64,000 bases of DNA. Origin: Eledone cirrhosa. Taxonomy: Eukaryota. How positions within the stretch are numbered: position 1 is the first letter of the stretch; each line of letters opens with the position of its first letter. Shown here in pieces: positions 1 through 64,000 of the stretch. The DNA is taken from assembly GCA_964016885.1 (NCBI GenBank), contig OZ024745.1, positions 3,596,001 to 3,660,000 on the forward strand, given 5' to 3'. The notes under the pieces are model-generated. The model did no database searches and had not been told where the DNA came from. It worked only from the letters and a program-made list of their open reading frames with translations. Position numbers and translations under genes: made by a program.

Positions 1-1
1 T

Positions 2-1181
2 AATATTATTAAGAACAATATACGTAATCTCTTTAACCAACATAACCTAAAAATTGAATTTGATAACAGCATCAAACTAGCTAATTTCTTGGATGTATCT
101 CTTAATCTTGACACTGGCCTATATTACCCTTACCATAAAAACAATGAGAACCTAAATTATGTTAATTTTAAATCTAACCATCCTACTAATATCAAGAATG
201 CTATAGTTAGTAATATTGGAAAAAGAATATATAACCTATCTTCTAATAAAAACATCTTTGATGCTAACGCCAATTACTATAATAACGCGCTTTCTAAAGC
301 CGGCTATCCTGATAAAATCAAATATAGTAAAGAAACAAATTCTAGAAGATCTTACAGTAGAATAATTAATCATGATCATTCCAATAACTTTAATAAAAGA
401 CCTAGATACAAAAACATAATCTGGTATAATGCTCCTTTCTCCATCTCTATTAATAATAATATTCCTAAATTATTCTTTAGTGCCTTAAATAAATGCTTCC
501 CTCCCTCACATATCTATAGTAAAATATTTAACAAACACACTATAAAATTTTCCTATTCGACATCCTCCAACATTTCCAACATTATCTCTAAACACAACAA
601 TAAAATACTAAATCTCTTCCTTCCAACACTGAATATCATAATAATAGTACTCCCGACGTCATTGTTAACTCTAGGCTAATTTCTGCAAACCCAAATACAA
701 CGTCAAACACAACTTCGCTAAATGTTCTTAATCCCATTCTAAATCAAGAAACTATTATTCCTATCGCAAATAACTTCTCCAATCCAATTCCTTCTATAGA
801 TAACACTAGGTCACTCGTTAATAATCTCTCTAATCGCAATTGCAATTGCCCTGTTAAAAATAAATGTCCTCTCAACAACCATTGTCTTGATAAAAACTTA
901 ATTTACGAATGTAAAGTTATAACTGACACCAATTCCTTCACCTATTTTGGCTCCACTTCCACCTCTTTTAAAGCTCGTCTTTATAACCATCATTCGTCTT
1001 TTAAATACAAACTTAAAAGAACCAACACGGCTCTCTCAGAACTCATATGGTCCTTGAAAGACAAAAATATTAAATATAGCATCTTTTGGAAAAAGGTTTC
1101 TTCTGCGTCTCCATACTTGAACAGTTCTCTATCCAAGATTTAAAATCTCTGTCTAAATGAAAAATTTACCATTATATCTAA
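2..1181 (+). mobile_element. Penelope-like retroelement (Naiad-type), RT C-terminus plus GIY-YIG endonuclease; degenerate and interrupted by an RTE insertion
   Basis: Frame 2 reads ...ANFLDVSLNL..YYPYHK..YVNFKSNHP..IIWYNAPFS (PLE RT thumb). After a frameshift near 605-620, frame 1 reads CNCPVKNKCPLNNHCLDKNLIYECKV...TYFGSTSTSFKARLYNHHSSF...LSELIWSLK, then *NLCLNEKFTIIS (TAA at 1141-1143). Confidence 0.9.
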
Positions 1182-2394
1182 AGAAAATAAGGCGGCGGTC
1201 CCTTCCGGGAAGTGGCCATGCTCAGTGTGTAGGAAAGGCGTAGGTAGAAACTCCATTTTGTGTCCCAAATGCAAAGTATGGGTGCATAAAATATGTAGTG
1301 GGATCACAGGTAAGCTAACTAAGAACATAGATTTTACATGTGGCCAGTGCTCTGGTGCAATAAGTAGCAGCAAGTGCCCAAAAAATACTAGCTCTTTCAA
1401 CTGCGCAGAGGGTTCTATAGAAATAGTGGACAACTTCCGTTACCTGGGTGACAAAATCAGCAGTGGGGTAGGGTGCTCTGAAAGTACAGTAGCTAGAGTC
1501 AGAACTGGATGGAAAAAGTTCAGAGAGCTTATACCACTATTAGCCGCTAAAGGGTTCTCCCTAAAAATGAAAGGCAGGTTGTATGATGCCTGCATACGAA
1601 CAGCAATGTTGCATGGCAGTGAGACCTGGGCATTATGTGCAGAGGATATACGCAGACTAGAGAGGAACGAAGCTTGCATGCTCCGCTGGATGTGTAATAG
1701 TAATATACGTGAACGGCAAAGCATAAACGAACTAAGGAAAAAATTAGAAATAAGAGGGATCAGATGTTGTTTACTCGAGAGAAGGCTACGTTGGTATGGT
1801 CACGTGATGCGCATGAAAGACGATAGCTGTATAACAAAGTGCAGGGCAATAAAGATAGACGGTAGCCACGGAATAGGCAGACCCAGAAAAACCTGGGACG
1901 AGCTGATAAATTCCGACCTCACACACTTATACCTCTCCAAGACAATGTCACTGGACCGAGACCTTTGGCGGTACTCAGTAATAGAGAAGACCCGCCTTAC
2001 CTAAATACAAAGTAAAACCTACTACAGTCAGTAGGCATCTCTAACAAAATACACCCCCGTCCCACCACCCCCACCCCATCCACACCACCCCTTTCAATGT
2101 GAAGTTATGTTGGTGCCACAACATCCAGGCCGAAACAAATTAGATCGTGTAGGTGTCACGACAAAAAAAACACAGTTCACGCTGTAATGTGGCCGTTTAG
2201 GTAACACGGTAAAAACCTCCCAGCCCCACACTGTAAATGTGGTTGGTGTTAGGAAGGGCATCCAGCTGTAGAAAACCCGCCAGATAGTCCTATGCGAGCA
2301 AGATAATCACTCTTGCCTCAAGTGGGAAAACCCCCGTCCAAACCCATGCAAGTGTGGAACACGGACGTTAAACGTTGATGATGATGATGATGAT
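1181..2394 (+). mobile_element. RTE-clade LINE family B, 5'-truncated copy (PHD finger, RT thumb, C-terminus, 3'UTR, (GAT)n tail)
   Basis: ORF 1225-2004 is nearly identical to 20627-21406. It ends in GATGATGAT at 2377-2394 and is flanked by an ATCTAA duplication (1176-1181 and 2393-2398). Confidence 0.93.
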
Positions 2395-2486
2395 CTAATT
2401 TAGATTCTATAATAAATAGACGCACTGACTTGTTTTCTCTCTGCTTGCATAAATTCCACAAAACATTCCACAAAGTATACAGCTAA
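2395..2486 (+). mobile_element. Remainder of the Penelope-like ORF, downstream of the RTE insertion
   Basis: Removing the RTE restores the frame ...TIISNLDSIINRRTDLFSLCLHKFHKTFHKVYS* (TAA 2484-2486). This aligns with ILYATDHILNKKSEAISACKHKLHKTF of the second PLE. Confidence 0.85.
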
Positions 2487-2900
2487 TATCCAAAACTTTA
2501 TCAATTTAGAATCTTTTTCTCAAAGGCACATATATATATATACTTCTTTAAAAATATACCCATCTTTCTACCTTATTTCAAAGTTATTTATTATACATTA
2601 TATAATACTTGTTACTCATTCTATGTCACTCCTATTTATCACTTCCCTTTCTTCTCTTTGTCTTTTAATGTCTAACCCCTAATCTGTACCTTTTCTCACT
2701 GTTGCCTAACATAGAAACAATTATCACACAATACAATATATTCTTACTTTATATCACCTTGCAAAAATCCTTCGTAAACAAACATTTTTTGACGTTAGAT
2801 TATTCATCCTCAATTCATTATTTTTTTCTCCCTTTCATCTAACTTACTCATGCTCATCTCACAATATATCCTTACTTACATTACTTGTTGTTCTTTTTAA

Positions 2901-3070
2901 TAATACATATCAACATTTTCTTTCCATCGCACATATTATTAAACCCTTAAATATTATTCTTAATACATATTAACATTTTCCTTCCATCGCACATATTATT
3001 AAACCCTTAAATATTATTCTTAATACATATTAACATTTTCTTTTCATCGCACATATTATTAAACCCTTCA
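2901..3070. repeat. 60-bp tandem repeat, ~2.8 copies
   Basis: TAATACATAT(C/T)AACATTTTC...CATCGCACATATTATTAAACCCTT recurs at 2901, 2961 and 3021. Confidence 0.9.
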
Positions 3071-3410
3071 ATATACAAACCTTAACTTTACATTATTTTT
3101 CTCTTCGTTAATTTTCAAATTCTTTTAATTTATACATTATCTTCCAACGGTTTTTCAACCTCTCTATGTAAAACAATATATTTATCTCAGTTATAAAAGC
3201 TATCTCTCTCTCTCTCTATCACCCATCTCTCCTCCTATCTCATCCTTCCTCATTATACTCCTCCCTCTCCACTTTTTACTCTCATCTCCTCTTTTTCATC
3301 CCTTTGAAATGCGCATAATAAAATACATGGAACTCTTTTAACCATCTTTTGTTCTTATATATTATGTATACTCCAGTCCTACAAACTGTAGAGTGCTTCT
3401 CATATATACA

Positions 3411-3507
3411 TATACATATATACATATACATATATATATATATATACATATACACATATACACATATATATACATATACACATATACATATATATATATA
3501 TATACAC

Positions 3508-3538
<31 letters not shown>

Positions 3539-3553
3539 TATATATATATATAT

Positions 3554-3584
<31 letters not shown>

Positions 3585-3586
3585 CA
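3411..3586. repeat. (TA)n/(TACA) microsatellite
   Basis: Directly visible; it generates the spurious YI/HI ORFs. Confidence 0.97.
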
Positions 3587-3587
3587 T

Positions 3588-6500
3588 TAACTATATATTG
3601 TTGTTAATATTAATGCTGTTTTCCTGCTGTATTATCGATAAATTTCCGAAGGTTTCTTAGTAGTTTTCATGACGTTATTATTGTTAACTTTACTGGTGTA
3701 TTAACTTGGATATTTACCATGCGGTATTCTAATTCTATTATATCTCTCTCGGTTATTTACCATGCGACCCTCAGTGCCTACCTCACAATTTCCCTCCCAC
3801 CCACCCCCACACACCACCATAGCCTATTCGACCAATCAAACCTCAGCATGCCATTTCCACTGCTGCTGCTACTACCTGCCTAACTAAATCTCTCCTCCTC
3901 TGGCGCAGCCCAACACACCCTGCCATTACCCCACCACCACTGTTCTTCTAGCCCTCAATTTTCCCACCGTTATGGATGGATGAGCTGAGAATACATTTGA
4001 GCAACTCTGAATCAATAGATGAAATATGAATCTGCGAGCTACCAAGCACCCACGTGAAGCGCCAACCCAGAGACCCTCCTCTACGAGTGTCGACAAATGC
4101 CCAAAACTCCGAGTTGGTACCATCAATGTAGGCTCAATGAAAGGAAGAGCAGGAGAAATCGTAGAAATGCTAGAGCGAAAGGAAGTTGATGTATGCTGTG
4201 TGCAAGAGACTAGATGGAGAGGAGAGTCTGCTAGAGTCCTTGTAGCAAAAAGCCAGTGCTACAAATTTTTCTGGGTGGGAAATGACGATGGGATGGGTGG
4301 TGTAGGTATACTATTAGCTGACAAGTGGGTAGATAAAGTAATCTCAGTGTACAGGGTAAATGCAAGAATCATTAAACTCAGACTAGTCCTGAATAAGACA
4401 ATTACCACAATAATATCAGCTTACGCACCCCAATCGGGGCTGCCAGACGAACTTAAGGATAGGTTTTACGAGTCCCTAATACACACTACTGCTCTAACAG
4501 ACGACAAGGACTTCCTAATCATTGCAGGAGATTTTAACGGACACGTAGGTAAACACTGCGACGGCTTCAATAGAGTACATGGAGGCCATGGAGTTGGCAC
4601 AAGGAATGAAGAAGGATTCAGACTTCTAGAATTCTGCGACGCCAATGACATGTCGATATGTAACACAAACTTTAAAAAACCCGACAACCACCTGATCACC
4701 TATAGATCAGAGGAGCACTCTAGTCAGTTAGATTTTATCCTCATCAGAGGACGTGACAGATGGACGGTCGTAAACACAAAAGCCTTCCCTAGTGAGGAAT
4801 GTACATCCCAACATAGCTTAGTTGTCAGCGACCTCACGGTCAGAACTAGACGAACCCGGAAACAGAGGCCAACCTGGAGAAGAAAGATCTGGAAGCTGAA
4901 AGTCCCCTCAACCAGTAACAGATTTAAAGATATTTTACTCAACGCCTACGACAGTAAAGAAGAACAGATAGAGACATTTAATGTAGAAGAGAACTGGGAG
5001 TTCCTAAAAAATAATTTACTAGAGGAGACGGATGAGGTCTGGGGCTGGAGTAAGACCTCAAGCAGGAGGAGAGTGACTTGGTGGTGGAACAATAAGGTAG
5101 ATGAAGCAGTTAAGGCCAAGAGACAGGCATGGAAAGAATGGAAGAACGGGGGGAGCAGGGTACATTACAAAGAGACCAAGAGGGAAGCTAGGCGACAAGT
5201 ATACTTAGCTAGGAGGGAAGCAGAAGATAGAAAATTCAAGCATGTTTTACAACGTGGGGACCAGAAACAGGAGGTATTCAAGATTGCGAGGCAGTGTGTC
5301 AGAGATAGTTGTGATGTCATTGGAGAGAAGTGTATCCGGAATGATAAAGGTGAGCTTGCCCTCACAAGTGCTGAGAAGAAAGATGCATGGAAGAGTCATT
5401 ATGATAGATTACTAAATGAGGAGAATGCATGGGAAGAAGAGACCCTACCCCAAGTAGACCCTATAGAGGGACCAGCAGTACAAGTCAGCAGCAGCGTAGT
5501 AAGTAAGGCAATCAAAGATATGAAGATGGGGAAGGCAACCGGTCCATCGGGTATAGCTGCCGAGATGCTGAAGGCATCTGGGTCTGTAGGTCACACTATA
5601 ACCACACGTATCGTTAACCAGGTAATACGAGAAGGGGCCATACCAAAAGATTGGTGCAGTAGCATCATTGTCAACTGCTACAAAGGTAAAGGCAATGCAC
5701 TAGATAGAGGAAACTATAGAGGTATAAAGTTGATGGACCAGGTCATGAAAGTAACAGAAAGAGTTATAGCACAGCTGATTAGGGACCGGGTGAATATAGA
5801 CGAAATGCAATTTGGGTTTGTACCAGGAAGAGGCACCACTGATGCCCTCTTCCTTGTGAGGCAATTACAGGAAAAGTACCTAGCTAAAAGTAAGCCACTC
5901 TACTTGGCATTCATCGACCTTGAGAAAGCCTTTGACAGAGTTCCACGTGCTGTAATCTGGTGGGCTCTTAGAAAACTAGGAGTAGATGAATGGCTTGTGA
6001 AAGCGGTACAAGCCATGTATAGGGGAGCAGTCAGCAAAGTTAGGATTAGCAAAGAGTATAGCGAGGAATTTAGCGTACAGGTTGGGGTCCACCAGGGCTC
6101 TGTTCTTAGCCCTCTCCTGTTCATCATAGTCCTGCAGGCAATAACGGAGGAGTTTAAGACCGGATGCCCATGGGAACTCCTGTATGCTGATGACCTCGCA
6201 CTCATAGCTGAATCTATGGTAGAACTAGAGAATAAATTCCAAACCTGGAAGCAGTGACTAGAGAGAAAGGGTCTCAAAGTCAACATGACAAAGACTAAGG
6301 TCCTTGTAAGTAGACGAGAAAACAGAACCCAGATCCCCTCAGGGAAATGGCCTTGCTCAGTATGTAGGAAAGGTGTAGGTAGGAACTCCATTCTCTGCCC
6401 CAAATGCAAACAATGGGTACACAAGAGATGTAGTGGGATCTCAGGAAGCTTAATTAAGAATGTAGGATTCACATGCAGCAGCTGTGCTGAAACAGCAAGC

Positions 6501-7441
6501 AGCAAACAGCCACAGGAAACAAGTACCACCAATCTCTGGGAGGGCCCAGTAGAAACAGTAGACAGCTTCTGCTACCTAGGTGACCGAATTAGCAACGGAG
6601 GTGGGTGTTCAGAAAGTACAATAACTAGGGTAAGAACGGGATGGAAGAAGTTTAGGGAACTACTACCACTGCTAGCTGCAAAAGGCTTCTCCCTCAGAAT
6701 GAAAGGCAGACTGTATGATGCGTGTATCCGAACAGCGATGTTGCATGGTAGTGAGACCTGGGCGCTGAAGGTGGAAGACTTACGTAGATTAGAGAGAAAC
6801 GAAGCCTGCATGCTCTGATGGATGTGTAACAGTAATATACGTGAACGACAAAGCATAAATGAATTGAGAAAGAGACTGAGCATTAGAGGAATCAGATGCT
6901 GTGTGCAGGAGAGGCGGTTGCGCTGGTATGGACATGTGATGCGTATGAAGGATGACAGCTGCATAAAAAGGTGCAAAGCACTAGAAGTTGATGGAAACCG
7001 CGGAGTGGGGAGACCCAAGATGACCTGGGATGAGGTGATAAAAGCCGACCTTACCCAATTACACCTCTCAAAGACAATGACACACGACCGTGACTTCTGG
7101 CGTCACGCAGTAATACAGAGTACCCGACCTCCCATGGGTACATGCTGAAGCATATAAACAATATGCCCCCACCGCAAGGTGGTCGTGGAGGTGCCACGGC
7201 AAAAAAGCACCCAGCCCACAGTGTAAAGTGGACGTGTAGGCGCCACGAAAAAGCACCCAGCACTCACTGTAAATGAGGTTGGTGTTAGGAAGGGCATCCA
7301 GCTCTAGAAATCAAGCCAGATCAGTTCCTGTATGAGCAAGGCATGGTCAGCCGACCAGACACTGCACACAACAGGACAACCCGTCTAACCCATGCTAGCG
7401 TGGAGATACGGACGTAAAACGGTGATGATGATGATGATGAT
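3588..7441 (+). mobile_element. RTE-clade LINE family A, apparently full length
   Basis: 5' leader with CACCC and CCAAT boxes, a single APE-RT ORF, 3'UTR and (GAT)n tail ending ~7441. Flanked on both sides by TA microsatellite. The 5' boundary is approximate. Confidence 0.92.
4026..7148 (+). pseudogene. APE endonuclease-reverse transcriptase ORF (~1040 codons) with two nonsense mutations
   Basis: APE motifs GTINV, VQETRW, AGDFNGH, LDFIL, SQH. RT motifs [45 protein letters not shown]. ORFs 4026, 6285 and 6822 share one frame, with TGA at 6255 (GGA in the sister copy) and 6816 (CGA in the sister copy). Confidence 0.93.
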
Positions 7442-7534
7442 ATACATATATATATATATATATATATATGCATATATATATACATATATATATACATATA
7501 CATATATATATATATATACATATATACATATATA

Positions 7535-8789
7535 GTCGTTAATTACCTCGACGTTACCCTCAATTTATTGAATGGGTTGTATTACCCGTATAGAAAGCCG
7601 AATGATACGCTTAATTACATAAGTAAGCATTCCAACCATCCTGCCAGCATAACCAAGAACCTGGTAAGAAACGTTTCGTTGAGGCTTTCCCGTCTTTCCA
7701 CCAACGAGCGTATTTTCAACGACCATTCCACTTATTACAATGAAGCTCTTGGTCGAAGTGGATTTGTCGATAAGGTAGCATATACAGAGTACGAAAATAG
7801 ACCTAGAAGAAATAGATCCCGTCGCATTCGTTGGTATAACCCACCATATAATATGGAGGTGGCCACACCATTAGCTAAGATCTTTCTTTCCCTTATTACG
7901 AAGCATTTTCCCCCCTACACATAAATATAGTAAAATTTTTAATAGAAATACTATTAAAATGTCTTACTCTACGACTCCTAACCTTGCACATAACATCACA
8001 GCTTCAAATTTAGCTAAACTACCTAGCCGTAGGAACACGTGCAACCCTGTAGTTAGTACTAACTGTAATTGTCGGATTTGGGCTGATTGCCCCCTATCCG
8101 GGAAATGCCTCTCTAGTAACATTGTCTACAAATGTAAGGTTGTAACACCCACGTCCCATAGGGCCTACATAGGGTTAACCGCCAATAGTTTCAAGCAGCG
8201 TCTTTACATGCATACCCATTCTTTTCGTTACCCTCTAAAAAGGAATATGACGTCACTTTCAGCTTATATCTGGAGTCTAAAAGACAACCACACCCAATAT
8301 AAGTTACACTGGGAGATCCTAGCTAGGGCTAGATCGTATAACGGAAATAAAAGACCATGTGACCTCTGCGCCGCTGAGGCCCTGGAAATACTCTACGCCA
8401 CAGACCACATCTTAAACAAAAAATCTGAGGCAATTTCGGCTTGTAAACATAAATTGCACAAAACTTTCCTGTATTACAGCCCCACATTATACCCTAACGG
8501 ATAGTACGATCTATACGTGGATATTTTACGTCTTGATGTGGGAGCTAAGTATATGTTTTGTTTATTCCTTTACTTATTTGCATAGGTAAGCATATATTAC
8601 CCGTATGTTTTATGAAGGTACGTATACCTTCTCGTACGTATATTTGATTGTTATGGCGTATAATTTTATATTTCTGGTACATAGGGTTTGGCTATGTGTA
8701 TACGGGAGTTTTGCGTCTGTGTGAGTATGCAGGTTCGTACGTATGGTGGGTGTGTGTATATGTGTACTTCTTGTTTTAGTTGACTTACG
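7535..8789 (+). mobile_element. Second Penelope-like retroelement (Naiad-type), 5'-truncated; RT thumb plus GIY-YIG; coding region ends at 8504
   Basis: VNYLDVTLNL..YYPYRKPN..YISKHSNHP..RWYNPPY. A +1 frameshift lies in the C-run near 7910. Then CNCRIWADCPLSGKC..IVYKC..AYIGLT..FKQRLYMH..CDLC..CKH. The 3' boundary is set only by the junction with the adjacent RTE. Confidence 0.9.
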
Positions 8790-11560
8790 TTTCCCGGAGG
8801 GGACCGGCGTCTTATTTTCTTTCCTACAAACTAGAACTTTAGTCTTAGCCAGGTTAATTTTAAGGCCTTTTGATTCTAGGCCGTGCTTCCATGTTTGGAA
8901 TTTCTTCTCTAGCTCAGCCATTGATTCAGCTATGAGCGTTAGATCATCTGCGTATAGGAGTTCCCATGGGCAGCCGGTCTTGAACTCCTCTGTTATAGCC
9001 TGAAGGGCAATAATAAATAGTAGGGGACTAAGAACAGAGCCCTGATGGACACCGAACTTTTACGCTAAACTCTTCACTATATTCGTTGTTAATTCTAACC
9101 TTGCTGACTGTTTCTTTATACATGGCTTGTATGGCTCTCACAAGCCATTCGTCAACACCTAGTTTTCTAAGAGCCCACTAGATAATGGAACGGGGGACTC
9201 GGGACTCTGTCGAAGGCTTTCTCCAAGTCGACAAAAGCTAACTATAGGGGTTTACTTTTAGCTAGGTACTTCTCCTATAGTTGTCGTACAATGAAAAGAG
9301 CGTCTGTGGTACTTTTGCCTGACACAAACCCGAACTGCATTTCATCTAGATCAATTCTCTCTCTGATTAGTTGCGCTATTACTTTTTCCGTGACCTTCAT
9401 GACCTGGTCGATTAATTTAATGCCTCTATAGTTACTCCTATCTAGGGCGTCTCCTTTACCCTTGTAACAGTTAACGATGATGCTGCTACGCCAGTCCTTC
9501 GGAACAAACCCATTCTGTATGACTTGGTTTACTATCCGGGTGACCATGGTGTGTCCCACCGTACCGGAGGCTTTCAGCATCTCAGCAACTATTTCCGAAG
9601 GCCCAGCCGCCTTACCCGTCTTCATATCTTTGATTGCCTTACTTATTATACTACCTTCGACTAACACTGCTGGTCCCTCTATTGGATTGATGTGGGGGAG
9701 ACTGTCTTTCTCCCATTTATTCTCCTCATTTAGTAGCCTTTCGTAGTGACACTTCCAAGCTACCTTCTTATCAGCGTCAGTGATGGCAAGTATGCCATCA
9801 TCGTTAAGTACACACTTCTCCCCGACAATATCACGGTTTTCCTTGACACATTGCCTAGCACATTGCCAAACACCTCACGTTTTTGGTCCTCGCGTTGTAG
9901 AACATGCTTGAACTTTCTTTCCTCTGCTTCCCTTCTTGCGAAGTACACTTGTCTCCTAGCTTCCCTCCTGGCCACTTGATAGTCTTCTCTGCTTCCCCCA
10001 TCCCGCCATGCTTTCCAAGCCTGCTTTTTGGCCTTGATTGACCCCTCCACCTTACTGTTCCACCACCATGTTACTCTCCTCCTGCCTACAGGCCTGCTCC
10101 AGCCACAGACTTCGTCTGCCGCCATCAGCAGGTTTGCTTTCAGGAATTCCCACTGTTCCTCTACCTTGTACGACTAATTGCTCTTCCTTACTGTCGAAAG
10201 CATCAAGTAATATGCTTTGAAATTTATTTCTGGCTGTGGGATCCTTTAGCTTCCATATTTTTCTCCTGAGGATAGTCCTCTTCTGCTGTCTAGTACGTCT
10301 CGTCCTGATTATGAGGTCGCTAATTATCAGTCTATGTTGGGAGGTGCATTCTTCATGGGGGAGGGATTTAGTGTTTACAACAGACACTCTGTCACGTCTT
10401 CTGGTAAGGATATAATCTACCTGGCTGGTATGTTCTCCTGATCTGTAGGTGATCAAGTGATTGTCTCGTTTTTTGAAGTTAGTGTTACAGATAGTTAGGT
10501 TGTTCGCATCACAGAATTCCAGGATTCTGGAGCCTTCCTCGTTTCTAGTACCAAACCCATAGCCTCCGTGGATTCCGTCATAGCCGTCACAATGTTGTCC
10601 AACGTGACCATTTAGGTCGCCAGCAATAATTATATAGTCACTGTCGGTTATTTGGGAGGTAGTGAGCATCAGTGTCTCATAGAATCTGTCTTTTATAGCG
10701 CCAGGCAGTCCGGATTGGGGCGCGTATGCAGATATTACTGTCACAGTAGTTCTGTTTAGAACAAGTCTTATTTTAATTATTCTGTCATTCACTCTATTTA
10801 CATCTATTATTTTACTGCTAACATGATTCCTACCCCACCTATCCCAAAGTCATTCCCCACCCAGAAAAGCTTATAGCAACGTTTTTTACCCACAATGAAT
10901 CTAGCAGACCCGCCCCTCCACCTGGTCTCTTGGATACAGCAAACATCAACCTCCTTACGTTCAAGCATTTCTACAACCTCGTTAGAGCGGCCTTTTAAGA
11001 TGCCTACGTTCATGGTACCAACTCTGAAGTTTGGGATTGTGTTTGGAGGATGGGGCGCAGGGAGGGGTGAGGGGAATGAGTTTGGGGTTATGTTGGCCAT
11101 CCACGGCCGAAACAAAGGGGGGGGGGGGCTTGCCCCTTCGTCCGGCAGCATGAGGTGAATTTGTCGTTATCTTTGGCATTGTCATCGAGTGTCCAGATTC
11201 TTCAGACTCTCCAGAAATTCCTTAGTCCATCCATCATATCGAAAAGCAGCCAGTGGTGATAGCATAGGCCGTTGACTTGTGATTGGTCCAAATAGTAAAG
11301 GTGGAGAGTGGGGGCGGGAGGGAGGGATATGGGGTAGTTAGCAATGAGGGAGATTATTTAGAACCAGCGTGGAGAAGATTAATTTAAAGCAAGAATAGCA
11401 ACGATTGTAGATATATATGGATGAATGAACGAGGTTTTAAGGAGACAAGAAGAAAATGTTCTATAATACATTACATTTTCGTAGAATCGACTGACCATTT
11501 AATAAGGGTTGACAAGTTCTGAGGTTTTGTCCCTCGTAACATTCTTATTTATATTAGGGA
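8790..11560 (-). mobile_element. RTE family B copy, 5' portion (leader, APE, RT core), lacking its 3' end; multiple stops and frameshifts
   Basis: Minus ORFs 10807-11151, 10052-10792, 9760-10125, 9275-9667 and 8610-8921 match the 18386-20620 copy. Homology stops after ...PVPSGK at 8790. The 5' boundary is approximate. Confidence 0.9.
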
Positions 11561-11583
11561 ATATATATACATATACATATATA

Positions 11584-13678
11584 CATCATCATCATCATCA
11601 TCACCGTTTTACGTCCGTTCTTCCACGCTAGCATGGGTTAGACGGGTTGTCCTGTTGTGGGCAGTGTCTGGTCGGCTGACCATGCCTTGCTCATACAGGA
11701 ACTGATCTGGCTTGATTTCTACAGCTGGATGCCCTTCCTAACACCAACCTCATTTACAGTGAGTGCTGGGTGCTTTTTCGTGGCGCCTACACGTCCACTT
11801 TACAGTGTGGGCTGGGTGCTTTTTTGCCGTGGCACCTCCACGACCACCTTGCGGTGGGGGGAGTGGGGGCATATTGTTTATATGCTTCAGCATGTACCCA
11901 TGGGAGGTCGGGTACCCTGTATTACTGCGTGACGCCAGAAGTCACGGTCGTGTGTCATTGACTTTGAGAGGTGTAGTTGGGTAAGGTCGGCTTTTATCAC
12001 CTCATCCCAAGTCATCTTGGGTCTCCCCACTCCGCGGTTTCCATCAACTTCTAGTGCTCTGCACCTTTTTATGCAGCTGTCATCCTTCATACGCATCACA
12101 TGTCCATACCAGCGTAACCGCCTCTCCTGCACGCAGCATTTGATTCCTCTTATGCTCAGTCTCTCTCTCAATTCATTTATGCTTTGTCGTTCACGTATAT
12201 TACTGTTACACATCCATCGGAGCATGCAGGCTTCGTTTCTCTCTAATCTACGTAAGTCTTCCACCTTCAGCGCCCAGGTCTCACTACCATGCAACATCGC
12301 TGTTCGGATACACGCATCATACAGTCTGCCTTTCATTCTGAGGGAGAAGCCTTTTGCAGCTAGCAGTGGTAGTAGTTCCCTAAACTTCTTCCATCCCGTT
12401 CTTACCCTAGTTATTGTACTTTCTGAGCACCCACCTCCGTTGCTAATTCGGTCACCTAGGTAGCAGAAGCTGTCTACTGTTTCTACAGGGCCCTCCCAGA
12501 GATTGGTGGTACTTGTTTCCTGTGGCTGTTTGCTTGCTGTTTCAGCACAGCTGCTGCATGTGAATCCTACATTCTTAATTAAGCTTCCTGAGATCCCGCT
12601 ACATCTCTTGTGTACCCATTGTTTGCATTTGGGGCAAAGAATGGAGTTCCTACCTACACCTTTCCTACATACTGAGCAAGGCCATTTCCCTGAGGGGATC
12701 TGGGTTCTGTTTTCTCGTCTACTTAGTCTTACAAGGACCTTAGTCTTTGTCATGTTGACTTTGAGGCCCTTTCTCTCTAGTCCCTGCTTCCAGGTTTGGA
12801 ATTTATTCTCTAGTTCTACCATAGATTCAGCTATGAGTGCGAGGTCATCAGCATACAGGAGTTCCCATGGGCATCCGGTCTTAAACTCCTCCGTTATTGC
12901 CTGCAGGACTATGATGAACAGGAGAGGGCTAAGAACAGAGCCCTGGTGGACCCCAACCTGTACGCTAAATTCCTCGCTATACTCATTGCCAATCCTAACT
13001 TTGCTGACTGCTCCCCTATACATGGCTTGTACCGCTTTCACAAGCCATTCATCTACTCCTAGTTTTCTAAGAGCCCACCAGATTACTGCACGTGGAACTC
13101 TGTCAAAGGCTTTCTCAAGGTCGACAAATGCCAAGTAGAGTGGCTTACTTTTAGCTAGGTACTTTTCCTGTAATTGCCTCACAAGGAAGAGCGCATCAGT
13201 GGTGCCTTTCCCTGGAACAAACCCAAATTGCATCTCGTCTATATTCACCCGGTCCCTAATCAGCTGTGCTATAACTCTTTCTGTTACTTTCATGACCTGG
13301 TCCATCAACTTTATACCTCTATAGTTTCCTCTATCTAGTGCATCGCCTTTACCTTTGTAGCAGTTGACAATGATGCTACTGCACCAATCTTTTGGTATGG
13401 CCCCCTCTAGTATTACCTGGTTAACGATACGTGTGGTTATAGTGTGACCTACAGACCCAGATGCCTTCAGCATCTCGGCAGCTATACCCGATGGACCGGT
13501 TGCCTTCCCTATCTTCATATCTCTGATTGCCTTACTTACTACGCTGCCGCTGACTTGTACTGCTGGTCCCTCTATAGGGTCTACGTGGGGTAGGGTCTCT
13601 TCTTCCCATGCATTCTCCTCATTTAGTAATCTATCATAATGACTCTTCCATGCATCTTTCTTCTCAGCACTTGTGAGG
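11584..13678 (-). mobile_element. RTE family A copy, 5'-truncated, ORF uninterrupted over its length (coding 11887-13678)
   Basis: Near-identical reverse complement of ~5360-7441. (CAT)n tail at 11584-11603; TA microsatellite on both sides. Confidence 0.94.
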
Positions 13679-13860
13679 ATATATATACATATATATATAT
13701 ACATATATATATATACATATATATATATACATACATATATATATATACATATATATATATACATATATATATATACATATATATATATACATATATATAT
13801 ATACATATATATATATACATATATATATATACATATATATATATACATATATATATATAC

Positions 13861-13917
<57 letters not shown>

Positions 13918-13926
13918 CATATATAC

Positions 13927-13963
<37 letters not shown>

Positions 13964-14100
13964 CATATATACATATATATATATATACATATATATACAT
14001 ATATACATATATATATATATACATATATATATATACATATATATACATATATATATATATACATATATATATATACATATATATATACATATATATATAC

Positions 14101-14131
<31 letters not shown>

Positions 14132-14158
14132 CCTATATATATATACATATATATATAC

Positions 14159-14239
<81 letters not shown>

Positions 14240-14352
14240 CATATATATACATATATACATATATATATATATACATATATATATATACATATATATACAT
14301 ATATATATATATACATATATATATATACATATATATATACATATATATATAC

Positions 14353-14383
<31 letters not shown>

Positions 14384-14414
14384 CATATATATATATACAT
14401 ATATATATACATAC

Positions 14415-14479
<65 letters not shown>

Positions 14480-14480
14480 C

Positions 14481-14543
<63 letters not shown>

Positions 14544-14558
14544 CATATATATATATAC

Positions 14559-14589
<31 letters not shown>

Positions 14590-14618
14590 CATATATATAT
14601 ATACATATATATATATAC

Positions 14619-14665
<47 letters not shown>

Positions 14666-14680
14666 CATATATATATATAC

Positions 14681-14727
<47 letters not shown>

Positions 14728-14753
14728 CATATATATATATACATATATATATA
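13679..14753. repeat. ~1.1-kb (TA)nCA compound microsatellite
   Basis: Directly visible. Confidence 0.97.
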
Positions 14754-15189
14754 TTGGCGGTACTCAGTAACAGAGAAGACCCGCCTTACCTAAATATATA
14801 GTAAAACCTACTCCAGCCAGTAGGCATCTCTAACAAAATACACCCCGTCCCACCACCACCACCCCCACCCCATCCACACCACCCCGTTCTATGTAAAGTT
14901 ATGTTGGTGCCGCGCCATCCAGGCCGAAACAAATGAGATCGTGTAGGTGTCACGACAAAAAAACACACAGTCCACGCTGTAATGTGGCCGTGTAGGAAAC
15001 ACGGTAAAAACCTCCCAGACCCACACTGTAAATGTGGTTGGTGTTAGGAAGGGCATCCAACTGTAGAAAACCTGCCAGACAGTCCTATGCAAGCAAGACA
15101 ATCACTCTTGCTTCAAGTGGGACTACCCCCGTCCAAACCCATGCAAGCGTGGAACACGGACGTTAAACGTTGATGATGATGATGATGAT
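14754..15189 (+). mobile_element. RTE family B 3'-terminal fragment (last codons, 3'UTR, GAT tail)
   Basis: [12 protein letters not shown] followed by a 3'UTR matching 1966-2394 and 21367-21793. Confidence 0.92.
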
Positions 15190-15293
15190 ATACATACATA
15201 TATATATACATATATATATACATACATATATACATACATATATACATACATATATACATACATATATACATACATACATATATACATACATAT

Positions 15294-15376
<83 letters not shown>

Positions 15377-15391
15377 CATATATATATATAT
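15190..15391. repeat. (TA)n/(TACA)n microsatellite
   Basis: Directly visible. Confidence 0.95.
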
Positions 15392-15997
15392 GGTGGCTGC
15401 CACCTCGTCTTCGAGTACGGCCACTACTTTATATCCATGTAGAAGAACCCCTACCAATGCGCTGAACGAGTGTGACTTTTTAGTCCAGCCAGCGACTTGA
15501 AAACTCTGGTACAAACACTACACTTGTGACAATTATTGACACATAGTGCTGGGCCCATGGTACCCTGTGACGACAAGTGCAGAGAGATCTCCAGATATAA
15601 AGCAATGCCTGTGCCGTGAAGCTTTTATAGTGAGCAAAGGCACTGCACAAAGCCAGTCCCACTCTCTTAACCAAGATGATATTTACCAAAAAGAAGAACA
15701 AGTCAACATCATTGGATACCATCAGGGTTGCAGGTGTTATATCAGAGTTTTCCTTCTCCTAGAATTCTGCCTTGACAAAGACTAAGGGGTCATCTCTCCC
15801 GGTGATTTTGGATGGCCATTGACTCTTAAGAGCTCCTTTGCCCTTTGACAGGTTTTGTTTTTAGTCCTGCAGGATGTCCAACTTCACCCTCCTCACCAAG
15901 AAACCTCGGTGGGGTTGCCAGTTTAGTCGCCAACGACCCGACCATGAGTCAGGTTGTACTGGGATACATGTTACCAGTAGCACCAACTGGTGACCTG
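15392..15997 (-). mobile_element. Probable non-coding fragment of another retroelement (structured leader-like sequence)
   Basis: Higher-GC island between two TA tracts, with several hairpins. The minus-strand motif CTAGGAGAAGGAAAACTCTGA resembles RTE-type leader sequences, from memory only. Confidence 0.4.
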
Positions 15998-16239
15998 ATA
16001 TACATATATATATACATACATATATATATACATACATATATATATACATACATATATATATACATACATATATATATACATATATATATATACATACATA
16101 TACATATATACATATACATATACATACATATATATACATACATATACATATACATATATATATACATACATACATACATATACATACATATATATATATA
16201 CATATATATACATATATACTTATACATACATATATATAC

Positions 16240-16274
<35 letters not shown>

Positions 16275-16617
16275 CATATACATACATATATATACATACA
16301 TATACATATATATATATACATACATATACATATACATATATACATACATATACATATATATATATACATATATACATATACATATACATATATATATACA
16401 TATATATATACATATATATATACATATATATATACATATATATATATACATATATATATATACATATACATATATACACATATATATATATACATATATA
16501 TATACATATATATATATACATATACATATATACACATATATATATATACATATATATATACATATATATATATATACATATATATATACATATATATATA
16601 TACATATACATATATAC

Positions 16618-16648
<31 letters not shown>

Positions 16649-17783
16649 CATATATATATATACATATATATATATACATATATATACACATATATATACA
16701 TATATATATACATATATATATATACACATATATATATACACATATATATATACACATATATATATACACATATATATATACACATATATATATACACATA
16801 TATATATACACATATATATATACACATATATATATACACATATATATACACATATATATATATACACATATATATATACACACATATATATATACACATA
16901 TATATATATACACATATATATATACACATATATATATACACATATATATATACATATATATACACATATATATACACATATATATACACATATATATACA
17001 CATATATATACATATATATATACATATATATATACATATATATATACATATATATATATACATATATATATACATATACATATATATATACATATATATA
17101 TACATATATATATATATACATATATATATACACATATATATATATATACACATATATATATATATACACATATATATATATATACACATATATATACATA
17201 TATATACATATATATACATATATATATACATATATACATACATATATACATATATATACACATATATACATATATATACACATATATATATACACATATA
17301 TATATACATATATATACACATATATATATATACATATATATACACATATATATATACATATATATACACATATATATATACATATAAATACATATATATA
17401 CACATATATACATATACATATATACATATATATACATATACACATATATATACATATACACATATATATACATATACATATATATACATATACATATATA
17501 TACATATACATATATATACATATACATATATATACATATACATATATATACATATACATATATATACATATACATATATATACATATACATATATATACA
17601 TATACATATATACATATACACATATATATATACATATACATATATACATATACATATATACATATATATACATATACATATATATATATACATATATATA
17701 CATATACATATATATACATATAAATATATATATATACAATATATATACATATAAATATATATATATATACAATATATAATATA
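15998..17783. repeat. ~1.8-kb TA/CA compound microsatellite
   Basis: Directly visible. Confidence 0.97.
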
Positions 17784-20700
17784 TTTCTGGGATGGCTCTT
17801 CCTGCGGTATAAAGTAACGTTCAAATATTTTTCTCGATTCTTCTCTCCATTCGAACCCATTCATTCAATCACTATTCTATGTCCTAATTTCACACTATAC
17901 CATATTTTCACCATTCTATATCATATTTTTTCTCTAAAAATCATATTTTCCCTATCACCGCATTTTCTCTATCGTATTTTCTTAAACAAAACAAATCTTG
18001 TATTTTCGTTTATTGTTAAATTATGCCCAAAATACGGCGATCTTATCTTAAACCTTACATTCTCGCTAACAACCCATCATCCCTCCCACCCGCCCCCATG
18101 CACCACCATTATTACGTGGACCAATCATAAGTCAGAGGCCCATACTATCGCTTAACTGGTTGCTTTTCAATATGATGGATGGACTACGGAATTCTGGAGA
18201 GTTGAAGAGAGAAAAATGTGGACGCTCAGCGACAATGCCAAAGATAAAGACAAATTCACCTCGTGGACGAGAATGCAAGCACTCCGCCTTGTTTCGGCCC
18301 AGGATGGCTAACATAACCCCATCCCCCCCCCCCCCCCCCCCGCTCCCACCCTCCAAACGCAATCCAAAACTTCAGAGTTGGTACCATGAATGTAGGCACC
18401 TTAAAGATTCGCTCTAACGAGGTTGTAGAAATGCTTGAACGTAAGGAGGTTGATGTTTGTTGTATTCAAGAGACCAGGTGGAGGGGAGGGTCGGCTAGAT
18501 TCATCGTGGGTAAAGAACGATGCTATAAGCTTTTCTGGGTGGGAAATGACAATGGGTTGGGTGGGGTAGGAATCATGGTAGCAGAAAAATGGGCAGATAA
18601 GATAATAGACGTAAATAGAGTGAACGACAGAATAATTAAAATAAGACTTGTCCTCAATAAAACTACGGTGACAGTAATATCTGCGTACGCACCACAATCC
18701 GGACTGCCCGGTGCTATAAAAGACAGATTCTACGAGACACTGATGCTCGCTACCTCCCAAATAACCGACAGTGACTATATAGTTATTGCAGGCGACCTAA
18801 ATGGTCACGTTGGACAACATTGTGACGGCTATGACGGAATCCATGGAGGCTATGGGTTCGGTACTAGAAATGAGGAAGGCTCCAGAATCCTGGAATTCTG
18901 CGATGCAAATAACTTAACTATCTGTAACACTAACTTCAATAAACGAGACAATCACTTGATCACCTATAGATCGGGGGAACACACAAGCCAGGTAGATTAT
19001 ATCCTTACCAGAAGACGTGACAGAGTGTCTGTTGTTAACACTAAATCCCTCACCCATGAAGAATTCACCTCCCAACATAGACTGATAATTAGCGACCTCA
19101 TAGTCAGGACGAGACGTACTAGACAGCGGAAGAGGACTATCCTCAGGAGAAAAATATGGAAGCTAAAGGACCCCATAGCCAGAAATAAATTTCAAAGCAT
19201 ATTACTTGATGCTTTCGACAGTAAGGAAGAGCAATTAGAGTCGTATAATATAGAGGAACAGTGGGAATTCCTGAGAGCAAACCTGCTGACGGCGGCAGAC
19301 GAAGTCTGTGGCTGGAGCAGGCCTGTAGGTAGGAGGAGAGTAACATGGTGGTGGAACAGTAAGGTGGAGGAGTCAATTAAGGCCAAAAAGCAGGCTTGGA
19401 AAGCATGGCGGGATGGGGGAAGTAGAGAAGACTATCAAGTGGCCAGGAGGGAAGCTAGGAGACAAGTGTACTTCGCAAGAAGGGAAGCAGAGGAAAGAAA
19501 GTTCAAGCATGTTCTACAACGTGAGGACCAAAAACGTGAGGTGTTCAGGATTGCCAGGCAATGTGTCAAGGAAAACCGTGATATTGTCGGGGAGAAGTGT
19601 GTACTTAACGATGATGGCATACTTGCCATCACCGACGCTGATAAGAAGGTAGCTTGGAAGTGTCACTACGAAAGGCTTCTAAATGAGGAGAACAAATGGG
19701 AGAAAGACAGTCTCCCCCACATCGACCCGATAGAGGGACCAGCAGTGTTAGTCCAGGGTAGTACAATAAGCAAGGCAATCAAAGATATGAAGACGGGTAA
19801 GGCGGCTGGTCCTTCGGAAATAGTTGCTGAGATGCTGAAGGCATCTGGTTCGGTGGGACACACCATGGTCACCCGGATAGTTAACCAAGTCGTACAGAAT
19901 GGGGTTGTTCCGAAGGACTGGCGTAGCAGCATCATAGTTAACTGCTATAAGGGAAAAGGAGATGCCCTAGATAGGAGTAACTATAGAGGCATTAAATTAA
20001 TCGACCAGGTCATGAAGGTCACGGAAAAAGTAATAGCGCAACTAATCAGAGAGAGAATTGATCTAGATGAAATGCAGTTCGGATTTGTGTCAGGCAAAAG
20101 TACCACAGACGCTCTTTTCATTGTACGACAACTACAGGAGAAGTACCTAACTAAAAGTAAACCCCTATACTTAGCTTTCGTCGACTTGGAGAAAGCCTTC
20201 GACAGAGTCCCCCGTTCCATTATCTGGTGGTCTCTTAGAAAACTAGGTGTTGACGTATGGCTTGTGAGAGCTATACAAGCCATGTAGAAAGAAACAGTCA
20301 GTAAGGTTAGAATTAACAACGAATATAGTGAAGAGTTTAGCGTAAAAGTTGGTGTCCATCAGGGCTCTGTTCTTAGCCCCCTACTATTTATTATTGCCCT
20401 TCAGGCTATAACAGAGGAGATCAAGACCGGGTGCCCATGGGAACTCCTATATGCAGATGATCTAACGCTCATAGCTGAATCAATGGCCGAACTAGAGAAG
20501 AAATTCCAAACATGGAAGCACGGCCTAGAATCAAAAGGCCTTAAAATTAACCTGGCTAAGACTAAAGTTCTAGTTTGTAGGAAAGAAAATAAGGCGGCAG
20601 TCCCATCTGGGAAATGGCCATGCTCAGTGTGTAGGAAAGGCATAGGTAGAAACTCCATTTTATGTCCCAAATGCAAAGTATGGGTGCATAAAAGATGTAG

Positions 20701-21793
20701 TGGGATCACAGGTAAGCTAACTAAGAACATAGATTTTACATGTGGCCGGTGCTCTGGTGCAATAAGTAGCAGCAAGTGCCCAAAAAATACTAGCTCCTTC
20801 AACTGCGCAGAGGGTTCTATAGAAATAGTGGACAGCTTCCGTTACCTGGGTGACAAAATCAGCAGTGGGGGAGGGTGCTCTGAAAGTACAGTAGCTAGAG
20901 TCAGAACTGGATGGAAAAGGTTCAGAGAGCTTATACCACTATTAGCCGCTAGAGGGTTCTCCCTAAAAATGAAAGGCAGGTTATACGATGCCTGCATATG
21001 AACAGCAATGCTGCTTGGCAGTGAGACCTGGGCATTGTGTGCAGAGGATATACGCAGACTAGAGAGGAACGAAGCTTGCATGCTCCGCTGGATGTGCAAT
21101 AGTAATATACGTGAACGGCAAAGCATAAACGAACTAAGGAAAAAATTAGAAATAAGAGGGATCAGATGTTGTTTACTCGAGAGAAGTCTACGTTGGTACG
21201 GTCACGTGATGCGCATGAAAGACGACAGCTGTATAACAAAGTGCAGGGCAATAAAGATAGACGGTAGCCACGGAGTAGGCAGACCCAGAAAAACATGGGA
21301 CGAGCTGATAAATTCCGACCTCACACGCTTACACCTCTCCAAGCCAATGTCACTGGACCGAGACCTTTGGCGGTACTCAGTAATAGAGAAGACCCGCCTT
21401 ACCTAAATACAAAGTAAAAACCTACTACAGTCAGTAGGCATCTCTATCAAAACACCCCCCCCGTCCCACCACCTCCACCCCATCCACACCGCCCCTTTCA
21501 ATGTACAGTTATGTTGGTCCCACAACATCCAGGCCGAAACAAATGAGATCGTGTAGGTGTCACGACAAAAAACACACAGTCCACGCTGTAAATGTGGCCG
21601 TGTAGGCAACACGGTAAAAACCTCCCAGCCCCACACTGTAAATGTGGTTGGTGTTAGGAAGGGCATCCAGCTGTAGAAAACCCGCCAGACAGTCCTATGC
21701 GAGCAAGACAACCACTCTTGCCTCAAGTGGGAAAACCCCACGTCCAAACCCATGCAAGCGTGGAACACGGACGCTAAACCTGATGATGATGAT
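17784..21793 (+). mobile_element. RTE family B, apparently full length, inactivated
   Basis: GC box and CCAAT leader. APE-RT ORF pieces at 18386-20287, 20483-21001 and 21008-21406 share one frame, with TAG at 20285 and TGA at 20999. A probable frameshift lies near the poly-C tract at ~18323-18341. (GAT)n tail; TA tracts on both sides. Confidence 0.92.
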
Positions 21794-21798
21794 TATAC

Positions 21799-21829
<31 letters not shown>

Positions 21830-21854
21830 CATATATATATACATATATATATAC

Positions 21855-21900
<46 letters not shown>

Positions 21901-21908
21901 AGAGAGAG

Positions 21909-21967
<59 letters not shown>
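21794..21967. repeat. (TA)n followed by (GA)n microsatellite
   Basis: Directly visible. Confidence 0.95.
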
Positions 21968-21968
<1 letters not shown>

Positions 21969-22338
21969 GCACATGGCTTAGTGGTTAGAGCATTGGCCTT
22001 GCAATCGAAAGGTTGTGAGTTCAATTCTCAGACCGGGTGATGTGTTGTTTCCTTGAGCAAGACACTTTATTTCACATTGCTCCAGTTTACTCAGCTGTAG
22101 AAATGAGATGATAGGACTGGGGTCCCTATCATTCCACTGTAAAGTGGTCGTGGAGGTGCCACGGCAAAAAAGCACCCACCACTCACTGTAAATGAGGTTG
22201 GTGTTAGGAAGGGCATCCAGCTGTAGAAATCAAGCCAGAATCAGTTCCCGTCCAACCCTTGCAAGCAGGGAAAAGTGGACGTAAAATGATGATGATGCAT
22301 GCAAGCGTGGAAGATGGACGTTAAATGATGATGATGAT
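21968..22338 (+). mobile_element. tRNA-derived SINE with CORE-like central domain and RTE family A-type 3' tail
   Basis: Pol III A box TGGCTTAGTGG (21974) and B box GAGTTCAATTC (22017). Central CCTTGAGCAAGACACTT...CAGCTGTAGAAATGAG. Bases 22140-22250 match the RTE-A 3'UTR (7178-7328). Ends in two (GAT)n tails. Confidence 0.88.
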
Positions 22339-22678
22339 ATATATATATATATATAGTTGCTGCAGATTATTATTATTATATAGAAACTGTGTAATATGAT
22401 GGCTCCTGCAGCCTAATGGTGTCAGTCATCACTAAACTAGTAATTGGTGTAGGTAAATGGTCGGGACATAAGATGGACATGTGTGGTTATACTCCGTACT
22501 CTTCCTTCAGCAGTTTGGGTCTGGTGAATGTATATATTTATGGCTGACATTTGCTTGAGTTCATGGATGGCTTTGGTTTAATATGTATTTACGTTGAAGT
22601 TAAGAAATTGACTGTCTTAGTAATATATACATCTTTCTTCTAGGGTAACCAAAAAGACACAAATAAAAAGTCACTCAC

Positions 22679-22756
22679 TAATAGTGTGTGTATTTGAGCT
22701 CCATGAGTTGAAAATAACCTGGGTTGTTGTTGACAGACATTACAAGCCTGGAAGAT
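22679..22756 (-). CDS. MAU2: MAU2 (Scc4) internal exon, 78 nt, phase 0/0
   Basis: TTTTTATCTTCCAG|...|GTGAGT. Encodes IFQACNVCQQQPRLFSTHGAQIHTLL, matching vertebrate MAU2 ISQVCQLCQQSPRLFSNHAAQLHTLL as recalled. Confidence 0.92.
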
Positions 22757-22779
22757 CTGGAAGATAAAAATATACAGCA

Positions 22780-22940
22780 TTAAAATAAGGTATCAGTAAT
22801 GCACTGGGGTCAATTTAGTCAACTTTCCTCTCCTCTTCAAATTGCTGGCCTTGTGCAAAAAGTTGAAACTATTATTATTATTGGGAGAGGATTGGCAATA
22901 TCGGAAGAGTGTCGGACAACATGCTTTGTGTATTATAGTT
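22780..22940 (+). mobile_element. Degenerate SINE fragments
   Basis: CACTGGGGTCAATTTAGTCAAC...AAATTGCTGGCCTTGTGCAAAAAGTTGAAAC followed by an (ATT)n tail. Resembles cephalopod SINE 3' ends, from memory. Confidence 0.45.
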
Positions 22941-23099
22941 ACTGTTTTCCTCATATAGTAGACCATACTGACAGCTATTTCCTTCTCATTTAGTTGCAGG
23001 TATTAACAGCATTGGCTGGTCAGCAGGTCAATGGTTGCCACAACCAGCATAGCTATATTTTCTACTCTTAGTCTTTTCTAGCACAGTATCTCTTTACTT

Positions 23100-23580
23100 G
23101 TTGCGGTCCTTTGTCATCTCTTCTGAGAACATCAGAGATTTGAAATCAGCTCCTACAACCTTAAGTCTTCCTTAGACACCTACTGCAATTTCCTTCCACT
23201 GGGATTTCTTGACACTTCTTCAGCCAACAATCATCATCCATCTGCACAACATGTACATACCAGTGCAGTCTTCTCTCCTACACACTACATCTGATTTCTC
23301 TTACATCCAGCTTTTCTTTCAGTTGATTCACACATGTTAACATTACATCCAGTCGAGTATGTTCACTTCATTTGTCTTTAACCTTCACATATCCTCTACA
23401 TTTACTGCCTGTGTCTCACAACATCACACAAGGCATCATACAGTCGGCCTTTCATTCAGTTAGAAACCTTTTTTTATCCCGTCCTTATTCTAAGTACTAT
23501 GGTCTCAGTGCAAACCTTTCCACTGCTAATTAGACCACCTAGGAACAAGGTAGTAGAAGCTATCAACTACTTCTATGGAT
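23100..23580 (-). mobile_element. Old degenerate RTE 3' coding fragment
   Basis: Minus-strand remnants IEVVDSFYYL, GRLYDA and ERRLHWYVHVVQMDDDCWLKKC align with the C-terminus of the RTE ORFs in this window. Confidence 0.75.
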
Positions 23581-23624
23581 AACATTAATATGAAATAAGA
23601 AGAAAGTAAAATTGATTGACTTAC

Positions 23625-23728
23625 TTCTTGGATGGCTGCAGACTTACTTCCCATTATTAGACGACACATGACAATATGTTCAAGCAGCATCAATTGGAAT
23701 GATGATAAGAGGGGGTGGGCATCCAGCA
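23625..23728 (-). CDS. MAU2: MAU2 internal exon, 104 nt, phase 1/0
   Basis: TATAG|TG...GAA|GTAAGT. Encodes (M)LDAHPLLSSFQLMLLEHIVMCRLIMGSKSAAIQE, versus human [35 protein letters not shown] as recalled. Confidence 0.95.
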
Positions 23729-23793
23729 CTATATAGACAAGAAAAACTTTGGTTTAATTTCATCAATACACATATATATATGTTATTTTACAT

Positions 23794-23900
23794 TTAACCC
23801 TTTAGCATTCAAACCAGTTGTATCCGGCCAGAATTCTCTCACCTTTTTCAGTTCAAACCGGCTGTAACCGACCACTCATACCAACGTTAAGGTATTCTTC
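23794..23900 (+). mobile_element. Possible single end of a piggyBac-type MITE
   Basis: TTAA followed by CCCTTTAGCATT is a piggyBac-like terminus. No matching AAAGGGTTAA end was found nearby. Confidence 0.35.
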
Positions 23901-24819
23901 TCAAAATAAATAAAATTAAGCAACTTCAGGATTTTAAGGGAGGAAACTCTTCTCTCACTTTCAACTAATTTTATAAATAGATTTATCTCCCGGTTATAAG
24001 GAATATTTTATCGTTGGTTTATAGAAAATTACTTTGTAAAGTAGGAAAATATTTTCTTCTCTCACACACTCTCTTACATCATCAGCAAATGCTCAGTATC
24101 CATAGCCATTCCTGCACATATATATAGATATAAAAGACTACAGGGTAGACATGGACTCTGTAAGTCATGGAGAAGCCTGTCTAGGAGAGTAGTTACTATA
24201 TAAGCCATACTGAAGACAGCACATCTAGAAGAGCAGTTTATCAAAATAAATAAGACTGTATGGGATAGACGTGGATGGTGTAGGTGATAGTAAGCCATCT
24301 AAGAGAGCAATCACTGTAAATTAAAACACAGTAGAGAGGAGGAGTTTTCAGTCTTGTCAGACTGTTTTTTCCACTGATTAATTTTACCTCTATATACAGA
24401 AGGGTTCTAGGATCTTTGTTTCATTTACACCGTCTAATAAAGTAACGTACACACTACTTTAATACAAGACTGAATTATCCATTTAATGAAATCACTTAAC
24501 TTTGAACTCTACAAAATACTTCAGCAATGCTGGTATAGTCACTGCCTCCATCCCTCTTATTCTCCCCATCTTTCACTATTATATGCAAATGGGGGCCCAT
24601 GGTCTGGCTACTCCATGGCCCCAGTGGACAGAATAGAGAAGGTGTTTCCCTGAAGGAGGGTGCTTTGGAAGAGCCACATCTGCAGGTAGCCAACTGCATG
24701 CTGATGGTAGTGAATAGGGAGGTGGACCTAGGGCCAAGGACACCAGGTTGGTGGCACAATATAATGTACGCAGTCCATGATAGGAAAAACAACCCTGCCA
24801 AAAATTATGGACTGCACAA

Positions 24820-25013
24820 GAGCCACACTGTAAATGTGGTTGGTGTTAGGAAGGGCATTCAGCTGTAAAATCCTCAGCCAAATTTACCGTCTCGTCGGGG
24901 CAAGGTACGGCATGTCCAATTCTGGCCAGATTTGTCTCTCGACGTTGACAACCAGTCTAACCCATGCAAGCATGGGAAAATGAACACAAAACAGTGATAA
25001 AATAATGATAATG
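24820..25013 (+). mobile_element. Diverged RTE/SINE 3' tail
   Basis: CCACACTGTAAATGTGGTTGGTGTTAGGAAGGGCATTCAGCTGTAAAA...CCCATGCAAGCATGG plus a decayed GAT tail. May extend upstream to ~24500. Confidence 0.75.
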
Positions 25014-25039
25014 AATACAATAAAGTAAACATTACTTAC

Positions 25040-25130
25040 TTTTTAATTTTTCAATCTGCATAAGAGCTTTGTCAGTATATTTTTGTGCTTTGTCCATGTA
25101 GCCGGCCTGCATGGAATGCATCACTGTAAC
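25040..25130 (-). CDS. MAU2: MAU2 internal exon, 91 nt, phase 0/1
   Basis: CTCCTTCTTCAG|GTT...AAAA|GTAAGT. Encodes [30 protein letters not shown], versus human [30 protein letters not shown] as recalled. Absent from the ORF track. Confidence 0.96.
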
Positions 25131-25429
25131 CTGAAGAAGGAGATAACAACATAAGATATATACAGAGTTGATATAGTCATTGTTTGGTGTGTCTGTATAT
25201 CAAGGAAGACGCTGACATCTGGAGTATCAATGTTAATAATAATATCGAGGTACATAACTACTATTGATTAGTCACTATATTGATTTATCATGATCAATCA
25301 ACCTTCTGTAACGATTGTAAAACAAACTGATTAAGCACTAAACTTGTTATCATGACAACCACTTATTTACTTTCTATCGCTATGTGTTGGATATACAAGA
25401 TGCAGGCCTCCAGCTCCACTTGAGTCTGT

Positions 25430-25496
25430 GAAAGCTCATCCAACCCTTGCTAGCAGATATTAAACAATGATAATGATGATGACGATGATGATGATA
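25430..25496 (+). mobile_element. Short RTE/SINE tail remnant
   Basis: CATCCAACCCTTGCTAGCAG...AATGATAATGATGATGACGATGATGATG. Confidence 0.55.
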
Positions 25497-25556
25497 AAGA
25501 CTAAATATTTGAGTTCAATTGTGTATGTATCAAATATAATTTCTAATCATACTTAC

Positions 25557-25630
25557 AAGGTAAACTAAGACACACATATGTTCTTTTGGTAACCACTGGA
25601 ACTGGTCTATCTGGTTGCTAGAAAGAGGTT
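25557..25630 (-). CDS. MAU2: MAU2 internal exon, 74 nt, phase 1/0
   Basis: TTTTCTGATTTTCAG|AA...CTT|GTAAGT. Encodes (E)PLSSNQIDQFQWLPKEHMCVLVYL, versus human EILPSNPADLFHWLPKEHMCVLVYL as recalled. Confidence 0.95.
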
Positions 25631-25867
25631 CTGAAAATCAGAAAACAAGTCGTCAAAAAAAAACTTCCGATACTTTGAAATTCTTGTACAACATGAAAAT
25701 ATTTTTTTATATTTTAAAATATATTTTGTTAATACTTTATTTTCCATCCGATATGGTTTGATAAATAATTCATTTCAATTCTATGACACTGAACACAAAG
25801 AATTCCAATGGTTTTGATGAATAGAGCACAGTTTAGGTGAAGAAAATATTAAAGTTTTGTGATGTAG

Positions 25868-28800
25868 TGACTTAAGGTAGTTCAATGTATTGATGGAAAG
25901 AAGTAGTTGAGATCTAACTTAAGCTAGTTCAATGTAGTGATGGGAAGAAGTAGGTTAGATATGACTTAAGCTAGTTCAATGTAGTGATGGGAAGAAGTAG
26001 TTTAGATATGACTTAAGGTAGTTCAATGTAGTGATGGGAAGAAGTAGTTTAGATCTGACTTAAGGTAGTTCAATGTAGTGATGGGAAGTAGTAGTTTAGA
26101 TCTAGCTTAAGGTAGTTCAATGTAGTGATGGGAAGAAGTAGTTTAGATCTAATTTAAGGTAGTTCAATGAAACTGATGGGAAGAAGTAGTTTAGATCTGA
26201 CAACGTAGTTCAATGTAGTGATGGGAAGAAGTAGTTTAGATCTAACTTAAGGTAGTTCAATGTAGTGATGGGAAGAAGTAGTTTAGATCTAACTTAAGAT
26301 AGTTCAATGTAGTGATGGGAAGAAGGAGTTTATATCTAACTTAAGGTAGTTCAATGTAGTGATGGGAAGAAGTAGTTAGATCTGACTTAAGGTAGTTCAA
26401 TGTAGTGATGGGAAGAAGTAGTTTAGATCTGACTTAAGGTAGTTCAATGTATTGATGGAAAGAAGTAGTTGAGATCTAACTTAAGCTAGTTCAATGTAGT
26501 GATGGGAAGAAGTAGGTTAGATATGACTTAAGCTAGTTCAATGTAGTGATGGGAAGAAGTAGTTTAGATATGACTTAAGGTAGTTCAATGTAGTGATGGG
26601 AAGAAGTAGTTAGATCTGACTTAAGGTAGTTCAATGTAGTGATGGGAAGAAGTAGTTAGATCTGACTTAAGGTAGTTCAATGTAGTGATGGGAAGAAGTA
26701 GTTAGATCTGAATTAAGGTAGTTCAATTTAGTGATGGGAAAAAGGAGTTTATATCTTACTTAAGGTAGTTCAATGTAGTGATGGGAAGTAGTTTAGATCT
26801 AACTTAAGGTAGTTCAATGTAGTGATGGGAAGAAGTAGTTTCGATCTAACTTAAGATGTAGTGATGGGAAGAAGTGGTTACATCTGACTTAAGATAGTTC
26901 AATGTAGTGATGGGAAGAAGTAGGTAAGATCTAACTTAAGATTGTTCAATGTAGTGATGGGAAGAAGTAGTTAGATCTGACTTAAGGTAGTTCAATGTAG
27001 TGATGCGAGGAAGTAGTTTAGATCTGACTTAAGATAGTTCAATGTAGTGATGGGAAGAAGTAGTTTAGATCTAACTTAAGGTAGTTCAATGTAGTGATGG
27101 GAAGTAGTTTAGATCTGACTTAAGGTAGTTCAATGTAGTGATGGGAAGAAGCAGTTTAGATCCGACTTAAGATAGTTCAATGTAATGATGGAAAGAAGTA
27201 GTTAGATCTAACTTAAGGTAGTTCAATGTAGTGATGGGAAGAAGCAGTTTAGATCTGACTTAAGGTAGTTCAATGTAGTGATGGGAAGAAGTAGATGGAT
27301 CTGACTTAAGATAGTTCAATGTAATGACGGAAAGAAGTAGTTAGATCTAACTTAAGGTAGTTCAATAAACTGATGGGAAGAAGCAGTTTAGATCTGACAA
27401 CGTAGTTCAATGTAGTGATGGGAACAAGTAGTTTAGATCTGACTTAAGGTAGTTCAATGTAGTGATGGGAAGAAGTAGATAGATCTGACTTAAGATAGTT
27501 CAATGTAATGACGGAAAGAAGTAGTTAGATCTAACTTAAGGTAGTTCAATAAACTGATGGGAAGAAGCAGTTTAGATCTGACAACGTAGTTCAATGGAGT
27601 GATGGGAAGAAGTAGTTAGATCTGACTTAAGGTAGTTCAATGTAGTGGTGGGAAGTAGTAGTTTAGATCTACCTTAAGGTAGTTTAATGTAGTAATGGGA
27701 AGTAGTAGTTTAGATCTACCTTAAGGTAGTTCAATGTAGTGATGGGAAGTAGTAGTTTAGATCTACCTTAAGGTAGTTCAATGTAGTGATGGGAAGAAGT
27801 AGTTTAGATCTAACTTAAGATTGTTCAATGTAGTGATGGGAAGAAGTAGTTTAGTTCTAACTTAAGGTAGTTCAATAAACTGATGGGAAGAAGTAGTTTA
27901 GATCTGACAACGTAGTTCAATGTAGTGATAGGAAGAAGTAGTTGAGATCTGACTTAAGGTAGTTCAATGTAGTAATGGGAAGAAGGAGTTTATATCTAAC
28001 TTAAGGTAGTTCAATGTAGTGATGGGAAGAAGTATTTAGATCTGACTTAAGGTAGTTCAATGTAGTGATGGGAAGAAGTAGTTTAGATCTGACTTAAGGT
28101 AGTTCAATGTAGTGATGGGAAGAAGTAGTTTAGATCTAACTTAAGGTAGTTCAATGTAGTGATGGGAAGAAGTAGTTTTGATCTGACTTAAGATAGTTCA
28201 ATGTAGTCATGGGAAGAAGTAGTTTAGATCTGAGTTAAGATAGTTCAATGTAGTGATGGGAAGAAGTAGTTTAGATCTGACGTAAGGTAGTTCAATGTAG
28301 TGATGGGAAGAAGTAGATAGATCTGACTTACGATAGTTCAATGTAGTGATCGGAAAAAGTAGTTTAGATCTAACTTAAGGTAGTTCAATGTAGTGATGGG
28401 AAGAAGTAGTTCAGATCTGACTTAAGATAGTTCAATGTAATGATGGAAAGAAGTAGTTAGATCTAACTTAAGGTAGTTCAATGTAGTGATGGGAAGTAGT
28501 TTAGATCCGACTTAAGGTAGTTCAATGTAGTGATGGGAAGAAGTAGTTTAGATCTAACTTAAGGTAGTTCAATAAACTGATGGGAAGAAGCGGTTTAGAT
28601 CTGACAACGTAGTTCAATGGAGTGATGGGAAGAAGTAGTTAGATCTGACTTAAGGTAGTTCAATGTAGTGGTGGGAAGTAGTAGTTTAGATCTACCTTAA
28701 GGTAGTTTAATGTAGTGATGGGAAGAAGTAGTTTAGATCTAACTTAAGATGTAGTGATGGGAAGAAGTAGTTAGATCTGACTTAAGATTGTTCAATGTAG

Positions 28801-31800
28801 TGATGGGAAGAAGTAGTTTAGATCTAACTTAAGGTAGTTCAATGTAGTGATGGGAAGTAGTAGTTTAGATCTACCTTAAGGTAGTTCAATGTAGTGATGG
28901 GAAGAAGTAGTTTAGATCTAACTTAAGGTAGTTCAATGTAGTGATGGGAAGAAGTAGTTTAGATCTAACTTAAGATGTAGTGATGGGAAGAAGTAGTTAG
29001 ATCTGACTTAAGATTGTTCAATGTAGTGATGGGAAGAAGTAGTTTAGATCTAACTTAAGGTAGTTCAATGTAGTGATGGGAAGAAGTAGTTTAGATCTGA
29101 CTTAAGGTAGTTCAATGTAGTGATGGGAAGAAGTAGTTAGATCTGACTTAAGGTAGTTCAATGTAGTGATGGGAAGAAGTAGTTTAGATCTGACAACGTA
29201 GTTCAATGTAGTGATAGGAAAAAGTAGTTAGATCTGACTTAATGTAGTGATGGGAACAAGTAGTTTAGATCTAACTTAAGGTAGTTCAATGTAGTGATGA
29301 GAAGAAGTAGTTTAGATCTGACTTAAGGTAGTTCAATGTAATGATGGGAAGAAGTAGTTTAGATCTGACTTAAGATAGTTCAATGTAGTCATGGGAAGAA
29401 GTAGTTTAGATCTAACTTAAGGTCGTTCAATAAACTGATGGGAAGAAGTAATTTAGATCTGACAACGTAGTTCAATGTAATGATGGGAAGAAGTAGTTTA
29501 AATCTAACTTAAGGTAGTTCAATGTAGTGATGGGAAGAAGTAGTTAGATCTGACTTAAGGTAGTTCAATGTAGTGATGGGAGGAAGTAGTTTAGATCTGA
29601 CTTAAGATAGTTCAATGTAGTGATGGGAAGAAGTAGTTTAGATCTAACTTAAGGTAGTTCAATAAACTGATGGGAAGAAGTAGTTTAGATCTGACAACGT
29701 AGTTCAATGTAGTGATAGGAAGAAGTAGTTGAGATCTGACTTAAGGTAGTTCAATGTAGTAATGGGAAGAAGCAGTTTATATCTAACTTAAGGTAGTTCA
29801 ATGTAGTGATGGGAAGAAGTAGTTAGATCTGACTTAAGGTAGTTCAATGTAGTGATGGGAAGAAGTAGTTTAGATCTGACTTAAGGTAGTTCAATGTAGT
29901 GATGGGAAGAAGTAGTTTAGATCTGAATTAAGGTAGTTCAATTTAGTGATGGGAAAAAGGAGTTTATATCTAACTTAAGGTAGTTCAATGTAGTGATGGG
30001 AAGAAGTAGTTTAGATCTGACTTAAGGTAGTTCAATGTAGTGATGGGAAGAAGTAGTTTAGATCTGAATTAAGGTAGTTCAATGTAGTGATGGGAAGAAG
30101 TAGTTTAGATCTGACTTAAGGTAGTTCAATGTAGTGATGGGAAGAAGTAGTTAGATCTGACTTAAGGTAGTTCAATGTAGTGATGGGAAGAAGTAGTTTA
30201 GATCTGACTTAAGGTAGTTCAATGTAGTGATGGGAAAAAGGAGTTTAGATCTGAATTAAGGTAGTTCAATGTAGTGATGGGAAGAAGTAGTTAGATCTGA
30301 CTTAAGGTAGTTCAATGTAGTGATGGGAAGAAGTAGTTTAGATCTGAATTAAGGTAGTTCAATGTAGTGATGGGAAAAAGGAGTTTATATCTTACTTAAG
30401 GTAGTTCAATGTAGTGATGGGAAGAAGTAGTTTAGATCTGACTTAAGGTAGTTCAATGTAGTGATGGGAAGAAGTAGTTTAGATCTGAATTAAGGTAGTT
30501 CAATTTAGTGATGGGAAAAAGGAGTTTATATCTTACTTAAGGTAGTTCAATGTAGTGATGGGAAGAAGTAGTTTCGATCTAACTTAAGATGTAGTGATGG
30601 GAAGGAGTAGTTACATCTGACTTAAGATAGTTCAATGTAGTGATGGGAAGAAGTAGTTAAGATCTAACTTAAGATTGTTCAATGTAGTGATGGGAAGAAG
30701 TAGTTAGATCTGACTTAAGGTAGTTCAATGTAGTGATGGGAAGAAGTAGTTTAGATCTAACTTAAGGTAGTTCAATGTAGTGATGGGAAGTAGTTTAGAT
30801 CTGACTTAAGGTAGTTCAATGTAGTGATGGGAAGAAGCAGTTTAGATCCGACTTAAGATAGTTCAATGTAATGATGGAAAGAAGTAGTTAGATCTAACTT
30901 AAGGTAGTTCAATGTAGTGATGGGAAGAAGCAGTTTAGATCTGACTTAAGGTAGTTCAATGTAGTGATGGGAAGAAGTAGTTTAGATCTGACGTAAGGTA
31001 GTTCAATGTAATGATGGGAAGAAGTAGTTTAGATCTGATTTAGTTCAATGTAGTCATGGGAAGAAGTAGTTTAGATCTAACTTAAGGTAGTTCAATGTAG
31101 TGATGGGAAGAAGCAGTTTAGATCTGACTTAAGGTAGTTCAATGTAGTGATGGGAAGAAGCAGTTTAGATCTGACTTAAGGTAGTTCAATGTAGTGATGG
31201 GAAGAAGTAGTTTAGATCTGACAACGTAGTTCAATGTAGTGATGGGAAGAAGCAGTTTAGATCTAACTTAAGGTAGTTCAATGTAGTGGTGGGAAGTAGT
31301 AGTTTAGATCTAACTTAAGGTAGTTCAATGTAGTAATGAGAAGAAGTAGTTTAGATCTGACTTAAGGTAGTTCAATGTAATGATGGGAAGAAGTAGATAG
31401 ATCTGACTTACGATAGTTCAATGTAGTGATCGGAAAAAGTAGTTTAGATCTAACTGAAGGTAGTTCAATGTAGTGATGGAAAGAAGGAGTTTAGATCTGA
31501 CAACGTTGTTCAATGTAGTGATCGGAAAAAGTAGTTTAGATCTAACTTAAGGTAGTTCAATGTCGTGATGGGAAGTAGTTTAGATCTGACAACGTTGTTC
31601 AATGTAGTGATGGGAAGAAGTAGTTTAGATCTGACAACGTAGTTCAATGTAGTGATAGGAAAAAGTAGTTAGATCTGACTTAATGTAGTGATGGGAACAA
31701 GTAGTTTAGATCTAACTTAAGGTAGTTCAATGTAGTGATGAGAAGAAGTAGTTTAGATCTGACTTAAGGTAGTTCAATGTAATGATGGGAAGAAGTAGTT

Positions 31801-34800
31801 TAGATCTGACTTAAGATAGTTCAATGTAGTCATGGGAAGAAGTAGTTTAGATCTAACTTAAGGTCGTTCAATAAACTGATGGGAAGAAGTAATTTAGATC
31901 TGACAACGTAGTTCAATGTAATGATAGGAAGAAGTAGTTTAAATCTAACTTAAGGTAGTTCAATGTAGTGATGGGAAGAAGTAGTTAGATCTGACTTAAG
32001 GTAGTTCAATGTAGTGATGGGAGGAAGTAGTTTAGATCTGACTTAAGATAGTTCAATGTAGTGATGGGAAGAAGTAGTTTAGATCTAACTTAAGGTAGTT
32101 GAATGTAGTGATGGGAAGTAGTTTAGATCTGACTTAAGATAGTTCAATGTAGTGATGGGAAGAAGTAGTTTAGATCTAACTTAAGAAAGTTCAATGTAGT
32201 GATGGGAAGAAGTAGTTTAGATCTAACTTAAGGTAGTTCAATGTAGTGATGGGAAGAAGTAGTTTAGATCTAACTTAAGGTAGTTCAATAAACTGATGGG
32301 AAGAAGTAGTTTAGATCTGACTTAAGGTAGTTCAATGTAGTGATGGGAAGAAGTAGTTTAGATCTGACTTAAGGTAGTTCAATGTAGTGATGGGAAGAAG
32401 TAGTTTAGATCTGACTTAAGGTAGTTCAATGTAATGATGGGAAGAAGTAGTTTAGATCTCACTTAAGGTAGTTCAATGTAGTGATGGGAAGAAGTAGTTT
32501 AGATCTGACTTAAGGTAGTTCAATGTAGTGATGGGAAGAAGTAGGTTAGATCTAACTTAAGGTAGTTCAATGTAGTGATGGGAAGAAGTAGTTTAGATCT
32601 GACTTAAGGTAGTTCAATGTAATGATGGGAAGAAGTAGTTTAGATCTGACTTAAGGTAGTTCAATGTAGTGATGGGAAGTAGTAGTTTAAATCTGACTTA
32701 AGGTAGTTCAATGTAGTGATGGGAAGAAGTAGTTTAGATCTGACTTAAGGTAGTTCAATGTAGTGATGGGAAGAAGTAGTTTAGATCTGACTTAAGGTAG
32801 TTCAATGTAGTGATGGGAAGAAGTAGTTTAGATCTGACTTAAGGTAGTTCAATGTAGTGATGGAAAGTAGTAGTTAGATCTAACTTAAGGTAGTTCAATG
32901 TAGTGATGGGAAGAAGTAGTTTATATCTAACTTAAGGTAGTTCAATGTAGTGATGGGAAGAAGTAGTTTAGATCTGACTTAATGTAGTTCAATGTAGTGA
33001 TGGGAAGAAGTAGTTTAGATCTGAATTAAGGTAGTTCAATGTAGTGATGGGAAGAAGTAGTTTAGATCTGACGTAAGGTAGTTCAATGTAGTGATGGGAA
33101 GAAGTAGGTTAGATCTAACTTAAGGTAGTTCAATGTAGTGATGGGAAGAAGTAGTTTAGATCTGACGTAAGGTAGTTCAATTTAGTGATGGGAAAAAGGA
33201 GTTTATATCTTACTTAAGGTAGTTCAATGTAGTGATGGGAAGAAGTAGTTTAGATCTGAATTAAGGTAGTTCAATGTAGTGATGGGAAGAAGTAGTTTAG
33301 ATCTGAATTAAGGTAGTTCAATGTAGTGATGGGAAGAAGTAGTTTAGATCTGACGTAAGGTAGTTCAATTTAGTGATGGGAAAAAGGAGTTTATATCTTA
33401 CTTAAGGTAGTTCAATGTAGTGATGGGAAGAAGTAGTTTAGATCTGACTTAAGGTAGTTCAATGTAGTGATGGGAAGAAGTAGTTTCGATCTGACTTAAG
33501 GTAGTTCAATTTAGTGATGGGAAGAAGTAATTTAGATCTGAATTAAGGTAGTTCAATTTAGTGATGGGAAAAAGGAGTTTATATCTTACTTAAGGTAGTT
33601 CAATGTAGTGATGGGAAGCAGCAGTTTAGATCTGACTTAAGATGTAGTGATGGGAGGAAGTAGTTTAGATCTGACTTAAGATAGTTCAATGTAGTGATGG
33701 GAAGAAGTAGTTTAGATCTAACTTAAGGTAGTTCAATGTAGTGATGGGAAGAAGCAGTTTAGATCTGACTTAAGGTAGTTCAATGTAGTGATGGGAAGTA
33801 GTTTAGATCTGACTTAAGGTAGTTCAATGTAGTGATGGGAAGTAGTTTAGATCTGACTTAAGGTAGTTCAATGTAGTGATGGGAAGAAGTAGTTTAGAAC
33901 TAACTTAAGATAGTTCAATGTAGTGATGGGAAGAAGTAGTTTAGATCTGACAACGTAGTTCAATGTAATGATGGGAAGAAGTAGTTTAAATCTAACTTAA
34001 GATAATTAAATGTAGTGATGGGAAGAAGTAGTTAGATCTGACTTAAGGTAGTTCAATGTAGTGATGCGAGGAAGTAGTTTAGATCTGACTTATGGTAGTT
34101 CAATGTAGTGATGGGAAGAAGTAGTTTAGATCTAACTTAAGGTAGTTCAATGTAGTGATGGGAAGTAGTAGTTTAGATCTAACTTAAGATAGTTCAATGT
34201 AGTGATGGGAAGAAGCAGTTTAGATCTGACTTAAGGTAGTTCAATGTAGTGATGGGAAGAAGTAGTTTAGATCTGACGTAAGGTAGTTCGATGTAGTGAT
34301 GGGAAGAAGTAGTTTAGATCTGACGTAAGGTAGTTCAATGTAGTGATGGGAAGAAGCAGTTTAGATCTGACTTAAGGTAGTTCAATGTAGTGATGGGAAG
34401 AAGTAGTTTAGATCTGACGTAAGGTAGTTCGATGTAGTGATGGGAAGAAGTAGTTTAGATCTGACGTAAGTTAGTTCGATGTAGTGATGAGAAGAAGTAG
34501 TTTAGATCTGACTTAAGGTAGTTCAATGTAGTGATGGGAAGAAGTAGTTTAGATCTGACTTAAGGTAGTTCAATGTAGTGATGGGAAGAACCAGTTTAGA
34601 TCTGACTTAAGGTAGTTCAATGTAGTGATGAGAAGAAGTAGTTTAGATCTGACTTAAGGTAGTTCAATGTAATGATGGGAAGAAGTAGTTTAGATCTGAT
34701 TTAGTTCAATGTAGTCATGGGAAGAAGTAGTTTAGATCTAACTTAAGGTAGTTCAATAAACTGATGGGAAGAAGTAGTTTAGATCTGACAACGTAGTTCA

Positions 34801-37800
34801 ATGTAATGATGGGAAGAAGTAGTTTAAATCTAACTTAAGATAATTAAATGTAGTGATGGGAAGAAGTAGTTAGATCTGACTTAAGGTAGTTCAATGTAGT
34901 GATGCGAGGAAGTAGTTTAGATCTGACTTATGGTAGTTCAATGTAGTGATGGGAAGAAGTAGTTTAGATCTAACTTAAGGTAGTTCAATGTAGTGATAGG
35001 AAGAAGTAGTTGAGATCTGACTTAAGGTAGTTCAATGTAGTAATGGGAAGAAGCAGTTTATATCTAACTTAAGGTAGTTCAATGTAGTGATGGGAAGAAG
35101 TAGTTAGATTTGACTTAAGGTAGTTCAATGTAGTGATGGGAAGAAGTAGTTTAGATCTGACTTAAGGTAGTTCAATGTAGTGATGGGAAGAAGTAGTTTA
35201 GATCTGAATTAAGGTATTTCAATTTAGTGATGGGAAAAAGGAGTTTATATCTAACTTAAGGTAGTTCAATGTAGTGATGGGAAGAAGTAGTTTAGATCTG
35301 ATTTAGTTCAATGTAGTCATGGGAAGAAGTAGTTTAGATCTAACTTAAGGTAGTTCAATAAACTGATGGGAAGAAGTAGTTTAGATCTGACAACGTAGTT
35401 CAATGTAATGATGGGAAGAAGTAGTTTAAATCTAACTTAAGATAATTAAATGTAGTGATGGGAAGAAGCAGTTTAGATCCGACTTAAGATAGTTCAATGT
35501 AATGATGGAAAGAAGTAGTTAGATCTAACTTAAGGTAGTTCAATGTAGTGATGGGAAGAAGCAGTTTAGATCTGACTTAAGGTAGTTCAATGTAGTGATG
35601 GGAAGAAGTAGTTTAGATCTGACGTAAGGTAGTTCAATGTAATGATGGGAAGAAGTAGTTTAGATCTGATTTAGTTCAATGTAGTCATGGGAAGAAGTAG
35701 TTTAGATCTAACTTAAGGTAGTTCAATGTAGTGATGGGAAGAAGCAGTTTAGATCTGACTTAAGGTAGTTCAATGTAGTGATGGGAAGAAGCATTTTAGA
35801 TCTGACTTAAGGTAGTTCAATGTAGTGATGGGAAGAAGTAGTTTAGATCTGACAACGTAGTTCAATGTAGTGATGGGAAGAAGCAGTTTAGATCTAACTT
35901 AAGGTAGTTCAATGTAGTGGTGGGAAGTAGTAGTTTAGATCTAACTTAAGGTAGTTCAATGTAGTGATGAGAAGAAGTAGTTTAGATCTGACAACGTAGT
36001 TCAATGTAGTGATGGGAAGAAGCAGTTTAGATCTAACTTAAGGTAGTTCAATGTAGTGGTGGGAAGTAGTAGTTTAGATCTAACTTAAGGTAGTTCAATG
36101 TAGTGATGAGAAGAAGTAGTTTAGATCTGACTTCAGGTAGTTCAATGTAATGATGGGAAGAAGTAGTTGAGATCTGACTTATGGTAGTTCAATGTAGTGA
36201 TGGGAAGAAGTAGTTTAGATCTAACTTAAGGTAGTTCAATGTAGTGATAGGAAGAAGTAGTTGAGATCTGACTTAAGGTAGTTCAATGTAGTAATGGGAA
36301 GAAGCAGTTTATATCTAACTTAAGGTAGTTCAATGTAGTGATGGGAAGAAGTAGTTAGATCTGACTTAAGGTAGTTCAATGTAGTGATGGGAAGAAGTAG
36401 TTTAGATCTGACTTAAGGTAGTTCAATGTAGTGATGGGAAGAAGTAGTTTAGATCTGAATTAAGGTAGTTCAGTTTAGTGATGGGAAAAAGGAGTTTATA
36501 TCTAACTTAAGGTAGTTCAATGTAGTGATGGGAAGAAGTAGTTTAGATCTGATTTAGTTCAATGTAGTCATGGGAAGAAGTAGTTTAGATCTGACTTAAG
36601 GTAGTTCAATAAACTGATGGGAAGAAGTAGTTTAGATCTGACAACGTAGTTCAATGTAATGATGGGAAGAAGTAGTTTAAATCTAACTTAAGATAATTAA
36701 ATGTAGTGATGGGAAGAAGTAGTTAGATCTGACTTAAGGTAGTTCAATGTAGTGATGTGAGGAAGTAGTTTAGATCTGACTTAAGATAGTTCAATGTAGT
36801 GATGGGAAGAAGTAGATAGATCTGACGTAAGGTAGTTCAACGTAGTGATGGGAAGAAGTAGATAGATCTGACTTACGATAGTTCAATGTAGTTATCGGAA
36901 AAAGTAGTTTAGATCTAACTGAAGGTAGTTCAATGTAGTGATGGAAAGAAGGAGTTTAGATCTGACAACGTTGTTCAATGTAGTGATCGGAAAAAGTAGT
37001 TTAGATCTAACTTAAGGTAGTTCAATGTCGTGATGGGAAGTAGTTTAGATCTGACAACGTTGTTCAATGTAGTGATGGGAAGAAGTAGTTTAGATCTGAC
37101 AACGTAGTTCAATGTAGTGATAGGAAAAAGTAGTTAGATCTGACTTAATGTAGTGATGGGAACAAGTAGTTTAGATCTAACTTAAGGTAGTTCAATGTAG
37201 TGATGAGAAGAAGTAGTTTAGATCTGACTTAAGGTAGTTCAATGTAATGATGGGAAGAAGTAGTTTAGATCTGACTTAAGATAGTTCAATGTAGTCATGG
37301 GAAGAAGTAGTTTAGATCTAACTTAAGGTCGTTCAATAAACTGATGGGAAGAAGTAATTTAGATCTGACAACGTAGTTCAATGTAATGATGGGAAGAAGT
37401 AGTTTAAATCTAACTTAAGGTAGTTCAATGTAGTGATGGGAAGAAGTAGTTAGATCTGACTTAAGGTAGTTCAATGTAGTGATGGGAGGAAGTAGTTTAG
37501 ATCTGACTTAAGATAGTTCAATGTAGTGATGGGAAGAAGTAGTTTAGATCTAACTTAAGGTAGTTGAATGTAGTGATGGGAAGTAGTTTAGATCTGACTT
37601 AAGATAGTTCAATGTAGTGATGGGAAGAAGTAGTTTAGATCTAACTTAAGAAAGTTCAATGTAGTGATGGGAAGAAGTAGTTTAGATCTAACTTAAGGTA
37701 GTTCAATGTAGTGATGGGAAGAAGTAGTTTAGATCTAACTTAAGGTAGTTCAATAAACTGATGGGAAGAAGTAGTTTAGATCTGACTTAAGGTAGTTCAA

Positions 37801-40800
37801 TGTAGTGATGGGAAGAAGTAGTTTAGATCTGACTTAAGGTAGTTCAATGTAGTGATGGGAAGAAGTAGTTTAGATCTGACTTAAGGTAGTTCAATGTAAT
37901 GATGGGAAGAAGTAGTTTAGATCTCACTTAAGGTAGTTCAATGTAGTGATGGGAAGAAGTAGTTTAGATCTGACTTAAGGTAGTTCAATGTAGTGATGGG
38001 AAGAAGTAGGTTAGATCTAACTTAAGGTAGTTCAATGTAGTGATGGGAAGAAGTAGTTTAGATCTGACTTAAGGTAGTTCAATTTAGTGATGGGAAGAAG
38101 TAGTTTAGATCTGAATTAAGGTAGTTCAATGTAGTGATGGGAAGAAGTAGTTTAGATCTGAATTAAGGTAGTTCAATGTAGTGATGGGAAGAAGTAGTTT
38201 AGATCTGAATTAAGGTAGTTCAATGTAGTGATGGGAAGAAGTAGTTTAGATCTGACGTAAGGTAGTTCAATTTAGTGATGGGAAAAAGGAGTTTATATCT
38301 TACTTAAGGTAGTTCAATGTAGTGATGGGAAGAAGTAGTTTAGATCTGACTTAAGGTAGTTCAATGTAGTGATGGGAAGAAGTAGTTTCGATCTGACTTA
38401 AGGTAGTTCAATGTAGTGATGGGAAGAAGTAGTTTAGATCTGACTTAAGGTAGTTCAATTTAGTGATGGGAAGAAGTAGTTTAGATCTGAATTAAGGTAG
38501 TTCAATTTAGTGATGGGAAAAAGGAGTTTATATCTTACTTAAGGTAGTTCAATGTAGTGATGGGAAGCAGCAGTTTAGATCTGACTTAAGATGTAGTGAT
38601 GGGAGGAAGTAGTTTAGATCTGACTTAAGATAGTTCAATGTAGTGATGGGAAGAAGTAGTTTAGATCTAACTTAAGGTAGTTCAATGTAGTGATGGGAAG
38701 AAGCAGTTTAGATCTGACTTAAGGTAGTTCAATGTAGTGATGGGAAGTAGTTTAGATCTGACTTAAGGTAGTTCAATGTAGTGATGGGAAGTAGTTTAGA
38801 TCTGACTTAAGGTAGTTCAATGTAGTGATGGGAAGAAGTAGTTTAGAACTAACTTAAGATAGTTCAATGTAGTGATGGGAAGAAGTAGTTTAGATCTGAC
38901 AACGTAGTTCAATGTAATGATGGGAAGAAGTAGTTTAAATCTAACTTAAGATAATTAAATGTAGTGATGGGAAGAAGTAGTTAGATCTGACTTAAGGTAG
39001 TTCAATGTAGTGATGCGAGGAAGTAGTTTAGATCTGACTTATGGTAGTTCAATGTAGTGATGGGAAGAAGTAGTTTAGATCTAACTTAAGGTAGTTCAAT
39101 GTAGTGATGGGAAGTAGTTTAGATCTGACTTAAGGTAGTTCAATGTAGTGATGGGAAGAAGTAGTTTAGATCTAACTTAAGGTAGTTCAATGTAGTGATG
39201 GGAAGAAGTAGTTTAGATCTAACTTAAGATAGTTCAATGTAGTGATGGGAAGAAGCAGTTTAGATCTGACTTAAGGTAGTTCAATGTAGTGATGGGAAGA
39301 AGTAGTTTAGATCTGACGTAAGGTAGTTCGATGTAGTGATGGGAAGAAGTAGTTTAGATCTGACGTAAGGTAGTTCAATGTAGTGATGGGAAGAAGCAGT
39401 TTAGATCTGACTTAAGGTAGTTCAATGTAGTGATGGGAAGAAGTAGTTTAGATCTGACGTAAGGTAGTTCGATGTAGTGATGGGAAGAAGTAGTTTAGAT
39501 CTGACGTAAGGTAGTTCGATGTAGTGATGAGAAGAAGTAGTTTAGATCTGACTTAAGGTAGTTCAATGTAGTGATGGGAAGAAGTAGTTTAGATCTGACT
39601 TAAGGTAGTTCAATGTAGTGATGGGAAGAAGCAGTTTAGATCTGACTTAAGGTAGTTCAATGTAGTGATGAGAAGAAGTAGTTTAGATCTGACTTAAGGT
39701 AGTTCAATGTAATGATGGGAAGAAGTAGTTTAGATCTGATTTAGTTCAATGTAGTCATGGGAAGAAGTAGTTTAGATCTAACTTAAGGTAGTTCAATAAA
39801 CTGATGGGAAGAAGTAGTTTAGATCTGACAACGTAGTTCAATGTAATGATGGGAAGAAGTAGTTTAAATCTAACTTAAGATAATTAAATGTAGTGATGGG
39901 AAGAAGTAGTTAGATCTGACTTAAGGTAGTTCAATGTAGTGATGCGAGGAAGTAGTTTAGATCTGACTTATGGTAGTTCAATGTAGTGATGGGAAGAAGT
40001 AGTTTAGATCTAACTTAAGGCAGTTCAATGTAGTGATAGGAAGAAGTAGTTGAGATCTGACTTAAGGTAGTTCAATGTAGTAATGGGAAGAAGCAGTTTA
40101 TATCTAACTTAAGGTAGTTCAATGTAGTGATGGGAAGAAGTAGTTAGATTTGACTTAAGGTAGTTCAATGTAGTGATGGGAAGAAGTAGTTTAGATCTGA
40201 CTTAAGGTAGTTCAATGTAGTGATGGGAAGAAGTAGTTTAGATCTGAATTAAGGTAGTTCAATTTAGTGATGGGAAAAAGGAGTTTATATCTAACTTAAG
40301 GTAGTTCAATGTAGTGATGGGAAGAAGTAGTTTAGATCTGATTTAGTTCAATGTAGTCATGGGAAGAAGTAGTTTAGATCTAACTTAAGGTAGTTCAATA
40401 AACTGATGGGAAGAAGTAGTTTAGATCTGACAACGTAGTTCAATGTAATGATGGGAAGAAGTAGTTTAAATCTAACTTAAGATAATTAAATGTAGTGATG
40501 GGAAGAAGCAGTTTAGATCCGACTTAAGATAGTTCAATGTAATGATGGAAAGAAGTAGTTAGATCTAACTTAAGGTAGTTCAATGTAGTGATGGGAAGAA
40601 GCAGTTTAGATCTGACTTAAGGTAGTTCAATGTAGTGATGGGAAGAAGTAGTTTAGATCTGACGTAAGGTAGTTCAATGTAATGATGGGAAGAAGTAGTT
40701 TAGATCTGATTTAGTTCAATGTAGTCATGGGAAGAAGTAGTTTAGATCTAACTTAAGGTAGTTCAATGTAGTGATGGGAAGAAGCAGTTTAGATCTGACT

Positions 40801-43800
40801 TAAGGTAGTTCAATGTAGTGATGGGAAGAAGCATTTTAGATCTGACTTAAGGTAGTTCAATGTAGTGATGGGAAGAAGTAGTTTAGATCTGACAACGTAG
40901 TTCAATGTAGTGATGGGAAGAAGCAGTTTAGATCTAACTTAAGGTAGTTCAATGTAGTGGTGGGAAGTAGTAGTTTAGATCTAACTTAAGGTAGTTCAAT
41001 GTAGTGATGAGAAGAAGTAGTTTAGATCTGACAACGTAGTTCAATGTAGTGATGGGAAGAAGCAGTTTAGATCTAACTTAAGGTAGTTCAATGTAGTGGT
41101 GGGAAGTAGTAGTTTAGATCTAACTTAAGGTAGTTCAATGTAGTGATGAGAAGAAGTAGTTTAGATCTGACTTCAGGTAGTTCAACGTAATGATGGGAAG
41201 AAGTAGTTTAGATCTGATTTAGTTCAATGTAGTCATGGGAAGAAGTAGTTTAGATCTAACTTAAGGTAGTTCAATAAACTGATGGGAAGAAGTAGTTTAG
41301 ATCTGACAACGTAGTTCAATGTAATGATGGGAAGAAGTAGTTTAAATCTAACTTAAGATAATTAAATGTAGTGATGGGAAGAAGTAGTTAGATCTGACTT
41401 AAGGTAGTTCAATGTAGTGATGTGAGGAAGTAGTTTAGATCTGACTTAAGATAGTTCAATGTAGTGATGGGAAGAAGTAGATAGATCTGACGTAAGGTAG
41501 TTCAACGTAGTGATGGGAAGAAGTAGATAGATCTGACTGACGATAGTTCAATGTAGTGATCGGAAAAAGTAGTTTAGATCTAACTGAAGGTAGTTCAATG
41601 TAGTGATGGAAAGAAGGAGTTTAGATCTGACAACGTTGTTCAATGTAGTGATCGGAAAAAGTAGTTTAGATCTAACTTAAGGTAGTTCAATGTCGTGATG
41701 GGAAGTAGTTTAGATCTGACAACGTTGTTCAATGTAGTGATGGGAAGAAGTAGTTTAGATCTAACTTAAGGTAGTTCAATGTAGTGATGGGAAGAAGTAG
41801 TTTAGATCTAACTTAAGATAGTTCAATGTAGTGATGGGAAGAAGCAGTTTAGATCTGACTTAAGGTAGTTCAATGTAGTGATGGGAAGAAGCAGTTTAGA
41901 TCTGACGTAAGGTAGTTCGATGTAGTGATGGGAAGAAGTAGTTTAGATCTGACGTAAGGTAGATCAATGTAGTGATGGGAAGAAGTAGTTTAGATCTGAC
42001 TTAAGGTAGTTCAATGTAGTGATGGGAAGAAGTAGTTTAGATCTGACGTAAGGTAGTTCAATGTAGTGATGGGAAGAAGTAGTTTAGATCTAACTTAAGG
42101 TAGTTCAATGTAGTGATGAGAAGAAGTAGTTTAGATCTGACTTAAGGTAGTTCAATGTAGTGATGGGAAGAAGTAGTTTAGATCTGACTTAAGGTAGTTC
42201 AATGTAGTGATGGGAAGAAGCAGTTTAGATCTGACTTAAGGTAGTTCAATGTAGTGATGAGAAGAAGTAGTTTAGATCTGACTTAAGGTAGTTCAATGTA
42301 ATGATGGGAAGAAGTAGTTTAGATCTGATTTAGTTCAATGTAGTCATGGGAAGAAGTAGTTTAGATCTAACTTAAGGTAGTTCAATAAACTGATGGGAAG
42401 AAGTAGTTTAGATCTGACAACGTAGTTCAATGTAATGATGGGAAGAAGTAGTTTAAATCTAACTTAAGATAATTAAATGTAGTGATGGAAAGAAGTAGTT
42501 AGATCTGACTTAAGGTAGTTCAATGTAGTGATGCGAGGAAGTAGTTTAGATCTGACTTATGGTAGTTCAATGTAGTGATGGGAAGAAGTAGTTGAGATCT
42601 GACTTAAGGTAGTTCAATGTAGTAATGGGAAGAAGCAGTTTATATCTAACTTAAGGTAGTTCAATGTAGTGATGGGAAGAAGTAGTTAGATCTGACTTAA
42701 GGTAGTTCAATGTAGTGATGGGAAGAAGTAGTTTAGATCTGACTTAAGGTAGTTCAATGTAGTGATGGGAAGAAGTAGTTTAGATCTGAATTAAGGTAGT
42801 TCAATTTAGTGATGGGAAAAAGGAGTTTATATCTAACTTAAGGTAGTTCAATGTAGTGATGGGAAGAAGTAGTTTAGATCTGATTTAGTTCAATGTAGTC
42901 ATGGGAAGAAGTAGTTTAGATCTAACTTAAGGTAGTTCAATAAACTGATGGGAAGAAGTAGTTTAGATCTGACAACGTAGTTCAATGTAATGATGGGAAG
43001 AAGTAGTTTAAATCTAACTTAAGATAATTAAATGTAGTGATGGGAAGAAGCAGTTTAGATCCGACTTAAGATAGTTCAATGTAATGATGGAAAGAAGTAG
43101 TTAGATCTAACTTAAGGTAGTTCAATGTAGTGATGGGAAGAAGCAGTTTAGATCTGACTTAAGGTAGTTCAATGTAGTGATGGGAAGAAGTAGTTTAGAT
43201 CTGACGTAAGGTAGTTCAATGTAATGATGGGAAGAAGTAGTTTAGATCTGATTTAGTTCAATGTAGTCATGGGAAGAAGTAGTTTAGATCTAACTTAAGG
43301 TAGTTCAATGTAGTGATGGGAAGAAGCAGTTTAGATCTGACTTAAGGTAGTTCAATGTAGTGATGGGAAGAAGCATTTTAGATCTGACTTAAGGTAGTTC
43401 AATGTAGTGATGGGAAGAAGTAGTTTAGATCTGACAACGTAGTTCAATGTAGTGATGGGAAGAAGCAGTTTAGATCTAACTTAAGGTAGTTCAATGTAGT
43501 GGTGGGAAGTAGTAGTTTAGATCTAACTTAAGGTAGTTCAATGTAGTGATGAGAAGAAGTAGTTTAGATCTGACAACGTAGTTCAATGTAGTGATGGGAA
43601 GAAGCAGTTTGGATCTAACTTAAGGTAGTTCAATGTAGTGGTGGGAAGTAGTAGTTTAGATCTAACTTAAGGTAGTTCAATGTAGTGATGAGAAGAAGTA
43701 GTTTAGATCTGACTTCAGGTAGTTCAATGTAATGATGGGAAGAAGTAGTTTAGATCTGATTTAGTTCAATGTAGTCATGGGAAGAAGTAGTTTAGATCTA

Positions 43801-46800
43801 ACTTAAGGTAGTTCAATAAACTGATGGGAAGAAGTAGTTTAGATCTGACAACGTAGTTCAATGTAATGATGGGAAGAAGTAGTTTAAATCTAACTTAAGA
43901 TAATTAAATGTAGTGATGGGAAGAAGTAGTTAGATCTGACTTAAGGTAGTTCAATGTAGTGATGTGAGGAAGTAGTTTAGATCTGACTTAAGATAGTTCA
44001 ATGTAGTGATGGGAAGAAGTAGATAGATCTGACTTAAGGTAGTTCAACGTAGTGATGGGAAGAAGTAGATAGATCTGACGTAAGGTAGTTCAACGTAGTG
44101 ATGGGAAGAAGTAGATAGATCTGACTGACGATAGTTCAATGTAGTGATCGGAAAAAGTAGTTTAGATCTAACTGAAGGTAGTTCAATGTAGTGATGGAAA
44201 GAAGGAGTTTAGATCTGACAACGTTGTTCAATGTAGTGATCGGAAAAAGTAGTTTAGATCTAACTTAAGGTAGTTCAATGTCGTGATGGGAAGTAGTTTA
44301 GATCTGACAACGTTGTTCAATGTAGTGATGGGAAGAAGTAGTTTAGATCTGACAACGTAGTTCAATGTAGTGATAGGAAAAAGTAGTTAGATCTGACTTA
44401 ATGTAGTGATGGGAACAAGTAGTTTAGATCTAACTTAAGGTAGTTCAATGTAGTGATGAGAAGAAGTAGTTTAGATCTGACTTAAGGTAGTTCAATGTAA
44501 TGATGGGAAGAAGTAGTTTAGATCTGACTTAAGATAGTTCAATGTAGTCATGGGAAGAAGTAGTTTAGATCTAACTTAAGGTCGTTCAATAAACTGATGG
44601 GAAGAAGTAATTTAGATCTGACAACGTAGTTCAATGTAATGATGGGAAGAAGTAGTTTAAATCTAACTTAAGGTAGTTCAATATAGTGATGGGAAGAAGT
44701 AGTTAGATCTGACTTAAGGTAGTTCAATGTAGTGATGGGAGGAAGTAGTTTAGATCTGACTTAAGATAGTTCAATGTAGTGATGGGAAGAAGTAGTTTAG
44801 ATCTAACCTAAGGTAGTTGAATGTAGTGATGGGAAGTAGTTTAGATCTGACTTAAGATAGTTCAATGTAGTGATGGGAAGAAGTAGTTTAGATCTAACTT
44901 AAGGTAGTTCAATGTAGTGATGGAAAGTAGTAGTTAGATCTAACTTAAGGTAGTTCAATGTAGTGATGGGAAGAAGTAGTTTAGATCAAATTTAAGGTAG
45001 TTCAATAAACAGATGGGAAGAAGTAGTTTAGATCTGACTTAAGGTAGTTCAATGTAGTGATGGGAAGAAGTAGTTTAGATCTGACTTAAGGTAGTTCAAT
45101 GTAATGATGGGAAGAAGTAGTTTAGATCTGACTTAAGGTAGTTCAATGTAGTGATGGGAAGAAGTAGTTTAGATCTGACTTAAGGTAGTTCAATGTAATG
45201 ATGGGAAGAAGTAGTTTAGATCTGACTTAAGGTAGTTCAATGTAGTGATGGGAAGAAGTAGTTTAAATCTGACTTAAGGTAGTTCAATGTAGTGATGGGA
45301 AGAAGTAGTTTAGATCTGACTTAAGGTAGTTCAATGTAGTGATGGGAAGAAGTAGTTTAGATCTGACTTAAGGTAGTTCAATGTAGTGATGGGAAGAAGT
45401 AGTTTAGATCTGACTTAAGGTAGTTCAATGTAGTGATGGGAAGTAGTAGTTTAGATCTAACTTAAGATTGTTCAATGTAGTGATGGGAAGAAGTAGTTTA
45501 GATCTGACTTAAGGTAGTTCAATGTAGTGATGGAAAGTAGTAGTTAGATCTAACTTAAGGTAGTTCAATGTAGTGATGGGAAGAAGTAGTTTAGATCTAA
45601 CTTAAGGTAGTTCAATAAACTGATGGGAAGAAGTAGTTTAGATCTGACTTAACGTAGTTCAATGTAGTGATGGGAAGTAGTAGTTTATATCTAACTTAAG
45701 GTAGTTCAATGTAGTGATGGGAAGAAGTAGTTTAGATCTGACTTAATGTAGTTCAATGTAGTGATGGGAAGAAGTAGTTTAGATCTGAATTAAGGTAGTT
45801 CAATTTAGTGATGGGAAAAAGGAGTTTATATCTTACTTAAGGTAGTTCAATGTAGTGATGGGAAGAAGTAGTTTAGATCTGACTTAAGGTAGTTCAATGT
45901 AGTGATGGGAAGAAGTAGTTTCGATCTGACTTAAGGTAGTTCAATGTAGTGATGGGAAGAAGTAGTTTAGATCTGAATTAAGGTAGTTCAATTTAGTGAT
46001 GGGAAAAAGGAGTTTATATCTTACTTAAGGTAGTTCAATGTAGTGATGGGAAGAAGCAGTTTAGATCTGACTTAAGATGTAGTGATGGGAGGAAGTAGTT
46101 TAGATCTGACTTAAGATAGTTCAATGTAGTGATGGGAAGAAGTAGTTTAGATCTAACTTAAGGTAGTTCAATGTAGTGATGGGAAGAAGCAGTTTAGATC
46201 TGACTTAAGGTAGTTCAATGTAGTGATGGGAAGTAGTTTAGATCTGACTTAAGGTAGTTCAATGTAGTGATGGGAAGTAGTTTAGATCTGACTTAAGGTA
46301 GTTCAATGTAGTGATGGGAAGAAGTAGTTTAGATCTAACTTAAGATAGTTCAATGTAGTGATGGGAAGAAGCAGTTTAGATCTGACTTAAGGTAGTTCAA
46401 TGTAGTGATGGGAAGAAGTAGTTTAGATCTGACTTAAGGTAGTTCAATTTAGTGATGGGAAGAAGTAGTTTAGATCTGAATTAAGGTAGTTCAATTTAGT
46501 GATGGGAAAAAGGAGTTTATATCTTACTTAAGGTAGTTCAATGTAGTGATGGGAAGAAGCAGTTTAGATCTGACTTAAGATGTAGTGATGGGAGGAAGTA
46601 GTTTAGATCTGACTTAAGATAGTTCAATGTAGTGATGGGAAGAAGTAGTTTAGATCTAACTTAAGGTAGTTCAATGTAGTGATGGGAAGAAGCAGTTTAG
46701 ATCTGACTTAAGGTAGTTCAATGTAGTGATGGGAAGTAGTTTAGATCTGACTTAAGGTAGTTCAATGTAGTGATGGGAAGTAGTTTAGATCTGACTTAAG

Positions 46801-49800
46801 GTAGTTCAATGTAGTGATGGGAAGAAGTAGTTTAGATCTAACTTAAGATAGTTCAATGTAGTGATGGGAAGAAGCAGTTTAGATCTGACTTAAGGTAGTT
46901 CAATGTAGTGATGGGAAGAAGTAGTTTAGATCTGACGTAAGGTAGTTCAATGTAGTGATGGGAAGAAGTAGTTTAGATCTGACGTAAGGTAGTTCAATGT
47001 AGTGATGGGAAGAAGTAGTTTAGATCTGACTTAAGGTAGTTCAATGAAGTGATGGGAAGAAGTAGTTTAGATCTGACGTAAGGTAGTTCAATGTAGTGAT
47101 GGGAAGAAGTAGTTTAGATCTAACTTAAGGTAGTTCAATGTAGTGATGAGAAGAAGTAGTTTAGATCTGACTTAAGGTAGTTCAATGTAGTGATGGGAAG
47201 AAGCAGTTTAGATCTGACTTAAGGTAGTTCAATGTAGTGATGAGAAGAAGTAGTTTAGATCTGACTTAAGGTAGTTCAATGTAATGATGGGAAGAAGTAG
47301 TTTAGATCTGATTTAGTTCAATGTAGTCATGGGAAGAAGTAGTTTAGATCTAACTTAAGGTAGTTCAATAAACTGATGGGAAGAAGTAGTTTAGATCTGA
47401 CAACGTAGTTCAATGTAATGATGGGAAGAAGTAGTTTAAATCTAACTTAAGATAATTAAATCTAGTGATGGGAAGAAGTAGTTAGATCTGACTTAAGGTA
47501 GTTCAATGTAGTGATGTGAGGAAGTAGTTTAGATCTGACTTAAGATAGTTCAATGTAGTGATGGGAAGAAGTAGATAGATCTGACGTAAGGTAGTTCAAC
47601 GTAGTGATGGGAAGAAGTAGATAGATCTGACTTACGATAGTTCAATGTAGTGATCGGAAAAAGTAGTTTAGATCTAACTGAAGGTAGTTCAATGTAGTGA
47701 TGGAAAGAAGGAGTTTAGATCTGACAACGTTGTTCAATGTAGTGATCGGAAAAAGTAGTTTAGATCTAACTTAAGGTAGTTCAATGTAGTGATGGGAAGA
47801 GGTAGTTTAGATCTAACTTAAGATAGTTCAATGTAATGATGGAAAGAAGTAGTTAGATCTAACTTAAGCTAGTTCAATGTAGTGATAGGAAGAAGCAGTT
47901 TAGATCTGACTTAAGGTAGTTCAATGTAATGATGGAAAGAATTAGTTAGATGTAACTTAACGTAGTTCAATGTGATGGGAAGAAATAGTTTAAATCTGAC
48001 TTAAGGTAGTTCAATGTAGTGATGGGAAGTAGTAGTTTAGATCTGACTTATGGTAGTTCAATGTAGTGATGGGAAGTAGTTTAGCTCTGACAACGTAGTT
48101 CAATGTAGTGATGGGAAGAAGTAGTTTAGATCTGACTTAAGGTAGTTCAATGTAATGATGGGAAGAAGGAGTTTAGATCTAACTGAGGGTAGTTCAATGT
48201 AGTGATGGAAAGAAGGAGTTTAGATCTAACTTAAAGTAGTTCAATGTAGTGATGGGAAGTAGTTTAGATCTAACTTAGGATATTTCAATGTAATTATGGA
48301 AAGAAGTAGTTAGATCTAACTTAAGGTAGTTCAATGTAGTGATGGGAAGAAGCAGTTTAGATCTGACTTGAGGTAGTTCAATGTAGTGATGGAAATAAGT
48401 AGTTAGATGTAAGTTAACGTAGTTCAATGTGATGGGAAGAAGTAGTTTAGATCTAACTTAAGGTAGTTCAATGTAGTGATGGGAAGAAGTAGTTTAGATC
48501 TAACTTAAGATAGTTAAATGTAGTGATGGGAAGTAGTTTAGATCTGACTTAAGGTAGTTCAATGTAGTGATGGGAAGAAGTAGTTTAGATCTGACTTAAG
48601 GTAGTTCAATGTAGTGATGGGAAGAAGTAGTTTAGATCTAACTTAAGGTTGTTCAACGTAGTTATGGGAAGAAGTAATTTAGATCTAACTTAAGATAGTT
48701 CAATGTAGTGATGGAAAGAAGGAGTTTAGATCTAACTTAAGATAGTTCAATGTAGTGATGGGAAAAAGTAGTTAGATGTAACTTAACGTAGTTCAATGTG
48801 ATGGAAAGAAGTAGTTTAGATCTAACTTAAGAAAGTTCAATGTAGTGATGGGAAGAAGTAGTTAGATGTAACTTAACGTAGTTCAATGTGATGGAAAGAA
48901 GTAGTTTAGATCTAACTTAAGGTAGTTCAATGTAGTGATGGGAAGAAGTAGTTTAGATCTGATTTAAGGTAGTTCAATAAACTTATGGGAAGAAGTAGTT
49001 TAGATCTAACTTGCGGTAGTTCAATGTAGTGATGGGAAGTAGTTTAGATCTGACTTAAGGTAGTTCAATAAACTTATGGGAAGAAGTAGTTTAGATCTAA
49101 CTTAAGGTAGTTCAATGTAGTGATGGGAAGTAGTTTAGATCTGACTTAAGGTAGTTCAATAAACTTATGGGAAGAAGTAGTTTAGATCTAACTTGCGGTA
49201 GTTCAATGTAGTGATGGGAAGTAGTTTAGATCTCACTTAAGGTAGTTCAATGTAGTAATGGGAAGAAGGAGTTTATATCTAACTTAAGGTAGTTCAATGT
49301 AGTGATGGGAAGAAGTAGTTTAGATCTGACTTAAGGTAGTTCAATGTAGTGATGGGAAGAAGTAGTTTAGATCTGACTTAAGGTAGTTCAATGTAGTGAT
49401 GGGAAGAAGTAGTTTAGATCTAACTTAAGGTAGTTCAATGTAGTGATGAGAATAAGTAGTTTAGATCTGACTTAAGGTAGTTCAATGTAGTGATGGGAAG
49501 AAGTAGTTTAGATCTAACTGAAGGTAGTTCAATGTAGTGATGGAAAGAAGGAGTTTAGATCTAACTTAAGGTAGTTCAATGTAGTCATGGGAAGAAGTAG
49601 TTTAGATCTAACTTAAGGTAGTTCAATAAACTGATGGGAAGAAGTAGTTTAGATCTGACAACGTAGTTCAATGTAATGATGGGAAGAAGTAGTTTAAATC
49701 TAACTTAAGATAGTTCAATGTAGTGATGCGAGGAAGTAGTTTAGATCTGACTGGAGATAGTTCAATGTAGTGACGGGAAGAAGTAGTTTAGATCTAACTT

Positions 49801-51682
49801 AAGGTAGTTCAATGTAGTGATGGGAAGCAGTTTAGATCTTAGTTCAATGTAGTGATGGGAAGAAGTAGTTAGATCTAACTTAAGGTAGTTCAATGTCGTG
49901 ATGGGAAGTAGTTTAGATCTATCAACGTTGTTCAATGTAGTGATGGGAAGAAGTAGTTAGATCTGACTTAAGATATTTCAATGTAGTGATGGGAAGAAGT
50001 AGTTTAAATCTAACTTAAGGTAGTTCAATGTAGTGATGGGAAGTAGTTTAGATCTGACTTAAGGTAGTTCAATAAACTGATGGGAAGAAGAAGTTTAGAT
50101 CTAACTTAAGAAAGTTCAATTTAGTGATGGGAAGAAGTAGTTTAGATCTGACTTAAGGTAGTTCAATGTCGTGATTGGATGAAGTAGTTTAGATCTAACT
50201 TAAGGTAGTTCAATGTACTGATGGGAAGAAGTAGTTTAGATCTGACTTAAGGTAGTTCAATGTAGTGATGGGAAGAAGTAGTTTAGATCTGACTTAATGT
50301 AGTTCAATGTAGTGATGGGAAGAAGTAGTTTAGATCTAACTTAAGGTAGTTCAATGTAGTGATGGGAGGAAGTAGTTTAGATCTGACTTAAGGTAGTTCA
50401 ATGTAGTGATGGGAAGAAGTAGTTTAGATCTGACTTAAGGTAGTTCAATGTAATGATGGAAAGAAGTAGTTAGATCTGACTTAATGTAGTTCAATGTAGT
50501 GATGGGAAGAAGTAGTTTAGATCTGACTTAAGGTAGTTCAATGTAGTGATAGGAAGAAGTAGTTAGATCTAACTTAAGATATTTCAATGTAGTGATGGGA
50601 AGAAGTAGTTTAGATCTAACTTAAGGTAGTTAAATGTAGTGATGGGAGGAAGTAGTTTAGATCTGACTTAAGATAGTTCAATGTAGTGATGGGAAGAATT
50701 AGTTTAGATCTGACTTAAGGTAGTTCAAGGTAGTGATGGGAAGTAGTTTAGATCTGACAACGTAGTTCAATGTAGTGATGGGAAGCAGTTTAGATCTGAC
50801 TTAAGGTAGTTCAATGTAGTGATGGGAAGAAGTATTTAGATCTGACTTAAGATAGTTCAATGTAGTGATGGGAAGAAGTAGTTTAGATCTGACTTAAGGT
50901 AGTTCAATGTAGTGATGGGAAGTAGTAGTTTAAATCTAACTTAAGGTAGTTCAATGTAGTGATGGGAAGAAGTAGTTTAGATCTGACTTAAGGTAGTTCA
51001 ATGTAGTGATGGGAAGAAGTAGTTTAGATCTAACTTAAGAAAGTTCAATGTAGTGATGGGAAGAAGTAGTTTAGATCTGACAACGTAGTTCAATGTAGTG
51101 ATGGGAAGAAGTAGTTAGATCTGACTTAAGGTAGTTCAATGTACTGATGGGAAGAAGTAGTTAGATCTGACTTAAGGTAGTTAAATGTACTGATGGGAAG
51201 AAGTAGTTTCGATCTGACTTAAGGTAGTTAAATGTAGTGATGGGAAGTAGTAGTTAGATCTGACTTAAGGTAGTTCAATGTACTGATGGAAAGAAGTAGT
51301 TAGATCTGACTTAAGGTAGTTAAATGTAGTGATGGGAAGTAGTAGTTAGATCTGACTTAAGGTAGTTCAATGTACTGATGGGAAGAAGTAGTTAGATCTG
51401 ACTTAAGGTAGTTAAATGTACTGATGGGAAGAAGTAGTTAGATCTGACTTAAGGTAGTTAAATGTAGTGATGGGAAGTAGTAGTTAGATCTGACTTAAGG
51501 TAGTTCAATGTACTGATGGAAAGAAGTAGTTAGATCCGACTTAAAATAGTTCAATGTAATGATGGGAAGTAGTTTAGATCTGACTTAAGGTAGTTCAATG
51601 TAGTGAAGGTAAGAAGTAGTTTAGATATAACTTAAGGTAGTTCAATAAACTGATGGGAAGAAGTAGTTTCGATCTGACTTAA
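25868..51682. repeat. Satellite array 1: 47-bp monomer GTAGTTCAATGTAGTGATGGGAAGAAGTAGTTTAGATCTGACTTAAG, roughly 550 copies
   Basis: Uninterrupted head-to-tail array with recurring shorter and substituted variants. Most monomers carry AGATCT and CTTAAG. Copy number is estimated as length/47. Confidence 0.98.
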
Positions 51683-51724
51683 TTTTGCCTTTCACAAATG
51701 TAAAATAACATGCAGAGATATACC

Positions 51725-51912
51725 ATAGACATGGTTTCACGTTCAACTCCACTGCATGACAGTTGAGGCAAATGTCTTCAGCTATATAAAGCTATATAAA
51801 GCTGGTTAAATATCATAAGTGAAACTGGTAGATAAATTGATCAAAGGCCCACTGTATACGAATGTGTGTGTGTGTGTGTGTGTTGCATTGACAAGGTACC
51901 TTTCAAACAAAT
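51725..51912 (+). mobile_element. Degenerate tRNA-SINE remnant with (TG)n, between the two satellites
   Basis: ATGGTTTCACGTTCAACTCCACTGCATGACAGTTGAGGCAAATGTCTTCAGCTATA contains a B-box-like GTTCAACTCC and a decayed CCTTGGGCAAGTGTCTT-type core, followed by (TG)n at 51863-51883. Confidence 0.6.
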
Positions 51913-54900
51913 CAGGAAGGGTGTCTGGTTATAGGATAACACTGCAGGAAGGGTGTCTGGTTAGATAATACTGCAGGAAGAGTGTCTGGTTAGATAACAC
52001 TGCAGGAAGGGTGTCTGGTTAGATAACACTGCGGGAAGAGTGTCTGGTTAGATAATACTGCAGGAAGAGTGTCTGGTTAGATAACACTGCAGGAAGGGTG
52101 TCTGGTTAGATAATACTGCAGGAAGGGTGTCTGGTTATAGGATAATACTGCAGGAAGGGTGTCTAGTTAGATAATACTGCAGGAAGGGTGTCTGGTTATA
52201 GGATAATACTGCAGGAAGGGTGTCTGGTTAGATAATACTGCAGGAAGGGTGTCTGGTTAGATAATACTGCAGGAAGGGTGTCTGGTTAGATAATACGGCA
52301 GGAAGGGTGTCTGGTTAGATAACACTGCAGGAAGGGTGTCTGGTTAGATAATACTGCAGGAAGGGTGTCTGGTTAGATAACACTGCAGGAAGGGTGTCTG
52401 GTTAGATAATACTGCAGGAAGAGTGTATGGTTAGATAACACTGCAGGAAGAGTGTCTGGTTAGATAACACTGCAGGAAGGGTGTCTGGTTAGATAATACT
52501 GCAGGAAGGGTGTCTGGTTAGATAACACTGCAGGAAGAGTGTCTGGTTATAGGATAATACTGCAGGAAGGGTGTCTGGTTAGATAACACTGCAGGAAGAG
52601 TGTCTGGTTAGATAACACTGCAGGAAGGGTGTCTGGTTAGATAATACTACAAGAAGGGTGTCTGGTTAGATAACACTGCAGGAAGAGTGTCTGGTTAGAT
52701 AATACTGCAGGAAGAGTGTCTGGTTAGATAATACTGCAGGAAGGGTGTCTGGTTAGATAACACTGCAGGAAGGGTGTCTGGTTATAGGATAATACTGCAG
52801 GAAGGGTGTCTGGTTAGATAATACTGCAGGAAGAGTGTCTGGTTAGATAATACTGCAGGAAGGGTGTCTGGTTAGATAACACTGCAGGAAGGGTGTCTGG
52901 TTAGATAACACTGCAGGAAGAGTGTCTGGTTAGATAATACTGCAGGAAGGGTGTCTGGTTAGATAACACTGCAGGAAGAGTGTCTGGTTAGATAACACTG
53001 CAGGAAGGGTGTCTGGTTATAGGATAACACTGCAGGAAGAGTGTCTGGTGAGATAATACTGCAGGAAGGGTGTCTGGTTATAGGATACTGCAGGAAGGGT
53101 GTCTGGTTAGATAATACTGCAGGAAGGGTGTCTGGTTAGATAATACTGCAGGAAGGGTGTCTGGTTAGATAATACTGCAGGAAGGGTGTCTGGTTAGATA
53201 ACACTGCAGGAAGAGTGTCTGGTTAGATAACACTGCAGGAAGGGTGTCTGGTTAGATAATACTGCAGGAAGGGTGTCTGGTTAGATAACACTGCAGGAAG
53301 AGTGTCTGGTTATAGGATAATACTGCAGGAAGGGTGTCTGGTTAGATAACACTGCAGGAAGAGTGTCTGGTTAGATAACACTGCAGGAAGAGTGTCTGGT
53401 TAGATAACACTGCAGGAAGGGTGTCTGGTTAGATAACACTGCAGGAAGAGTGTCTGGTTAGATAACACTGCAGGAAGAGTGTCTGGTTAGATAATACTGC
53501 AGGAAGGGTGTCTGGTTAGATAATACTGTAGGAAGGGTGTCTGGTTAGATAACACTGCAGGAAGGGTGTCTGGTTAGATAACACTGCAGGAAGAGTGTCT
53601 GGTTAGATAACACTGCAGGAAGAGTGTCTGGTTAGATAATACTGCAGGAAGGGTGTCTGGTTAGATAATACTGCAGGAAGGGTGTCTGGTTAGATAATAC
53701 TGCAGGAAGGGTGTCTGGTTAGATAACACTGCAGGAAGGGTGTCTGGTTATAGGATAACACTGCAGTAAGGGTGTCTGGTTATAGGATAATACTGCAGGA
53801 AGAGTGTCTGGTTAGATAACACTGCAGGAAGAGTGTCTGGTTAGATAACACTGCAAGAAGGGTGTCTGGTTAGATAACACTGCAGGAAGGGTGTCTGGTT
53901 AGATAACACTGCAGGAAGGGTGTCTGGTTAGATAATACTGCAGGAAGGGTGTCTGGTTAGATAACACTGCAGGAAGGGTGTCTGGTTAGATAACACTGCA
54001 GGAAGGGTGTCTGGTTAGATAATACTGCAGGAAGAGTGTCTGGTTAGATAATACTGCAGGAAGGGTGTCTGGTTAGATAACACTGCAGGAAGGGTGTCTG
54101 GTTATAGGATAATACTGCAGGAAGGGTGTCTGGTTAGATAACACTGCAGGAAGGGTGTCTGGTTATAGGATAATACTGCAGGAAGGGTGTCTGGTTAGAT
54201 AACACTGCAGGAAGGGTGTCTGGTTATAGGATAATACTGCAGGAAGGGTGTCTGGTTAGATAATACTGCAGGAAGGGTGTCTGGTTAGATAACACTGCAA
54301 GAAGGGTGTCTGGTTAGATAATACTGCAGGAAGGGTGTCTGGTTAGATAACACTGCAGGAAGGGTGTCTGGTTAGATAATACTGCAGGAAGGGTGTCTGG
54401 TTATAGGATAATACTGCAGGAAGGGTGTCTGGTTAGATAATACTGCAGGAAGGGTGTCTGGTTATAGGATAATACTGCAGGAAGGGTGTCTGGTTAGATA
54501 ATACTGCAGGAAGGGTGTCTGGTTAGATAATACTGCAGGAAGGGTGTCTGGTTAGATAACACTGCAGGAAGGGTGTCTGGTTAGATAACACTGCAGGAAG
54601 GGTGTCTGGTTAGATAATACTGCAGGAAGAGTGTCTGGTTAGATAACACTGCAGGAAGGGTGTCTGGTTATAGGATAATACTGCAGGAAGAGTGTCTGGT
54701 TAGGTAATACTGCAGGAAGAGTGTCTGGTTAGATAATACTGCAGGAAGGGTGTCTGGTTATAGGATAATACTGCAGGAAGGGTGTCTGGTTAGATAATAC
54801 TGCAGGAAGGGTGTCTGGTTATAGGATAATACTGCAGGAAGGGTGTCTGGTTATAGGATAATACTGCAGGAAGGGTGACTGGTTAGATAACACTGCAGGA

Positions 54901-57900
54901 AGGGTGTCTGGTTAGATAATACGGCAGGAAGGGTGTCTGGTTAGATAACACTGCAGGAAGGGTGTCTGGTTATAGGATAATACTGCAGGAAGGGTGTCTG
55001 GTTAGATAATACTGCAGGAAGGGTGTCTGGTTATAGGATAATACTGCAGGAAGGGTGTCTGGTTATAGGATAATACTGCAGGAAGGGTGTCTGGTTAGAT
55101 AATACTGCAGGAAGGGTGTCTGGTTATAGGATAATACTGCAGGAAGGGTGTCTGGTTATAGGATAATACTGCAGGAAGAGTGTCTGGTTATAGGATAATA
55201 CTGCAGGAAGAGTGTCTGGTTATAGGATAACACTGCAGGAAGAGTGTCTGGTTATAGGATAACACTGCAGGAAGGGTGTCTGGTTATAGGATAATACTGC
55301 AGGAAGAGTGTCTGGTTAGGTAATACTGCAGGAAGAGTGTCTGGTTAGATAATACTGCAGGAAGGGTGTCTGGTTAGGTAATACTGCAGGAAGAGTGTCT
55401 GGTTAGATAATACTGCAGGAAGGGTGTCTGGTTATAGGATAATACTGCAGGAAGGGTGTCTGGTTAGATAATACTGCAAGAAGGGTGTCTGGTTAGATAA
55501 CACTGCAGGAAGGGTGTCTGGTGAGATAATACTGCAGGAAGGGTGTCTGGTTAGATAATACTGCAGGAAGGGTGTCTGGTTAGATAACACTGCAGGAAGG
55601 GTGTCTGGTTAGATAATACTGCAGGAAGGGTGTCTGGTTAGATAATACTGCAGGAAGGGTGTCTCGTCGGATAATACTGCAGGAAGGGTGTCTGGTTAGA
55701 TAATACTGCAGGAAGGGTGTCTGGTTAGATAACACTGCAGGAAGGGTGTCTGGTTAGATAATACTGCAGGAAGGGTGTCTGGTTAGATAACACTGCAGGA
55801 AGGGTGTCTGGTTAGATAATACTGCAGGAAGGGTGTCTGGTTATAGGATAATACTGCAGGAAGAGTGTCTGGTTAGATAATACTGCAGGAAGGGTGTCTG
55901 GTTAGATAATACTGCAGGAAGGGTGTCTGGTTAGATAATACTGCAGGAAGGGTGGCTGGTTATAGGATAATACTGCAGGAAGAGTGTCTGGTCAGATAAC
56001 ACTGCAGGAAGGGTGTCTGGTTAGATAATACTGCAGGAAGCGTGTCTGGTTAGATAATACTGCAGGAAGGGTGTCTCGTCAGATAATACTGCAGGAAGGG
56101 TGTCTGGTTAGATAATACTGCAGGAAGGGTGTCTGGTTAGATAATACTGCAGGAAGGGTGTCTGGTTAGATAACACTGCAGGAAGGGTGTCTGATTAGAT
56201 AATACTGCAGGAAGGGTGTCTGGTTAGATAACACTGCAGGAAGGGTGTCTGGTTAGATAACACTGCAGGAAGGGTGTCTGGTTAGATAACACTGCAGGAA
56301 GGGTGTCTGGTTAGATAACACTGCAGGAAGGGTGTCTGGTTAGATAACACTGCAGGAAGGGTGTCTGGTTAGATAACACTGCAGGAAGGGTGTCTGGTTA
56401 GATAACACTGCAGGAAGGGTGTCTGGTTAGATAACACTGCAGGAAGGGTGTCTGGTTAGATAACACTGCAGGAAGGGTGTCTGGTTATAGGATAATACTG
56501 CAGGAAGGGTGTCTGGTTAGATAATACTGCAGGAAGGGTGTCTGGTTAGATAATACTGCAGGAAGGGTGTCTGGTTATAGGATAATACTGCAGGAAGAGT
56601 GTCTGGTTAGATAATACTGCAGGAAGGGTGTCTGGTTAGATAATACTGCAGGAAGGGTGTCTGGTTATAGGATAATACTGCAGGAAGAGTGTCTGGTTAG
56701 ATAATACTGCAGGAAGGGTGTCTGGTTAGATAACACTGCAGGAAGGGTGTCTGGTTAGATAACACTGCAGGAAGGGTGTCTGGTTAGATAACACTGCAGG
56801 AAGGGTGTCTGGTTAGATAATACTGCAGGAAGGGTGTCTGGTTAGATAACACTGCAGGAAGAGTGTCTGGTTAGATAATACTGCAGGAAGGGTGTCTGGT
56901 TAGATAATACTGCAGGAAGGGTGTCTGGTTAGATAACACTGCAGGAAGGGTGTCTGGTTAGATAATACTGCAGGAAGGGTGTCTGGTTAGATAACACTGC
57001 AGGAAGAGTGTCTGGTTAGATAATACTGCAGGAAGGGTGTCTGGTTAGATAATACTGCAGGAAGGGTGTCTGGTTAGATAACACTGCAGGAAGGGTGTCT
57101 GGTTAGATAATACTGCAGGAAGGGTGTCTGGTTAGATAATACTGCAGGAAGGGTGTCTGGTTAGATAACACTGCAGGAAGGGTGTCTGGTTAGATAACAT
57201 TGCAGGAAGAGTGTCTGGTTAGATAATACTGCAGGAAGGGTGTCTGGTTAGATAACACTGCAGGAAGGGTGTCTGGTTAGATAACACTGCAGGAAGAGTG
57301 TCTGTTTATAGGATAATACTGCAGGAAGGGTGTCTGGTTAGATAACACTGCAGGAAGAGTGTCTGGTTAGATAATACTGCAGGAAGGGTGTCTGGTTAGA
57401 TAACACTGCAGGAAGGGTGTCTGGTTAGATAACACTGCAGGAAGGGTGTCTGGTTAGATAACACTGCAGGAAGGGTGTCTGGTTAGATAACACTGCAGGA
57501 AGAGTGTCTGTTTATAGGATAATACTGCAGGAAGGGTGTCTGGTTAGATAACACTGCAGGAAGAGTGTCTGGTTAGATAATACTGCAGGAAGGGTGTCTG
57601 GTTAGATAACACTGCAGGAAAGGTGTCTGGTTAGATAACACTGCAGGAAGAGTGTCTGTTTATAGGATAATACTGCAGGAAGGGTGTCTGGTTAGATAAT
57701 ACTGCAGGAAGGGTGTCTGGTTAGATAATACTGCAGGAAGGGTGTCTGGTTAGATAACACTGCAGGAAGGGTCTGGTTAAATAATACTGCAGGAAGGGTG
57801 TCTGGTTAGATAATACTGCAGGAAGGGTGTCTGGTTAGATAACACTGCAGGAAGGGTGTCTGGTTAGATAACACTGCAGGAAGGGTGTCTGGTTAGATAA

Positions 57901-60900
57901 TACTGCAGGAAGGGTGTCTGGTTAGATAATACTGCAGGAAGAGTGTCTGGTTAGATAACACTGCAGGAAGGGTCTGGTTAGATAATACTGCAGGAAGGGT
58001 GTCTGGTTAGATAATACTGCAGGAAGGGTGTCTGGTTAGATAATACTGCAGGAAGGGTGTCTGGTTAGATAACACTGCAGGAAGGGTGTCTGGTTATAGG
58101 ATAATACTGCAGGAAGGGTGTCTGGTTAGATAACACTGCAGGAAGGGTGTCTGGTTAGATAACACTGCAGGAAGGGTGTCTGGTTATAGGATAATACTGC
58201 AGGAAGGGTGTCTGGTTAGATAACACTGCAGGAAGGGTGTCTGGTTAGATAATACTGCAGGAAGGGTGTCTGGTTAGATAACACTGCAGGAAGGGTGTCT
58301 GGTTAGATAATACTGCAGGAAGGGTGTCTGGTTAGATAATACTGCAGGAAGAGTGTCTGGTTAGATAATACTGCAGGAAGGGTGTCTGGTTAGATAATAC
58401 TGCAGGAAGGGTGTCTGGTTAGATAACACTGCAGGAAGGGTGTCTGGTTAGATAATACTGCAGGAAGGGTGTCTGGTTAGATAACACTGCAGGAAGGGTC
58501 CGGTTAAATAATACTGCAGGAAGGGTGTCTGGTTAGATAATACTGCAGGAAGGGTGTCTGGTTAGATAACACTGCAGGAAGGGTGTCTGGTTATAGGATA
58601 CTGCAGGAAGGGTGTCTGGTTAGATAATACTGCAGGAAGGGTGTCTGGTTAGATAATACTGCAGGAAGGGTGTCTGGTTAGATAATACTGCAGGAAGAGT
58701 GTCTGGTTATAGGATAATACTGCAGGAAGAGTGTCTGGTGAGATAATACTGCAGGAAGGGTGTCTGGTTATATAATACTGCAGGAAGGGTGTCTGGTTAG
58801 ATAACACTGCAGGAAGGGTGTCTGGTTAGATAATACTGCAGGAAGGGTGTCTGGTTAGATAATACTGCAGGAAGGGTGTCTGGTTAGATAATACTGCAGG
58901 AAGGGTGTCTGGTTAGATAACACTGCAGGAAGGGTGTCTGGTTATAGGATACTGCAGGAAGGGTGTCTGGTTAGATAATACTGCAGGAAGGGTGTCTGGT
59001 TAGATAATACTGCAGGAAGGGTGTCTGGTTAGATAATACTGCAGGAAGGGTGTCTGGTTATAGGATAATACTGCAGGAAGAGTGTCTGGTGAGATAATAC
59101 TGCAGGAAGGGTGTCTGGTTAGATAATACTGCAGGAAGGGTGTCTGGTTAGATAACACTGCAGGAAGGGTGTCTGGTTAGATAATACTGCAGGAAGGGTG
59201 TCTGGTTAGATAATACTGCAGGAAGGGTGTCTGGTTAGATAATACTGCAGGAAGGGTGTCTGGTTAGATAATGCTGCAGGAAGGGTGTCTGGTTAGATAA
59301 CACTGCAGGAAGGGTGTCTGGTTAGATAATACTGCAGGAAGGGTGACTGGTTAGATAATACTGCAGGAAGGGTGTCTGGTTAGATAACACTGCAGGAAGG
59401 GTGTCTGGTTAGATAATGCTGCAGGAAGGGTGACTGGTTAGATAATACTGCAGGAAGGGTGTCTGGTTAGATAACACTGCAGGAAGGGTGTCTGGTTAGA
59501 TAACACTGCAGGAAGGGTGTCTGGTTATAGGATAATACTGCAGGAAGGGTGTCTGGTTAGATAACACTGCAGGAAGGGTGTCTGGTTAGATAACACTGCA
59601 GGAAGGGTGTCTGGTTATAGGATAATACTGCAGGAAGGGTGTCTGGTTAGATAACACTGCAGGAAGGGTGTCTGGTTAGATAATACTGCAGGAAGGGTGT
59701 CTGGTTAGATAATACTGCAGGAAGGGTGTCTGGTTATAGGGTAATACTGCAGGAAGGGTGTCTGGTTAGATAATACTGCAAGAAGGGTGTCTGGTTAGAT
59801 AACACTGCAGGAAGAGTGTCTGGTTAGATAATACTGCAGGAAGGGTGTCTGGTTAGATAATACTGCAGGAAGGGTGTCTGGTTATAGGGTAATACTGCAG
59901 GAAGGGTGTCTGGTTAGATAATACTGCAAGAAGGGTGTCTGGTTAGATAACACTGCAGGAAGAGTGTCTGGTTAGATAATACTGCAGGAAGGGTGTCTGG
60001 TTAGATAATACTGCAGGAAGAGTGTCTGGTTAGATAATACTGCAGGAAGAGTGTCTGGTTAGATAACACTGCAGGAAGGGTCTGGTTAGATAATACTGCA
60101 GGAAGGGTGTCTGGTTAGATAACACTGCAGGAAGAGTGTCTGTTTATAGGATAATACTGCAGGAAGGGTGTCTGGTTAGATAACACTGCAGGAAGAGTGT
60201 CTGGTTAGATAATACTGCAGGAAGGGTGTCTGGTTAGATAACACTGCAGGAAGGGTGTCTGGTTAGATAACACTGCAGGAAGGGTGTCTGGTTAGATAAC
60301 ACTGCAGGAAGGGTGTCTGGTTAGATAACACTGCAGGAAGAGTGTCTGTTTATAGGATAATACTGCAGGAAGGGTGTCTGGTTAGATAACACTGCAGGAA
60401 GAGTGTCTGGTTAGATAATACTGCAGGAAGGGTGTCTGGTTAGATAACACTGCAGGAAAGGTGTCTGGTTAGATAACACTGCAGGAAGAGTGTCTGTTTA
60501 TAGGATAATACTGCAGGAAGGGTGTCTGGTTAGATAATACTGCAGGAAGGGTGTCTGGTTAGATAATACTGCAGGAAGGGTGTCTGGTTAGATAACACTG
60601 CAGGAAGGGTCTGGTTAAATAATACTGCAGGAAGGGTGTCTGGTTAGATAATACTGCAGGAAGGGTGTCTGGTTAGATAACACTGCAGGAAGGGTCTGGT
60701 TAGATAATACTGCAGGAAGGGTGTCTGGTTAGATAATACTGCAGGAAGGGTGTCTGGTTAGATAATACTGCAGGAAGAGTGTCTGGTTAGATAACACTGC
60801 AGGAAGGGTCTGGTTAGATAATACTGCAGGAAGGGTGTCTGGTTAGATAATACTGCAGGAAGGGTGTCTGGTTAGATAATACTGCAGGAAGGGTGTCTGG

Positions 60901-63900
60901 TTAGATAACACTGCAGGAAGGGTGTCTGGTTATAGGATAATACTGCAGGAAGGGTGTCTGGTTAGATAACACTGCAGGAAGGGTGTCTGGTTAGATAACA
61001 CTGCAGGAAGGGTGTCTGGTTATAGGATAATACTGCAGGAAGGGTGTCTGGTTAGATAACACTGCAGGAAGGGTGTCTGGTTAGATAATACTGCAGGAAG
61101 GGTGTCTGGTTAGATAACACTGCAGGAAGGGTGTCTGGTTAGATAATACTGCAGGAAGGGTGTCTGGTTAGATAATACTGCAGGAAGAGTGTCTGGTTAG
61201 ATAATACTGCAGGAAGGGTGTCTGGTTAGATAATACTGCAGGAAGGGTGTCTGGTTAGATAACACTGCAGGAAGGGTGTCTGGTTAGATAATACTGCAGG
61301 AAGGGTGTCTGGTTAGATAACACTGCAGGAAGGGTCCGGTTAAATAATACTGCAGGAAGGGTGTCTGGTTAGATAATACTGCAGGAAGGGTGTCTGGTTA
61401 GATAACACTGCAGGAAGGGTGTCTGGTTATAGGATACTGCAGGAAGGGTGTCTGGTTAGATAATACTGCAGGAAGGGTGTCTGGTTAGATAATACTGCAG
61501 GAAGGGTGTCTGGTTAGATAATACTGCAGGAAGAGTGTCTGGTTATAGGATAATACTGCAGGAAGAGTGTCTGGTGAGATAATACTGCAGGAAGGGTGTC
61601 TGGTTAGATAATACTGCAGGAAGGGTGTCTGGTTAGATAACACTGCAGGAAGGGTGTCTGGTTAGATAATACTGCAGGAAGGGTGTCTGGTTAGATAATA
61701 CTGCAGGAAGGGTGTCTGGTTAGATAATACTGCAGGAAGGGTGTCTGGTTAGATAACACTGCAGGAAGGGTGTCTGGTTATAGGATACTGCAGGAAGGGT
61801 GTCTGGTTAGATAATACTGCAGGAAGGGTGTCTGGTTAGATAATACTGCAGGAAGGGTGTCTGGTTAGATAATACTGCAGGAAGGGTGTCTGGTTATAGG
61901 ATAATACTGCAGGAAGAGTGTCTGGTGAGATAATACTGCAGGAAGGGTGTCTGGTTAGATAATACTGCAGGAAGGGTGTCTGGTTAGATAACACTGCAGG
62001 AAGGGTGTCTGGTTAGATAATACTGCAGGAAGGGTGTCTGGTTAGATAATACTGCAGGAAGGGTGTCTGGTTAGATAATACTGCAGGAAGGGTGTCTGGT
62101 TAGATAATGCTGCAGGAAGGGTGTCTGGTTAGATAACACTGCAGGAAGGGTGTCTGGTTAGATAATACTGCAGGAAGGGTGACTGGTTAGATAATACTGC
62201 AGGAAGGGTGTCTGGTTAGATAACACTGCAGGAAGGGTGTCTGGTTAGATAATGCTGCAGGAAGGGTGACTGGTTAGATAATACTGCAGGAAGGGTGTCT
62301 GGTTAGATAACACTGCAGGAAGGGTGTCTGGTTAGATAACACTGCAGGAAGGGTGTCTGGTTATAGGATAATACTGCAGGAAGGGTGTCTGGTTAGATAA
62401 CACTGCAGGAAGGGTGTCTGGTTAGATAACACTGCAGGAAGGGTGTCTGGTTATAGGATAATACTGCAGGAAGGGTGTCTGGTTAGATAACACTGCAGGA
62501 AGGGTGTCTGGTTAGATAATACTGCAGGAAGGGTGTCTGGTTAGATAATACTGCAGGAAGGGTGTCTGGTTATAGGGTAATACTGCAGGAAGGGTGTCTG
62601 GTTAGATAATACTGCAAGAAGGGTGTCTGGTTAGATAACACTGCAGGAAGAGTGTCTGGTTAGATAATACTGCAGGAAGGGTGTCTGGTTAGATAATACT
62701 GCAGGAAGGGTGTCTGGTTATAGGGTAATACTGCAGGAAGGGTGTCTGGTTAGATAATACTGCAAGAAGGGTGTCTGGTTAGATAACACTGCAGGAAGAG
62801 TGTCTGGTTAGATAATACTGCAGGAAGGGTGTCTGGTTAGATAATACTGCAGGAAGAGTGTCTGGTTAGATAATACTGCAGGAAGAGTGTCTGGTTAGAT
62901 AATACTGCAAGAAGGGTGTCTGGTTAGATAATACTGCAGGAAGGGTGTCTGGTTATAGGATAATACTGCAGGAAGGGTGTCTGGTTATAGGATAATACTG
63001 AAGGAAGGGTGTCTGGTTAGATAATACTGCAGGAAGGGTGTCTGGTTAGATAATACTGCAGGAAGGGTGTCTGGTTATAGGATAATACTGCAGGAAGGGT
63101 GTCTGGTTAGATAACACTGCAGGAAGGGTGTCTGGTTAGATAATACTGCAGGAAGGGTGTCTGGTTAGATAATACTGCAGGAAGGGTGTCTGGTTATAGG
63201 ATAATACTGCAGGAAGGGTGTCTGGTTAGATAATACTGCAGGAAGGGTGTCTGGTTAGATAATACTGCAGGAAGGGTGTCTGGTTATAGGATAATACTGC
63301 AGGAAGGGTGTCTGGTTAGATAACACTGCAGGAAGGGTGTCTGGTTAGATAATACTGCAGGAAGGGTGTCTGGTTAGATAATACTGCAGGAAGGGTGTCT
63401 GGTTAGATAATACTGCAGGAAGGGTGTCTGGTTAGATAATACTGCAGGAAGGGTGTCTGGTTAGATAATACTGCAGGAAGGGTGTCTGGTTAGATAATAC
63501 TGCAGGAAGGGTGTCTGGTTAGATAATACTGCAGGAAGGGTGTCTGGTTAGATAACACTGCAGGAAGGGTCTGGTTAGATAACACGGCAGGAAGGGTGTC
63601 TGGTTAGATAATACTGCAGGAAGGGTGTCTGGTTATAGGATAATACTGCAGGAAGGGTGTCTGGTTAGATAATACTGCAGGAAGGGTGTATGGTTAGATA
63701 ATACTGCAGGAAGGGTGTCTGGTTAGATAATACTGCAGGAAGGGTGTCTGGTTATAGGATAATACTGCAGGAAGGGTGTCTGGTTAGATAACACTGCAGG
63801 AAGGGTGTCTGGTTAGATAATACTGCAGGAAGGGTGTCTGGTTAGATAATACTGCAGGAAGGGTGTCTGGTTAGATAATACTGCAGGAAGGGTGTCTGGT

Positions 63901-64000
63901 TAGATAATACTGCAGGAAGGGTGTCTGGTTAGATAACACTGCAGGAAGGGTGTCTGGTTAGATAATACTGCAGGAAGGGTGTCTGGTTAGATAACACTGC
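51913..64000. repeat. Satellite array 2: 29-bp monomer CTGCAGGAAGRGTGTCTGGTTAGATAAYA, with a 32-bp variant (...GGTTATAGGATAA...); >400 copies, continues past the window
   Basis: Directly visible, very homogeneous, PstI site in nearly every monomer. Confidence 0.98.

What the first reader, a model, noticed from the sequence alone, without database searches (positions are those of the whole stretch)
22679..64000. Cohesin-loader gene MAU2 with a >38-kb intron filled by two satellite arrays
Seen: four clean, phase-compatible, stop-free MAU2 exons. No upstream exon is visible between 25631 and 64000, and no downstream exon (expected GLYC..NAEAQF) between 22678 and 1. Inference: the upstream intron holds at least 38 kb of near-pure satellite starting ~240 bp from a splice acceptor, and the downstream intron is a retroelement nest of at least 22 kb. 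Pol II would then transcribe through both arrays. Established: MAU2 partners NIPBL/Scc2, and Drosophila Nipped-B is a heterochromatin-resident gene. This may be a parallel case of an essential gene in satellite-rich chromatin.
Basis: partly seen in the sequence, partly recalled or inferred. Interest (0 to 1): 0.75.

Follow-up and report, generated by a model that had tools for sequence, protein, structure and literature searches.

The report
Octopod MAU2 gene swollen by repeats
In an octopus-group animal the chromosome-cohesion gene MAU2 has, as assembled, a 58,000-base intron that is 98% two tandem repeats whose commonest units occur nowhere else in the genome; the cell likely transcribes through and splices them out, and the swelling is likely a side effect of a repeat-rich neighbourhood rather than something special to this gene.

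Summary
The four exons are exons 8-11 of a single-copy, 19-exon octopod MAU2 (608 aa, 2 differences from O. vulgaris). Exon 7 lies 58.0 kb upstream with no assembly gap between; that intron is 98% a 47-bp array (25.8 kb) and a 29-bp array (31.0 kb). Both are private: 96 of 96 and 347 of 347 genome-wide exact matches lie here. The 29-bp unit likely grew out of a SINE-like copy in place. Intron 2 (187 kb) holds two more arrays. Spliced contigs join exons 9-11 and leave exon 8 upstream at the acceptor. Exons 12-19 lie inverted 2.25 Mb away beyond assembly gaps, most likely a scaffolding error. The cohesin-loader/heterochromatin parallel is unsupported: neighbouring DNA is 43-86% tandem repeat, LHPP has the same build, and NIPBL (sampled part) does not. 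This scan noted the same architecture before in other genes of this genome. Closest known: chicken 'sequence stuttering' and Drosophila intron gigantism. One more example of a genome-wide trait; no long read across the arrays was seen.

The parts
25557..25630 (-). MAU2 exon 8 (74 nt, residues 256-280)
   Evidence: tblastn with P0002; AG/GT and phase; covered by spliced contig record 6 of run X5
25040..25130 (-). MAU2 exon 9 (91 nt)
   Evidence: joint 23728-25040 CT..AC in X5
23625..23728 (-). MAU2 exon 10 (104 nt)
   Evidence: joints on both sides in X5
22679..22756 (-). MAU2 exon 11 (78 nt); last exon collinear in this assembly
   Evidence: X5 record 1 continues 949 letters beyond its donor off the stretch
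25631..64000 (-). 3' two-thirds of MAU2 intron 7 (whole intron 57,970 bp, donor at C5:3679600, gap-free)
25868..51682 (.). 47-bp tandem array, 25.8 kb, about 559 copies, units 92-95% like the commonest one, multi-kb higher-order duplications; private to this locus
   Evidence: start of the array bridged to exon 8 by a 0-difference contig in runs X1 and X2
51683..51912 (.). 230-bp non-array island between the two arrays; no strong splice site on the transcribed strand
51913..64000 (.). 29-bp tandem array (continues to C5:3678951; 31.0 kb, about 1061 copies); private; likely expanded from the body of a SINE-like copy whose head flanks it
1..22678 (-). start of MAU2 intron 11: nest of non-LTR retroelement fragments in both orientations, SINE-like repeats and TA-rich microsatellites; runs on 65 kb beyond the window to an assembly gap

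Best explanation
This is an intact, spliced, single-copy octopod MAU2 gene whose intron 7 (58 kb) and intron 2 (187 kb) are filled by private tandem arrays that likely grew in place, and which RNA polymerase II would transcribe and the spliceosome would remove. Steps: (1) a 29-56-bp piece of ordinary intron sequence is duplicated head to tail; for the 29-bp unit the seed is likely the body of a SINE-like copy (alignment shown, origin inferred). (2) The array grows by copying multi-kilobase blocks, likely unequal exchange or repair slippage (exact duplicated blocks up to 5.4 kb shown; mechanism inferred). (3) Growth is tolerated as long as exons and a few hundred splice-proximal bases stay intact (237 and 649 bp margins shown) and the transcribed strand gains no strong splice sites (shown with a small gene-derived model; selection inferred and not statistically established). 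(4) The exons are likely recognised by exon definition and joined across the arrays (spliced contigs shown for exons 9-11; the exon 7-8 join inferred). The process is regional and genome-wide, not specific to cohesin loaders. The inverted position of exons 12-19 is most likely a scaffolding error.
For: 19 exons, all with AG/GT, give one open frame of 608 aa differing by 2 residues from O. vulgaris MAU2 and 3 from O. bimaculoides; each of the 17 exons that the genome search listed appears once. Exons 3-11 lie on one gap-free 296-kb contig. Privacy: 96 of 96 exact 37-mer matches and 347 of 347 exact 29-mer matches in 3.0 Gb are in these arrays. SINE-like origin: the array begins right behind a dispersed-repeat head; with the head fixed and the unit shuffled, 0, 0, 12, 49 and 64 of 1000 shuffles reach the observed score against 5 chosen copies; unit alone, 8 of 300. 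Block growth: 62% and 21% of positions lie in exact 300-mer duplicates; longest exact repeats 5442 and 928 bp. Transcribed strand: 0 acceptors at or above the lower quartile of the gene's own sites in all 4 arrays, and 4, 0, 2, 0 such donors against 8, 1, 15, 1618 on the other strand. RNA: run X5 record 1 joins exons 9-10-11; record 6 covers exon 8 and has 73 letters upstream that are not the intron, with the boundary base fitting exon 7. DNA runs X1 and X2 bridge exon 8 into the 47-bp array with 0 differences. Regional trait: arrays of 300 bp or more cover 43%, 51%, 59% and 86% of four neighbouring stretches; minisatellite cover averages 0.42 in 9 samples from the first 8 Mb of C5, 0.13 in 11 others on C5 and 0.13 in 18 on other scaffolds (hand-picked 10-kb samples). 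An LHPP-like gene on C2 has a 34-kb intron with a 31.8-kb 37-bp array. A 99.2% identical duplicate block nearby carries a 48-bp array of 3197 versus 2159 bp, so array lengths change fast.
Against: No long read or contig spanning either array was seen, so lengths rest on the assembly; exact multi-kb duplicates could partly be assembly over-expansion. The scaffold is unreliable nearby: the 3' half of the gene is inverted 2.25 Mb away and a 14-kb block is present twice at 99.2%. The loose letters at exon 8 and exon 11 were not printed, so the partners of those splices are inferred from lengths and one boundary base. X5's kind is not on record; X1 and X2 are one sample and may be the assembled one. 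Splice-silence rests on four repeat units and an 18-site model, and the strand difference comes mostly from one array. No source was found for the 47-, 56- and 36-bp units (99, 93 and 49 of 100 shuffles reach their scores against the SINE-like set). The far end of C5 showed almost no arrays (4 samples at 120-133.5 Mb), so 'near a chromosome end' is not a general rule.
Confidence: 0.78

Rival explanations
1. Assembly artefact: the arrays exist but are much shorter, or were joined between exon 7 and exon 8 wrongly.
For: Scaffolding errors are likely close by (inverted 3' half, duplicated block); long exact duplicates in the arrays; no spanning read seen.
Against: No gap in the intron; exon order and strand are right across it; the exon 8-array junction is in short-read contigs; the units occur nowhere else to be misplaced from; 179 and 71 distinct unit variants give the arrays internal landmarks.
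Confidence: 0.1
2. One reading: MAU2 is a heterochromatin-resident essential gene, parallel to Drosophila Nipped-B, and the arrays mark or build satellite heterochromatin that the gene depends on.
For: 80% of the 252-kb span of exons 1-11 is four arrays; Nipped-B is listed in 2R h46 (PMC4981424 passage); region is repeat-dense.
Against: Arrays are private, not a shared satellite; same build in an unrelated gene; sampled NIPBL genes lack long arrays; chicken stuttering introns lie in euchromatin (PMC12954441 Discussion). No chromatin data either way.
Confidence: 0.08
3. The split is real: MAU2 mRNA is made by trans-splicing of a minus-strand 5' transcript to a plus-strand 3' transcript 2.25 Mb away, or the sequenced animal carries an inversion through intron 11.
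For: Exons 1-11 are on the minus strand and 12-19 on the plus strand of the same scaffold; X5 record 1 runs 949 letters beyond exon 11, enough for the 714 coding bases of exons 12-19 plus a UTR.
Against: A 200-N gap lies 18 kb before exon 12 and another 88 kb after exon 11, so flipping the segment between them restores a normal gene; both gap-facing ends carry the same retroelement and TA-repeat nest; the sequence left of the first gap duplicates C5:9.76 Mb. I read only part of the 2.18 Mb between the gaps, so the exact true order is open.
Confidence: 0.03

Closest known systems
Intronic 'sequence stuttering' on chicken dot chromosomes (Hron et al. 2026, PMC12954441; abstract, Results section 7 part 1 of 2 and Discussion read)
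   Same: [quoted passage not shown]
   Different: Invertebrate; arrays of 26-88 kb at 35-50% GC, orderly with multi-kb higher-order blocks; on a 135-Mb scaffold, not a GC-rich dot chromosome; no exon fragment seen in the units; one unit traced to a SINE-like copy; length variation among individuals not tested at MAU2.
Intron gigantism of Drosophila Y-loop genes kl-3 and kl-5 (PMC6508621, passages; PMC11207136, abstract only)
   Same: Small conserved exons separated by tandem-repeat introns that have to be transcribed and spliced out.
   Different: Those introns are megabases of simple satellites (AATAT, AAGAC) in testis-specific Y genes needing Blanks and Heph; here tens of kb of private 29-56-bp units in a cohesin loader (broad expression recalled, not tested).
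Transposon-derived minisatellites and satellites (review PMC9659126, passages)
   Same: A tandem unit taken from inside a SINE-type element.
   Different: Here one such array reaches 31 kb inside an intron of a conserved gene; the repeat's class as a SINE is recalled, not annotated by a tool.
Drosophila heterochromatic genes including Nipped-B (PMC4981424, passages)
   Same: Conserved gene with enlarged, repeat-rich introns.
   Different: In the passages read, repeat gain is mainly transposon-derived and intron growth about 7-10-fold on means of a few hundred bases; heterochromatin status here is untested.
MAU2/Scc4 cohesin loader subunit (Pfam PF10345)
   Same: Full-length orthologue; P0002 scores 398.8 bits over the whole model and the gene differs from it at 3 of 608 residues.
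   Different: Nothing unusual in the protein; only the gene's introns.

Membership tests
MAU2/Scc4 (PF10345) | Full-length Cohesin_load/TPR protein orthologous to MAU2 | tested here: met
MAU2/Scc4 (PF10345) | Intact reading frame and spliced transcript | tested here: met
   one open frame over 19 exons; spliced contigs for exons 8-11
MAU2/Scc4 (PF10345) | Binds NIPBL and loads cohesin | not tested
   recalled function; two NIPBL genes are present
Sequence stuttering (Hron 2026) | Locally expanded motifs of tens of bases confined to introns, exons intact | tested here: met
Sequence stuttering (Hron 2026) | Extensive length variation among individuals | tested here: inconclusive
   not measurable at MAU2; a neighbouring duplicated block differs in one array's length, 3197 versus 2159 bp
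Sequence stuttering (Hron 2026) | Occasional copying of exon edges into the intron | tested here: inconclusive
   arrays start 237 and 649 bp from the exons and tblastn found no exon pieces in them; the feature is optional in the paper
Sequence stuttering (Hron 2026) | GC-rich, gene-dense dot-chromosome setting | tested here: not met
   arrays 35% and 45% GC on a 134.7-Mb scaffold
Drosophila Y-loop intron gigantism | Megabase introns of simple satellite, over 99% of the locus | tested here: not met
   58 and 187 kb; 29-56-bp units; 80% of the exon 1-11 span; intron 11 is unbounded above
Drosophila Y-loop intron gigantism | Intronic repeats transcribed as part of the pre-mRNA | tested here: inconclusive
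   inferred from gene structure and spliced contigs; no nascent RNA data
Drosophila Y-loop intron gigantism | Dedicated RNA-binding proteins and testis-specific programme | not testable with these tools
   no functional data
Heterochromatin-resident genes | H3K9me2/3 and HP1 over the locus, dependence on that chromatin | not testable with these tools
   no chromatin data

The most novel reading that the evidence does not exclude
Octopods run a genome-wide, fast 'intron stuttering' process in which SINE fragments and unique intron pieces seed private arrays of tens of kilobases inside even dosage-sensitive housekeeping genes; array length is polymorphic and tunes MAU2 output or timing, and octopod cells have a general machinery for elongating through and splicing across such arrays, with selection keeping only arrays that are splice-silent on the transcribed strand.
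Probability: 0.2. Interest if true: 0.72.

Novelty: new variant of a known kind. Interest (0 to 1): 0.4.

Why it matters
Tandem-repeat intron gigantism is best known from Drosophila Y genes and, recently, chicken dot chromosomes. Here it sits in a conserved cohesin-loader gene of a mollusc, with arrays that can be traced to their local seed. Because each array is private, array-specific probes would report transcription, chromatin and length variation of one gene, which makes the question of how polymerase and spliceosome handle such introns directly testable. The locus is not unique in this genome, which lowers its value as a single finding and raises that of the genome-wide pattern. It also flags a probable scaffolding error that would split MAU2 in annotation.

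Tried and rejected
No RNA holder was listed as such by the run search; X5 was recognised as spliced only after laying it. Run X4 (organism B) gave no cover on the 7 bins of the 47-bp array while covering flanks: not used as evidence of absence. Summed contig depth cannot give array copy number. DNA search with the 47-bp array was not scored. Decoy acceptors: each 29-bp unit has a CTAAC, a pyrimidine run and CAG on the transcribed strand (1005 motif matches), but they score 1.6-4.1 bits against a lower quartile of 8.4 for the gene's T-rich acceptors, so I rejected 'a thousand strong decoy splice sites'. Absence of AATAAA from the transcribed strand of all four arrays is expected by chance for four short units; rejected as evidence. 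Recursive splice site in the 230-bp island: no strong acceptor or donor. Kinship among the four MAU2 array units: 5 of 6 pairs not above shuffles; 29 versus 36 reached by 6 of 200, not convincing over six tests. Idea that the block after the first gap was inserted into one split 44-bp array: the second 44-bp array at C5:9.77 Mb has its own copy of the upstream flanks and no gap, so it is a duplicate, not a continuation. Search for further gaps: none in C5:3166001-3530758 or 1347739-1500000; most of the 1.67 Mb between was not read. Two of four comparison copies were cut at wrong offsets; redone. Literature: 4 searches on octopus repeats and introns listed no paper describing such intronic arrays in octopods, judged from listings and the first third of PMC13282606; subscription papers and supplements were not seen and may contain this.

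Full report
Setting. The window is G000:C5:3596001-3660000 of a 3.0-Gb genome; C5 is 134.7 Mb. MAU2 exon 1 is 100% identical to Octopus bimaculoides MAU2 over 77 residues, so the animal is an octopod.

Observation. The four exons are at window 25630-25557, 25130-25040, 23728-23625 and 22756-22679 on the minus strand. Tandem Repeats Finder gives a 47-bp array at 25868-51682 and a 29-bp array from 51913 to the window end. The window holds no N. Window 1-22678 holds non-LTR retroelement frames (7 of 11 frames scanned hit endonuclease, reverse transcriptase or PHD models) and TA-rich repeats.

Whole gene. Mapping P0002 on 464 kb around the window and on 200 kb at 1.2-1.4 Mb gave 19 exons, all AG/GT, in one frame of 608 residues that differs from O. 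vulgaris at 2, O. bimaculoides at 3, O. sinensis at 4 and Argonauta at 14 positions. The genome search listed 17 exon matches, each once (it used a stricter first look and missed the 18-nt and 45-nt exons). The window's exons are 8-11. Intron 7 is 57,970 bp: 649 bp, a 29-bp array of 31,039 bp, a 230-bp island, a 47-bp array of 25,815 bp, 237 bp. Intron 2 is 186,942 bp with a 36-bp array (58 kb, containing one gap) and a 56-bp array (87.5 kb). The other 15 measurable introns are 147-5475 bp. Exons 3-11 lie on one gap-free 296-kb stretch.

The 3' half. Exons 12-19 are on the plus strand at C5:1365897-1378440. A 200-N gap lies 18 kb before exon 12 and another 88 kb after exon 11. Reversing the segment between them gives a normal gene of at least 371 kb with intron 11 at least 106 kb. 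Sequence left of the first gap is 99.2% identical over 14 kb to C5:9755001-9769076, a sign of an unresolved duplicate at this scaffold end. I found no further gap in the parts read and did not read most of the interval, so the true order, and the upper size of intron 11, stay open. Scaffolding error is my reading; trans-splicing or a true inversion gets 0.03.

Reads. The run search listed no RNA holder, but run X5 gave spliced contigs: record 1 (1177 letters) joins exons 9-10-11 across the 1311- and 868-bp introns and goes on for 949 letters off the stretch; exons 12-19 hold 714 coding bases. Record 6 covers exon 8 and has 73 letters upstream that are not intron; exon 7 is 76 nt and its last base explains the one-base overhang. 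The loose letters were not printed, so both partners are inferred. Runs X1 and X2 (one sample, possibly the assembled one) have a contig from 25506 to 25946 with no differences, bridging exon 8 into the 47-bp array. Nothing spans an array.

The arrays. They are private: 96 of 96 exact matches of a 37-mer of the 47-bp unit and 347 of 347 of the 29-bp unit lie in their own array; exact patterns would miss diverged relatives. They hold 179 and 71 unit variants, and 21% and 62% of positions lie in exact 300-mer duplicates at offsets of 2.5-7.9 kb, the longest exact repeat being 5442 bp, which fits growth by block copying (inference). The 29-bp array starts directly behind the head of a dispersed repeat, and its unit aligns with the next part of that repeat. 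With the head fixed and only the unit shuffled, 0, 0, 12, 49 and 64 of 1000 shuffles reach the score against five copies chosen from the hit list; the unit alone is reached by 8 of 300 shuffles. That the repeat is a SINE is recalled. TE-derived minisatellites are well known (PMC9659126, passages). The other three units showed no such link.

Processing. With a model from the gene's own 18 acceptors and 18 donors, none of the four arrays has an acceptor at the lower quartile on the transcribed strand, and donors at that level number 4, 0, 2 and 0, against 8, 1, 15 and 1618 on the other strand. The 29-bp unit looks like a weak acceptor (1005 motif matches) but scores 1.6-4.1 bits against 8.4, and has no donor to pair with. 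The simplest model is read-through and exon definition across the arrays; at 1-4 kb per minute (recalled) intron 7 costs about 15-60 minutes and the gene 1.5-6 hours. Four units are too few to show selection.

Is MAU2 special? No sign of it. Tandem arrays of 300 bp or more cover 43%, 51%, 59% and 86% of four neighbouring stretches. Hand-picked 10-kb samples gave minisatellite cover of 0.42 in 9 from the first 8 Mb of C5, 0.13 in 11 from the rest of C5 and 0.13 in 18 from other scaffolds; 4 of 38 were entirely array. The partner NIPBL occurs as an intronless 2116-aa frame on C1 with no array in 40 kb and as a spliced gene on C15 whose 18 sampled exon matches lie within 20 kb.

Comparison. It works like chicken sequence stuttering (PMC12954441; abstract, part of Results, Discussion), which the authors did not find in other vertebrates apart from gerbil genes, but it fails the GC-rich dot-chromosome feature and individual length variation is untested. 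It resembles Drosophila Y-loop gigantism (PMC6508621 passages; PMC11207136 abstract) in needing transcription through repeats, but not in size, repeat type or tissue. Nipped-B is listed as heterochromatic (PMC4981424 passages); nothing here tests chromatin. Four searches listed no description in octopods; coverage excludes most subscription papers and I read no supplements.

Verdict. Observation confirmed; interpretation partly supported. A real-looking, private, locally grown double array filling a 58-kb intron of an intact MAU2, one instance of a genome-wide octopod trait already noted by this scan on other DNA. New variant of a known kind; interest 0.4.

Noticed in passing
G000:C5:1365897-1378440 (L070, L071) versus window 22679-25630: MAU2 exons 12-19 lie on the opposite strand 2.25 Mb away, with 200-N gaps at C5:1347539-1347738 and 3530759-3530958; probable mis-oriented scaffold segment.
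   Followed up: partly
G000:C5:1319438-1333515 and 9755001-9769076 (L065-L067, L112-L113): A block present twice at 99.2% identity over 14 kb with the same order of 61-, 48- and 44/47-bp arrays; the 48-bp array is 3197 bp in one copy and 2159 bp in the other. Unresolved haplotype or recent duplication.
   Followed up: partly
G000:C1:336786995-336780648 (L142) and C15:21940021-21959798 (L145, L146): Two NIPBL genes: an intronless, intact 2116-aa frame with Cohesin_HEAT and Nipped-B_C domains, and a spliced copy whose exon matches are 52-100% identical to it. The intronless one may be a retained retrocopy.
   Followed up: partly
G000:C5:3695851-3783373 and 3805172-3863289 (L005-L014, L016-L022): Two further arrays (56 bp, 87.5 kb; 36 bp, 58 kb with one gap) in MAU2 intron 2, directly after an 18-nt micro-exon at C5:3870645-3870628; the 36-bp unit carries a strong donor on the non-transcribed strand in most copies.
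   Followed up: partly
G000:C5:1273395-1274313 and 3381064-3401665: The same 61-bp unit forms a 0.9-kb array at one place and a 20.6-kb array at another, sharing about 190 bp of flank; so not every array in this genome is private.
   Followed up: no
G000:C5:3877756-3880000 (L023) and C12:45.0 Mb (L103): An identical 29-bp consensus unit (unrelated to the MAU2 29-mer) forms arrays on two scaffolds, suggesting a mobile or shared seed.
   Followed up: no
G000:C5:3229637-3361557, 3410953-3461274, 3478564-3502832: Further large arrays (26 bp, 132 kb; 27 bp, 50 kb, G-free on one strand; 399 bp, 24 kb) between the window and the next 350 kb.
   Followed up: no
window 604-21001: Several non-LTR retroelement copies with a PHD finger after the reverse transcriptase, in both orientations, interleaved with kilobase TA-rich runs; related copies 93-99% alike flank both assembly gaps.
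   Followed up: partly
G000 contigs C1-C4: Four very large scaffolds (443, 416, 379, 379 Mb) against 135 Mb and less for the rest, about twice the longest contigs listed for the Octopus records.
   Followed up: no
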